64,000 nucleotides of DNA, from positions 10,580,784 through 10,644,783 of the forward strand of contig CM121341.1 of the NCBI GenBank assembly GCA_051530055.1. The letters run 5' to 3'. The stretch is from Neoechinorhynchus agilis (taxonomy: Eukaryota; Animalia; Acanthocephala). Under the pieces are notes generated by a model, which had not been told where the DNA came from, made no database searches, and saw only the letters and a program-made list of their open reading frames with translations. Position 1 is the stretch's first letter, and each line of letters begins with the position of its first letter. A program made the position numbers and the translations under genes. Shown piece by piece: positions 1 to 64,000 of the stretch.

Positions 1-2239
1 GCCATCACCTTCGTTACCACTATCTGGGTTAAGACAGCAAATGTAAATGGGAGCTATAGATGATCCGTTCGATGCTGACATCTAAAAACTTCAGACTTTG
101 TAATTCCGAAACGTTGACAATGTAAAATGCATATAAAAAGACTAAATTTTGAGAATTATCGTTTAGAAATCGATAGGAAATGTTCAGCATGATCAACCAA
201 TTTAGATTTTTCAAAGGAATAAAAAATAGTCCCAATCATCGTCGTTGGTTGCCTCGGATTCTAGGATCCGTCAATGTTTTCGTCTGTGTTCTTGTATGGG
301 AGAGCAATCCAATAACGATGTTTGGCATTGGGGATTATTCATGATGTTTACTGGATGGTCTCCTGTCTTTATTACCTATATTTCCCCTTGTCGTCTCTCT
401 TCTCGGTAAATTCGGTAGGTGAATCTTTTGGTCATTCGATTTTCAGTGAGATTTATCCAGGTTTTGGGTAGCGTCGCCTACTGGGGGACGTCTTTGCTGT
501 GTGTTGATTTATTATATTGCTTCGATTCATAAAACAAAAGGAAAAGATGACGCTTGGCCAATGGGCATGTTACTGAGACCTGGTCGCGTAATTACGGATC
601 CGGTTGCTAACTAGAAGCTGAGACGATTGTAATGATTGACGGTTGCAGCGGTAACCCAGGTCCCAGTCTCTCAGGGTTCGAAGTTTCTTAGGCTCCGCTT
701 CACAAATTTAGGTATTTCAGCTACGAGGAAGCAGTTGGAATTCTGACACCCATTGTAAATTACACCAGAATGAATTTATCAAAAAAATACTGAAGAAATT
801 AAAAATTAAAATTGAGTGTCTATTTAAAGTGCAGTGAAAAGCTCAACTTTCGTCTAATAGTGACTTTAGATATCAATGACATTCTTGGAATCGCTTTTGT
901 TGTTGGTTAGGCTTTTCGTTTCGTAAAATATCCAAGAAACTTTGTGAAATTCACGAATTTCGTATGATAGAAAACGCAAAGGATATGAATCTGAGCGATT
1001 AAAGAGTAACAAACACAATTAATTGTGACCTTTGACTTGTGGTGAAGATAATCCCGGTTAAAAATCAATTTTTCAACTTTCCCCGAATACAATCCAAGAA
1101 AGTAACAAACACGTTAGAATTTTAATATTCATGCACGGACGATTCACATTTCCCACTCATTCGAAGCTTTATACCTCCAAAACTCAAGTGAATCTACATA
1201 AAAACGAACAGAAAGTTTAAAGATAGGAGATTAATTGAACTAAATCGTTTATTTGAGGAATTTCTTAAAAAACAGCGCCATCTGTCTCGTTTTTAAATCA
1301 TCCAAATGCCATTCGACGCAATAAAGCTCAAAAACCAGCTCTTTTTCCCGTACTGCAGTGAAATGTAACCTTCAAAAGTGCTGACAGCGAATGATGACTG
1401 TACGAAAGAACCAAGTTTTAATGAGAAAACAATTAACGTCAATGGTTCTGCAACGAGAGACTGAAAACCAAGAAAAATGCGTTCCGCTATCTTAAAACAA
1501 CACTTTTGCGTAGGTGGGGGCGCACAGGTATTCGACGCGAGTTACAGTAATCATTAAAAAAACAAAATTATTCATTTTAGGGTTTTCTCACCATTTTTGT
1601 GTTGGCTCGAATCATGATTAAGATATTAAACCTCGCCTCAGAGGTCCCCTCTTTCGAAATATTTCATATTAATAATGGAATCTTGAACAAGGGTTATGTT
1701 CACCACCATTCAGTATTTACCATCCCGAAGGATCTTCTTGATATGATTAACTTGATGAAATTTCTTGAATTCTGTTAAATACAAAATGCTTTAATTCGCA
1801 AGACCTATCGCTGATTTTAATAACCAAATCGTCCAGGTTTCGGTGTTTTAACTATGCTTAAATTGTTTTGGCACAAATGTTTGAGAAATCTCACTTTTTA
1901 TCGAAAATGTAAGAAAATGTACAACACCTATATTTGAACATAAAATGAATTTCTTGAAACCCTTGAGCTTTTTAGAACGCCTGGGATAAATTCTAGAAAA
2001 TCCAATAAAAAAACAATGTTTTGGGTTATTATCTTCGGGGGATATGCGACTTTCTTTTAGTAATTTAACCACCCTTGTAATTTAAATTCAATAATTTATT
2101 TCCGATATTTCGTCATCCGACCATCCGACGTGAAATACAGGAAATAAAACTACCACAAGAAATGCTTTTTAGTTTAATAAACACACGAGCGTAGCGTCTT
2201 CATGTGTGAGATGATAGATTAAGGTATAGAAAAGAACAG

Positions 2240-2670
2240 TAATTAATCTGTCGGTATGTGAGCGGGAACCGGGCTATATGATTAGAATTATTGTTTAGAA
2301 GTCTTCACACCCGGTAAATAGTTTTTTATTAGGTTCGTAACGTTTTGAATGAAAAATTGTTTACTGGGTGAAGACTTCTAAACAATAATTCAGGATTCCA
2401 CTTTTCAGGTTTCATAAATACATACAACCAATAGTCGATAAAGTATTACTCTAAAGTTTTAGTGCCACAGAACAAATATTCTTCATTCAAAAACCGGAGC
2501 TCCATGAGATATTCGAAGTGAAATTTGTCGGTATGTGAAGAGGAACCGGGCTATATGATTAGAATTGTTGTTTAGAAGTCTTTACACCCGGTAAATAGTT
2601 TTTTATAAGGTTCGAAATGTTTTGAATAAAAAAGTGTTTACTGGGTGAAGACTTCTAAACAATAATTCTA
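2240..2670. repeat. Two tandem copies of a palindromic MITE-like repeat (core GAAGTCTTCACACCCGGTAAA...TTTACTGGGTGAAGACTTC)
   Basis: Near-identical ~150-bp blocks at ~2250-2390 and ~2527-2668, each with an internal inverted repeat; related arms recur near 28670, 28860, 43210 and 43740. Confidence 0.75.
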
Positions 2671-3269
2671 GTTATTAACCCAATTGTCGTGGGCAGTCCA
2701 TCAAATTTTAAAGTACAGAATTCGAGAAATGCTCTCAAAATGGATATATCGATGAGAATCCATGGGTCAACGAGTGTTTCGTGAATCATTTGCTTAACTT
2801 CCTGATCTACCCGCGTGCAACTTACTTGGTTTCATCTACCTTTTCAGCTTAAGAACTTCGCCACCGAATAATTCGGAATAGGGCTTATCGCTTTTTTTCT
2901 ACGTGTATAGTCTAATTTTTTATACTGTTAGTACGGTGAGTTGTTTTGAATAATTAAAGGAAGATGCTCTTCAAGAAAGCGTCATTAAAAATCTTTGGTT
3001 ACAAAAATCCTGGCGTGCCTTTTGACTTTACAATGTTTGAGAAATGGGGTATATTTAACTAAAGTAATTAGGGAGAATCTTAGTCAAGGGGACAAAATTG
3101 ACTTCCAAAAGTTGAAATAATGTGGAATGAGGTTTCATCATTCGTTCAAGAAACGAAATGATTGGATTTATTATTTCTATTAAACTTATGTGGCTAATAA
3201 ATACTTTTTAATCGTATTGATTTATATAATATCATCATAGTGAAAAGATGATTCATAGTTTGTTGGTTG

Positions 3270-5070
3270 TTTTGGAGAACTACAATTGATTCTGCACTCC
3301 TTGTGGATTTGAAGCGGTCGTGCATGCTTTGCGAAAATTTATCCCCCAAAGAACAAAGCCAACAGCAGTTCTAAAAATAGATTTAAAAAATGCTTTCAAT
3401 ACCTTAAAAAGGGAAATAATGTTAAAAGCAATTGAGGATGTCGTCCCAGAGGCTTAACCCTATTTTTGGAGAGCATATGCTAAACATACGCCACTGCTGT
3501 ACAACGACAAAATAATTTGGTCGCAGAGCGGTATACAATAGGGAGATCCACTCGGCCCCATAGGCTTCTCCGTCGTAGTAAATGATCTTGCCCATTCAAT
3601 GTTTTCTCCTTTCAACGCTTGGTACTTGGACGATGCCACATTCGCTGGCGATCCAAATGTTGTTTTGAGCGACCGTCAAAGGATCGTGAATGAAGCTGAC
3701 CGCTTGAGAATAGAAATAAATCCCCAAAAATGCGAACTTCTCATCCTGAACGCAACTGAAAACGAGCGCTCTCAAATCTCTAGCGATTTTGAAGCAGTTG
3801 CTCCTGGTCTAGGTTTGATCACCCTTGACCAGCTCACACCCCTCGGGAGCTGCGTTCTTGCTGAGAATGTTGCGAAGGACCTGCGCGTACAAATCCCGAA
3901 AATGGAGTTGCTCTGCGGCCGAACTTCTGAGCTTTCGGCACATGAGGTCTCTTCTAGATCAAGAATTGCCTCTATATGCCGAAATTGCTTCATAAGCTAA
4001 GAGCAGCTCCATGTTTCGGAGAAGACAAATTGTTAGGAGAGCTCGACGGGGTAATTCGTAAGCAGCTGGGACATATATTGAATGTCAAATTTTCTGACAC
4101 AGGTTGACGACAGGCTAATTTTCCTACGGCTTATGGTGGTTTTGGAGTTCGCACCACTTCAGACGTCGCTTTAACTGCCTTCCTCTCCTCTTACTGGGCA
4201 AGTAAAGTCTATGTCGATGCCATTTTAGGCACATCAGTGAAGGATTTGATCTTTGCCACGGGATTATCTCAATGGCATCAATTGACAGGCATCAACCAGC
4301 TCCCCGCAAATGAGTGCAAACAGTCTTCTTGAGACATTCCTCTTGTTCAGAAGATTCACAACTCTTTCAAAGATCTTCTGGATGAGGTGTCTCAGGTCCG
4401 GCTGGTAGCCTGTTCCACGAAGGAGTCGGGAGCGTGGCTGAATGCTCTCCCTGTAGGTAAACTTGGAAATCTCCTTGCTGACTCAGTCGTCAGGATCGCA
4501 GTATCCTTGAGATTAGGTCCACCGATTTGCATCCCGCATCGCTGCCGCTGTGGCACTATAGTGGACTCTTCGGGGAGACACGGTCTCATATGCAAGACGT
4601 CATCGGGACGATTTCCAAGGCATGCTGAAATCAATGCCATTCTGAGTAGGACTCTAAAAACGCTTTCCCTTCCAAACATTCTAGAACCCACTAATCTTTG
4701 TAGATTAGATGGAAGACGCCCTGATGGCGTGACCGTATTTCCTTGGCGGGAGGTGGACACGTTGGCAAACTCCAACATCAGCCACTCGAAAAAAGGTCCA
4801 GGAAGAGCGGCGACGGCTGCAGAGGATCGGAAATGCTCAAAATACAGGGAGCTAATCCGAAATTACCATTTTGTCCCCTTCGGCGTGGAAACGTATGGGG
4901 CCTTGGGAGGGTCGGCACTAGCCCTCCTGAAGGACTTGGGGAAACGAATTTACGCAGCAACTGGAGAGCCAAGATCGAAGTCGTTCTTGGCGCAAAAAAT
5001 AAGCATTGCGGTGCAGCGGGGCAATGCGGCTAGCATTTTGGCCAGCGCCGATGAATGGGAGCGTTGATGA
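3270..5070 (+). mobile_element. Decayed CRE-clade non-LTR retrotransposon (RT plus restriction-like endonuclease), 5' truncated
   Basis: Translates with stops to LKIDLKNAFN...GDPLGP...WYLDD (RT), then C-x-C..H..C zinc finger, RPDG, PFGVETYG and ISIAVQRGNAAS, typical of RLE/CRE elements. Confidence 0.9.
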
Positions 5071-5129
5071 AACTATAAATTATGTATTCTTGCTTAATTT
5101 TTTTTATTAAATTCAATATTTCGATCCCC

Positions 5130-5660
5130 TATCTTGGATCTTCTTCAGAATTGTTTGCAAGTACGTCGTAAACACTTGCAAGCAATTCTGAAGACGCTGA
5201 CACCGTTTTTCCAATGAAATTTTAAGAGCAATGATTTCGTTTACCACATTGCAAATATCTTCAGCTATAAGAATTTGTTGACACATTTTTCATCTCTTAT
5301 GAACCGAACAAAACTACCAGTTCGGCTTTGCCGCTAACTTTTGTGGGTTCCTCAACTTGAAAAGACCACATCATAGACACTTCACCGTGAAAGTGTTCGC
5401 AGATTTGATCTTGTAAATCAAATGATAAGTCTTCAATTCTGAGCGGGATATTATCCTTTTACAAAGGAACCATCTAAACCTGGATATGTTGTTTCCAAGT
5501 GTCTCTTCAATGTGTTTGGAACAAGCGCCTCGTTCGACAAAGCTGAATTTCAAATAAGACAGAATGACAATGGAGCATCTTCGGGTCCCGAAGATATGAA
5601 AATATATCGAATATAATTTTCGTTGTACCTTCGTTTGGTTCCTTGCTCTTCATTTAGCGC
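5130..5660 (-). mobile_element. hAT (Buster/Charlie, ZBED5/ZBED8-like) transposase relic with internal deletions
   Basis: Minus strand reads FCLI*NSALSNEALVPNTLKRHLETTYP and later FQVEEPTKVSGKAELVVLF, matching the LSNE..P.KLKRHL and FSLQLDESTD...AQLL motifs. Confidence 0.7.
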
Positions 5661-6399
5661 TTTTGCAATTTTATTCCTTCGAACGTATTTCTCCATGGAT
5701 AAAAATGAATAGCGCTTATTGATATAAATTTCACATAGTTGTAAAAGACGTTAGTGGCGCACAGTTTGATAAACACTGATTCAGAGGAAGATAATCTCCT
5801 CTTGCTTCTAACTTTCGATTTACTTAAAGCCTTAAATAAAATCGAAGTAGTTTTCATCATTAATATCTTATGTTATTTCAATTTCCCCTTTAATATAATT
5901 GCAAGGGTTAATAATATTTTTTTCCGAATTTTTCCTTTATCAAGATGATCCTTTAAGTAATCGCTTTTATCCGACCGGAGGTGCCCCTGAGATTAACCTC
6001 AGTTCATTGTGCAGAATTGTTCTATGTGTCAAGAAATCATTATCAATGCGGGTGATATCACTGCCCTTATTAAAGAATTAAATTATGTATCTGCCGGTCT
6101 GGATCCAATCTAAACAAATTTATCGTTAATTCTAGATCAGTCTTTGGCAAAAGGAATATTCGTAAATTTCTCGCTCAACTTTTTAAAATAGATAACCGTA
6201 ATATTATTAAAAAGATCAATATTTTAGGTTATACTCTCACTAAGAATCTTACTGTACACGATGATCTAAATATAAATCAAAGAAGCTGCTTTATACAGCT
6301 CGTCAAAAAACTAAAAGAACTTCGGTCTTAGTAGCAGTCATTTAAAGACCATTTGGAATTCCAGGGCTATATCCAAACTCCTTTTTACTCTAGAGCCAG

Positions 6400-6900
6400 A
6401 CCGCCCGAAAAGCGCATAATTTTCCTCGAAACATTTCTCTGTGCTTTCCATTCCCTCCCTTATCTTTGGGCTTCATCCCTATTGGAAAAAGGGGATCGAT
6501 TGGTAAATGGCAGACATTTTGTAATGTGGTGAATGTTTGTCAGGTATTCAAAGAAGCGCACATCTGAGTATCATCGGCCTAGAAAATTCTTATGGAGGAC
6601 GGTAAGAGAACGAGTTTTGAGCCGACATCTCTCGCCTGTACTTTAGGAAAAATAGAACTTTTTTCTAAAAATATATGGCGTGGTTAGCTCCAAGTCAAAG
6701 TTCTGCTTTATCTTACCATCCCTCAACTACGGTTATCCCGTATTTTGCACCCTTTCCAAATCGCCAATCCGCCGTCTTGAAATTCATTATAAAAGAGCAT
6801 CTAAAAATTGCACAACTTATTTTTCCCCCTTTCACCGAATGCCTTGATGCTATTTTCATAAAACAATCAAAACAAACGTGTTATTTTTATTATTATACGA
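6400..6900 (+). mobile_element. L2/CR1-type retroelement fragments
   Basis: PTSLACTLGKIE resembles RT domain RPISL..L.K; 6690-6890 is closely similar to 33570-33770 of the larger element. Confidence 0.65.
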
Positions 6901-8069
6901 TCACATAAATCTCCGTCAGAGTGCTTACTTTGTTTCGGAATATCTCGTTCTAACAAATTACCTTAACGACTTTAGAAAAAGATAAATTTCTACACCCATA
7001 ATGGCCAATAGTAAAACTAAGACGCAATACTTGACATGGGAGGATAAAACAAAAAATAGATCAAATCGTTTTTGAGTAAATAGCCGGTTTCGTTAACTTC
7101 ACGAGCGACGAAACTTGGTAAGAAGGTAAGAAAACCGTCCAGTCTTAATCTGATAAAAAACCGGACAAATAAATGCTGTTATAAAAATTGACAAATCAAT
7201 AACCAATATTAGAAATTTGGGCTCTTGCATTTCAAGAGGGGTTGTAGGAAGACGGAAACTAGACCGACTCTAACTTCTGTGAGTAGCTTCTTGAATTTAG
7301 CTCGGATCACTGCCAAAAAGAAACAGCATAAATCATTTGCCCAATGACGCCTTAATGAGCAGGTCACTATATACCATTTTAGACAAGAAATAGATAAAAT
7401 CCTACGCCCTAGTCCATTTGATAAATGCGATTTCTCCATGGTCAACTATAAGATGGACAGTGTACAAGTTTTAAAACTGCAAAACTCTACCTGAGATGTC
7501 GGTCGTTGCGGACACTCCCTGTATGCCCTTTAGCTCAATAATTGCTCTGCTAGTGCACAATCGGCTTCAAATCGGCTAAACATCAAAAAATTTAATAGAA
7601 CTAAAATCAATTTGACAACGCCAATCTCCTTATCAGCGCCTTGTCGCCTCGAGACATCGACGAACTCTACTTTCCAGATACCTTGAGTAATCATTTAATT
7701 GCCTGAGGAACGAAGTCTTTGGTTTGGCACGAGGTCGTAGATTCTTTAAAGCACTTAAAGAATCGTCTAAAGAAACTCCCGTGTTCGATGCGATAAAATG
7801 GCAAGAATCGACCACTCAAGATCGCAAAAGGCAAAGAATGTGGGTGACCTCAAATGATACTAAATGCAATCGCATTCTATGCATTTGATAACCGCATATT
7901 GTACTTAGTCGGATACTGGGGGACAGTAAGCAACCCCTCTTACTATGCAACAATCACACTGCGAACCTGCAATGTATTGTTGAGAATTTTTATAATCACC
8001 AAAAATACATCCATGAACAACAGCTGCGTACAGCACCTTTTTAAGACAAGGATAGGCTGGCAAAATTAG

Positions 8070-8915
8070 ACGAGACGGTGAAAGCCTCTCGAGAAAATTT
8101 AAAATACTCAGCTGTCAGGCGAAGCCTGGTGTCAAGCGTCTTTGCCTGTGTCGTCCGGCGGTTTGGGTATCCGGAAAGCAGCCGATATTTCAATGCCACC
8201 TTATTTGGGATCGTGTGAAGCAAACCGCAAAGTTGTTCAATCCTTTCTTGGCGAGAATTACACTTTGGATGGAGATATCGTGGAGCCTCTTAATCTTTGG
8301 TTTGAACATTCAGGCAGCGAGCAGGTACCGTAAATGGTTGCAAACAATCAGTTTGGGACTCACCCCTGCTAGCGGTGAACCGAATTCGATTGACGGCGCT
8401 CTACAAGAGAATTGGGCGCTTGGATCAAAGCTATCCTAATCGCTTCTGTGGGTACCTTTCTCCCCGAAGAGACATTAATGATTGCAGTGTCCATGAGACT
8501 TGGGTACCGATGTGCACATCGCTGCCGTATCGGAGCGACCGTGGAACCATCGGGACGTCATGGTCTCGTCTGTCGGCAATTAGGCGGAAGGTACTCACGA
8601 CACGCCGAAGTGAACACAATTCTTAGTGGTGCCCTGGAGTCGAGCAATCTTTGCCGACTCTATGGCCGTAGACCGGACGGTGTCGCAGTATTCCCGTGGC
8701 GAGAAGGAAAATGCCTTCTCTAGGACGCCATTCGCAGCTAGCAACATAAAGTTCTACGCCGTTATACCAGGGGGAACAGCAACCGTCGCTGATGAACGCA
8801 AAAGGACAAAATACAGGGACCTGAGTCGAAATCATTATTTTGTTCCCTTTGGCGTCGAGACGCTCGGGTCGTTTGGTACCGCGGCACAGGATCTATTCAA
8901 GCAAGCTCGGCTCTA
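8070..8915 (+). mobile_element. CRE-type retroelement fragment
   Basis: MPVSSGGLGIR, CAHRCRIG, RHAEVNTIL, GRRPDGVAVFPWREGK and YFVPFGVETLG motifs in broken frames. Confidence 0.85.
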
Positions 8916-8919
8916 GGGT

Positions 8920-9500
8920 GTTGGACGCATTCAAAGTATTCAGGGAACAACTAAGAATTGCGTTCACTTCGACCTGTCGCGAGTACCTTACACCTGATTG
9001 CCCGCTCCGCAACGGCAGCGATAGTATGTGAAGAGCAGTACCTCAAGTCTCAGCGACACTGTGATCTTTTCTGTCTCGTCGTAGAGCTGGGTACCCAAAG
9101 AAGCGATTTAAAAGAGCATTGCGCCGAGCTACCGATTCACTAGTCGAGACAGCCTCCAATCGAGTTCGGCTCATCCGGTCACGAGAATCTAAAATTAAAA
9201 AGTTATGAATTCTCGCTACCAGGAGTGTGTCCTAAACTGATTGCTTGCGGCTACCAGATATTAACACCAAAGATCAACAGCCTTCACGAAATCTTCATTC
9301 AACCTGTAAACCTCGTAAAGAAATCACTGAACTATTTGATGGCTTACTTCATATGATCCTAAATAAGCCGGCATGGAAATATCTACTGCTTTTCGGCCAC
9401 CAAAACCGCCGGATTACACAGGTAGGGATGCTTGACTATAGACCTCGTTCGACAGTTAAGTATTTTAAATTTTCTCGAGACAAGCTTTCATCGTTTTAAA
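8920..9500 (-). mobile_element. Inverted, more decayed copy of the same CRE region
   Basis: Reverse complement of 9450-9495 matches 8075-8115; reverse complement of 8940-8985 matches 8600-8645 (GAAGTGAAC.CAATTCTTAGT). Confidence 0.75.
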
Positions 9501-10211
9501 TAAAATTTACATTTTGGGTTATACGTTTACTATTAACCTAATCATTAAGGGCGATCTTAAGAAACAAAAGATTCCTTAAAATGACTTCCTAACGCCACGA
9601 AATTAGTCTGGCTTCGTTTTCTACTCTAGAGGCCACAACGCCGGTCGTTCCTTCGCTTCTTATTTACTGTTATATCGAATTTCCTTTATAACTGAGACAA
9701 ATCGCTTGCATGAACCAAGAGGAAAGTTTCGAAGTAAATCGAAATGTTACACATTGAAACTCTAAGCCTCTAAAATGTCGCGTTTTTGTTCGTTCAAAAA
9801 GAGAGAGGTGCAAATAACAGATTTCGTTGTATTTGAATTCCCTGATCCTTCGGATAAGGGAGGAGGATCGGAATTAATGGATCCCGCGGGGAAGAGATCA
9901 AACTAACGTTTCGTCGTTCATATTAGATTTTTGTGCACTTTAAAAGTTAAAATTAGATGGGAAACTCACAACGCATTACGTCAATAATAATTTTGAAGGA
10001 GATAATTAATTTACTTGTTAATTATTTGTTTTGCATGACATCTCCTAAGAAACAACAAAAAATGCCAACCGCGTACGCATCGATGACAAAATATTCGATT
10101 ATTGGCGGATCAATTAAATCAATAACAGAATGGCATTCTTTCTTCATTTTAGCACTAATGTAACATAAATTCGAGAGTTTTCCGTACACTTTTTCTCATT
10201 CCTTTTAAAAA

Positions 10212-10907
10212 ATGTTCGCTCCAACTCAACTCGAAGCGATAAGTGATCGTAGTACATCGGATTGGTCTCCTTATGAATTCCACAGTGGAACGATTGTGGG
10301 CGTTGCGGGCGATGACTACGTCCTGGTAGCGTCGGACACTCGTCTAACGGACGACCGAGATGTTCTCTTGTCCCGCCAGTTTCCTCACATTCAAACATTT
10401 GCTAAGAATTTATGTCTTCTAACAACGGGGTTTATGGGCGATACTACAGCTTTGGTCAAAATCCTTCAAATGGAACTCATGGACTATCAGCTGATGCATC
10501 GACGTGTTATGCCCGTAGAAGCGATGGCTTCGTTGCTTTCTTCAACTCTTTACCGTCGTCGGTTTTTCCCACTTTACACCTATAACCTTGTTGCTGGAAT
10601 CGACCGGGACGGACATGGTGCTTTGTTCGGATTCGATCCAGTTGGTTCTTATGAACGACTCCCGTTCGCATGCGGTGGACCGGGATCTTCTCTTATTACA
10701 CCTTTACTAGATAGTCAAATCGGAATGAAGAACCGAATACCGGAAGGAGTTGTGAGTATTGGACAAGAAGAAGTATTGAAAACCGTAGTCGATATGTTCA
10801 CTTCTGCTGCCGAACGACAAGTTAACGTTGGAGATGGTCTACTGGTATCCGTTTTAAGTGCGGATGGAAAGACGAAAACTGGTGTTTATCCTCTTAGAAA
10901 AGATTAA
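10212..10907 (+). CDS. PSMB1: 20S proteasome subunit beta type-1 (beta6), intronless, 231 aa
   Basis: SPYEFHSGTIVGVAGDDYVLVASDTR, LSSTLYRRRFFPLYTYNLVAGID, FDPVGSYER and FTSAAERQVNVGDGL match the family. Confidence 0.95.
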   Translation: MFAPTQLEAISDRSTSDWSPYEFHSGTIVGVAGDDYVLVASDTRLTDDRDVLLSRQFPHIQTFAKNLCLLTTGFMGDTTALVKILQMELMDYQLMHRRVMPVEAMASLLSSTLYRRRFFPLYTYNLVAGIDRDGHGALFGFDPVGSYERLPFACGGPGSSLITPLLDSQIGMKNRIPEGVVSIGQEEVLKTVVDMFTSAAERQVNVGDGLLVSVLSADGKTKTGVYPLRKD

Positions 10908-10934
10908 AATTTCTTGTGATCTTCGACGGGGGAA

Positions 10935-11130
10935 AATATACTTTATTTTTTGTAGTTTTGCCACCCCACCCGAATTTAAATTCACTAATTTTGTTGTCTG
11001 AAAGCGTCTATTACTAACTAACAATGACAAACCTTGAGGAAATGTCGGAATTATCGGAGAGGTGAAATATCGGGGAAATAAATGAGTGAATTTTTGAATC
11101 CGGTGAGGTGGCAAAAGTACCATAAGAAAA
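10935..11130. repeat. Palindromic MITE-like element, family A
   Basis: Inverted ends TTTTGCCACC...GGTGGCAAAA; relatives at ~29500-29660, ~41700-42070, ~45154-45361 and ~12150-12250. Confidence 0.75.
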
Positions 11131-11239
11131 TATAGTATTTTGTTATTTAGATTCACACCCGAGAAATATCATTAAAGACGAACGTATATGTTTCGACATT
11201 CTATCAATTCAATTTGTAGTAGCTCGTAAGTTAAAATTA

Positions 11240-11530
11240 TTGGGGATTACCGTATTTCCGTGGCGGAAGGGTAAATGCCACCTCTGGGACGGCATTTGTG
11301 TCGATACACTCAAGGCCAGCAATCTCAAGTTCTCCGTGGTTCAAGCTGGAGGTGCAGCGAGCGCGGCGGAAGGACGGAAAATGGCGAAATACCTCGATTT
11401 AGCCCGGGAACATGTGTTTGTACCTTTTGGGGTTGAGACCTACGGATTTCTTGGTAGCGAGGCTCTTTAACTTCTGAAGGATCTGAAGCGACGCCTTCAG
11501 GTTACAACCGGTGATGCAAGGTCAGGTACG
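11240..11530 (+). mobile_element. CRE-type retroelement 3' fragment
   Basis: VFPWRKGK..LWDGICVDTL...AEGRKMAKY...FVPFGVETYG. Confidence 0.85.
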
Positions 11531-12880
11531 GCGAATAATTATGTTATATCTTTAAAATAGAACCTATGATTGTAAAAAAAATTCGTGACTTTGTATTTAT
11601 TGTAAAGTTTGTTTTGATGGGGGCGAGATGAATAAAATTACTCGGAAGAGGCCCAAATGAACTGAATTCGGACCGCAAGCCAGGTATTATGTTGAAGGCG
11701 TTCTTTTCTTACATGCAATAGCATCGATCATCTTCGCTTTTGCCTTAGATCGATTGTTAGTTTGTTTTTTCCCGTTTAAGTATCATTTAAAGTTTGCGAT
11801 ACCATTAAGTTGTGCCCTTACAGGAAGGAGTACGGCTTTAAAACTACTCAGGAAAGGTCGCAAATAACTAATTGTGTAATTGCATAGGGAGCGAAAAATG
11901 AATTAAAAATCGCGACGCAATGCTTGGTACGAAAACATATCGTTCCGACCCCTTTAACAAATTTTGGCTCGGCTTTAAAAGAAAACAAAGCTGTTTGGAA
12001 TATCAATGGTTGAGAATTGAAGATATATTTGTTTGGTTCATATTTTATATCGAATATTTGACCTTTTTCAGCGGTAATGCTTTTTCGGATTTCTTAGTAT
12101 TTGCTTCTACGAAAAAATGCTTTTATTTGGCAACGTTTAAGCCGCCTTAAATAATGACAAATCGTTATAATGTTGGAATTTTCCGACGATATATCGGTAA
12201 TAAATTGGTAAATTTAAATCCGGAGTGTTATAACTACCAAGCGTAACTAAAAAGTACTATTAGATAATTTAAAATGTTCCATAGAAAAAAGTATTATTGT
12301 TATTTAGAGATATATTTTGACTGATTGAATCAGAGCCATTATATCAATTCAGTCTACAAATTTCATAGGAATTTGTCACAAACACATGACATGATTGTTC
12401 GTATTGATTAGGGAACCCGAGACTGATTGTATCAGTTGAAATATATTCGACTTTAATGATCCTCTGGGATGTCGACAAGCGACCTCAATAACAATATATC
12501 TAAGCATTCGAATGCAATCCTCAATAAAAGAAAAAAAGTTCCAACTGATTTGATTTTAACGGGATTACATTCATTATAGGTAAAATTTAAATCATTTAAT
12601 CCCACTTTAAAATGGCTGAAAGTCCTATTAATGACGGAAAAGGATTAATGTATTCACTTCACAGTTGAAATGAACAGCTATAAAGCAACTTTTATGTTGG
12701 CTTGGTTCTAACTGTGTATTTTATAGAATATTGTATAAAATACTGTCGATCTAATAAAGCTCCGTGGATTGGTTCTCCGATGACAGTTCCGCAAATCTTC
12801 AACACAATTGTTCATTTTCTCCCTGCGCTCCTCAAAAGCAGAATTAGATATATTAAACCTCTTTTTCCCGCGCTGGGAGC

Positions 12881-13672
12881 TCAATCATACCGCTCCGGTA
12901 TCCCTAATCCAACAGCTACGGCCAAAAGAATACTAAAAAACTCAATACAAATGAACGAAACCTGCAATGATATAATGGCAGGCATGTGTTTGTTAAGATG
13001 TTCATCGATTTTTGCAAGACATCCAACATTGTATTTATCGCCACTTTTGGAAGAACACGTTAACGGCACGTGTTGATAATCATGAGGTCCGTGTAAGCCA
13101 CAGCACTTTAACGCTTGCTCGATTGTACCGAAAATCATAATTCCGGTCGGCCGCTTTCTTGTGGAATTATGGTGAGTAGACGAGCCGTTCATTGGTTTCA
13201 GAACGTGTTCGTGGAACATGTTATCCATACTTGATTTTAGTTGAACACTGAATACACCTTTATAGCTCATGAGTAAAAATATGGCAATTAGTTGAAGTAT
13301 AAACAGAACAATGATGCATCCTGTGTATAGGCCCAGAAATACTTTATCCTTTTTCCAAGCACCAAAACAGCCAAGGAACGAAAGGGCAAATACAAAAACA
13401 CCAATGAATATCCATGCAGAGGCAGTCATCCTTATGCTAGCAATGGTACCACTATCAACGTCTTTAACAGCATTCATCGATAAATCAACGTATTTGTCCG
13501 AGCGGATCCAAATACAGGTACCAATAAGCATAAGGGCTAAAATTCCACTTAGCACATTGAATGTAACCAACATTATCTGAGACGCCTTGCTGCAACCTAT
13601 CAACCTTTTATTGGACGGCGAATCATTAGTAATTTTGTCTGAAGTTGTGGAAGATTGCTCGTTGTTCTCCAT
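12881..13672 (-). CDS. Tetraspanin, intronless, ~263 aa
   Basis: Four hydrophobic segments, FLGCFGAWK motif after TM2, and CCG motif plus further Cys in the large extracellular loop. Confidence 0.93.
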   Translation of the reverse strand: MENNEQSSTTSDKITNDSPSNKRLIGCSKASQIMLVTFNVLSGILALMLIGTCIWIRSDKYVDLSMNAVKDVDSGTIASIRMTASAWIFIGVFVFALSFLGCFGAWKKDKVFLGLYTGCIIVLFILQLIAIFLLMSYKGVFSVQLKSSMDNMFHEHVLKPMNGSSTHHNSTRKRPTGIMIFGTIEQALKCCGLHGPHDYQHVPLTCSSKSGDKYNVGCLAKIDEHLNKHMPAIISLQVSFICIEFFSILLAVAVGLGIPERYD

Positions 13673-14089
13673 TAAGTCAGCTTTAAATAACAGTAAGTAA
13701 ATAAGAACCAATGCCAAGAAACATGTAAGTCACTTTTCTCTGAATAGAAGTCGTAAATTTGCAATAAATTCAGCAGGCGTGAGCAGTTGGTGCCAAATAA
13801 ACGCCAAAGGCAAGTGTGCATGTCTCCTCAGAAATCTGTTAATACCCAATAAAACATTCAGCGTGATGCCGAATTCTAAAATCTGACTTAACAATCATCA
13901 TTTAATAAAAACACAGGCAAAACAAATCAACGAATAATTACATTTTTTACAATCTGATTCATAAAAATGCTAAATCAATCATTGAATTGTATTATAACGA
14001 CAATGTAAAGAAATAAAAAATCGATCCAAAAATAAACGAGTATAATGTCCTGCGATTGATATTCCAATATTACAGACTAATACGTTATG

Positions 14090-14215
14090 ATCGTTCGGCA
14101 GCTTCCTTGATGGCCGCGGCGTTGCCGCGCAAAAATCGCCGCGCTGCAGCAGGAGGCTGCTGGAGCGCATATCGCTGGTGACATCTTTTAGCATCTTTCC
14201 CAGTTGGGAGAGGAA
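14090..14215 (-). mobile_element. Extreme 3' end of a CRE-type element
   Basis: GC-rich patch reading LLQRG then, after a short duplication, RGNAAAIKEAAER. Confidence 0.55.
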
Positions 14216-14357
14216 ATAGTCGGCATCAAACGAACATTAAAAACTTCTGGATATCATCGAAATTCAAAACAATTTACTATACAGCACTAGAATCGATTTT
14301 CAATGATCCTTCTAAAAAGAGAAAGTTAAGAACATTTTATCCAATAATTGAAAAAAG

Positions 14358-14472
14358 CCTGCAACACTCGGTATTTCCCGGTGGTCTCCCATCCGTACTA
14401 ACCGAGCCCTACGCTGCTTAACTGCAGTGATCTGACGAGAACTGGTGCATTCAGCGTGGTATGATCGCAGGC
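14358..14472 (-). rRNA. 5S rRNA, copy 1 (115 nt, small internal deletions)
   Basis: GCCTGCGATCATACCACGCTGAATGCACCAGTTCTCGTCAGATCACTGCAGTTAAGCAGCG..., followed by an oligo-T terminator. Confidence 0.9.
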
Positions 14473-14621
14473 ACTGTAACATTAAACGTATTATTAATTA
14501 AAGCAAAGCAGCGGCTTTTCGTTAGAATTCAAAATAATTTACTATACAGCACTAGAATCGATTTTAAATGATCCTTCTAGAAAGAGAAAGTTAAGAACAT
14601 TTTATCCAAAAATGTAAAAAA

Positions 14622-14739
14622 GCCTGGAACACTCGGTATTCCCAAGCGGTCTCCCATCCAAGTACTAACCGAGCCCTACGCTGCTTAACTGCAGTGATCT
14701 GACGAGAACTGGTGCATTCAGCGTGGTATGATCGCTGGC
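14622..14739 (-). rRNA. 5S rRNA, copy 2 (118 nt)
   Basis: Contains box A AGTTAAGC and GTACTTGGATGGGAGACCGCTTGGGAATAC; oligo-T terminator; repeat unit ~265 bp. Confidence 0.92.
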
Positions 14740-14888
14740 ACTGCGACATTAAACGTATTATTAATTAAAGCAAAGCAACGGCTTTTTGTTAGAATTCAAA
14801 ATAATTTGCTATACAGCACTGGAATCGATTTTCAATGATCCTTCTAGAAAAAGAAAGTTAAGAACATTTTATCCAAAAATGTAAAAAA

Positions 14889-14936
14889 GCCTGGAACACT
14901 CGGTGTTCCCAAGCGGTCTCCCATCCAAGTACTAAC
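14889..14936 (-). pseudogene. 5S rRNA, truncated copy 3 (3' ~48 nt only)
   Basis: Matches the 3' part of copy 2, then similarity stops abruptly. Confidence 0.85.
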
Positions 14937-15539
14937 GGAGTTATTGTTGCCTACTCTGTCCGTTTTTTAGAAGCTTTTAACGAGCAGATCAAGAACCGGG
15001 TAATACTCGACCATCTATGATAAATGATTTTGAGTGTTGGGGAAAGAGCGCTAGTGCTTCCTGTCATCAAAGGCAATCCTGTCAGCGTAAAACAAACAGG
15101 CTCTATCACACGAATCGTTAACCTTGATGCTCTCCTCGTGTACACACATTGCTATTCCCCGTTCTCCTGTAATTGTTTCTATCCAATGTATTTCGTTCTA
15201 TATCCGCCTTGTACTGTGCAAAATACACACATGCGCTTAACCGGAAAACCATCGCTGATGGATACATTCTCACGAAAGATCATTCATGAGATAATGATTG
15301 ATTATTTATTTTCGTTTAGGTGCTGGTTTTCGTTGATTAATTTTATTCTAGGGCATTTCTACACGATTGTTTTCAAAATAGCTATTATTACGGATGTAGC
15401 GAAAGCACATTGGCGCTCTGTTTCCTAAACATATTTTCTTAGTTAAATTCAATATCTATTAAGATCTTGTGAAATATCACTTTATTTCCGAACCTCCTTA
15501 TTAATCGAGTTTTTTTCGAGAATTTACACTTTGGAGAGG

Positions 15540-15905
15540 GGTGTTGTAATGATAAAGAAAATCTTTATTTTCGAGCTTTCGCCGTCTTACGGCTTCTTCA
15601 GGAATCTACAAAGGCACGTAGAGATGTGAAGCGTGTTAAGGTAGAGACATGAAAGCGGAAAGTTCGTCCTGGCTGTTGAACAGTTCTGGAGTTTCGTCTT
15701 GCTGATGCCCAGAACTTTCCCTCGCGATAGTTTCACGGGGTCCTTGACCACAAATTTAACTCTTCACAAGCGGGACCAACTTTTTTATGCTTCGATATCG
15801 CTACTTTAACAAACTTCACATCTCCATGAGCTTTTGTAGATTTCTGAGGAAACCATAAGAGGGCGAAAGCTCGAAAATAAAGGTTTTCTTTGTCATTACA
15901 ACATT
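15540..15905. repeat. MITE-like element, family C, with ~65-bp inverted ends
   Basis: TGTTGTAATGATAAAGAAAA...CGAGCTTTCGCC at left and GGCGAAAGCTCG...TTTTCTTTGTCATTACAACA at right; relatives near 41860 and 43290-43450. Confidence 0.75.
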
Positions 15906-16726
15906 CAGTTTAAATGTCAATTTTCGAAAACAAAACCTTGTAAATCTACGAGGAATTCCCGAGAATAAATGCGATTCGTCTCACTGTCAATAATAGTGCA
16001 AACATTGATGGACATTCAATGCAGCACCATCCCAATATAATGACGAATAGTTCATTGAGACTTCTTACCAGTTTTTAAATATAAATTTTTTGGGCAAGTC
16101 ATCCATCGCTGTTACTCAGCCAGTATGTTTGCCCACTTAACCCAAAAAATGATGTAATTGCAATGTCTCAACAAGACTTAAAAAGGCTATTAACGGCAAA
16201 GTCGGGCGAAGCATTTGGCTCGTCTAGTGAACGAAATTTTTGCTTCTAAAGGAACATCTCTCTTTGGCAGTTTCATTTTCGAACGAAAAGACAAGAAAGG
16301 TTTAAAATAGGAAACGGTCGTATGAACTTCAACTTAACACATAAGTTTCAGAATTTTTTTATGAAAACATAAATATTAGAGCAAAATTTAAATTGCGTTT
16401 CATTAATTTTTTAGGCCAGTCAACATTTACGCATTCGGTTTAATGTTAAAGACGTCGTATTTTTAGATTGGCTTCTAGATTGTCTCGACAACGTGACAAA
16501 CCGTGAAGAAAAGTATTTTTGGCAAGCGTAAAAAGCACGTTTTTAATCTCGCATTACAAAAATATTTTTTGTCACGCCAAATAAAGAAAAATTTCAAGAT
16601 CCTCCGGGATGGTGTACATTGAAAGGTGGTGAACATGATCCCGATTAAAGATTCTTTTATTGCTATGAAATATTTCGCGAAGGAACCTCGCGTAATCAGT
16701 CATTGTTAAAGCGTTTTTTATTCTCA

Positions 16727-17886
16727 GAAAAATGATTTAATTTAGCATTTCGTCGTCTACGCGTGGGACTTTTGCGAATAAAACACTGAAACAATTCCGA
16801 TTAAGTCGAACTCGTTGAGGACGAAATATTAAGTTTTCTTTATTTCGCCTGAACAAAAACAATCTACGGATACGGCGTAAAAAATTAAGACTTTATTGAA
16901 TCCGATATTTCGGCACAATCTTATGCCTTTATTAAGGTTGCTTGTAGGTTTTCGACTATTTAAGCTCGTGTTTTAATTTTTACGCCATACGAAAACATGA
17001 ATAATTCAATTTTCAAAGAGTATACAGATCGCATTTTTTCAACGAAATTTGTTAGGCGAAATGAAGAAAAATGATTTAATTTAGCATTTCGTCGTCTACG
17101 CGTGGGACTTTTGCGAATAAAACACTGAAACAATTCCGATTAAGTCGAACTCGTTGAGGACGAAATATTAAGTTTTCTTTATTTCGCCTGAACAAAAACA
17201 ATCTACGGATACGGCGTAAAAAATTAAGACTTTATTGAATCCGATATTTCGGCACAATCCTATGCCTTATTAAGGTTGCTTGTAGGTTTTCGACTATTTA
17301 AGCTCGTGTTTTAATTTTTACGCCATACGAAACATGAATAATTCAATTTTCAAAGAGTATACAGATCGCATTTTTTCAACGAAATTTGTTAGGCGAAATG
17401 AAGAAAAATGATTTAATTTAGCATTTCGTCGTCTACGCGTGGGACTTTTGCGAATAAAACACTGAAACAATTCCGATTAAGTCGAACTCGTTGAGGACGA
17501 AATATTAAGTTTTCTTTATTTCGCCTGAACAAAAACAATCTACGGATACGGCGTAAAAAATTAAGACTTTATTGAATCCGATATTTCGGCACAATCCTAT
17601 GCCTTTATTAAGGTTGCTTGTAGGTTTTCGACTATTTAAGCTCGTGTTTTAATTTTTACGCCATACGAAAACATGAATAATTCAATTTTCAAAGAGTATA
17701 CAGATCGCATTTTTTCAACGAAATTTGTTAGGCGAAATGAAGAAAAATGATTTAATTTAGCATTTCGTCGTCTACGCGTGGGACTTTTGCGAATAAAACA
17801 CTGAAACAATTCCGATTAAGTCGAACTCGTTGAGGACGAAATATTAAGTTTTCTTTATTTCGCCTGAACAAAAACAATCTACGGAT
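16727..17886. repeat. Tandem repeat, ~339-bp unit, ~3.4 nearly identical copies
   Basis: Units start at 16727, 17066, 17403 and 17742; the unit has nested inverted repeats and a segment shared with ~25855 and ~29700. Confidence 0.95.
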
Positions 17887-18264
17887 CACATTTTTAACAA
17901 GATTTATTCAAATCCAACTTGAACGCGTGGAATAAAGCGTATTAATGCAATTGAAATCTTTTGATTTACAAATTCGACTTAATCGATCTCGTTCTTTCGT
18001 GAATTCGACTTTGTAGTATGCCGCTTAACGGCTAACTTCGTATTAGTAGTTTCGAATTTAGCTTTTGGATGACGATTCGTCCGACTGGGAATATTTTTCA
18101 TTGCCTTACGGGACACTGAATGATTTTCGGCACTGGTTCTCCGTTCGATGTTTACGCAAAGTTTATAGCTTCAGAGGCGACCTTACAAAGGTCACTATGA
18201 CCTCTTATTCTTCCTGATAACGCCATCGAATCTCCAATCGAGTTAGATTTTATCTTTTATAGAT

Positions 18265-21200
18265 ATGGCACGACGATCTGGTGGACCCTTTGCGATATCA
18301 CCTGATCTTTCGCCTATTCAGCCTCTTCGGACTAAGCCGACGGCGGTCTTAGGCAACCATGTTACACTCAAAATCCTACTGCCTGGTTATGAAGCTCCCA
18401 AAATGATTAACGTGGATAAAATGATTACCGTGGACGCCACATGTGAAGAACTCGTGAGCAGACTCAGCTCCGGTGAGCTTCAAGCAACAAAGAAACGATT
18501 GAACGTCGATGCTGCTGCTCCTGGTAAACTCACTTTGTACAAAATGCCAACGGAAACCGCTCCAGGTCGATGGCTTCGTCCTCGGTCAACAATTGAATCG
18601 GAAAAACTTGGTCATTGGGACGTATTAGAGCTTAGATCACGAATGGAGAAACTAAGGTTCAATGTTAGTGATGTGGGTGCCCATGAAATATCGGTGGATT
18701 CAATGGTTCCATCAGGTGAACTGATGGTTGATATTTGTTCTAAATTTGACCTCCAATTCCCAGATGAATATGGTTTTAAGGTCGTTAGTAATAGACATGA
18801 ACATCAACAGTCTCTAGGAAGTTCATTAAGGCGTAAATCTGTTCATGGTCGATTTCAGTGGGTAAATCCTTCCCATCCATTTAAAAAGTACAGATTGGAA
18901 GAAGGCGCTGAAGTTCTGATTAGAAGAAGATTCTATTTTAACGATAACCTTGTAAATGAAACAACTCCTGCTGATCTAAACCTTCTTTATGCCGAATGCA
19001 GATTAGATGTTCTTGAGAACGATCAACATCATTTCCTCGGTTTAGATGAAGCGGTTTGTTTAGCTGGAATCCAATGTCAAGTCATAGAAGGGGATTATGT
19101 GAATGAACGCGAAGGAAGCACGAGACGATCTTCTAATTTTTTGGCTCGAGTTCTACCGAAAAAATTCGTTAAATCCAAAGGAGTCGAACGAATGGTCAGC
19201 CGGGAACACATGAAACATGCCGGTCTTAATGAATTCGATGCTAAGTTGGCCTATGTTAATCAATGCCGTGCCTTGTTCCCGGATTCCTATGGTTTCACAT
19301 TTTTTGTGGTCAAAGAACGAGTACAAGGGAAGGGGAAACTAGTTAACCGATTACTTGGAATCAGTAACTTCGAAACCACTTGTATCTGAGGCATTCTTTG
19401 GGTACCTAGAAATACAAGACTGTAAAAAAAGGAAATGAAAAACTCTAACCTCTCTCGGTTGAACTCTCTCTTGCTCATTTTCAAAGTTGTCCGTTTCTCT
19501 TTTTGAACCATTTACAGATATTTTCAATGTATCGTCTTCATCAGCTACCTTTTTTTCGCCGTTCTTGAATTTAGGAAACGATTTATTGCTCCATTTTATC
19601 TATATTCGTTTAAATCGCCAAAAAAATAAACAAACCTGTACCTTCGAATATCGACCTTTAACAAATCAAATTAATTTTTTTTCTACTATTTTCCCAATAC
19701 CTACCTTAATCAGAGATGAATTAATCACGCTAACGGTTTCGCCCACCGACGAATATCTAGTTCGCTACGTATCCCATTCGTTTCGAGTACGAGCGGTGAC
19801 CCACTAGTTGACTCGTGAGTTTGCTTGTATTCATTTGTAGTGAACGGGCTCGTTTTTTTATGACGAATCAAATTAATGTTCATTATGTATGTCTATATAT
19901 ATGATTGATTCTAATGTTTGTGTGTGTGCGAGCGTTTCAAACCAATACAATTCATCTCATTTTGGTCTCTGATACAAAGGTTCCGCTTAAAGATCCGATT
20001 TTACGACTAGACACAAAAACTCACCAAGTAATCCAATCATGGTCTCTAACTCATCTCCACCGATGGGGAGCATCATCGTCAATGTTTACGCTTGATTTTG
20101 GAGACTACGCAGAATCATATTATTCGGTTCAGACGACGGAAACAGAAGAGTTGGCGTTCATGATAAGTAAGTACATTGAATTGAATGTAAAATACAAACA
20201 ACAGCACGATGAACTAGAGGACGAAATAGAAGAGGATGAAGACGTTGTGGATTCTGTTAGACCAACGGGCGCTGTTATGTCTCCCCTTCCTGTCACATCA
20301 TCATCTATAGTCATACCAGAAGAGAACGAATATTTATACGCCGAAGCTCATAGGATTCAGAAGCTCATTCAAGAGATTGCATCCGCTCCATCAGCGAACG
20401 CATGCGCTGAGTCATTATCATCTTGCGACGAAACAAGGAAAGCTAACAGCATTCCTGCCACAACTACAAGTGTCGAATTCGTTCGTCAAATATCGGCAGA
20501 CTGTGCTCGTATCTGTGTTGCATATCCTAATTCAGCCAGAGTTCATTCTGAATTGTCCAATCTTTCTATAACGCTACTTAATGCAGAAATGTCAGACCAG
20601 AATGTCATTCTAGCTGCTCGAGGGCTGTGCCGAGCAATCTCAGATTTGGTTGATACGGTATGTGCGGGCAGTGCTACAACAGCTACTCCTCAAACGCAAC
20701 ACAAATCAGCATTCGATCATGCAACTCACGTAGCTACGGAATGTTCCAATCAAATCAATCGATTAACACGTCAGCGGTCTGACGTTCTTCATAAGCACGA
20801 TAAACTCGTTGCGGAATCTCGAAGTGTAGCACAGGCTACAGCCGATCTTGTCCTCAACGCGAAAAGTCTCCCTGAGCTCGTTTCGGATGCAACTGCATGC
20901 ACTCTAGCAGTCTCACGATTACTCGCGTGCGCAAAACTCGCTGCTATCTCAAAACCAAGGGCTAACGATATGGTCGGGGAGTGCTGTGAACGAGTAATGC
21001 GATGTTGTCAGCGGCTGTGCCATACAGCGTCTAAAGGGGATCAAATAGCTTGTTTTGAGCAAGAAATGCAAGCCGTAGAAGACAAAATTGACTCATTGAA
21101 GTGTACGTTAGCATGGCAAACCTCCGCTGGCGTAGTTGATGACATCTTGCAGTGTCTTCAAACGGTGAAATCATCCCAACGAATAGAAGATTCGACGAAG

Positions 21201-24200
21201 CTAAGACAACTCACCGCTCGTTTTGTCCTGTCCTTAAGACAGAGAGCTAAGATCTCAAGTGGGAAACGGTGTGACGATATTCTCGCTGATGCTCGTTTAC
21301 TCGGTGAGACAATCAATCAACTCTCAAATGGAATTGTTAAACAACGAGATACGTGTGACATTCAACGACGTTGTGATACTTTTCGATTTGCTGTTCTTCG
21401 AGCAAGTCTTTGGCTTCAGGATTCAGGTGATGATCAAATAGAGACTGGAGATACCTCAACTGGATCATGGATCAGTCAAATGCATAGCGCATGCCGTGAA
21501 GCCGTCTCAAGTTGTATTCGTCTCATTTCTCTTATACAACGTCATGAGCCTGTTAATGAAACACGCCCATTAACAAATATGATTCCAGTGCTAGTAGCCC
21601 ATATGAAATCATGCGTAGCTGATCCCAAAGACGTAGAGGCTCAAGATATTCTTTTGACAGCAGTGAAGGACTTTATAGAGCTAGCAGAGAGTCTCTATAG
21701 ACTCGCATCTACAAAAAGAACAGGGGTCTTGGCAGACGATCTTCAGTCTCATGTAACTGAAATGGGAAAGATTCGTGAAGCTGTAATTTCTGATTTTCAT
21801 GGGAATTTCGTGTCTGAAACTGTTGATATGATCGGACGAATGTGCGCTGATCTTGATCGTGGCCTTACGCACATACAAATCGAAGCCGGCTCCGATCTTG
21901 ATCCCGATGAAGCTTATCGATGCTTCATCAAAGCATTTGCATTTGTTCGTACCAGAGTTAACTATTGTTTGGAGAGTTTTGAGAAGCTTCCGATGGCTTC
22001 TATTGCATATTTGTCGGACGCTCTTACACTTCTTTACGACTCCGTTGTGAGGATTCACGCTTCGGATGTTTGCGTCCTCGACCGAACCACAATGGAGTTC
22101 ATCTGTCAGCGGACTTCAGATGCTCTTCATTCAATCCAAGATTTAGTAACTCAATTAGCCACAAATTCCGAAATGACCAAGTCATTCCAATCCCTTGACG
22201 AGCAGGTCCTTTCAGAAGCAATGGACGATTGTGTGGCGATGCTACCCGGTCACCGTGAGCTATTTTCAGCCATTAACAAACTAAATCAATCCGTCGCCGA
22301 GCATCATCGAGCAGCAGCTGCTGCTCTGGCAACTACTGGATGTGCCATGTCCGAAACACTCCATATATCTTCGATTTTAGTTAATCTTAACAAAAACGTG
22401 AACGCCTTTAACGTTGCCGTGTATCAGCTCGCTTCCTGTATTGATTCAGCAACTCCATTGTTAGTCGACCGAGTAACCGAGTCGTTTGATCAAATGATCG
22501 GATGTGCTTTGGCCGCCTGTGAATCTCGTCTTTTTGCTCCTAGGAATCATAAACTCAGTTTCCAAGTTCATACAATCCATTCTTGCGCGTTGGCCATGTT
22601 GGACAATGCCCGGGCTGTGTACGTCGCACGGATACTCCAAGCGGATCAAGAGGAGCCGTCGTGTTCGCCAGTTCGGATTTGTAATCTCGTGTCAAATGAA
22701 GTAAAACCGGTGATACCTTATTGTGTCCAATTGACTGAACGTCTTAATGAGCTCGTCTCTATGGCGGCAACAGCGAATGCAGACGTCCCTATTTGCGAGT
22801 ACGCTCTCGATAGATTAAAGCACGCTCGACAAGCTGTTTGCCGGAAACCTGGTACAATGGGTCCCACGAACAACATGACTTTTACGCAGGCTTTTGATCG
22901 AGTTTCTAAAGACGGATCTGATTTAGGCAGAGCGTTGAAGTTTTTGTTGACTGTAACAAAGGAACAAAGAAAAGACTGTGAGCTCCGGACTACTTATATA
23001 GCTCAAGCTGTTTCGGATGCTGCATGTGGACTAGTTGAGGCTGCAAGCCAAATCGCATACCTGATAGCTGCTCATCAGGACGGATGTGTAAGAGGTGAAC
23101 CAGGTCTAGTGGATCAGTTCACTTTCCATAAATGTGAACTCATTATCGAACGAACCTGTCATCGATTATTCGACTGCGAAAACGTCGAAGACGTCGAGGA
23201 TCTCTTGTTAACTGTAGCAGAGTTCGTATGTATAATTTGCAATGCAGCACGTAGATCTGCTGCTCGGACATGGACATGCTCAAATGATTCAAGTGCATCG
23301 AAATTCCTTGCCTGTAGTGAAGATCTTTCTAACGTGTCTTATCGATTGATCAATGAAACTGTCCAAGTTATAAATGCTGGAAACGGATCGTGCTTTGAGC
23401 GGATGCAAGGATGCAGGCAAATATCCGCGAGGTTACTTCAATCGACATCCGTGTTGTGCTCATACGCGGCTTCTAAGAAGTTCGCAGCGATTCCTGCTAC
23501 GATAAGTGAAAAGGGTGTCGAAATTCAAAAGGCAATGATCGACTCAGTCGGTGTTTTGGTCGATGGGACAAGTGCACTCATTGAAGGCCTTATTAAATGT
23601 GACGAGGAGGATAGGGATGCGGATAAAAACGGTAAACAAATCACGTCATTGGATAGTCGCGAAATTTGGCCGGAATTATCTGCTAGTACCAGACAAATAA
23701 GCAGTGGAATCGCGAGCTTGATTGCGACGATCACAAGCTCTGCGTCTCATCTTGTAGCTCAGGTGAACATTTATCGGTCTTTATGTGGTTCACAATCTTA
23801 AACAGCGCTTAAAACCTAATTTTATATTCAGCTCAAGCTTCGTATTCTCATAGAAAATATTAACCTCAATGTTTTTCAAAGTATTTTATACAAAAGACAG
23901 TATGTAACCGACAAACAACCCGTCTTTAGACAACTCTTATGGCCTGATTTTATACCTAATCCCAAGCTTTAATTGGTATAAAAAATAAAGAGGTTTACAT
24001 CAATCTTTTCGTATTTTTTAAGTCCTCCTTTCTACAAGGGGCCATTTTCTTGCTGACTACTGAAGAGTTTTAAAATGCGAAATTTTGAAAACTCTATATT
24101 TGGATAAATCCCTTTTCCCGGTAATGTTCACCTGACCCAAATCCCAGTACCCTTCAGAAGCTTACACTGAACACTCTACACAACCTAAGCGACGGTCAAT

Positions 24201-25003
24201 CAATAGAAACGATACAAGAAGACAACGACGAGCTAAATTTGCTGAACGAGATTAATTCATTGAAGCTAACAGACCTCCGTGAAGTCAGTTCCTTACCTCC
24301 AGAAACTCTTTTGGACCGAATTCTTTATACATCACTCCACATGTTTGAGTACATCAATCGTCTATTGTCACCAAGCTCGGCCGAGTTTTCATTGACGGGT
24401 GTAATGGCCGCTAGTGGTTCGTCAGCAATAGTTGAATCCATTAGCGCTTTACATTACGCTTACATGACATCTTTAAAGAACATCCTTCGGGCTAGTCTTT
24501 CTCTGGATAGTCAGATTGGATGTTCTCGGGATGTCCGTCCGTCTCCTATAGTCGTGCAGGCTGAATCTGTTCTCAAATCAGGTTATGAATTCATCACAAC
24601 TGCTTTTGAAGAGGATTCCTGTGAAGACAGATCCAAGCTCGGGCGCGTACACACAAAAGCAATTGAAGACCTTGTCTCTGTTGTACAAGAACAATATGAT
24701 CAGTGTAAGGCTAAACGTAAGCCGGTCATTAGTCAGCATAATACAGCGCTTCCACCGACTAGAGCCGTATTTCCTCCAATAATAGTACCGACAACTCGGC
24801 GCTACCTTCATCTCAGCGAGGATAGCTCAGATGAACTGAATGATGGCGGTGATGACCATGGAACGGATGTGTGCCACAGTTTACGTAAGGATACTCCTAA
24901 ACTCCATGAGCGTGAAATTGCTGCTTCAGCTGGAGTACAGGTCGATTCCTGTAGTCAGGATGTTAACAACGTTTTATCGGACATTCTTATCAATCTTGAT
25001 TGA
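18265..25003 (+). CDS. TLN: Divergent, shortened talin; exons 18265-19365, 19989-23755, 24139-25003; ~1910 aa
   Basis: FERM head (YGFTFFVVKERVQGKGKLVNRLLGI; FTLDFGDY..YYSVQTTE) followed by helical rod repeats; two stem-bounded interruptions. Confidence 0.85.
19366..19988 (+). other. Stem-bounded non-canonical intron, talin #1 (623 nt)
   Basis: AGT|AACTTCG...CCGCTT|AAA GAT gives RLLGISKDPILRLD, colinear with talin RLLGITKECVMRVD; TAA direct repeat; stem CGAAACC-TTGTATC / GATACAA-GGTTCCG. Confidence 0.7.
23756..24138 (+). other. Stem-bounded intron, talin #2 (383 nt; GT-AG alternative 23763-24157)
   Basis: Perfect 13-bp stem TCAGGTGAACATT / AATGTTCACCTGA; GT|AGC...CCC|A AAT is in frame. Confidence 0.55.
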
Positions 25004-26049
25004 GGAAAGTTGTGTATGCTTTTAATACTTTTGTAAGGAAATCAGTTCTTATGTGTCGTCCATGATGTTTCCTTATTGCAACTGTAATAGTCTTGTGATC
25101 TGCAATCCTGCTCAACTACTGATTTGGTTTAAGTTTTTCGAAATGAACATTATTTGTGTTTTTGAAGCCAAGTAACACCAAAACTACGAGAGATTGTTTA
25201 GATTTTTTGAACTCACTAGATTATGTCCAACTAAATCTTGCCAATTTGCTCCCAGAAGTCGTGATCGTGGTCCCGTGTTGTATTTTGGTCGTTAGAAATG
25301 CAATAATGTCCATTCTCAGTGAGTCCCTATTTCCTTGATTGTATCGATCGTAACAACTACCGTTTCATCAAGGAGAATGCCAACAAGTAGAAAATGATCG
25401 CAAGATTTAAAGTTAGTTTCTACTCTTATAAACATACTGATGATTCTTGGCGCCCTTATTTTGATGATTTCGTGGTACTTTCCATTTAAAATTGATTGTC
25501 TTTATTCCCGTGAAAGGATTATTGGTTGTTTCCTGGCGGGAAAGCAACCAATATTAACCATTCAATCTTCAAACGAAAAGATTATTACCAACTTATCGTC
25601 AATTGATTGCATCGCCTTGATTCTTTTTGATTTTAGGTATCTTAAGTTTAACAGCTATCTAATCCGTTGTCTCTCCCGCCCACGCAACCACAGCTTTACA
25701 TCTCGAAGGAAGTCTAGTCATTCTGTACAGCATTTCATTTGGAAAAATAACTAAGAATATATTTTTGTCGATGAGCTTATCAGAAAATTTTGTGCACGAG
25801 AGATTACAAAGACTGAATTTTTCATGTTTTTATATGGCGAAAAAATGAAGTAGTTTATTGAATTCTATATTTCGACACAATCTTGTGCTTTCATCAGGAT
25901 AAACCTACAAGTAACCTTGATAAAGGCACAGTATTTTGGAGAAAGTTTCCAATTTGCAGTGATAGTGAGAGATTATAGATGAAAATATAATATCGTTGAA
26001 AAGTTGTTAGGATGTAACCGTTCTTCTACAATCCGAAATTTAACGTTAG

Positions 26050-28258
26050 ATGTTGAAAACCACTACACGTAGCCATGGTAACCGATTTGTATTTGAACCG
26101 ACTGTTGAAATAAATATTGAAAGCGTGAAGGTCGATATGAGGCCACTTCTTAGATATGATAATCTTGATCATTTATTCGAAAAGTGCGATATAGAACAAT
26201 CCCAAGCCCTCTGCTCCATTATATCAAAAGATGCTAGACTGTCGAACGATTGGTTTGACGGTCCTGTAGGGCGACGACGAATGATACATTGTGATTACGC
26301 AGCTTCTGGGAAGCCGTTAAAGAAAATCGAGAGATTCATGTCCACTCGGTTTTATTCAACATTCGACATGGATCTAAACGGGCCTTCCTATGCTTCCAAA
26401 ACTACCCGTTCGTACGTGAAACAAGCGGTAGACTTGATTCGAAAGGAGTGTAAATGTAGTCCAGACGATTACTTGTTTTTTGTCGGATCAGGTTCAACAT
26501 CAGCTGTAAACACATTGCTCAGTTTAATGAATATTAAATGTGAGCGACCACAAAAATTGACGGTTGTTGTGTCCTCGTTTGAACACCACTCAAATCTCCT
26601 GCCTTGGAATGAGATGGAAGCAAATATTAAAAAAGTGAAAGCTCGTGACGACGGCAAAATCGATATCGACGATCTAGCAAGCGTACTTGAACGATTGCAG
26701 AATAAGGGAAGGGATATAATCTGTTCATTTAGAGACGCTCGCTTCTTATCAACCCAAAACCGTTTGTAAGCTGAATTTTAGACATGTCTTTTTCACATGT
26801 TGGGTTCAGTTCATTTAATCGAGAGAGAAATGGATCCTTTCTATGTCCCGATTAAAGGAATTGAATTCAACATGCATTTAAAAGTCGAAATACCACAGTT
26901 GAAGGGCTAACGAGTTATCCCCTTTGATAAGAAGGAGAGCGTACACCGCTGCTAGTAATATAACCGGCGTGCTTCAAGATGTTGATGAAATCAGCGCACT
27001 TGTTCACAAATTTGAAGGATTAGTATTTTGGGACTATGCAACGGCTGGCCCATATATTCCCTTAGATATGAACCCAAACAAATCTTCCTATAAAGATGCG
27101 GTGTTCATTTCGGCACATAAGTTCGTCGGTGGTCCAGGAGCTCCGGGCTTGTTGATCGCGAAAAAGGATTTGTTGACACACGAGAAGGCATTAGAACTAC
27201 AAGTAGAAACACAAAGACGTAGCGTGGCTGGAGTGGTTAGATGTGGCCTAGCATTTCGAATAAAGAGCCTCCTTAACGCTGAGTTTGTGAAAGCCCGTGA
27301 AGAAGAGATTGTGGACGTGTTTAAAACCATTGTCTGTCGATGTCCGAATTTTATTATTTTAAGTAAAGATGGGCCTCCAAGGAGATTAATTCTTAAAGAG
27401 TTCACATCTTTACTACTAGGTGATTTCAAAGTCCCACGTCTTTCAGTATTTTCGTTCGTAATAGCACATCCCATGACGAAAAAGCTTCTTCATTATAACT
27501 TCATTGGTCAGCTTTTAAATGACTTTTTTGGAATTCAATCAAGAAATGGTCAGTTGTGTGCAGCACCGTATATATTTAACCTATTGGGCATTAGTGAAGA
27601 AATGGCGGTTAAGATCGCAAGACTTCAAGGTACTTTAACATGTGGAGTTGGCGATTCTTATGATGCGGATTTGAGTTTGAATGAAAACAAAAAGTTTAAG
27701 AAATGGAAGGATTTGGGACCCATTGCATTCGAGTGTGATTATAGAGGACCGTGCGCTGTCTACAAACCTGGAGTAAGTCGATTAAGCCTGCCATACTTTA
27801 TCGACGACCAAACTCTTCAATTCGTAGCGGATGCCGTCGAGTTTGTCGCAGAGGAAGGATGGAAATTAATTCCACTGTACACAATGAACGTTCAAACAGG
27901 CTCGTGGACCTATGAGAATTACATTTGTAAGAATATAAATTTAGCAGATATTAAAGAAGAGAAACCTGCGCTGGAGTTTATCACAAATAGGTGCAAACGA
28001 CTATCGGTCAAGAACCACAAACAAATGATCAATGCTGCCAGGGCAAAAGCAAAGCAAATGGTGCAAGGAGCGAGTACTATGAAGATCAATAACGCTGAAG
28101 AGGATCATCCAGAGTTGTGCTGGTTCGTAACGCCAAACGATGCCTTGAAATCTTTAACGGGATCGGACAAACAAGTGCATGTTAAGCCAGATGAATGTTT
28201 GAAAGTTTTTCAGCGCATTACTCTTTCTGAGACAAGTTGTAGGTCAGAAATGGAATAA
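26050..28258 (+). CDS. Class-V PLP aminotransferase / cysteine-desulfurase-like protein; exons 26050-26730, 26945-27360, 27418-28258; ~645 aa
   Basis: CDYAASG, EHHSNLLPW, AASNITG, WDYATAGPY, SAHKFVGG (PLP lysine) and RNGQLCAAPY motifs. Confidence 0.88.
26731..26944 (+). other. Stem-bounded non-canonical intron, desulfurase #1 (214 nt, AG...AC)
   Basis: TTT|AGAG...GTAC|ACC gives ICSFTAASN (the +2 register, also AG...AC, gives ICSFSAASN); stem ACGCTC-CTTCTTATCAA / TTGATAAGAAG-GAGCGT. Confidence 0.8.
27361..27417 (+). other. In-frame stem-bounded intron, desulfurase #2 (57 nt)
   Basis: 19-codon insertion within FIIL|GDFKVPRL; perfect 10-bp stem AGTAAAGATG / CATCTTTACT; TA direct repeat; a GT-AG reading 2 nt to the right gives Ser instead of Gly. 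Confidence 0.75.
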
Positions 28259-28644
28259 ATTGATATTCGTCCTCGTTGTTCCGAATATGGAATTTTCACA
28301 AAATTTGGCGTGCTGACAAGTGCGAAAGGAATCGGCGTGAATATGACCTTAAATTTATCAATGCGAATGAATTTCAAAAGCACGGTAAAATGTGAACTGA
28401 CAATATCCAAATGCTTTTATCTACCGGAATTATATTCCTATGAATTTTTAGATTAAGTATCGAAACATGGATTTCAAAAAAACCCGTATTCACGAATACG
28501 ATGAACCAACTCATGTTTTTAAATAGTTTCATACGTGAAAATGCAGCGAATGAAGAAATCTTAAAACCCTATTAGGTAAACAATATTTTAGAACACGAAA
28601 GGTGGAAAACGAATAATAACCAAATCCGAATAAGAAACATCCGC

Positions 28645-29147
28645 AATACTTAAAACGTCTTTAATAAAAATTCGTCACCGGGTGAAGATCTAAATAACAG
28701 TTATTTCACATATCAGCATTTTAAACGCAACGCCTTTTTGGGGGAAACTAGAAACTCGGCTACATACAATACTAAAAATATTTTCGTTTAGCAATTAACG
28801 ATTCTTAAACCATCCGAATTAACTAAGGCTGCCATCAACATTAGAAGTTCTCTTTAGGTCTTCACTCGGTAAAGAGTTTCTCGTTAAAGACGTTCTGCGG
28901 ACCTCGTAGTGTTTATCAGCAATTTGCTAGTTATTAAAAGATAAACGGCAATACTTAAAACGTCTTTAATAAAAATTCGTCACCGGGTGAAGATCTAAAT
29001 AACATTTATTTCACACATCAACATTTTAAACGCAACGCCTTTTTGGGGGAAACTAGAAACTCGGCTACATACAATACTAAAAATATTTTCGTTTAGCAAT
29101 TAACGATTCTTAAACCATCCGAATTAACTAAGGCTACCATGAACATT
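28645..29147. repeat. Direct duplication, ~304-bp period, ~200 bp near identical
   Basis: CAATACTTAAAACGTCTTTAATAAAAATTCGTCACCGGG... starts at ~28645 and ~28949. Confidence 0.85.
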
Positions 29148-31029
29148 GAATGTATTTTTCCACAAAAACATTCCGGTTCTACTGGGCTAAAATACTGAAT
29201 GCAGTGTGATATGAAAAATTGCTGAATCATCGACAAAAGACGCAATTGGTGATTGCGACATGACTTGTTTCAAAAATCATTTTCCAAACATGAATGCGTA
29301 AAATGTGCTTCAAACTATATAGAACGTTCAATAGAAAAACAGAGCAACTTCCTGAACTCAGTCAATTGTTTTGAGTGGTAAGAGCTCGTGAGTATAAACT
29401 GCCACTGATTTTACACAAACGGTTTCGTAGGGAATTGTAGATCATACGAATACGGGATCGATTTGTTTGAAGATTGAATTAGATTATTATCTTCGGGGGG
29501 GGAGGGAAATATACTTTTTCTCAGTTTTGCCACCCATCGGATTTAAATATTTTCCTCTGCTAACGATAACCTTGGTGAAATGTCGGAATTTTTCGAGAGG
29601 TGAAATATTTTGGAAATAAATTATTGCATTTAAATCAGAGAAGTGGCAAAACTAAGAAAAAGAAAATATTTATGTTCGTTCATCTTTTAAGTTCTTTAAG
29701 ACCTTGATAAAGGCACAAGATTGTGCTGAAATATTGGATTCAATAAAACTCTATTGAGCATTGCATATAGATGGTTAGATATGTTTTGTTATTTAGCGTA
29801 AAGATGTTCATCATTTACCTTTTGATTGCGAAAATTATCAAATAAATAATTCAATTATTACAATTGTTATACTAAATGGCTTGTCAATATTCGAGAGAGA
29901 GATCGCGTTAAAGCGAAGAATGTATATATTTCGTCGACTGATTGAATCAGAGTTATTTTTCAGTTCAAATTAAACATTTAGTCACAAAACACACCAAGTG
30001 ATTGTTTTCGTTTTGACTCGGGAATCCGGGATCGTGAACCTTGTAGGCTATAGATAGAATTGATAAATCGGCTGATACAATCAGCCGAAATAAATAAAAT
30101 TCCTTCAATTTTTCCGCCATAAACAAACATTGATCGATTTAGAAGCGAATGAAATGCGAGACGCATCATTGCGCCGAAGGGAACGATACAAAGACGTTGA
30201 TTTGCAAGAGAAACACTCGATGGCCTTGAGATATCAAACGAACAGAGATTAACAATTCTGACGGGAGGGGGAATTCATGGGTACCAGTCTAAGAACACGG
30301 AGATTATGAATAGAATAATATATAAGGTTAGTCGGGAAATAGATAAATTCGCACGCTAGTACGGCACGTAGATAAGCGAATCAGGAAAAAGTGTAACGAA
30401 GTCCGGATTTGCCCTGAAAGTCTATAGCGGTCACTACAACTACTTATTATTACGTCACAATAAGTTTGGATTCTTCCGTGTCAAGTAGCTGCTCGCCGTC
30501 TCACGCACAACAATAAATGGATAAAAGATCCTAATGCTCCGTTCTTAGACGGCTAAAGGTTGCGTAGGCTTACTGAACTTATCGATAAAGCGAAAGTTCT
30601 GAAATCCTAGGCATCCTGATAAAACTTGGAAAAATTATCCGACCCGGCCCCAATGGACAATGTATTTGTAAGCGGGAAATAAACACCATCATTTAAACAG
30701 AAGGGCAATTCTTCACCAAATGTTTGCAGCATTCTCCATCGCAAGTTATCGGATCTACCACCATTCGATCAGTAAAACTTCATCGCTTTTCTTTTTAGTG
30801 AGGACCGATGCTGTCTCACCACAGCTTACGAGCAACTGAAATTCTGGTCGAGATTCTGAGTCCCCTTCTCGTATACGTCATTCATTGAAAACGCAACTAT
30901 TTTCGTATTCGTTGACTCATACGTCACTGAAGTGTTAATTTGCGGAAGTCGTCAATGAACGAAAACGCAAGTATTTTCGTATTCGTCGACTCATACGTCA
31001 CACGTAGAAACAAGAGCAAAAGGAGGAAC

Positions 31030-33900
31030 TCCATCAAAATCAATCAACCCTCCTATTCTTTTCCTCCGTCGCTCTGAATTCGATCCATCACATCATGCAC
31101 TCCTCCCTCGAGGATAAAATCGCACCATTTTTATTTCTGGTATACCTGAAGCCCCTGTTACAAACCCTGTCGCCGCTGATGCACACAACCGCCACCAAAT
31201 CCTTCGAATCGGTCAACTCCTTTTCCCCGACATTCACTCCACTATTCCTCCTCCATCAACAATTATGCGCATTCCAGCCAAAAATCCCTTTAACCCGAGA
31301 CCACGTCTCCTCATAGTAACTTTTATTTCACCATTCGTAGCCTCCCTCTTTCTTAACAGGAGACACAGACTCCTCACTTCACAACGTTCTTTTCGTCCCT
31401 GTAGACATAAAAATTCATCACAAAATCTTTCCACCGCCCCTCCAAACTAAACCCGGACACCATCTTCCCAATGTAACCCGTCACTCTTAACGAACATCTT
31501 CCTCATACAAAAAACTCAAAAAGTAGGCTATTTCCCAACTTCTTTGACTAGGTGCAATTCCACCGGCGCCCTAAAAACCACAAAGGTCGACCTCCCAGCC
31601 TTCGTACACTAAACTCCCTATTTTTCCCAATTAAGTAAATAATTATCGCTCTACCCCTACTCAAAAATGCGAGCTGATCAATACAAAGTCTCAACTCTAA
31701 ACTCATTTCTATCATTGCCAATCACTCATCCAACTCACATTTTCGATTCGCTTCCGGACTTCTATCTTTGGGATAATCAATCGTTCTATATCAGCATCTT
31801 GTAACAATTCCTCCCTTAATCGAATACCCGCAGCGAAGAACGCAACCCCAATCTCCCTCACTTTCGTCCCCGGTTTTCCGAAATCCAAAATTCCTTTCCC
31901 CGCTGTATTGTACTCCACTACTCGTAACCTCCTTCCTAAACTGGATGAAATTTCACTCATCACAAATATCGACGCCTACACATCCGCAGCTTAACAGAAA
32001 CGTTGCTTACCTCCTTCAATAACAATTCAGCCATCCTTCCCGGGAACTCTTCCTTCCATACATTCCGCGATCGCTACCATACTCTTTATCTTTCATAACC
32101 TCTACAAAACCCCGATCTAGAATTCATCGCAAACGGCATCTGAGAATTCACAATTGCTGGCGTCTATCACCCTCCTGCCTCTCGACCTGAGTCCTCCTTG
32201 CTCCAAATCGACTCTATGATGGAGCTCATAAACTCCACAAATTCGTCCCATTTCTTAATTACAGGACACTTCAATAATCTATTTCCTCCTCTGCCCTTCT
32301 CCGAATTGCGTCAACTAGTTGGCTTCCCAACAAGTCTTGATGTTCACCTCGACAAAGTGTTCAAAAATATCGACGCCTACTATTCCGCCTCTAAACTCCG
32401 TCCCCCGAAAACTCTGACCACGCTTCTGCCCTTATTACTCCCTCCACCCCACCTCTGCGTATGAAATCTCCCTGTTTACTCGTCTGGGATAAACGTGATC
32501 ATTCCATCCAAAATTTTAATAAAATAGTTCAACTCTACCATCCGCACATTCCACTCTGACAACATAAATGACCCTTCCTTGGCCATGTCCTCCCTGACCT
32601 CAATCATAAAAAATTCCCTAATTTTGGCAATTTCCAAGAAATTCATTAGGATCTCCAACCACGACCCTCTATGGATAACCCCAATTTTGAAACTTCTACA
32701 AAGACAAGCTTCTAAGGCCCATCGCAATAACTCCCCAGATTGTCCCCGTTTACATATAGCTCTAAGTAACAAAATAGTTATCGCCCGCAAAAACTTTCTT
32801 TCCTCTAACATTCGTTGGTGGCAATTCAACATGGTGGCGGGCCTTCAAGGATTCTATTGGTCTGCGCCACTCTGATCCCTTTCCTAATTTGAACTCCACG
32901 GAATTAAAACAGATTCTAGATTCCATCAATCAGAACGCTCCACGTCAGACACCACACAATCTTACACGCCCACATCTGAAACTTTTGTCAACTCGCCGAT
33001 ACCCCCTTTATTTTCGTCATACGAAGTACTACAGCATCTCAAGAAATTACACTCCTTCTCCGAGTCTGCTCCGATTTTGGTCTCAACTTGTGGTAGATCC
33101 GCTGGCTTGCCTCTTGTCTTCAGAATCGCAAACAATACATTCAACGCCGAAGGCGTACCTCAAGATGCTGTACTGTCACCACTTCTTTTTAATATTTTCC
33201 TAAGCCACCTGAAACCTCTCTCCTCTCACTCTAAACTCTTCCTATACGCCGACGATATCACCCTCATCACTCAATCACCAGCTCACATCTCCCTCTTTTA
33301 ACCTCTAACGAAATCGTATACATAATAGATTTCTGCAACAATCGCAAACTCCGCCTGAATTTCTCTAAATACTTCGAAATGATCCCTTCATTCTCCTGCA
33401 ACCCCACATTCTACCTCGAGCTTCCATATGACATCGTACGAGTTACCTCCCTCAGAATTCTGGCTCTCCAATTTCAATCAAATCTGAAATGGGAATCGCA
33501 CATCTTTCTGTCCTTCAAGCTCAACACCTTTAAAATTTATCTCCTCAAACGCCTTCGACATTTAGGAATCGCTTCAGCCGATCTCTCCAAATTTTACTTC
33601 AGTTTTATCTCACTTCCAGTCACCTACGGTTATCTCGTCTTTTGCAACCTTTCCAAATTTCAAATTCGCCGTCTTGAAATGTTTCATAAAAGAACATCTA
33701 AAATTTGCACAGCTCATTTTCCTCCTTTCACCGAATGCCTTGATACTATTTTCATACAACAAACAAAACGCCTAGCAACCGTACCACCACAATTTTTACC
33801 ACATTTTATTCCCCTTTTCACACGAGGACAACACTTGTAATCCTAACTCGTTTCATCCTCCTATACCTTCTTTTCCATGCTGCCCAATCTTCTCGGATAT
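31030..33900 (+). mobile_element. Decayed L2/CR1-group non-LTR element (APE plus partial RT)
   Basis: HFLITGHFN (APE), DPLWITP, GVPQDAVLSPLLFNIF...LFLYADD, and LRILALQFQSNLKW...LKRLRHLG in broken frames. Confidence 0.85.
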
Positions 33901-34105
33901 CAGAACTTGAGGAAAGGCACCAACCTTACAATCGCTCTTGCAAACAATATCCGCCAATTCCCACTAGAATGGACTTACCCCGACCTCACCAAATCCGCAT
34001 TCCATAGATTCAATCCAATATTGTTTATTGCTCAAATAACAATTACCCTATCTTAATTAAAAACAATGCCACAAAACAAATAAATGTGTTATTAAAACGA
34101 CTTAA

Positions 34106-34300
34106 GTGGTAGTCACGTTGTCTTTTAATATTGTCTCGCTCTACATGGACGTCGACAATAAGGGAGCGATACGAGCACCTGAAAAGCGGTTGAGTGAGAA
34201 TAAAGATGACTTAAAACTATTCACAGTGCTACCGACGGAAGTGATTCGACTCTTTCAAATAGTTTTAGTGTGCAACTCTTTTGATATAATAATAACGCGT
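34106..34300 (+). mobile_element. Penelope-like RT fragment
   Basis: VTLSFNIVSLYMDVD...AI...VIRLFQIVLVCNSF resembles the PLE motif LVSFDV.SLYT.I. Confidence 0.55.
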
Positions 34301-34419
34301 TTTATTATTCCACACACAAACAAGCACGGGAACCATGTATTTTTGGATTCGTGCTGTTTGATTGAGATTGTAATTCGAAATGAGCTGCAAGTCGTCGCGT
34401 GTGCATGAGTCTTTCCTCC

Positions 34420-37400
34420 GATTCAGACCGTTGACTCATGGGTTGATTGTGCGACGGCAAAAAATGACTTTTTATATAGTTTGGTGCGAGGGAGAGGCGG
34501 ATTGAATCTGTTCGGACATCGCGTATTTCGGACGGGTTCCCTTGGTGAGATGAACGGGAGAAATTTAGATGGAAGGGAACGCAGGGAGATCATGTATTTA
34601 TCGAAGATTTTGGAAAGGTGTTCTTCGAATGGTGCGAGGTCCTTGGAGCAAATTTTGCAGGCTCGGTTATTTGGGGAGGAAAGCAAGCGCAGTTGATGGG
34701 TGGATAAATTGCAAAAGGTTGGGTATGCATATGAGATTGCAGGGACTACAACGGACCAATAGAAATGTGCTAGATCGCGTGGGCTGACTCCGAGGAAACG
34801 CAAGCGCTTGATAAAATACAATTTAGCAGTGGCTTTTGCTACGATGGCGCTAATGTGGATGTCCCATTTGAGGTTGTGTTGGAAGACTAGGCCCAGAATG
34901 CGAAGCGATGTGACGCGTTGGATATCGAGACAGAGCGGTGGAATATCAGTCCTAGGTTTTTGAAGCGACGGATTAAGTTCATATGATTTGGCGAAATTAA
35001 TTGAGAGTTGATGGGTGGTGCAAAAATCTTTAAGATTTTCAATCTCTGCGGACATGAGGCTGAGCGAGAGTGATGGAGGAGCATGGGTTATGATGGTTAG
35101 GTCGTCCGGATAAAGGAAATATTTAGCGGATGTTGAGAGGGGTGTAAGGTCGTTGAGGAAGATATCGAAAAGTAAGGGCGATAGTATAGCTCCTTGGGGA
35201 TCACCGCAATGTATTGGAAGCGTCCCGTATCAAAGCTAGAATTGATGATATGAGCTAGAGGCTAAAAGATCAAGGAAATGATGATGCGAATGGCCCAGTT
35301 GGGAATTGGAGCGTTATGGGATGATGTACGTGGTAGTTTTTTAAGGGGTAGGAGAACCTCAAGAGTGGAGACGCGTGAATGAGGAACACAGGTCATATGG
35401 TTGCGATCGTCGCAGGGGCGTACGACGCTTGTGTCAGTGGAAGATTTGGGAGGGCACATGGTAGCGTTCATGGAGTTGAGGGTGTTTTTGAGCTGAAATT
35501 TATCCAGATTAGCGAAAGGCTGAGATCTGTGAAGGCCTATGGCATTTTTGATCTCGCTCCACCAGGAACGATTAGGGGATGACGGTAGTTTGGTAAAAAG
35601 AAAGGTTTTGCGAGCGTGAAGAAGACGCTCAGTGAATCTCTTATGGAGTTCTGGGTAATCGGGATGTCGGGAGCGAAAGGATTTATTCACCTTGTCTTGC
35701 AGTGATTTCAGTAAAGGTGAAAACCATGGTGGATCACGATTCGACATACGAATCATTTTCCGAAAGAAAGACATGCACATGCAATGGACTAAGGTATTGT
35801 CAATGCCGCCGTGGCTTTAGACGGGTCGTTGCTGTATATAAAACTTCGGATTCCGCATAGAGCATCACTTACCTTGTTGAAGGAGTGAGAGTGATGCTCA
35901 CGTTTATCCCAGACTGGGAAAGGGTCGGAGGACTGTCGCTTCGGAGGAACAATTGGTCTAAGGAGGATGGTACAGTGATCCGAGGTCGCGACAGGTGGGA
36001 GTTTAACGGGAGCGGAATATTTGGCTATATTGGTAAAGATTTTATCTAGTGTGTCGATGAACCACACGAGGGGAAGTTTACTAGTTGTAAGAGATCAGAG
36101 AGTGACGGTGGAGCAGGGAGACGGTTGAAGTCTCATCGAATCATGAAGTGTTGAGAATTTAACGATAGTTTGTCATTAATTAAGGTATCGATTTGTTCAG
36201 ATGTTGCGATGGGAGTTGAGGCAGGGGACGATAAACACCGGCGACGGTCATTTCAAGGCTGCCGTTACGAAGAGAAAGAGAGAGTTGAAGGTGAACCCAT
36301 TCGAGGTGTTCTGATATAAAATAGTTAGGAATGAAGATGGTGTATGGTAAGGAGGACTTCAAGTAAATAGAGACGCCTCCTCCAGAACGATCATCTCTAG
36401 TTAGGCGAAATGAGGAGAATCCGGGGATGATGGCAGTGTCCTTATTAAATTGGGAGAGCCAGGTTTCCGTAATGACGAGAATGTCGGCTTTGGTGGCCGT
36501 AGCGACTATGGACAGCGCGTCGATTTTTGGTAAGATGCTACGAATATTGGTGTTTAAATTGTAGGGAACGGCTGTTTAGGTAGGATGCTCAGCAAGGAAA
36601 TGGGTTGGAGGGGCGAGATGGGTGTCAAGTCGGGTGATGTTGTGGTTGCCTGTTCATCTAGAGTGCAAGTGGATTGTTCAAGGCCGACCGAAATTTTTTG
36701 GGTTGGGCCTCCGACAAAGTGAAAGTGAGTGAAGTTAGATATGGCTGCGGTGTCTTTGTTTGAGTCACTGAGCCGGGTTTCTGTGGTGACTAGTATGTCT
36801 GAGGTGTGACGATTTTCTGATAAGGGATGGAAAACAGTTGTATATCTAATTTCTGCCAAGGAACATCGGGTTCCTTTGGAGGTATCCAAAATTTACCGCA
36901 GGAGAAAGCGTGTGTTGAACGGACGACAACTTATTGACTGCCGGGCTGGAAATATCCGGTAAGGGAGGAGTGATTTTAGTAAAAGAAAGCGTTTGGAGAT
37001 GTAGGCAGAGGCAGTGTCACGAAGGTGAAAGCTAACTTTTAGAAGGCGTGGACGAGAGTCAGCTGGATTATTTGATGGGATGCGGTGAACAAATACAGGT
37101 GCCGGAAGGTTGTTATAAGGGAAGAGCGTACGGGTAATTTCGTTGAGATGTAGCAGATTATGTTTCAACGCATTGAAACGGCTAGAAATTGGACATTCAG
37201 TAACTTCAGGAATACCGGAGATGAAGAGATCGTGGGTGGTTTTTTTTGTTGTTGGGCGGAGCCAGGGAGAAGGTCGGATGTGTTAGGAACAACCCTCGAT
37301 TTGTTAGGCGGACGATTTTGTGGTGCGCGAGAAGATTTCGGCGAGGGAGGTGTTATCTCCGATAAAATCTGCTGAGAGGGAGGCTGAAGGGTAGACTTGG

Positions 37401-38330
37401 TTGAGAAGCGAGCGTAGTCTTGAAAAGACGGAAGTTGACGAGCGGGATAATACGGAGCTGCGCGGAGGGTGGGTGTGAGGGAGGTAATATGAGTCTGAAC
37501 CGGAGGTTTGATAATCGGGATTGAGTTAGGTCTAGGGTCCAGAGACGATTTATCATTTCCGGGTGTGGATGGCATGTTTGGGTTGTCACAAGATAGTTGG
37601 TTGGCCACGTACAGAAACAGGTCACGCTCTTTGTCATTAATTAGATGTGAAATTAACGGGCTGCTGGGAGCTAGTAAGGGATCGTTGACAATTGTTTGGT
37701 TGTGTTTTGTAGATATACTCAGTTGAGTGGGAAGTGTTATGACGGGTGAAACGGGAGGAAAGAGATCGGGGTGGTGGAATGATTCTGGTGATGGGCCGTT
37801 GTTGGGCATCAGATCGGGAGAAATCTGTGAGATGACTTCTGTTGTGATGTTCAAAGGCATGGTAGAAGTTGATGTTTCGAGGTTAGCATCGATCGCGGTC
37901 GAAAGTGCCCTGTTGATAACTCCAAAAGGCATTCCAAACGGTATTCGATCTGGTGCAAATTTGATCGGCAGCTTGGCGCAGCAGAACCCACAGGTAAAGA
38001 ACGGGCAAAGCTCTGGGATGTGTTTTGGGGCGATGAGGGTTGTTATCGAGCGCCCTTGGCACGAGCAGGTGATCCTCTTAGAGGCTGAGTTACGGGACTT
38101 TTTAACAGCCATGAAGGTGAGCGCGGCGATGAAGATTTAATTGCATCGCCAATTGACGACTTGTAAATGGGAAACAACCTTGCTCCCGTTTTCACAACGA
38201 TTTTCCTCGATGATTTGGAAAAGCAGTGCATCTTCCCACATTTAACGTAGAGACCGATTTAGCTCCGCCATGTGGGTGATATGCTGTTCACCTACACAAT
38301 GGATCGTGAGGTCGATGACGAGGAGAGCTG
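34420..38330 (-). mobile_element. Near full-length decayed L2/CR1-group element (ORF1, APE, partial RT), tail-to-tail with the + copy
   Basis: ORF1-like RPRLLKVSF; APE NIRSILPKID...DILVITETWL and SDHCTI; RT PQGAILSPLLF...YPDD; C-terminal LYFIKRLRFLG...YKKSFF. Confidence 0.88.
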
Positions 38331-39093
38331 GTTGAGTTCCAAAGATCCTACTGGCGGGATTAAGGTCTCTTGAATTTGTCATTTTATGTAAACCAAAATG
38401 TTTTTGTGGTCTTCGAAAAGCATGTCGCTGATATGTATATATCTAGAATACGTCGTTGGATTTAAATTCATCGGTTTTTGTACTCATCGACCTTAACGTC
38501 CGCGATGTGTTAATCTCCGGAATTCGTCATTGTAAGTAGACGCAAATTCTTGGGTATTCGTCGTTGGATGTTAACGCAACTTTTTGAAGTGGACGGTCTG
38601 GTTACGATCAATAACGATTTGTAGTTCAACAAATTCAAGCAAGCATTGAAATGTGCTTGTACGGAACTTGAGCTGTTGCTTCCTGTAATACTGATCGCTG
38701 CTTACGTGGACGGTTTAAAAAATCATGTCTTAAGTTCACACTACGGGTGCGATTGGCGCTTTTAGATTTGCTCATTTCTGTTCGTTGATGCAAAATCAAT
38801 AAATTTATGTCGTCCATTTATTTCCTTTAATCTTACCGCCGACCTAACTACTATCGTTCAGTCATTATTACAGGGAGATCACATGAAATAATTTAGAATC
38901 TCGAAAGTGAGTAGCAATGAGAATTGGGAATCGTGATTTTCTCGAACATTTTATGCAGCTAATGATACAAATACAGTAAAGAATAAATTAAATTTTTGAT
39001 AGTTTGGATCCCACACGCGAAACATTTGGCTTTAATGATCTTCTTATAAATTTGTCAGGCAAATCGAAGATTAAAAGGAATTTAGCGTTAGAG

Positions 39094-39964
39094 TCAAGGA
39101 TTACAACAATTGCCGATTCCCTGTTTGTTGGTACTTCCAAAATTGCCGGCAGTTTTTCGTGTGGTTGATTTGATGGGGACGGTTCCTCCATATCGATTGC
39201 TAACATCATCAGTTGATACTTGCGCATTGGACACCACTTTGTGGATTTCTAAGAATATTTCTGAGATATGGAAACTGAATTTTCCACTCGTTCGCGATAC
39301 CTTCAAGGATTTTGATGAAAGCTGCTTCGACATTAGTCGAGTCGAGTGCACTTGTTTCAATAAAGAAGAGATCTTGTTTGTCTGAAAACTCCTTCCAGTC
39401 TATGAGATCAATAGTAGAGTTACTAACTGACCTGCATATTCCTTCGCTTCTTCAGTTTTTACAGCCCTTTCTGCAGGAAGATCACTTTTGTTACCGACCA
39501 ACATGAGCACAATATCGACTCCTGAATTAGGACGCAATTCGTTTAACCAATTCTCAATACTTGCAAAGGAGCTTCTCTTCGTTATATCGTATACGAGAAG
39601 TGCTCCAACTGCGCCTCTGTAGTATGCATTTGTAATGGCTCTGTAACGCTCTTGACCAGCGGTGTCCCAGATCTGAGCCTTAACAATCTTTCCATCAACT
39701 TCTACGCTTCTAAATATATTGGATACTGTAGCGATTATGTTTTTTGTGAATTGTAACAGGACCTCGTTGCGAATTCAACGCCAATCGTGGATTTGCTTTC
39801 AAAATTGAACTCGTTGCGTGTGAATCTGGATAATAGGTTGCTTTTTCCCACGCCACTGTCACCGATTAAGACAACTATTACTAAACCTTTGAAAACTGCA
39901 ATCCGCCTAGGAAACGCTCACTTTTAAACAGATAATCGTAGCTATCCTCTGCAATATAGGACAT
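39094..39964 (-). CDS. RAB11: Rab11 GTPase, 5 exons, 222 aa; GT-AG introns 39875-39921, 39710-39762, 39382-39431, 39249-39300
   Basis: [67 protein letters not shown] and C-terminal CC motif. Confidence 0.96.
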
Positions 39965-40393
39965 CTTTAAGATCACAGGAGAAGGGTGAAATGAACAAAC
40001 TTTATGTTGCTTTCTTATGAATCATTTACAAAAAAAGGTTACGAGGCTCGAGAAAGTTGATTTCGCAATTTTCTAATTAGGAAGTGACAACAAAATGGCC
40101 ATCACTAGATTATTGAGCTTAAATGATTGGCAATAGCAGGATATTTTCCTCAGTTCCGAAATTCTCAACGGTCAAACGAAACGGTTCGTTGCTTTTCTTT
40201 TAGAAAAAGACATGGTATCTGTATAATTTCGTTCATGAGTAGCGAATGAGCGGTACTAATTATATGACTATTTGAGTGCAGTGAATCTGATATGAAATCC
40301 GACATACTGAAGCAATGCTCATTATCATAAACTGCAGACGAGGATTAATTCTAAGTACGATTATAAAATCTTGTAAAGATGTTCATCATTTAC

Positions 40394-40575
40394 TTTTTTA
40401 TTGCGAATTATAATAATTGATTTATTTATAATTTTCAGCCTTCGCATAGGCTTTCTTCAGTCTATTGTTAAAGTGTCTTTTTCGCACTAGACACTTTTAC
40501 AATAGACTGAAGAAAGCCTATGCGAAAGCCGAAAATTATCAAATAAATCAATTATTATAATTCGCTATAAAAAAG
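40394..40575. repeat. Near-perfect ~180-bp palindrome (fold-back MITE)
   Basis: Arms of ~85 bp around a 10-nt loop; the left flank is shared with ~29800-29860. Confidence 0.85.
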
Positions 40576-42554
40576 ATTATAAAATCCTAGAAATTTTATA
40601 TTCTTTAGTGAAGAGGCAAAAACTCAGCGCTCCCACGAGCTAGAAAACTTCACGATAAAAATTTCCACATGCGGAATTTCACGAGAAATTTGACGCTCAA
40701 ATAAACGCAGTTTTCTGCAAGGTTACAAACTTTCGATGTAAAATTTTTCTAATTTAAGGAATACTATTCGATTTCAGGAAATTTTCGAAAACGTTTTATC
40801 TGATAACAATAAGGCTCGATAATCCTTTTTTAATTTAATTTTTTAGCTTAACTTCATTGTAATTTGTTTATGGAGATGAAAGTGTGCTTCTACTGAATAA
40901 AAAACCCTTTGTTTTACTTCCACCCTGTTAATCCCCAGAGAAAAGTATTCACTTTTTCATTCGGAACTGATACGATGACTCGTTTGATGGTCCTTCCTGG
41001 CAGCACCAAATGGACTTTAGACCACTTAGCTCTCCGGACTGTGCTACTACTGAATAAAAACCTTAATGAGGTAACCGAACACCGTCCCGGATTCAGGTTG
41101 TATATACAAAGCCGAAGATGGATAAATATTTCATTCAGTTCAATAGAAAGCTACAAAGAATTTCGCTTGATGCAAACATTGATTAAAATGGACTGCTAAA
41201 ACCGTTTTAAAATACAGACTTATTTTCTGATAAGCAAAAAACCACCTCTTGCAAAATACAATTTCCTAATTTAAGATTTATATAAGACGTAGATGGCTAA
41301 ATTTACCAAAATGCTGCAAAAATGTGAGTCGAATGTTTCCAATCAATCAGATGGAGAGACGTTCTCGACGTGGCAGATTGCCGGTCCACGGTGGCAGCAA
41401 CTAGAGTGCGAATTATATAAATAGAGCTAGACAGCACGCATTAATTTTATCCAGAAGAGCGCAGAGAACGGGTGGTCGCAGTTAGTTTGTCTTTATAGAC
41501 GCCCAATTTACAATTGTGTTTATTTTCGTCGCAAACAAAACAGTTATTATTTTAGTCTTTCCTCGACACCCGTGAGAGAGATCGTTATATATATTCCGAA
41601 TGATTGAATCAGCCATTGTATCAATTCAAATTAACACTTAAACAAATTGAGTTGATAATGACTGATTCAATCAGTTGAAATATGTCACTTTCTTTTTTCT
41701 TAGTTTTCCCACCTCACCGGATTAAAAAATTTACTAATTTATTTCGCCGATATTTCACCTCTCGGATAATTCCGGCATTTCGTCAAGGTTTATCGTTGTT
41801 TGTACGTTTTTTCAACTATACAAGCAATTTTAATTTGACATTTGTACGACCCAGATATAGTTGATATTTTTGCTTAGCTTTCGCCGTTTTGCGGCTTCAA
41901 TTGGGCAATTGTTTGCAATTAAAATTAAGACATACGCCTGGAAAATCAAGCAACGATTCACGCTATTTTGTACAAGCAGTGACAAACCTTGAAAAAATGC
42001 CGGAATTATTCAAGAGGTGAAATATCGGGGAAATAAATAAATGAACTCAAATCCCCATGGGGTGCCAAAATTATCACAAGACAGTCGAAATATATGTTCG
42101 ACTTTAACGATCTCCGTAACGGAAGTTGACGATCGGCTAAAATAATAACTGTTTTTTTGTCAAGGCGAAATAAAGAAAATAATTTTATTAATATTTCGTC
42201 TTCTACGTGGGTTTTCTTTAAAATTGCCACAAAACAATAAAATATCTAACCACTCGAATGCGATCTTCAACGAAAAACACTTACGGCGAATAAATTTTAA
42301 ATAATTCCGTGTGTAGTACTGGTTGATCTCTAATAGTGAACGCTCAGGCAAGATTGTGGATCATTTGAACTTCGGAATGTTCTTTGACCTGTAAAATCAA
42401 AAAACGGAACTCCGCAAATGAACATTTTGATTCGTACTTGGATAAATGCGAAGCACATTCGGTCTTCATTTCAGCGTGCGTTGATCCTCAACCCACGGGG
42501 ATTTATTTCCTATACACAAAAAAACTTAGAAATTAGAAACGAATGAATTAAAAC

Positions 42555-42735
42555 CGAGGGAATTGCCTCTTATGGGATGCAACCTGCATCGACACCATGG
42601 CCAAGTCCTTCGCTGATTTAGCCAGTAAAGGCTCCGGCGCTGTAGCGACCGCAGCCTAGGGTCGGAAAGCGGCAAAATACGCTGAGCTGAGGGCACGCTT
42701 CCATTTCGTGCCTTTCAGAATCGAAACGTTCGGGG
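42555..42735 (+). mobile_element. CRE-type fragment
   Basis: LLWDATCIDT...KAAKYAEL..RFHFVPF..ETFG. Confidence 0.7.
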
Positions 42736-43494
42736 CCAACAAAACATCTCCCTCGCAGTACAACGAGGGACCGCGGCTACACAGAACATTATCTTCCAAA
42801 ACTTGTAAATTTTAATAAATTCAATCCTCTGCCAAAAAAATGAATTAAAAACTTTAAAATCAATTAGCAAGCACTGACAACCTTTTAAACTATCAATGCA
42901 TTTCATGCGACGAAAAGACCGTTGTTAAACCTTAAGGAAACGACACGACGGAATAAAGATAACATCACGATATGCCCAAATAGTAAACTCAGCCAATGTT
43001 CAAATAAATATTTTGTTCACCAGGAAACGTATCACATAGAATCATGAATACGAAAGAAACTTTTAAATCTACGATTGAGGCGAAAAGCTTCCATTAAAAT
43101 GGTTCAGTCGAGAACGTGACTTCGGATGCATTTGGCATCAATTTTTAAGGACTGTGTACACTGCAAAATGTAAGCGTGAAGGAACGCTGTATACGTCCTT
43201 TCGACCATTACTACAACTGAGTGATTCATATCAATGGCGTGAATGTTTTTAAACTCCGCTTAGACTTATTATTTAAAAGTCTTCACTCGGTAGACCCAGA
43301 TATAGTTGATTTATTTGCTTAGCTTTCGCCGTTTTACGGCTTCAACTAATATTTAAAAACTTACAAAGAATTGCCCAGTTGAAGCCATAAAACGGCGATA
43401 GCTAGGCTAATAAATAAACTGGATCTAGGTGGTACAAATGTCAGATTAAAATATTTAACGCCTAGATTTTAAGCCATAAGATCATTCACACCAC

Positions 43495-43580
43495 CGCTCT
43501 TGAACACTCGGCTTCTTTCCTGGTGCAACGGTTGAAAGGACGGATGCAGCGTTACCTCGCTGCACAACTAAGCTCGTGTT
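43495..43580 (-). mobile_element. CRE-type 3' end fragment
   Basis: VQRGNAASVLSTV; nucleotide similarity to 49540-49615. Confidence 0.6.
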
Positions 43581-44005
43581 TTGCAGAAGGAATGCTCCTA
43601 ATCTCGGATCGCCAGTAAATCAAAATTAATATTTTTTCGCTTAAAAACGTTCTTCGAACCTCGTCGGGCGTCTTTTTAATAACAAACAAGCTAATGATGA
43701 ACCCAACGAAGTTCGCAGAACGTTTTTAATGGAAAAACTCATTTACCGCGTGTGAAGACTTAATCATATACTTCCCGGTACCTGCTCGCATATCGACATT
43801 TTGATATAAAAACTCTTTTTGTTAAAGTGGCTATATAGAACTAAAAAAAGAAAAACGGAATGCTTGCTTGGCTTCAGAGAAAACTATTCAACGAAACGAC
43901 GTTCTTTTAAGTCATAATTTGATTTTTGAGGAACACAAGAGCAAATCAAAGCTTTCATAACTTTTTGTTCACTAGGACCCAACGTTCATTTTGTAGCTTT
44001 GGGTC

Positions 44006-47000
44006 CTATATTGTTGATAGCTTGTACAATTCAGAGTACAGGCTCTCCTTAGAAATTAGTTCTTGATGAGTTCCACTTTCCGTTATTTTTCCCTTATCCA
44101 TTACGAATATATCATCGCAATCTTCAATTGTTCGCAGCCGATGAGCTATGCTTATGCTTCCCCTTCCCTTTTGAGCCTCTTCTAATGCAGCTTGGACCAT
44201 TTTTTCGCTCTCAGTATCGAGCGCACTCGTTGCCTCGTCCAACAGAAGAAGCTTTGGATTCCGAATTATTGCTCTAGCGATGCAAATTCTTTGTTTTTGA
44301 CCTCCACTAATCAAGGAACCTTTTGCACCAACGCGAGTGTCGTATCCGTCAGGAAGTTCACTCACAAAAGAATCGATATTGCACGTTTGAGCAGCCGCTC
44401 TAATCTCTTCAATCGTCACTTGTCGGTCGGTATCGCCAAATGCGATATTTTCAGCAATCGACCAGTCAAACAATACCGGTTCTTGTCCAACGAATCCCAA
44501 TTTCTTTCTGTACGATTTGATGTTAAGATCGCGAAGATTGTGACCATCAATCAGTATATTGCCATTAACCGGGTCATAGTACCGTTCTAGTAATTGTAGA
44601 ACAGTCGACTTTCCAGATCCGGATGAACCAACGAGGGCAATACTGCGACTGCTAGGGATGTGTATGTTCATGCTACGCAAAACTGGCACTCCTTCGCGTG
44701 TCGGATACTCAAAATCCACATTTTGAAATTTGATATCGCCGTTAAAGTGGTCGATTTCGATTCCGTCCGTAGACATACTGTCGATCTCAGGTTTTCTCGA
44801 TAAAACCTTGTGAACTTTCACAGCTGCCGCCGTAGCTTTTCCTTGATCTGGTGCCATTGCTTGGATTTGACCTACGCCCATGGCAGCAAACATCAAACAT
44901 CCAAACACGAACATCATGTCCTCAGTTGACATGAGACCTTTTATCGCACAGTTGTCCATCGAGATCATTTGTGATAAAAAGACCTACAACTACATAAATG
45001 GCCTAGTTTTAATTCTAGTATTGTGCTCGGGCCAGGTTTATTTACGTCGACCTATTTGAAATAAATTCTAAATGCAAATAATTTTCGATTCGCATTCAAA
45101 GGTTACGTACTAAAACCACTCTTTGATTACTATCGCCTTTATTTCCCTTTTAGTAGTTATCCCCATCCGGATTTAAATTCATAGATTTATTGCCGATGTT
45201 TCACGTCGGATAATTCCGACATTTCTTCGAGGTTTGTCATCTCATATTTAAAAACTTACAAGCATATTTTGGGATGATAAACCTTGAATAAATGTCGAAA
45301 TTATTCGACATGAAACATCCGCAATAAATCTATGAATTTAAATCCGGATGGGGATAACTACCAAAAAAAAGTATCTTTTCCCCGAAGATATAGCCTCTTT
45401 ACCTTCAGTAACAGCAACACGAACCGAATAAGTCGAGTTCGATGTTGAATCCTGAGTTATTACCAATTTTGGATTTCCGGTTGATCAATTTTGCTTCTAA
45501 GAAGAAGGCTATCTGCAATAACAAATTGCCCTCAGCAATTATGCAAACATTCTAGGTTTCCTTAAAAGCCTCAATAAATCTACATTGGACAATCCACTTA
45601 AACTCAGTGGACAAGCGTACAAAACAATAAAGTTCGCTCCAGCGTAGTATCCTGTCGCAAGTGCAAAAAACACGATTCCTTGAGAGAAGCCGAATATAAG
45701 TCCTGCGAAAATGCTCTTCTTAAAGTTCTTACTATACGTGTCCTCCACAATTTTTTCATAAAGTTCAATGAAATGTCTGTGAGCATTTAGTTGTTTTACC
45801 GTTCGGATATTCGCAGTGGCCTCCGTTGCAATTTTTCCTGCTGTTTCAAGTAACTTTTTGTCCTTGACGTCAAACCCTCCCATTATTTTCATTTGAACAA
45901 ATCCAGAAATTATAAGGACTGGAATAAATGCGATGATAACGAGGCATAGTTGCCATCCAAACACAAAGGCGACGACTGTTCCGGTTCCAAGAATTGCGAA
46001 TGTAGAAACTACAACACCTAGCCGTGTTCCCGTAGCTCCTTGAACAGACGCGGCTTCGGTTGAGAGCATGGTACAAACACTGCCAACACTATTTTCCTCC
46101 AAATCAAAATATCCTATTTCTTGGCGAAGAATAGCTTTAAACAATCGTTCTCGTATTCGTTTGGTTAAATTCTCTCCCGATATTCCGAATGCAAGCCCTG
46201 CTCCGAATTGCGAAATGAGCGAACAGAGACCAAAGATAAAGAAGAGTAACGAATAAAGATCAACTCGTCGTTGTCGTTCGTCAGCATTGCAATGAGCAAA
46301 CACTAGTAGAATTCGAGCCATATAAATTTGGAAAAGAGTCTGCAGCGTGCCAAAGATGGCTGCACAAATGCAACCAACAATCATGTTTATCAAGGGATTA
46401 CAAGCCAACAGGTACTGGAAAAAAACGGAAATTTTATCAGTCGTCAGATCTTCATCTAAAGCAAATCATTTGCTAATGCCAAGATTAGCTTGAAATCCCC
46501 TGATCTGTGGCACTTCTGGCTTGTTAAGTATGAAAACTTCCTTTATCGCCTGCCTTGTAATTTGCTTTTCCTCAGCTTCCGCTTCTTTAGGTTCATCTTC
46601 CTTTATGGATCCTTTTTCGCTTGCAACTGCTGTTTTATCAGAAAATGTACCTCTCTTTGAATGTAGTCTAGCTCTCTCGGGCTTTTTCTCAGTCCCTGTC
46701 GAATACGCTTTTACCAGTTTGTTATAAATACCATCGATCAACATTAACTCATCGTGAGTTCCCTGTTCAGCAGCACGGCCATTATCAATGGCCACGATCA
46801 GATCGGCGTTTCTTATAGTCGAAAGTCGATGAGCGATGATCACCGTTGTACGACCTTTGCTAGCACTTTCCAGAGCTTTCTGAACAGACCGTTCACTTTC
46901 AGCATCGAGGGCACTGGTCGCTTCGTCCAATAAAAGAATCTTCGGATTATTAATAATTGCACGTGCAATCGCAATTCGTTGACGCTGTCCACCGCTCAGA

Positions 47001-49063
47001 GTCGATCCAGATTCTCCCACAAATGTGTTGTATTTATCAGGTAGCATATCGATGAACTCGGTAGCGTTAGCTACTTCACAGGCTGCTTTAATTTCTTCAT
47101 CGGTTGCATCTTTCTTTGCCATACGGATGTTATCAGCAATAGTTGCCGAGAAAAGGACCGGCTCCTGACTTACCAAACCAATGAAACTTCGATAACTTTC
47201 TAGTGCTAGTTCTCGAATATCCTTAGAACCCAGTTTTATAGAACCGTTTAATGGCTGGTAGTACCTTATTCTAATGATTATCATCTTTGTATAGATAAAT
47301 AAAGTGAAGAAAATAACCACTAGTTTAAAAGGAGCTGAACAACAGTAGATTTTCCACAGCCACTCTCACCAACCAAGGCAGTTACTTTGCCCTTTGGAAT
47401 CGTAAGATTCATGTCTTTTAGAACAGTTATTTCCTTGCGTGTAGGATAGGCGAACGACACATTGTCGAAATGAATTGATTCATTAAAATCGGTAACCGAA
47501 GATTCTCTTACCTTAACCTCGGTTTTCAAATATTCTTCATACTTTGCTTTCTCCGCGTTTTCTTCAGTGGGTGAATCAATTATTTCGTATAACGGCTTTC
47601 CTGACGCTCTGGCTTCACTCACAGCACCAAAATGAGGAATAGTTCCACCAATATTGAAGACCGCTGTAAGTATACTGAAAAATACTATCAGTAATCCACC
47701 AATCGTGAGTTCTCCCAATTTAATCAATTTCGCTCCATACCAGAAACCTATGGCGTAAGTCGAAAAGACCACAAACCAAAGAGAAGCCTGCATCAGTGAT
47801 GTGAATGCGGACTTCTTTATTCCCTGACTTTTAGCCGCTTTGAGATGAGTAACATACTTTTCGGATAGGATTTTCTGACCATTGAATGCTTGTACTGTAC
47901 GTATGTTTCTACGGAAATGTTTCATTTCCTTTTAAGAAATTAATCGAAATGGGTCCGAAAGCTTTTAAACTTTCCTTGTTAACGCATATTTGGTCAACCT
48001 GTAAAAAGCGATTTTCTCTGATGTATTCTAAACAAGTTACGGGATTTAAGAGATAGTATATAAAATTTTGTTCATTATCTCTCAAAATGCGCTTCAATTA
48101 TTCTAGATAGGGGACTTTTCGGTTCTTTAGATGGTTCTCCGGTCCAAATTCGAGCTTTATAACCTAGAAACCTTCCCGATTTGAAGAAGACAAAAGGAAA
48201 CATTTCAACTTAATCGTTTGCTGAGCCACACTTCCTGCTTTTGCATAAGACTTACTTTCCTTCTTTGTCGACGAGAATGTGACTAATGTCGATAAAGTTG
48301 CCGATAGTATCAACGGTGGCGACACCGCAATCATGACCAGAGACAGTTTCCAACTTTTAACAAACGCAATGATTATAATTGCTATGGTGGTAGCTGCAGT
48401 TTGTATAATCATTCCTATTTTATCACCTACCCCACTTTTGAATTTGTTAACATTTTCAACAAGATAGCTGTTGACCATTCCGGCATCGTGGACATCGAAC
48501 CATTCAATTGGATTCGCCATAACAGCTCTGATCACGTTTCTTCGAAGGTTGAGAACGATATGTTCAGACGCTGCAGATAGAGCTGCCAATTCTATTCCAG
48601 CGGTAATGAAAGAAGCGATTCCAATCAGTGTGAAGTATAGGGAGTTTCGTGAGATTGGCTTAAGTAGGTCAACTTCAGGTAGAGTGATATTTAGACTTGT
48701 AAGATTACATTTAAATATAAGTTCGTTGAAGTTACTTTCATCAACCTCAGGTGGACAAATGTCGCTTATATTTGTATAATCGAGAATTTGACAAAATCTA
48801 TCACTTATAAAATCGTCCGTGTTCTCTCCATAGACGATCATCATCAGAGGCCATACTATGGAGAACCCTAATGCGAATATCCAACCGATAGCTGTTAAAA
48901 TTAGAGCTTTCTTATCGGCATACTTGAACAATTCTCTATACGTTAGAGCTGACGAATCGGTTTTCAAATACTTGCGAATGATAGCAACGATATTACTAAG
49001 TTTAAACGTTTCTAATAGTCCTTCAGACTCTTCCTCGTCCTTTTCATTTTGGGGTTTACCCAT
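44006..49063 (-). CDS. ABCB1: ABCB1/P-glycoprotein full transporter, 5 exons, ~1298 aa
   Basis: Two TMD-NBD halves with GESGCGKS, LSGGQRQRIAIAR, GSSGSGKS and ISGGQKQR; removing four stem-bounded introns gives one continuous ORF of typical size. Confidence 0.92.
44943..45623 (-). other. Stem-bounded non-canonical intron, ABCB1 #4 (681 nt), containing a family-A palindrome at 45154-45361
   Basis: ATT GT|TTTG...GCGAT|A AAA gives GANFIVKGLMS; stem TTGTAC-TTGTCCA / TGGACAA-GTGCGA; register uncertain by a few nt. Confidence 0.7.
46385..46504 (-). other. Stem-bounded non-canonical intron, ABCB1 #3 (120 nt, contains an in-frame stop)
   Basis: CAG|ATCAGG...ATAAAC|ATG gives EVPQMIVG; stem ATCAGGGGATTTCAAGCTAA / TTGGCTTGTAATCCCTTGAT with 2 G-U pairs. 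Confidence 0.8.
47268..47326 (-). other. Stem-bounded non-canonical intron, ABCB1 #2 (59 nt)
   Basis: TT|AAACTAG...TTAGAAT|A AGG gives KSTVVQLLLRYY; TAA direct repeat; stem CTAGTGGTTATTTTC / GATGATAATCATTAG with 3 G-U pairs. Confidence 0.85.
47911..48211 (-). other. Stem-bounded intron, ABCB1 #1 (301 nt; the +2 register is GT-AG)
   Basis: ATT|AAGTT...TCCGT|AGA gives QQTIRNIRTV; TA direct repeat; stem GAAATGTTTC-CTTTT / AAAAG-GAAACATTTC. Confidence 0.75.
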
Positions 49064-49379
49064 TTTCGAAGGGAATTCTGGGGCGCAAATGCGTTAGCTG
49101 TAGATATCGAAGTGTGCCGGTTTATACTTTCGTACTCTTATAACTCACAGATGCATCACACAAAGCAAAGATGTAGCTCAGTTTTCGTTATGAATCAGCA
49201 GCACTTTTCTTCACTTGGGCGTGAATGAAAACAGCATGTAATAATCGTGAGGTTTCTTACGATAATATCTATTCGATGTTGTTTTTAAATAAACTCGTTC
49301 TATTGTTCCAGTATCCTTGGCAGCTTGTAAATAAGTACAATTTTGAAATAGTTGGACCACGCTCGTAGCCAGCAAAATG

Positions 49380-49620
49380 AAATTCGCCACTGTTAAAGCC
49401 GCTGAGGATCGCAAAAAGACTAAATACTGGGACTTGTGTCTGGTACCACAACGCAGGACCTAGTCAATCAATTGTCTAAGAGATTGAGACGAATCACTGA
49501 CGATCTTAGATCAAGAGAATTCCTCCTACAAAACATAAGTCTGCAACGAGGGAACGCTGCATCCATCCTTTCGACCGTTACATCAAGAAGTGATCCAGAG
49601 CGGTGGAATGAATGTTTATA
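49380..49620 (+). mobile_element. CRE-type 3' end fragment
   Basis: LLQNISLQRGNAASILSTV, preceded by AEDRKKTKY. Confidence 0.7.
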
Positions 49621-51388
49621 AATACTTTTTGTCCAGTTAAAAATGTCTTAGTTAATTTTTACGAAGAAATTCCAGTCGATTTTTAAAATAACCTGTTATT
49701 GATGAAAACATTTAAGAATTTATCTCACTTTATACATAAAGACAAAACACGAACTTTAGTCTCTAAATATGTGGCTCTGACATAAACGTAAGTTTCATCG
49801 TGTCGCAAAATTGAAGATCTAGTGACAGTTTTCTTCAACCGAAACGAGTTACTTTCAAGAGCGACTTGCATGTTATGACTTAGACTGTAATCGTACAAAC
49901 CAATAATAAAATTTGTACATAAAATAGGAAATGCGGAACATAGATTAGAACTTGGATTTTATGTAAGTTAAATAGCAATCTATAGTAAAAGCCCTTCGCG
50001 ACTTTGTGAAGAATTAAAAGCTTTTTGAGGCAATTGCTTTAATAAAAAATCTTTGCCTTAGATTGGGAAAGACACTTTCTTCGGGTACTTTTGCCACCCA
50101 GGAATCTTTAGATGAAAACGTAGTGTCGTTTACTAAGATTTATAGGAATTATTACAGTTAATTACAGACGAATTTAGTGAATGGTTTAAACTCAAGAGTT
50201 CTCGGTGACCCCCTGGATCCTAGACTTCGTTTATTGTGGCTTATAACAAAACATTATCATTCTTAACTAACGTCTGAAAACATTCTAGGCGTAAATTCAA
50301 ATCTTTATGTACTGGATAGTCACAAAAGTACGTTCTCCAAAGGAACTCATGTTTTAATCGCATTTTAAAAATAAAAGGTTACTTTTATCGTATTTGCGGC
50401 TAGCCGGTTACAATTTGGGCGTATTTTTGAAATGATCATACTTAAATGGTTGATTTCTCTTGGGCACGCAATCCACCGATACCTTGAATAAAGTAAGTGC
50501 ATAAAATCACACAATTGGTGCCGTCGAACCAAGCGCCGCAGAATTTTTAAACAAGATTGAAAATTGTTGGTCGATGCAACAAAGAAACCCGTGCGACCTA
50601 CTATTTTTATAAGAGAATCATCGGGTCAGAAGGGGAATTTTGGATCCTTAAGGCAATGGAGGATAAAGATGTTCCTCCATTCCCATCTGAACTTTTATCA
50701 AGTATTTCGATGAAACAATCCAGTGAACAGGAACTTCGATTTGTATATTATTAAAAATCCAGCATCACTATACACTTGGAGCTATATTTCCTTAAACTCG
50801 TTTTAAGACTCCCGTAGCTTAATACTTATTTTTTGGCTAAGTAATTCAATCTTTCAAAGTTTTGAAATTAGCATCTTCTTAGCAATAATCAACTTTTGTG
50901 TATGGTCCTTTCGAAAAGTGTTTCAAATATCGGCAATGGTTATTAAGAAAATTTCAATGATTCATATTTTCATTCGAGATTCAATGCTGAATTCAAAGAA
51001 TGTCGATTTTTTAAAACACCCTTTCAATCGAATCGATTTACAAACTGTTTTCTTATATTTCTTTATTCGACTTAGACTACGTTCTTGATAAACATTGCTT
51101 CTTCTTTGTTGTTTTTTTTGTGAAAATGGAATTAGAATTTATTGCATTAGTTTAAGAAATCTAATCACAAATGCTACTTTTCCCTTAATGTGTCTCCGTG
51201 CTTCGTGTTTGCTCGTAAAAATTCGTCAACTGTGCGATATTAACCTTCTATCTCGAGCCCGTTTTGCAACTTTGGTCTGTTTACCGATGCAAACATTACC
51301 AGATTCTGTGATAAAAGAATAAGATTGATCTACGCGTTCGTACTGCTACTTTCCTTTACGCTTTCATAATTCTTTCAATCAGAAGTTG

Positions 51389-53107
51389 ATGAGTGCTAAA
51401 GTATTAGCGATCGGAATAATGATTGTGTGCATTGTTGGAATTTATTTGGTTCTGGATTACAACAACAATATGGAAACTATGTCGTCGCCTTTTGTTCTAG
51501 AAGTTAGTGATACAAGTCGTCCACACTTTCACGCAAGATTAAACGCCATCAAGAACTATTTGGGTAGTCTATCGATCCATATAAATACAAAAACAACCGA
51601 GGATATTGACTACATTATACCAAATTCAAAGTTAAAAGCGAATCCAAAGATAATTGATACATTTGATCTTCAAATCAATCGGCTAGCTTTATTTGAACGA
51701 CTTATGAATTGACGGTGATACCCAAGGCACTAGAAGTAATTTGTTTCTTTATGCATATGATACATTTGAAAAGTGATGCGAACCTACACTTTTAATTAGA
51801 ATTTAACGATTTTGCATTTAAAAATCAGTAGAGCAATTCCTTATACGTTGTGTAAAGTCATTTCACTTCAATTTCCTTAAAATATAAGTAGGACCATTGC
51901 GGGACTCATCTGCGAAGCACTTTGTGATATTTTTAGGATTTATTTGAAAATTTTCCAATTTAATATTATTTTTTAGATCATCAATATGCGCTTTCGGTGA
52001 CGGCTAATTTCCCTGATCACCATCATTACACTTTTAAACAATGGTCACAGGATCAACTGCTAAGAAACAAAAGCGTGGTGTATACTTGCAAGACAGTTGG
52101 CTGTGGTGGTTGGGCAGATCGCGTTAAGGGTATTTTGTCTGGTACTCTGATGGCGATCCTCACAAACCGACGATTTTTCATTGATATTGAACATCCGTGT
52201 CGATTGGAAAGTGTTATGAATGCACGAATCAACTGGATATACTCGAAATCAAACGAAATTAATTCGACTATTAAGGATTTGCAGCTTATTAGAGATAAGA
52301 AAATCCACGATGAATTTCGGAAAATGGTAACAACTAATGATTTTCATCAACTGACTAATTCTAGTGAAATTCACATCACAACAAACGATTTATGATTGAT
52401 GACTATCATTGTTCTCTTATCTCTCACAAGGGATATTTTCTTTTAATGTTTGGCCATTGATAGCCATCCATGTAATTCTACCACTTATAAATGCGTCCGT
52501 AAATCGCATTTTAACAAATCCCAGTTGGCTTCAAATCGATACGTTTTACCCTACGGTATACGATCTTCTTTTTAGACTTAATAAAGACGCAGAAAATGTT
52601 TTAAAGTCTATTTTATACGCTAAAGGTGACGAAAAGCTCATTTGCGTTCAAATACGTCTCGGTCGCAGCTCCTCTTTGCCGCAAGACGCTGAAATGGTGA
52701 TATCAAGAAATCGAGGAAATTTGACGAGTGAAGTGCTTGAATTCTCGAAAAACCTTTCTGATACCCACGGCGGTGCCAAAGTGTTCGTTACCACTGATTC
52801 AGAAGATGTGCGTCAGGAGGCAAAAAGTTTTCTCCGCAATATAATGATCGAAACCGAAGGTGTCATAACTCACATTGACCGATCTAATCAGGATATCGCA
52901 TGTTCGAATCTTAAAAAAGTAATGATCGATTTTCATATACTAGGAATGTGCGACATAAGTATAATTAGTAACAGTGGGTTTGGATTCTTCGGAAATTTAA
53001 GACGAAAAAGGCCGTATAAGGATCTCTACCTATATTGTAGAGGAATCCACAAAATTGGTTCTAAATCGGAATGGGATAAAGCAAGGTGGAGAAACCTTCC
53101 CTGCTGA
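51389..53107 (+). CDS. Type-II membrane fucosyltransferase-like GT-B protein; tentative exons 51389-51509, 51704-51731, 51975-52391, 52474-53107; ~399 aa
   Basis: N-terminal TM; CGGWADRVKGI, ICVQIRLG, KVFVTTDSEDV and IDFHILGMCD...SGFG resemble fucosyltransferase motifs; the first two junctions are tentative. Confidence 0.7.
51510..51703 (+). other. Tentative stem-bounded intron, fucosyltransferase-like #1 (194 nt)
   Basis: G|ATAC...GACTT|AT; 7-bp stem AAGTCGT / ACGACTT; frame-consistent with the next junction, but no homology check is possible. Confidence 0.4.
51732..51974 (+). other. Tentative stem-bounded intron, fucosyltransferase-like #2 (243 nt)
   Basis: TAGA direct repeat, T|AG...TT|A; weak stem AGAAGTAAT / ATTATTTTT; a 241-nt GT-AG alternative exists in another frame. 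Confidence 0.4.
52392..52473 (+). other. Stem-bounded non-canonical intron, fucosyltransferase-like #3 (82 nt)
   Basis: TT|ATGA...CATGT|A ATT joins two ORFs and removes a stop; TA direct repeat; stem ATG-GATGACTATCA / TGATAGCCATC-CAT. Confidence 0.75.
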
Positions 53108-53929
53108 ACTAAAAACGCACTAGAGTTCAAGAATAAACATTTTCTGCGAGTGAAGGATAAAAACAATGTGAATCTACGATTTTTCACGTTGTGTTCGTCG
53201 GAAATTAAAGGATATGAAACTTAGCGTCTTTGGTAAAATTAGCGAAATATATTTAGAAGATGAACACAAAAATATCCGACGAAAAAGCATGTACTTGTAA
53301 TTAAGTGAAAATACAAAATAAAACAAAAACACAAAAGGAATCGAGCAAATTCATTAGGACCCGGTTCGAAAAATAATTTTATTGTAATGAAATACGAAAT
53401 TACATATTTAAAAACTTACATGCAATGATTGATAAAGAGAGGTTTCCTCTTTCGAAATATTTCGCGAACAATAAAATGATTTCTAACTGGGTGATTATAT
53501 TCTAAGCAAGTCAAAATTAAGCATGAATAAAAACAACCCAAAATGAACGTATCAACGAAAAGACGAATGTGTGTACAAAATAAACATTTAATTTTACAAG
53601 CACAAGTACACAAATAGCAAAAGCAAATACTTTTGTTATTTAAACTTTGTTTTTTCCTTCCTTGCTCTTCATGGATTGATCACCTGTTAATTGGGCGGGT
53701 GGAATAAAAGGAAAAGAGTGGGATTCGGAAGGATAACACATAGAGAGTGTTTCTTGGATTGGTATGGCACGCTTGTACAATAAATAAAAACAATAAATAA
53801 AAGCAACTAACCTACCAAAAACAATTTTACCTATCACAGTCAACTTACCTAAGGTAAAAGGTTCGGTGACTTATTCTTTTTCCTCTTTCAAATAAAACGT
53901 GTTTATATCCGCATTCCTCCCTCGTCGTC

Positions 53930-55035
53930 GACGGTCATCTACCTCTCCGAATCCGTCATCAACTCCAAATTCCGGATCCGCCCTTCATCTTCTTCCTTCA
54001 TCTACTCCAATTCCGGATCCGTCATCTACTCCACGTTCCTGATCCATCATCCACCTCTCCGAATCCGTCATCCACTCCGAATTCCGGATCCGCCTTTCAT
54101 ATCCTTCCTTCATCTACTCCACATTCTTGATCCAACATCCACCTCGCCGAATCCGTCATCCAATCCAAATTCCGGATTCGTCATCCACTACTCCGGATCC
54201 GTCATTCATCTTCCTCCTTCATCCACTCCAAATTCCCGATCCGTCCTTCATCTTCTTCCTTCATTCACTCCAATTCCGGATCCGTCATCTACTCCGAATT
54301 CCGGATCCGTCCTTCATCTTCTTCCTTCATCCACTCCGATTCCGGATCCATCATCCACTCCGAATTCCGATTCCGTCCTTCATCTACTCCAATTCAATAT
54401 CCGTCATCAACTCCAATTCCGGATCCGTCCTTCATCTTCTTCCTTCATCCGTCATCCACTCCACGTTACGGATCCATCATCCACCCCTCCGAATCCGTCA
54501 TCCACTCCAAATTCCGGATCCGCCCTTCATATCCTCCCTTCATCTACTCCACATTCCTGATCCATCATCCACCTCTCCGAATCCGTCATCAACTCCGAAT
54601 TCCGGATTCGTTCTTAATCTTCTTCCTTCATCCTTCATAAACTCCACATTCCGGATTCGTCATCCACCACTCCGGATCCGCCCTTCATCTTCCTCCTTCA
54701 TCCACTCCAATTCCGGATCCGTCATCCACCCCGAATTCCCGATATTTCATCCACTCCAAATTCCCGATCCGTCATTCATCTTCTTCCTTCATTCACTCCA
54801 ATTCCGGATCCGTCATCTACTCCGAATTCCGGATCCGTCCTTCATCTTCTTCCTTCATCCACTCCGATTCCGGATCCGTCATCCACTCCGAATTCCGATT
54901 CCGTCCTTCATCTACTCCAATTCAATATCCGTCATCAACTCCAATTCCGGATCCGTCCTTCATCTTCTTCCTTCATCCGTCATCCAATCCACGTTACGGA
55001 TCCATCATCCACCTCTCCAGATCCATCATCCACTC
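53930..55035. repeat. C/T-rich compound minisatellite (CATCCACTCCGAATTCCGGATCCGTC-type motifs) with a ~560-bp higher-order duplication
   Basis: Strong strand asymmetry; ~54195-54485 is repeated at ~54750-55035. Confidence 0.9.
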
Positions 55036-55680
55036 CAAAGTAGACAATCACATTCATTTATTCTGTCAGTACTTAAGTGTTTGGTTCCTCTTTAACAAAA
55101 TAAAACGTGTTATTATTATGTTAATCATTATGTACATATTTAAGAAAATGAGCAAATCAATACAATGGTATATTTTTATTCTGTGAACATAAATAACACA
55201 TACAAAGATATCTGAATATTTTAGTCTGTAATGGGACTGGTGAATTTGACCATAAACCCGTTGCTCACAAATAAAAACAAATTAGGACGTTTGCACGAAT
55301 ATACACGATACACACGAACGTATAAACATCAAAATCAATGATCGTATACAAAATCGAAGCAAAATTTGATGAGCAGATTTAACTAAGCAATCAAAGGCAA
55401 AATTGGTTAAGGATTAAAACGATGCAAAAAACAATATAAGTTTGCCACGACAATATGATTCCTCTATTCCGCCTATTTTTCTTTTTTTTCTTTTTTTTTG
55501 TTATTGGCCTTTTTTTGAGGCGTTTAGAAAGTGTCTTCATTGAACTTCTTGGGATTGGTTGACTTTTTCCGAATTAAACCCGATTCCGAACCCAAGCGCC
55601 GCGCATGCAGTTACAGATGAGTGCTACTCATCCCGCCTATTCCGCCTACGCTTCATTCCGGTCAGGTTTATTTTGGTAAA

Positions 55681-57424
55681 CTATTGATTGACAAGTAAAA
55701 CGTTGGCACGTGTGACGGTTCTTTTATTGAGTGCTTGAATCGGTCGATGATTTCCGTAGGGTAACTGTTCAAATAGGACGGCGATGATAACGTCATTAAT
55801 CCCCCTCTTGTTTACCTTAGGCCGAATCTTTCTAAACGCTTCCATCTATAGCTAAATCTTTTGAAGGTTGATTAAAAAAGGCTAAACTTACGTCCTTCTT
55901 ATTGATTTTTCCAATGGTTGGAATCACCATCCATTTTACAGTTTCATAGCAACCTGGTGTCGTAAGTGATCCGTCATAAGAAAGCAATTCATCGTGGACG
56001 TTTAAGAGTTTATTGATATCAATCTCGTCTTCGGTATCATCACCTTCATTAAAGTCGTCTAATAGATCCACAAATGACGCCAGTTCATGGTCTGTTTTTT
56101 CATCAATCTGAACTTGAATGCCCCTTTAGCGATCGCACTTTATTATGTTACTACAAACCTGAAACAATTTTCCAAAAATTAGAAGACCTTCCGGCGTTTT
56201 GATGGCTTCATCTACAGAATATTTTTCATTAAAGAATACTACATGCATCTTTTCAGTGTTAAAAAACAATAAGCAATCGTGGTATATAAAGTAATTACCT
56301 CTAAAGGATAACTTCTATTGTTTATCATATGTTCAGAGCCAACTCTGTTGTTTTCGCCCCAATGAAAATGAAATTGACTGAATGTGTATGTATTATGTAT
56401 TCCATGTTGGTGGAGATGGACCGACGGCACTCCCGTATGTTTGGTGGCATGAGCCAAAACGGTTGTCGGTTCCAAAGAGATGAAAACATTCACTAAATGG
56501 TTTAAGTGAAGAATCAAACTTAATGAGTCTTTTATGCCGTTCCCTAGGTGTATAGGTATACGTAAAAAAAGATCAACAAGCTATCCTTAAAGCATCAGTA
56601 ATTATTAGATGTGGTTATGAATCATATCGAGAGAGAAAATCCATAGGGATGTTAAATTTTGACTTATAGTGAAGATAATCACCCGTTTAAAAATCATTTT
56701 ATTATTCTGAAATATTTCGCGAGGTTGAAGAATAAAATGATTTTTAACCGGGATTTTCTTCACCACAAGTTAAAATGAATGCTTCCTTTTCAAAATCTCA
56801 TTTCTCATATATGCACAGCATGCAGGAATCTTCAATTAATGGCGCCGTCTCTAAGAAATTCAATTTTTAAAGCTATCTAAACATCTCTATGATATATGGA
56901 TGTATTGCGGTTCGCTTACTGATAAAACGTTACCCACTCTACCGGATATGAATTCTGGGCATGCCCAAATAAGCTTTTGTCCGTTTGTTTCCGATTAAAC
57001 AAATGCTCTGTCCCATAGAAACTCACCTTGACTAGAACGAGTGTTCATTACAACCGTCACATTATTGCGTACAGGATCAAATACTTGTTGGATATTGATC
57101 GGTGATTGTCTTTTTCCGGCACAGTCTCGATAGTGTTTGCCCCAATCATTAGTGTTGTTGTACGACCAAACGAATTCATGTTTCTTGCATTCTCTAGTTG
57201 CCAAGACACAACCCACTTCATTTGAGTTCTATAAATTTACACTGACTCATAAAACGGACAAATTTACCTATAAGAACAAGAATTATTCCAAGAAGGATGA
57301 GAATAACGGTAGTGTGAACAATGGACTTTCTATATTTCCTATAAACATTAACACTGAATTTAACTGTGATAATGGCAAGCACTTACGGTGGGTTGTTTCC
57401 AAGGAAGCTCGCGAGTTTTGTCAT
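55681..57424 (-). CDS. Alpha-carbonic anhydrase with N-terminal TM anchor, 8 exons, ~347 aa
   Basis: WSY, QSPINI, QFHFHWG, GSEH, YPLEMH, YDGSLTTPGC and NHRPIQALN motifs; six GT-AG introns (48, 52, 53, 50, 51, 46 nt) plus one 400-nt stem-bounded intron; total length is frame-consistent. Confidence 0.9.
56546..56945 (-). other. Stem-bounded non-canonical intron, carbonic anhydrase (400 nt; register uncertain by about 3 nt)
   Basis: No in-frame GT-AG pair at the junction; AT|CCGG...ACCT|A GGG restores the frame; stems GGGTA-ACG / CGT-TACCT and ATCAGTAAG / CTTGTTGAT (2 G-U). Confidence 0.65.
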
Positions 57425-58017
57425 GGTAAAATAGGATAATCAGGACGTGTGGCGTTGTAAATTTAGCAGGTATTTATCATAACTATACGACCATTATGAC
57501 TCTTAACCTAGAAAAAGAAGTGTTTTATATGCAAGGTCTGAGTGGATAGCAATAGAATATCAATAACGGAAACCACAATGCATACAATTCTCAGCATAAG
57601 TTCTCTAGCGAAAATGAGCCAAGGCTCTTAACTACTAAGGGATACGTTGCAACTTCGTGATCTAGAACGAGCGTTGCTGGAGGGGCTGTACCCAAATAAT
57701 ATCATTTTGCTATGCGGATGCCTCTGGCAGGAATGACAGGTGGATAAGCGTGAAAATTCGTCTACCTTACAGGGAAAGAAATTTGCGACTTGAAATCATT
57801 ATATTTGTTCAAAGCGTGACTTAACGGTTTAGTTACCTTTTGTTTTCAAGCCTAAGCGATTTTGAAGGCGACTTTGACAGTCGTAAATAATAGATGTTTG
57901 TTTAAAGTAACCATGAATTTCTATTGAAAAAATGAAGAAACCCGGGAAACAGGAAAGCTGAGAGGTGTCATGTTTCAACCATATCTATGATTCCATTCAC
58001 ATATGAGAAATCTGATA

Positions 58018-60366
58018 TTAATCTTTATTACTCATTCGATCGAATTGGAAGCTCCAATCATAAAAAAGAGGTCGTCTATCAAACCTGCAATCATCGCTGG
58101 CACTTTGGTTAATACAGCAGCAAGGCGTGGCTACGGCCGTTTTGTGCCGATTGATTCCATAAAGGTGGAAAAATCTTTTAACTTTATGAAGTGCATTATC
58201 GTCGCCTTCCGATTTCTTAAAAATTTCGACAGGACCGCATCGTCGCGATCTTAAGTCAGCGATTTGTTCCAGCTCCTCAAAGGTCATCTCCATTTCCGAC
58301 TCGTCGTTCTGGCCAACTTCCGATGGTCGCAGCTCAGCGGAAGGAGGGTTGCTAAGGATATCATTAAGGATTGGAATCTCAGTGCTCATAAAACGAGCAA
58401 TATCTCGAACTTGTGTTTTGTTTATACCGCCAATGGGATTAATATCAGCGCTCGAACAATCATACTTGGTAAAATAACCTATAAGTGTGCGTCTTCGCGC
58501 ACAACACGAAAAATTTTCATTTTCAGATCTCCATTTTCCTTGAACGAGGGCGCACAATAATGTTTTCATCGGCATTTCCTGTTCCGAGCATCAAACGACA
58601 TTTATTCGAAGTAGAGGATACTTGGTTTAGCAAATAAGCGATTACCATTCTGAGCCTTGCCTGGACGTTCTGAAGTGCCTGATCTTGTTGTTTAGAACCT
58701 CCGTCATGTGAGAATGTTGGTCTCGATTCACACAAATCAAGCACTTTACTCACAACATCGTCGATAGATCTTTCAACATGAGTCGACCCAAGTTGTTTAG
58801 CTAAAAGCCTAGAAAGTTCACATGTTTTCTTTGAATTATTTTTGGTATTAAGGTTGGCCGTGTGAAGCAGGTCATTCATTGTAACGTCGATTTTAAGTTC
58901 CATAATCATCAGTTTTCTCAGATAATAAACCAGCGAAGCAGTCACCGCGCTGTCGATTCCTCCACTTAGTGGAATAAAGAATCCGTTGGACCTTGAACGA
59001 CGCATATAATCATGTAGGAAAATACAACAGACTCTAATAACATTTTCTGGATATTCAATGAATGACGAATGATTAGCCACCGGAAAACTCAAATCGCATA
59101 TCAAGCCATATCGATCACTAAGGCCCAATCGATTATCTTTAGCAATATACTCGCCATTGAGTATAACACAAGTTCGATTGTCGAACACTACTCGATCGCC
59201 ATCGCAACCAACCATGTTTGCATAGATGAAAACTCGTTGAGGATTTAAGTGACTATGATGTTCTACAATCGAATGGAAATCCACGAGCTTCTCCTTGGTT
59301 TCCACTCCATCATTGTAAACGTTCTAAATGTTTTTCGTTGATGCTTTCTGAATCATTTAGGCAAAAGTGATCGCAGGAATTAAAAATAGAAATATCAAGA
59401 AACGATTTGTTCGTTTGACCAAAATTTTCCGTTGCATGATCAGCAAAATTTATTATCATCTTCAAATCTTCCAACACTATCGGTGTCGTTCCAAATTTGA
59501 TTTCATACGGTGCGATGCTCACAAAATCCGCTGGCACTTCGTCAAAAACAACGGCGGTTTCAGATGATTTCCACGGTTTAAACCACCGAGTTTCGGCATA
59601 AAATCCGTGGTTTCTCAAATTGCACTTTGGAACTATCGCAATAATTCGGTTTCCTTTTAAAACAATTCGGCAAATATAGGAATCGCCTTTAAATTTCACT
59701 GGCATGCCGATATCATGTGGCGTCGATCACGAAATTCAATAAAGAAGGTCCAAGGGAATTCAGAGCATAATATAATGCGTTAAGTGAAACTATAAGATTA
59801 TTGGGTTATTTTCCACGAAATCGGAAATCTTTGCTAACTGCAAACAATAAGGAAAGAAGTTTATATTAGATGGCTACTTTAAAACTGCCGCGATCGGAAT
59901 TATCCTCACGGTCGAACTACTTGCAGGATCTAGTAAATTGTAGACGTACACTAATTTCAAAAGCACAAGGCTAAAAATGCATAATGTTGCGGTCAATTAT
60001 AGTTTGAACTAAAACTACTGGGATCGGAACCATCCTCATGGTCCAAATACCTGCAAGGTCTAGTAAATTCGAGACGTACACAAACTTCAAAAGCACAAGG
60101 CTTAAAATTTCAACGATCACGCCATAATGCATGCCTCTTGCATCCTCATGATTAGCGATTTTCCACAACATTTCCCAACAATGCCGAAACGTATCTTGTT
60201 CATAAAAATGATCACCGCAGCTATATCCAGACAATTCTAATTCCGGCCCAGTTCGATAATGACAACTATTTTGCTTGGCACTTTTCAAACTAGCCAATAT
60301 ATTTTGAGAGTTGTGAACGAAGTTTAAGGCTTGTTGATTAAGACTTGTAACCGCAATAATAACCAT
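58018..60366 (-). CDS. NADSYN1: Glutamine-dependent-type NAD+ synthetase, divergent, 4 exons, ~600 aa
   Basis: GPELELSGYSC, ANMVGCDGDR, PLSGGIDS, LQNVQARLRMV, GYFTKYDCSSADINPIGG and SAEL motifs. Confidence 0.92.
58483..58558 (-). other. Stem-bounded non-canonical intron, NADSYN1 #3 (76 nt)
   Basis: ATT|ATTG...CACTT|ATA gives NADENIIGYFTKYD; TTAT direct repeat; stem TGTGCG..TCG / CGA..CGCACA; no in-frame GT-AG found. Confidence 0.85.
59260..59320 (-). other. Stem-bounded intron, NADSYN1 #2 (61 nt; slides up to 6 nt in a TAGAAC direct repeat)
   Basis: Removal restores the frame and the L-14aa-AN spacing; stem TTTACAAT-GA-TGGAG / TTCCA-TC-ATTGTAGA. Confidence 0.75.
59717..60125 (-). other. Stem-bounded non-canonical intron, NADSYN1 #1 (409 nt, AT...AC)
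   Basis: CAT T|ATGGC...GCCAC|AT GAT gives RGMHYDIGMPV; stem TGGCGT-GATC-GT-GAAATT / AATTTC-GT-GATC-ACGCCA. Confidence 0.85.
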
Positions 60367-60714
60367 CAGTCAGTGTCTAAAATGCGATTTGATTAAAAAG
60401 CAAAAGCCATTGAAGAAAATTCAATTATCCATGACGGAGATTAAAGTGATTTCCTTGAAATCTCAATAGATTCATACGAGAGTGGCGTTTTAATGCATTA
60501 TTTGATTTTATAGAACTTCATAGGATGCTAAAATCAATCAGAAGTAAATAATGAAATAATCTTGTAGTCTACAAAGCAGCTAGTCCAATCAAAAAACATC
60601 ATTGAAAATATAGGAGATGAAAGTTTCGTCGATGAAAAGCGCCAAAGTTAAAAAGATTCAATTTCCGAAAAATCAATGTCTAAATCAAGTCTTTTTGTGT
60701 CTCGGTCATGAATT

Positions 60715-61376
60715 TCACAACCATCTGAAATGAGCAAAGGCCCTATTCGCCTCAGCTGTTCGATGAAGTTCGATTTTCTTTTCATAAGCTCTTCCCCGTT
60801 TGTTCATTCCATCAATAAGTTCATGTGCCAATCGCTGCCAAATGCGATAAGGACTCACTTTGTCCGTCTCAGCAGCTTGAATGATCCATTTGATGGCCAT
60901 GAATTCCTTATAATAATCCGGGGCGGGCGTAGGTATTGTGTAAGAAACTCCTCCTCGAAAGCACTTTGTAATATTGACAATTGGTTTAACATTCTGGATG
61001 GCCAAATGCAGCACTTGGCGTGGATTTACCACAACTGATGAATCGCCGGTTTCGTTTATTTTCTTTACTTGAATCGCTTTTATATAGAAGAACGCCTTGT
61101 CTAATATTCGCTCAGACATTTCACGGTCACCTTCCCACATCATTATGCTTATGAATCGTCTTGACAGAACATCTTATAAGGTTTCAAGTATGCAGAAACA
61201 AACCTTACTTGATTATCATAGAAGAAGGATAATGTGCGTGCACCGAAAGGAGGTTTTACAGGTTGAAAATGCCGTTGATCCGTGTCGGATATAAGATTGA
61301 GTTCGTCGAGGTCATTTAAAGCATCAATATATTCAGGTCCATATAGTGCTAAGCGTCGAGACAACATTGTGCTCAT
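60715..61376 (-). CDS. MRPS7: Mitochondrial ribosomal protein S7 (uS7m), 2 exons, GT-AG intron 61160-61203 (44 nt), 205 aa
   Basis: RRFISIMMWEGD, AIQNVKPIV, RGGVSYTIP and ELHRTAEANRAFAHFRW motifs. Confidence 0.93.
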
Positions 61377-61768
61377 CAAGGTCGAACTAAATTCGAGTTT
61401 TAAGGCAGGAATTAGTCCTTTTGCGTAATGATGGTTGAATCCACAGTCTATGACGATCAGTCAGTCGGGCATATAAAGAAAAAAAGGTTGAAATTTCTTA
61501 CAAACTGCAGATTTTTACATTTCTTCATATCAATATAGAGACGACTTTTGCTAACAAGAGTTAAAAAAACAAAATTAGCGTAAAATTACATAATTTTAAC
61601 ATTATTGTTGTTGAAATCAACTTGTATTTTGTTCTCAGTATAAATAACCTACATTTTCGTTCCGATAGATTTGCTTAGAGTGACACCAAGAATCATGATC
61701 TAAAAACAACTCAATAGTGGGGGTTCTAAGTACAAACTTCACCAATTACATCTCGCTCTTGCTTAATC

Positions 61769-63083
61769 TCAAAAACAATACAGTTTCACACATTCGAGTC
61801 CACAAATACTAAAAAAGTCTTTGTGCTTGGTAGATTCATTTCCATTAGAAATCGTGGTGAACTTGACACGTCTGACCTGTTCAATTATCTGTTCCTTCGA
61901 AACAACATGCCCATCCACTTCCACACGGCATAGACTGATTTTTCCATAGACTAAAGAGCGATTAAAGGAAGCAGCTACAAAGGCAACTTGAACTGGATCC
62001 GTGGGTTGTTGCCGTTTGACCGTCCTGACCGCTAGAACATCTCTGAACGGAATCGACGGTAGTTTAAACTCCTTCGAGTGTCCGTTGCTCGCATCCAAGA
62101 AACCGATCGAAGATCCATGAGAAACAAAAAGACAATACCGACCGCAACAACTCACAGAGTTCGCCCAACCAATGGTCTGAACGCAATGAGTCACTTCAGA
62201 TCGCTTAACATTTACGATTCTAGGGTTCGGTGATTTTGTCTACTAGATCGCCCGAGTGCGCAAACTCACCGTCCATAACGAAGCGATCGGAGCATGCACA
62301 TGCAATTGTAGATCGGCCGGCCCAATCGATCGAGAGTATAGAGTATGCGAATGAGGAGTCTTCGCGTGAGGATCGATGGACCCGTCTCGCTATCCACAAT
62401 TGGTTTATGGAATCGAAATGAGAAACGGCTATCGTGGAGCAAGCGGATCCTACTGCGAATTGTTGACCGTCCAGGGACCATCGAATGCAGTTGGCTGCCC
62501 GTGAAACATGGATCATTACCAAATAGGACTCTAGAGATTCTCCGGACCATACAAAAGCGTTTCGATCAGCGCCGCAAGACGCTAAGCCTCGAGGAGAGGA
62601 CCAGTCAAGACCTGTGACGCGACCATTGTGTTCTTTGAGGACTTTGATTGGACATTCTGAGGTGCCGTTGTCTTGATTGAATCCACACAAAGGAAATATG
62701 TACGAACTTTATGATTCTCAGGACTTTGAAGAATGTGCAATAAAGATAAGAAATTCAATTGGGAATCGAATTCCGAAAATAAGTGAAAAACTCGTAGTTC
62801 CATTGCTACAAAACGTTTAAATGTATGAAGAACACCGATTGACTTCCATTTCCTTAAAAAGTTCTAGAATTAACATCCAAAACGTCTCCATGCGTTCTGA
62901 GAACCAATGGTTCTAAATATGTTCATTGCCGAACGAAGCAGCCAATCGCGTACAATCTTCACTCAACGAATGACAATAGACCCGACCGGACACCGGAGCT
63001 TCACTTGGGAGATCAAATGAACGATAGAGCTGAACTTGTTCGTGATCCCATTCAAACGCGGCTGCCGTGGCGGCACAGGTCAT
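61769..63083 (-). CDS. ARPC1: Arp2/3 complex subunit 1 (p41 WD40), 3 exons, ~348 aa
   Basis: CHSLSED, LKEHNGRVTGLDW, SCGADRNAFVW, RAANCIRWS, FAVGS, IGWANSV and FVSHGSS motifs. Confidence 0.88.
62222..62276 (-). other. Stem-bounded non-canonical intron, ARPC1 #2 (55 nt)
   Basis: GTT|ATGG...ACCCT|AGA gives CSDRFVRIV (cf. SCDFKCRIF); TA direct repeat; stem GG-CGGTGA-TTTG / CAAA-TCACCG-CC. Confidence 0.85.
62702..62914 (-). other. Stem-bounded non-canonical intron, ARPC1 #1 (213 nt)
   Basis: ATT T|AGAAC...TTCGT|AC ATA gives GNEHIYIF (cf. NNHEVHIY) and removes a TAG; TA direct repeat; stem GAAC-TGGTTCTCAG / CTGAGAATCA-GTTC. Confidence 0.85.
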
Positions 63084-64000
63084 TCTCCGTTGCGCAGAGT
63101 TTCAGTGCCTTTTTGTCAAAGGATTAAACCTACTTAAAGAAGGAATTTGACTTTGCGGTTGAGATACGAAACCACTGGCAAAGGCAGAGATCATCGCAAC
63201 ACCATCGTATACTTTGTTGTACTGTCTCGGGTTCCTTAGGTGCTTAAAAATTGTGTCAAGTTTAATCAATTATGGTCAATTCTGGAGATTTTAAAGGTTT
63301 TCGTGATCATTCATAATAATTGGTGTTTTTGAAGTTATGAATAATTTGATATCCTCTGATAGAATTCGATTGTTAATTATAAACAGACGATGAAGAACAA
63401 ATAAGATAGTAGCTTTTGTTCAATTGACGAATTCGATGGTATCGATTTTTCAACCATTAAATTAGAGTGGAACGCCGATTATCCGACAATATTGTCCTAA
63501 TAAAGTTCTGTTTCTAGAAGAGAATTAGAGACCTTGCTGCGAAAAATGAAGATGTGCAATCGGGTACAGAAATCAAATAAGTGATTATTTTTATTATGTA
63601 ATTCTCCCCCGGTTTTGCTGTTTCAAATCACTTCTCCCCAGCATGTTAAGAACTTTGATATGTGTAGCTTAGCTTGAAAAACTGGATAAATCACGTTGGG
63701 TTTTCGGTTACCTGAACAAAATCTCATACCGAATGGTGCCCGGTCCGAATTAATTCGCGGATAAGCGACGTTCTATTGTATATCCTTTTTAATGATGAAA
63801 AAATCCGTTTAAAATTTAATAACGTAATTACCGATTTATTACCCTCGACTTTAAGGGTAATGTAACCCCTTTTTTAAATAACTTTTTTTTTAAATTTCGA
63901 TTTTATTATGACTAGCAAATATACGTACAATATGGGATCTATTTGGTTACTTTTCTTTACATTCACCACCTCCCACCAAATTCCAGCTTTTGTCCTTCCT

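Follow-up and report, generated by a model that had tools for sequence, protein, structure and literature searches.

Stem-closed introns with non-GT-AG junctions are spliced from transcripts of the acanthocephalan Neoechinorhynchus agilis

In this study, we analyzed a 64-kb stretch of DNA (64,000 nucleotides, hereafter the window) from Neoechinorhynchus agilis (Acanthocephala). We found that inserts interrupting its coding exons are real intervening sequences, which are excised precisely from RNA at non-GT-AG junctions and are not pseudogene lesions. They belong to an intron type that is already known, here in a new lineage, and do not form a new category.

Results

Five inserts are skipped in RNA and retained in DNA

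RNA was checked over one 5.3-kb stretch extending from the NAD synthetase gene to ARPC1, where the evidence consisted of contigs assembled from three RNA-seq libraries (cDNA-based) and not of raw reads. As shown in Table 1, the contigs of all three libraries skipped three inserts of NAD synthetase and two of ARPC1. The skipping form was observed at full exon depth in each library, with the retained form absent or at ~4%, and the 409-nt intron was skipped as fully as the short hairpins. Unspliced contigs amounted to ~3–4% of exon depth, a level equal to that of a neighbouring GT-AG intron. The lengths of four of the five introns are not divisible by three, and the frame was still restored on splicing. 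Joining of the exons yielded one 600-aa NAD synthetase ORF and a 353-aa ARPC1 ORF with the conserved motifs present, confirming an earlier note on this DNA, made from the sequence alone, in its view that the inserts are not lesions of dead genes. Furthermore, GT-AG, GC-AG and U12-type readings were impossible in every allowed register of the five joints. Each joint carried a direct repeat of 2–4 nt, and non-GT-AG introns accounted for five of the seven introns in the RNA-covered stretch. GT-AG introns and spliced-leader trans-splicing occur alongside them.

Template switching by reverse transcriptase is favoured where short direct repeats surround a stable hairpin, which is the setting found here, and the RNA contigs are all cDNA-based. 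Such an artefact would mean that the enzyme jumped the hairpin between the repeats while the mRNA kept the insert, which would be translated or bypassed by ribosomes, or else the gene would be dead. We regard this as very improbable. The full exon depth of the skipping form in three libraries and the complete skipping of the 409-nt intron argue against it. In addition, the exons of NAD synthetase and ARPC1 are otherwise intact and conserved, and a retained insert would throw these genes out of frame.

The genomic reads bear on another alternative, in which the inserts would be excised from the DNA of expressing nuclei in a programmed manner. Ciliate IESs are TA-bounded, Tc1/mariner-derived and diverse in sequence, and they are excised precisely from DNA, leaving one TA. 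The inserts of N. agilis similarly have a TA at either end, one of which is kept, are unrelated to one another in sequence and are removed precisely. However, joined (insert-skipping) WGS reads numbered zero at the five sites, where ~10–25 reads covered the stretch at a genomic depth of roughly 15–20x, and WGS depth was even across all five inserts. Unspliced transcripts were also present, and the affected genes are housekeeping genes that are active in most cells. Ciliate-type elimination is therefore disfavoured, as the inserts are present in the DNA, and excision of this kind is the least probable of all the readings weighed here.

Ends of the introns pair beyond background

The energy of the terminal duplex was compared with that of 4000 random window segments of equal length. 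End pairing was stronger than random in all five RNA-verified introns (Fisher 4e-7; individual values in Table 1), whereas that of the two RNA-verified GT-AG introns was not above random. The minimum-energy fold closed the ends in six of six short introns, although the whole-fold z-score was only ~−0.9 in two of them, and two of the RNA-verified stems were modest (6–10 bp, whole-fold z ~−0.9). The terminal inverted repeats measure 6–22 bp and begin 0–4 nt inside the direct repeat. In the predicted pairing they form a single uninterrupted helix, and the two cuts lie at its base, within 0–4 nt. As previously stated for these stems, no sequence common to those of different introns was found.

A brute-force search for in-frame, stem-closed deletions at ORF junctions was rejected as evidence, many of its candidates (−17 to −24 kcal/mol) being ones that would remove conserved residues. 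Because such a search yields false positives, stems with neither RNA nor homology behind them weigh little, and introns were counted only if their junctions were fixed by RNA or homology.

Homology places further introns of the same build

Alignment with homologues placed five further introns of the same build, namely one in talin, two in a desulfurase-like gene and two in ABCB (Table 1). An ABCB paralogue has none of the four ABCB introns, which fits their recent gain. The earlier note had listed 15 structure-defined introns, and two tentative ones, in seven genes. In the present analysis, five introns were borne out by RNA and five by homology, and one in ABCB was bounded to about a codon. 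The 301-nt ABCB intron can also be read as GT...AG, and the carbonic anhydrase and glycosyltransferase cases remain candidates. In carbonic anhydrase, the claimed stem-bounded intron was not located and GT-AG introns are present (e.g. 55846–55891). The glycosyltransferase-like gene (51.3–53.1 kb) gave no Pfam match and no homologues, and structure is the sole basis of its candidate intron at 52288–52432.

Table 1. Introns and control introns in the window, with positions counted from its first nucleotide
Feature	Position	Strand	Junction and repeat	End pairing	Evidence and remarks
NAD synthetase intron, 76 nt	58481..58556	-	non-canonical; TTAT repeat	6-bp closing helix; terminal duplex p=0.020	RNA joint in 3 runs, 0 DNA reads
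NAD synthetase intron, 52 nt	59264..59315	-	non-canonical; TA repeat	near-perfect hairpin; fold z-score -4.7; p=0.0005	RNA joint
NAD synthetase intron, 409 nt	59714..60122	-	non-canonical; ATG repeat	terminal inverted repeat ~20 nt; p=0.040	RNA joint; unspliced contig ~4% of exon depth
ARPC1 intron, 55 nt	62221..62275	-	non-canonical; TA repeat	p=0.019	RNA joint; internal GTGAGT unused
ARPC1 intron, 213 nt	62701..62913	-	non-canonical; TA repeat	p=0.003	RNA joint
Control: MRPS7 intron, 44 nt	61160..61203	-	GT-AG	no end pairing; p=0.45; fold z-score 0.0	RNA-verified
Control: MRPS7 5' UTR intron, 266 nt	61387..61652	-	GT-AG	no end pairing; p=0.66	RNA-verified
Talin intron, 623 nt	19366..19988	+	non-canonical; TAA repeat		interrupts FERM F3 lobe; fixed exactly, with neighbouring residues in each of five talins falling at 19365 and 19989
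Talin second intron	23763..24157	+	GT-AG; TCAG repeat	13-bp inverted repeat near ends	GT-AG in public model
Desulfurase-like gene intron, 214 nt	26731..26944	+	reads AG...AC	terminal inverted repeat ~20 nt	homologue alignments and sequence
Desulfurase-like gene, tentative in-frame hairpin intron, 57 nt	27362..27418	+	TA repeat	10-bp inverted repeat; fold z-score -3.9	homology only; 19-aa gap in all homologues
ABCB intron 3' of Walker A, 59 nt	47267..47325	-	TAA repeat; no workable GT-AG reading	fold z-score -3.2
ABCB in-frame intron, 120 nt	46389..46508	-		strongest stem of the set; fold z-score -5.2	stop codon inside; exact 40-aa gap in paralogue P0114
ABCB intron, ~678 nt	~44945..45622	-			ends known to about a codon; nested foldback element with 97-nt arms inside (inverted repeat I2)
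ABCB intron, 301 nt	47911..48211	-	T|A...T|A, or GT...AG two bases over	10-bp end helix	Pfam continuity 187/188

Junctions consist of short direct repeats

Junction registers were counted for ten introns, that is, the five verified by RNA and the five fixed by homology. Every intron showed a direct repeat of 1–4 nt, mostly 2–3 nt, which included TA in seven of the ten and TAA in two. Direct repeats placed around terminal inverted repeats are the mark that a target-site duplication leaves. The earlier note had put forward a T|A...Y|A rule, and nine of the ten introns can indeed be read in one register with T|A at the 5' side and Y|A at the 3' side, the remaining one being C|A...T|A. However, this rule is merely the middle register of the short direct repeat (TA, TAA, TTAT, ATG). 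YAY was observed on both sides in 2/10 introns and at the 3' end in 4/10, and AG...AC in 1/10; the general part is the YA core only.

A GT or GC start combined with an AG end was absent from every register of the ten introns, and the sole AT...AC reading begins ATGGCG, unlike the U12 consensus. Assignment to standard U2 (GT-AG, GC-AG) or U12 (AT-AC) introns was thus rejected. Neither the euglenid signature (5'-N3CDG ... CH'G N5-6 | R) nor an IRE1-type G|C junction was found in any register of these introns. Neither a polypyrimidine tract nor AG was present at the 3' ends, and U1 complementarity was missing at the 5' ends; recognition by the standard spliceosome is therefore not obvious.

Discussion

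Origin and mechanism

We propose that these introns probably began as MITE-like insertions, whose ends pair in the RNA and which are removed by a relaxed U2-type spliceosome; both the transposon origin and the catalyst are what we infer from the analysis. Small non-autonomous DNA transposons would have inserted into coding exons, each bearing inverted repeats at its ends and gaining a brief target-site duplication (TA, TAA or similar). The inverted repeats would then pair in the pre-mRNA so that both ends adjoin at the helix base, and excision of the element together with one copy of the duplication would bring back the reading frame that existed before insertion. The presumed catalyst is a U2-type spliceosome with relaxed, helix-assisted end recognition, as shown in Fritillaria borealis.

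The traits of Stowaway/Tourist-like MITEs seen here are small size, inverted repeats and a TA/TAA duplication, and foldback elements are also frequent outside genes in the window. No further copy of any intron was found within the 64 kb and the inverted repeats are mutually unrelated, so membership in a transposon family lacks demonstration. Rfam matches comprised nothing but 5S rRNA and weak generic hairpins, so a ribozyme or group I/II intron was rejected.

A non-spliceosomal route would have a structure-specific endonuclease cut both strands at the helix base and an RtcB-like RNA ligase join the exons, with splice-site sequence irrelevant. Several observations are consistent with it: junctions and stems have no common sequence, cuts fall next to the helix base, the polypyrimidine tract and AG are missing, and hairpins of 52–57 nt leave scant unpaired room for branch-site recognition. 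tRNA-type splicing cuts at two 3-nt bulges with a 4-bp helix between them and IRE1-RtcB acts on CNG|CNGN loops. The geometry predicted here is a continuous helix with no bulge-helix-bulge, and the G|C of the IRE1 site is absent from all junction registers; these predictions argue against tRNA-type and IRE1-RtcB splicing. Moreover, introns of 400–620 nt with only ~20 bp of end pairing act like the short hairpins. Euglenid nonconventional introns, for which no machinery is known either (PMC12501133), are a parallel in favour of this route. Against it, the only precedent among animals is F. borealis, in which the U2 spliceosome does the work (PMC13326754). Taken together, we consider an endonuclease and ligase unlikely. 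Somewhat less likely again is an animal pathway of structure-guided RNA excision and ligation, sequence-independent and separate from the spliceosome. Such a pathway would recognise any helix with a short direct repeat on either side of it and so remove transposon insertions cleanly from messages. The relaxed spliceosome appears to be the most likely mechanism. The distinct mechanism suggested in the earlier note is not supported as stated; a modified spliceosome and an endonuclease-ligase route would both fit the data.

Consequences for gene models and significance

Public N. agilis gene models were wrong at each non-GT-AG intron examined. The talin model is split, with P0001 missing the 374-aa first exon; the desulfurase-like model P0013 is truncated; a single fragment is left of ABCB; and in NAD synthetase a false GT-AG intron deletes a conserved block. 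A 432-aa gene call with a Ribosomal_S7 domain covers the MRPS7–ARPC1 region, and, judging from the gene span, the two genes appear to be fused in it. The BUSCO values of the N. agilis genome are below those of the transcriptome (metazoan, 47.1% vs 54.9%; eukaryotic, 58.4% vs 71.0%; PMC12690905). Therefore, the extreme gene loss published for the acanthocephalan lineage may be inflated where it was derived from genome-based gene finding.

In the literature searched, non-canonical introns were not reported for Acanthocephala or any other Syndermata, and the word "intron" is absent from the main text of the N. agilis papers searched. To our knowledge, hairpin-closed non-GT-AG introns have so far been described among animals only in Fritillaria tunicates. 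Among animals, N. agilis would be the second lineage in which a large share of introns ignore GT-AG, and the first among protostomes. As an independent case, it would allow us to ask which changes of the splicing machinery recur under invasion by transposon-derived introns.

Comparison with known systems

The "undescribed splicing system" of the earlier note is not supported as stated, and the same architecture is published for the larvacean tunicate F. borealis (Henriet et al. 2019; Soo et al. 2026; PMC13326754; review PMC11282704) and for the parasitic dinoflagellate Amoebophrya (PMC7789003). In F. borealis, the introns have inverted repeats, a target-site duplication and a YAY triplet on both sides; AG/AC and AG/AT ends are dominant, the U2 spliceosome is needed and the U2AF subunits are duplicated (PMC13326754, PMC11282704). 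Both animals have introns that depart from GT-AG, carry inverted repeats at their ends and show one repeat common to the two junctions, with a minority of GT-AG introns alongside. The junctions of both fit a Y|A reading. In both, intron positions are lineage-specific, the genes are apparently otherwise intron-poor and gene prediction breaks. In contrast to the AG/AC, AG/AT and YAY dominant in F. borealis, TA or TAA makes up the repeat in most introns of N. agilis. The evidence in F. borealis extends to dependence on the spliceosome and duplication of U2AF, whereas the introns of N. agilis are known from joints and sequence. Since the host is a protostome parasite, these introns probably arose independently.

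Introner elements of Amoebophrya carry inverted repeats of 8–20 nt and direct repeats of 3–5 nt, and U1 snRNA is apparently missing there (PMC7789003). As in N. agilis, the inverted repeats lie at the ends, short direct repeats overlap the boundaries, no common dinucleotide signature exists, most elements cannot be placed in a family, and the host, whose genome is compact, lives as a parasite. The inverted repeats of N. agilis (6–22 bp) fit the Amoebophrya range. Amoebophrya is a protist, and its direct repeats span 3–5 nt, compared with 1–4 nt (mostly 2–3) in N. agilis. The nonconventional introns of euglenids likewise juxtapose splice sites through paired ends and coexist with conventional introns (PMC12501133), but their N3-CDG ... 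CHG-N5-6|R signature is missing in 10/10 N. agilis introns.

Ciliate IESs share TA bounds, one remaining TA, precise removal, diverse sequence and, on the origin proposed above, derivation from transposons with the inserts of N. agilis, although IESs are lost from DNA, whereas the inserts stay in DNA and are lost from RNA. Finally, canonical introners, the MITE-derived GT-AG introns of Micromonas and Aureococcus cited in PMC11282704, similarly arise when a transposon insertion with inverted repeats and a target-site duplication makes an intron. Unlike the non-canonical introns of N. agilis, they obtain GT-AG sites from the element or the target. The second talin intron, which has GT-AG ends and an inverted repeat of 13 bp, may belong to this canonical introner type.

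Introns skipped in RNA and retained in DNA

Window positions 57900-63200, which comprise the NAD synthetase, MRPS7, and ARPC1 genes, were compared with contigs from three RNA-seq sets and with the raw reads of one whole-genome run. The same seven joints were observed in all three RNA sets. In the whole-genome run none of the seven was present, and depth was even (~10-25 reads) through every skipped stretch, indicating that the inserts are skipped in RNA and kept in DNA. Two joints, both in MRPS7, were ordinary; the other five permitted no GT-AG, GC-AG, or U12-type reading in any register allowed by junction ambiguity. The earlier note had claimed that several such inserts lack a workable in-frame GT-AG solution; none was available for these five nor, because of stop codons, for the ABCB intron at 47267-47325. 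Unspliced contigs of the 409-nt intron amounted to ~4% of exon depth, a level equal to that of the 266-nt GT-AG intron, indicating that the inserts are transcribed and then removed with the efficiency of a normal intron.

With the exons joined as in the RNA, NAD synthetase is uninterrupted over 600 aa and ARPC1 over 353 aa, and the conserved blocks of both are restored. Four of the five introns have lengths not divisible by three, so keeping them would put these genes out of frame. A hallmark of template switching by reverse transcriptase, which could create such joints artificially, is a hairpin set between direct repeats; however, the 409-nt intron was almost completely skipped in three libraries, and conserved exons are intact in genes that retention would frameshift, so that this explanation is unlikely.

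Introns of the window, with strand and end-pairing p where obtained
Gene	Position	Strand	Basis	Features	End-pairing p
NAD synthetase	58481-58556	-	RNA joint	non-canonical; direct repeat TTAT	0.020
NAD synthetase	59264-59315	-	RNA joint	non-canonical; direct repeat TA	0.0005
NAD synthetase	59714-60122	-	RNA joint	non-canonical; 409 nt; direct repeat ATG	0.040
MRPS7	61160-61203	-	RNA joint	ordinary GT-AG	0.45
MRPS7	61387-61652	-	RNA joint	ordinary GT-AG; 266 nt	0.66
ARPC1	62221-62275	-	RNA joint	non-canonical; direct repeat TA	0.019
ARPC1	62701-62913	-	RNA joint	non-canonical; 213 nt; direct repeat TA	0.003
Desulfurase-like, first	26731-26944		homologue alignment	reads AG...AC; inverted repeat ~20 nt	
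Desulfurase-like, candidate second	27362-27418			in-frame 57-nt hairpin; TA repeat; 10-bp inverted repeat	
ABCB	~44945-45622			boundaries good to about one codon	
ABCB	46389-46508		paralogue gap	in-frame; 120 nt; stop codon inside	
ABCB	47267-47325			TAA repeat; all GT-AG options hit a stop codon	
ABCB	47911-48211			perfect 10-bp end helix; T/A...T/A, or GT...AG two bases over	

Architecture of the introns

A direct repeat spanned both junctions in all five RNA-verified non-canonical introns, and an inverted repeat began 0-4 nt inside it. To evaluate end pairing, the duplex energy between the 30 nt at either end was compared with that of 4000 random window segments of the same length, a test without search freedom because the junctions were set by RNA. 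The five introns combined gave a Fisher value of 4e-7; the two GT-AG controls showed no end pairing. In whole-intron folds, the ends were closed in all short introns; four of these had strong z-scores, ranging from -5.2 to -3.2, and the other two were weak, at about -0.9. A 44-nt and a 46-nt canonical intron scored 0.0 and +0.9. The best match of each intron's 5' end was its own 3' end, no likeness between introns was found, and no second copy of any intron was present within the 64-kb window. The description of the terminal stems as sequence-unrelated was thus correct.

The 213-nt ARPC1 intron is flanked by two offset copies of ACATATTT (62693-62922), both of which are retained in the mRNA and encode the conserved H-I-Y region. 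They may reflect a longer target-site duplication or chance.

Introns placed by homology

The talin ORF (1298 aa) was 99% identical to the N. agilis hypothetical protein ACOME3_002480. Adjacent residues of five talins mapped to 19365 and 19989; the intron so defined is 623 nt long, has a TAA repeat, and cannot be read with canonical splice sites. In rotifer, acanthocephalan, and deuterostome homologues of the desulfurase-like gene, ...CSF is joined to TAASN..., setting its first intron. All homologues have a gap of 19 aa at the position of the 57-nt hairpin, which may be an intron, a tentative call since the insert could simply be translated. Opposite ABCB 46389-46508, the gap in the paralogue P0114 was exactly 40 residues; the alternative products of 47911-48211 carry R or K, and the paralogue has R. 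The carbonic-anhydrase stem intron of the earlier note was not found, and the glycosyltransferase-like gene had no homologues to test against.

Junction rule and possible origin

Among the ten introns with fixed boundaries (five by RNA, five by homology), seven could be read as T/A at both sides (the slash marks the junction), two as T/A...C/A, and one as C/A...T/A. By inspection, ABCB 47911-48211 also permits T/A...T/A, and ABCB ~44945-45622 and the candidate glycosyltransferase intron 52288-52432 have T/T at the 5' side. This tally is close to the one first proposed (nine TA/TA, three TA/CA, three deviating at the 5' side). The T/A...Y/A rule amounts to reading the direct repeat in its middle register.

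Insertion of non-autonomous elements of the Tc1/mariner or PIF type leaves a TA/TAA repeat around inverted repeats. The repeats seen here would be the trace of such insertion, and excision of the element with one repeat copy would restore the original exon. Foldback elements are abundant outside genes within the window, and the ABCB paralogue, which has one GT-AG intron elsewhere, is without all four ABCB introns, which fits their recent insertion. Both observations agree with transposon insertion; the intron elements had no copies or shared ends in 64 kb, which weighs against this reading, and any transposon family would be putative. The second talin intron (23763-24157) is GT-AG in the public model. 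Its junctions carry a TCAG repeat, and close to its ends is an inverted repeat of 13 bp whose 3' arm lies ~20 nt inward of the acceptor. This intron may represent an intermediate, transposon-derived yet by chance using canonical sites. Separately, the foldbacks at 10942-11130 and 29509-29667, with common ends of the type ...TTTTGCCACCC...ATTTAAAT, are a small MITE-like family outside genes.

Leaders and other features of the window

RNA contigs of MRPS7 (61699, -) and NAD synthetase (60376, -) carried 5' leaders that are not encoded beside the gene and are joined at canonical ...TTTAG acceptors. The MRPS7 leader ended in ...AAAAACTTACAAGCA, varying between libraries; that of NAD synthetase was different, ending in ...CTCACTACTATAACA. 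The pattern resembles spliced-leader trans-splicing, a process known from rotifers; we found no report of it in acanthocephalans. The last 14 bases of the MRPS7 leader are repeated exactly in the last ABCB intron, in the loop of a foldback with 97-nt arms, and approximately at two other places (copy sites 45148-45366, 43294-43430, and 53411-53424); these sites may be SL RNA genes. One contig of set X10 (60123-61386) linked MRPS7 without interruption to exon 1 of NAD synthetase across the 320-nt spacer. Together with the separate leader of the downstream gene, this suggests that the two genes form an operon-like dicistronic transcript, which trans-splicing then resolves.

The window also contains a 5S rRNA gene array (14261-14940, -; two full copies and one partial, period 267 bp) and a tandem repeat (16726-17886; 3.4 copies of a 339-bp unit, 99% identity), each unit of which contains an inverted repeat of 33 nt and a sequence close to the leader motif. 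Remnants of non-LTR retrotransposons with reverse-transcriptase-like ORFs lie in opposite orientations at 31000-38200, where GC skew is strong and opposite either side of ~34 kb. A degenerate C/T-rich satellite (53946-55038; units of ~25, 46, and 66 nt) gives rise to an ORF of 322 aa that is spurious.

Public gene models and earlier reports

Public models were wrong (split, truncated, or misspliced) at each non-canonical intron examined (18265-25003, 26050-28258, 44006-49063, and 58018-63083). For talin, P0001 lacks the first exon (374 aa); P0013 begins 3' of the first desulfurase-like intron and treats the 57-nt hairpin as coding; of ABCB, P0111 covers one fragment only; and P0261 loses a conserved NAD synthetase block via a false GT-AG intron, the first exon being a separate 131-aa gene call. 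A 432-aa call with a Ribosomal_S7 domain covers the MRPS7-ARPC1 region, and we infer from its span alone that it is a fused model. The published BUSCO scores of the N. agilis genome are below those of the transcriptome (PMC12690905), which fits this pattern of broken models. No report of non-canonical introns in Acanthocephala, Seison, or other rotifers was found in the literature searched, and the word "intron" was absent from the main text of the two N. agilis papers checked for it; N. agilis is therefore a new lineage for an already known kind of intron.

Mechanism and comparison with known systems

Removal is post-transcriptional and precise, at the base of the terminal helix, and coexists with GT-AG cis-splicing and trans-splicing onto AG acceptors. 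By parsimony with the sole animal precedent, we infer that the spliceosome is probably the agent; it would remove these introns with the helix standing in for sequence signals. Cutting and rejoining by an endonuclease and a ligase would suit introns without a polypyrimidine tract, AG, or any 5' consensus, and near-perfect hairpins of only 52-57 nt, and this route is the less likely alternative.

Several known systems were compared. Ciliate IES elements have a similar TA logic but act on DNA, which the absence of the joints from the whole-genome reads excludes here. The ends are predicted to pair as a single uninterrupted helix, with the two cuts falling at the base, unlike the bulge-helix-bulge of tRNA-type introns; no junction resembled an IRE1 site; and no ribozyme or self-splicing intron model matched. 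The Euglena signature (PMC12501133) occurred in 0/10 introns. In Fritillaria borealis (PMC13326754; PMC11282704), ~95% of introns are non-GT-AG, and these require the U2 spliceosome. A YAY triplet precedes their 5' site and recurs at the 3' end, and they carry inverted repeats together with target-site duplications. The junction rule had been taken to mark a distinct system; as the YAY repeat described there is equally readable as Y/A...Y/A, the rule does not separate the two. By comparison with that description, N. agilis has YAY at both sides in only two of ten introns, and AG...AC in only one. The nearest architectural match is provided by the introner elements of Amoebophrya, which have inverted repeats of 8-20 nt and direct repeats of 3-5 nt, lack a dinucleotide signature, and for the most part are not assigned to a family (PMC7789003).
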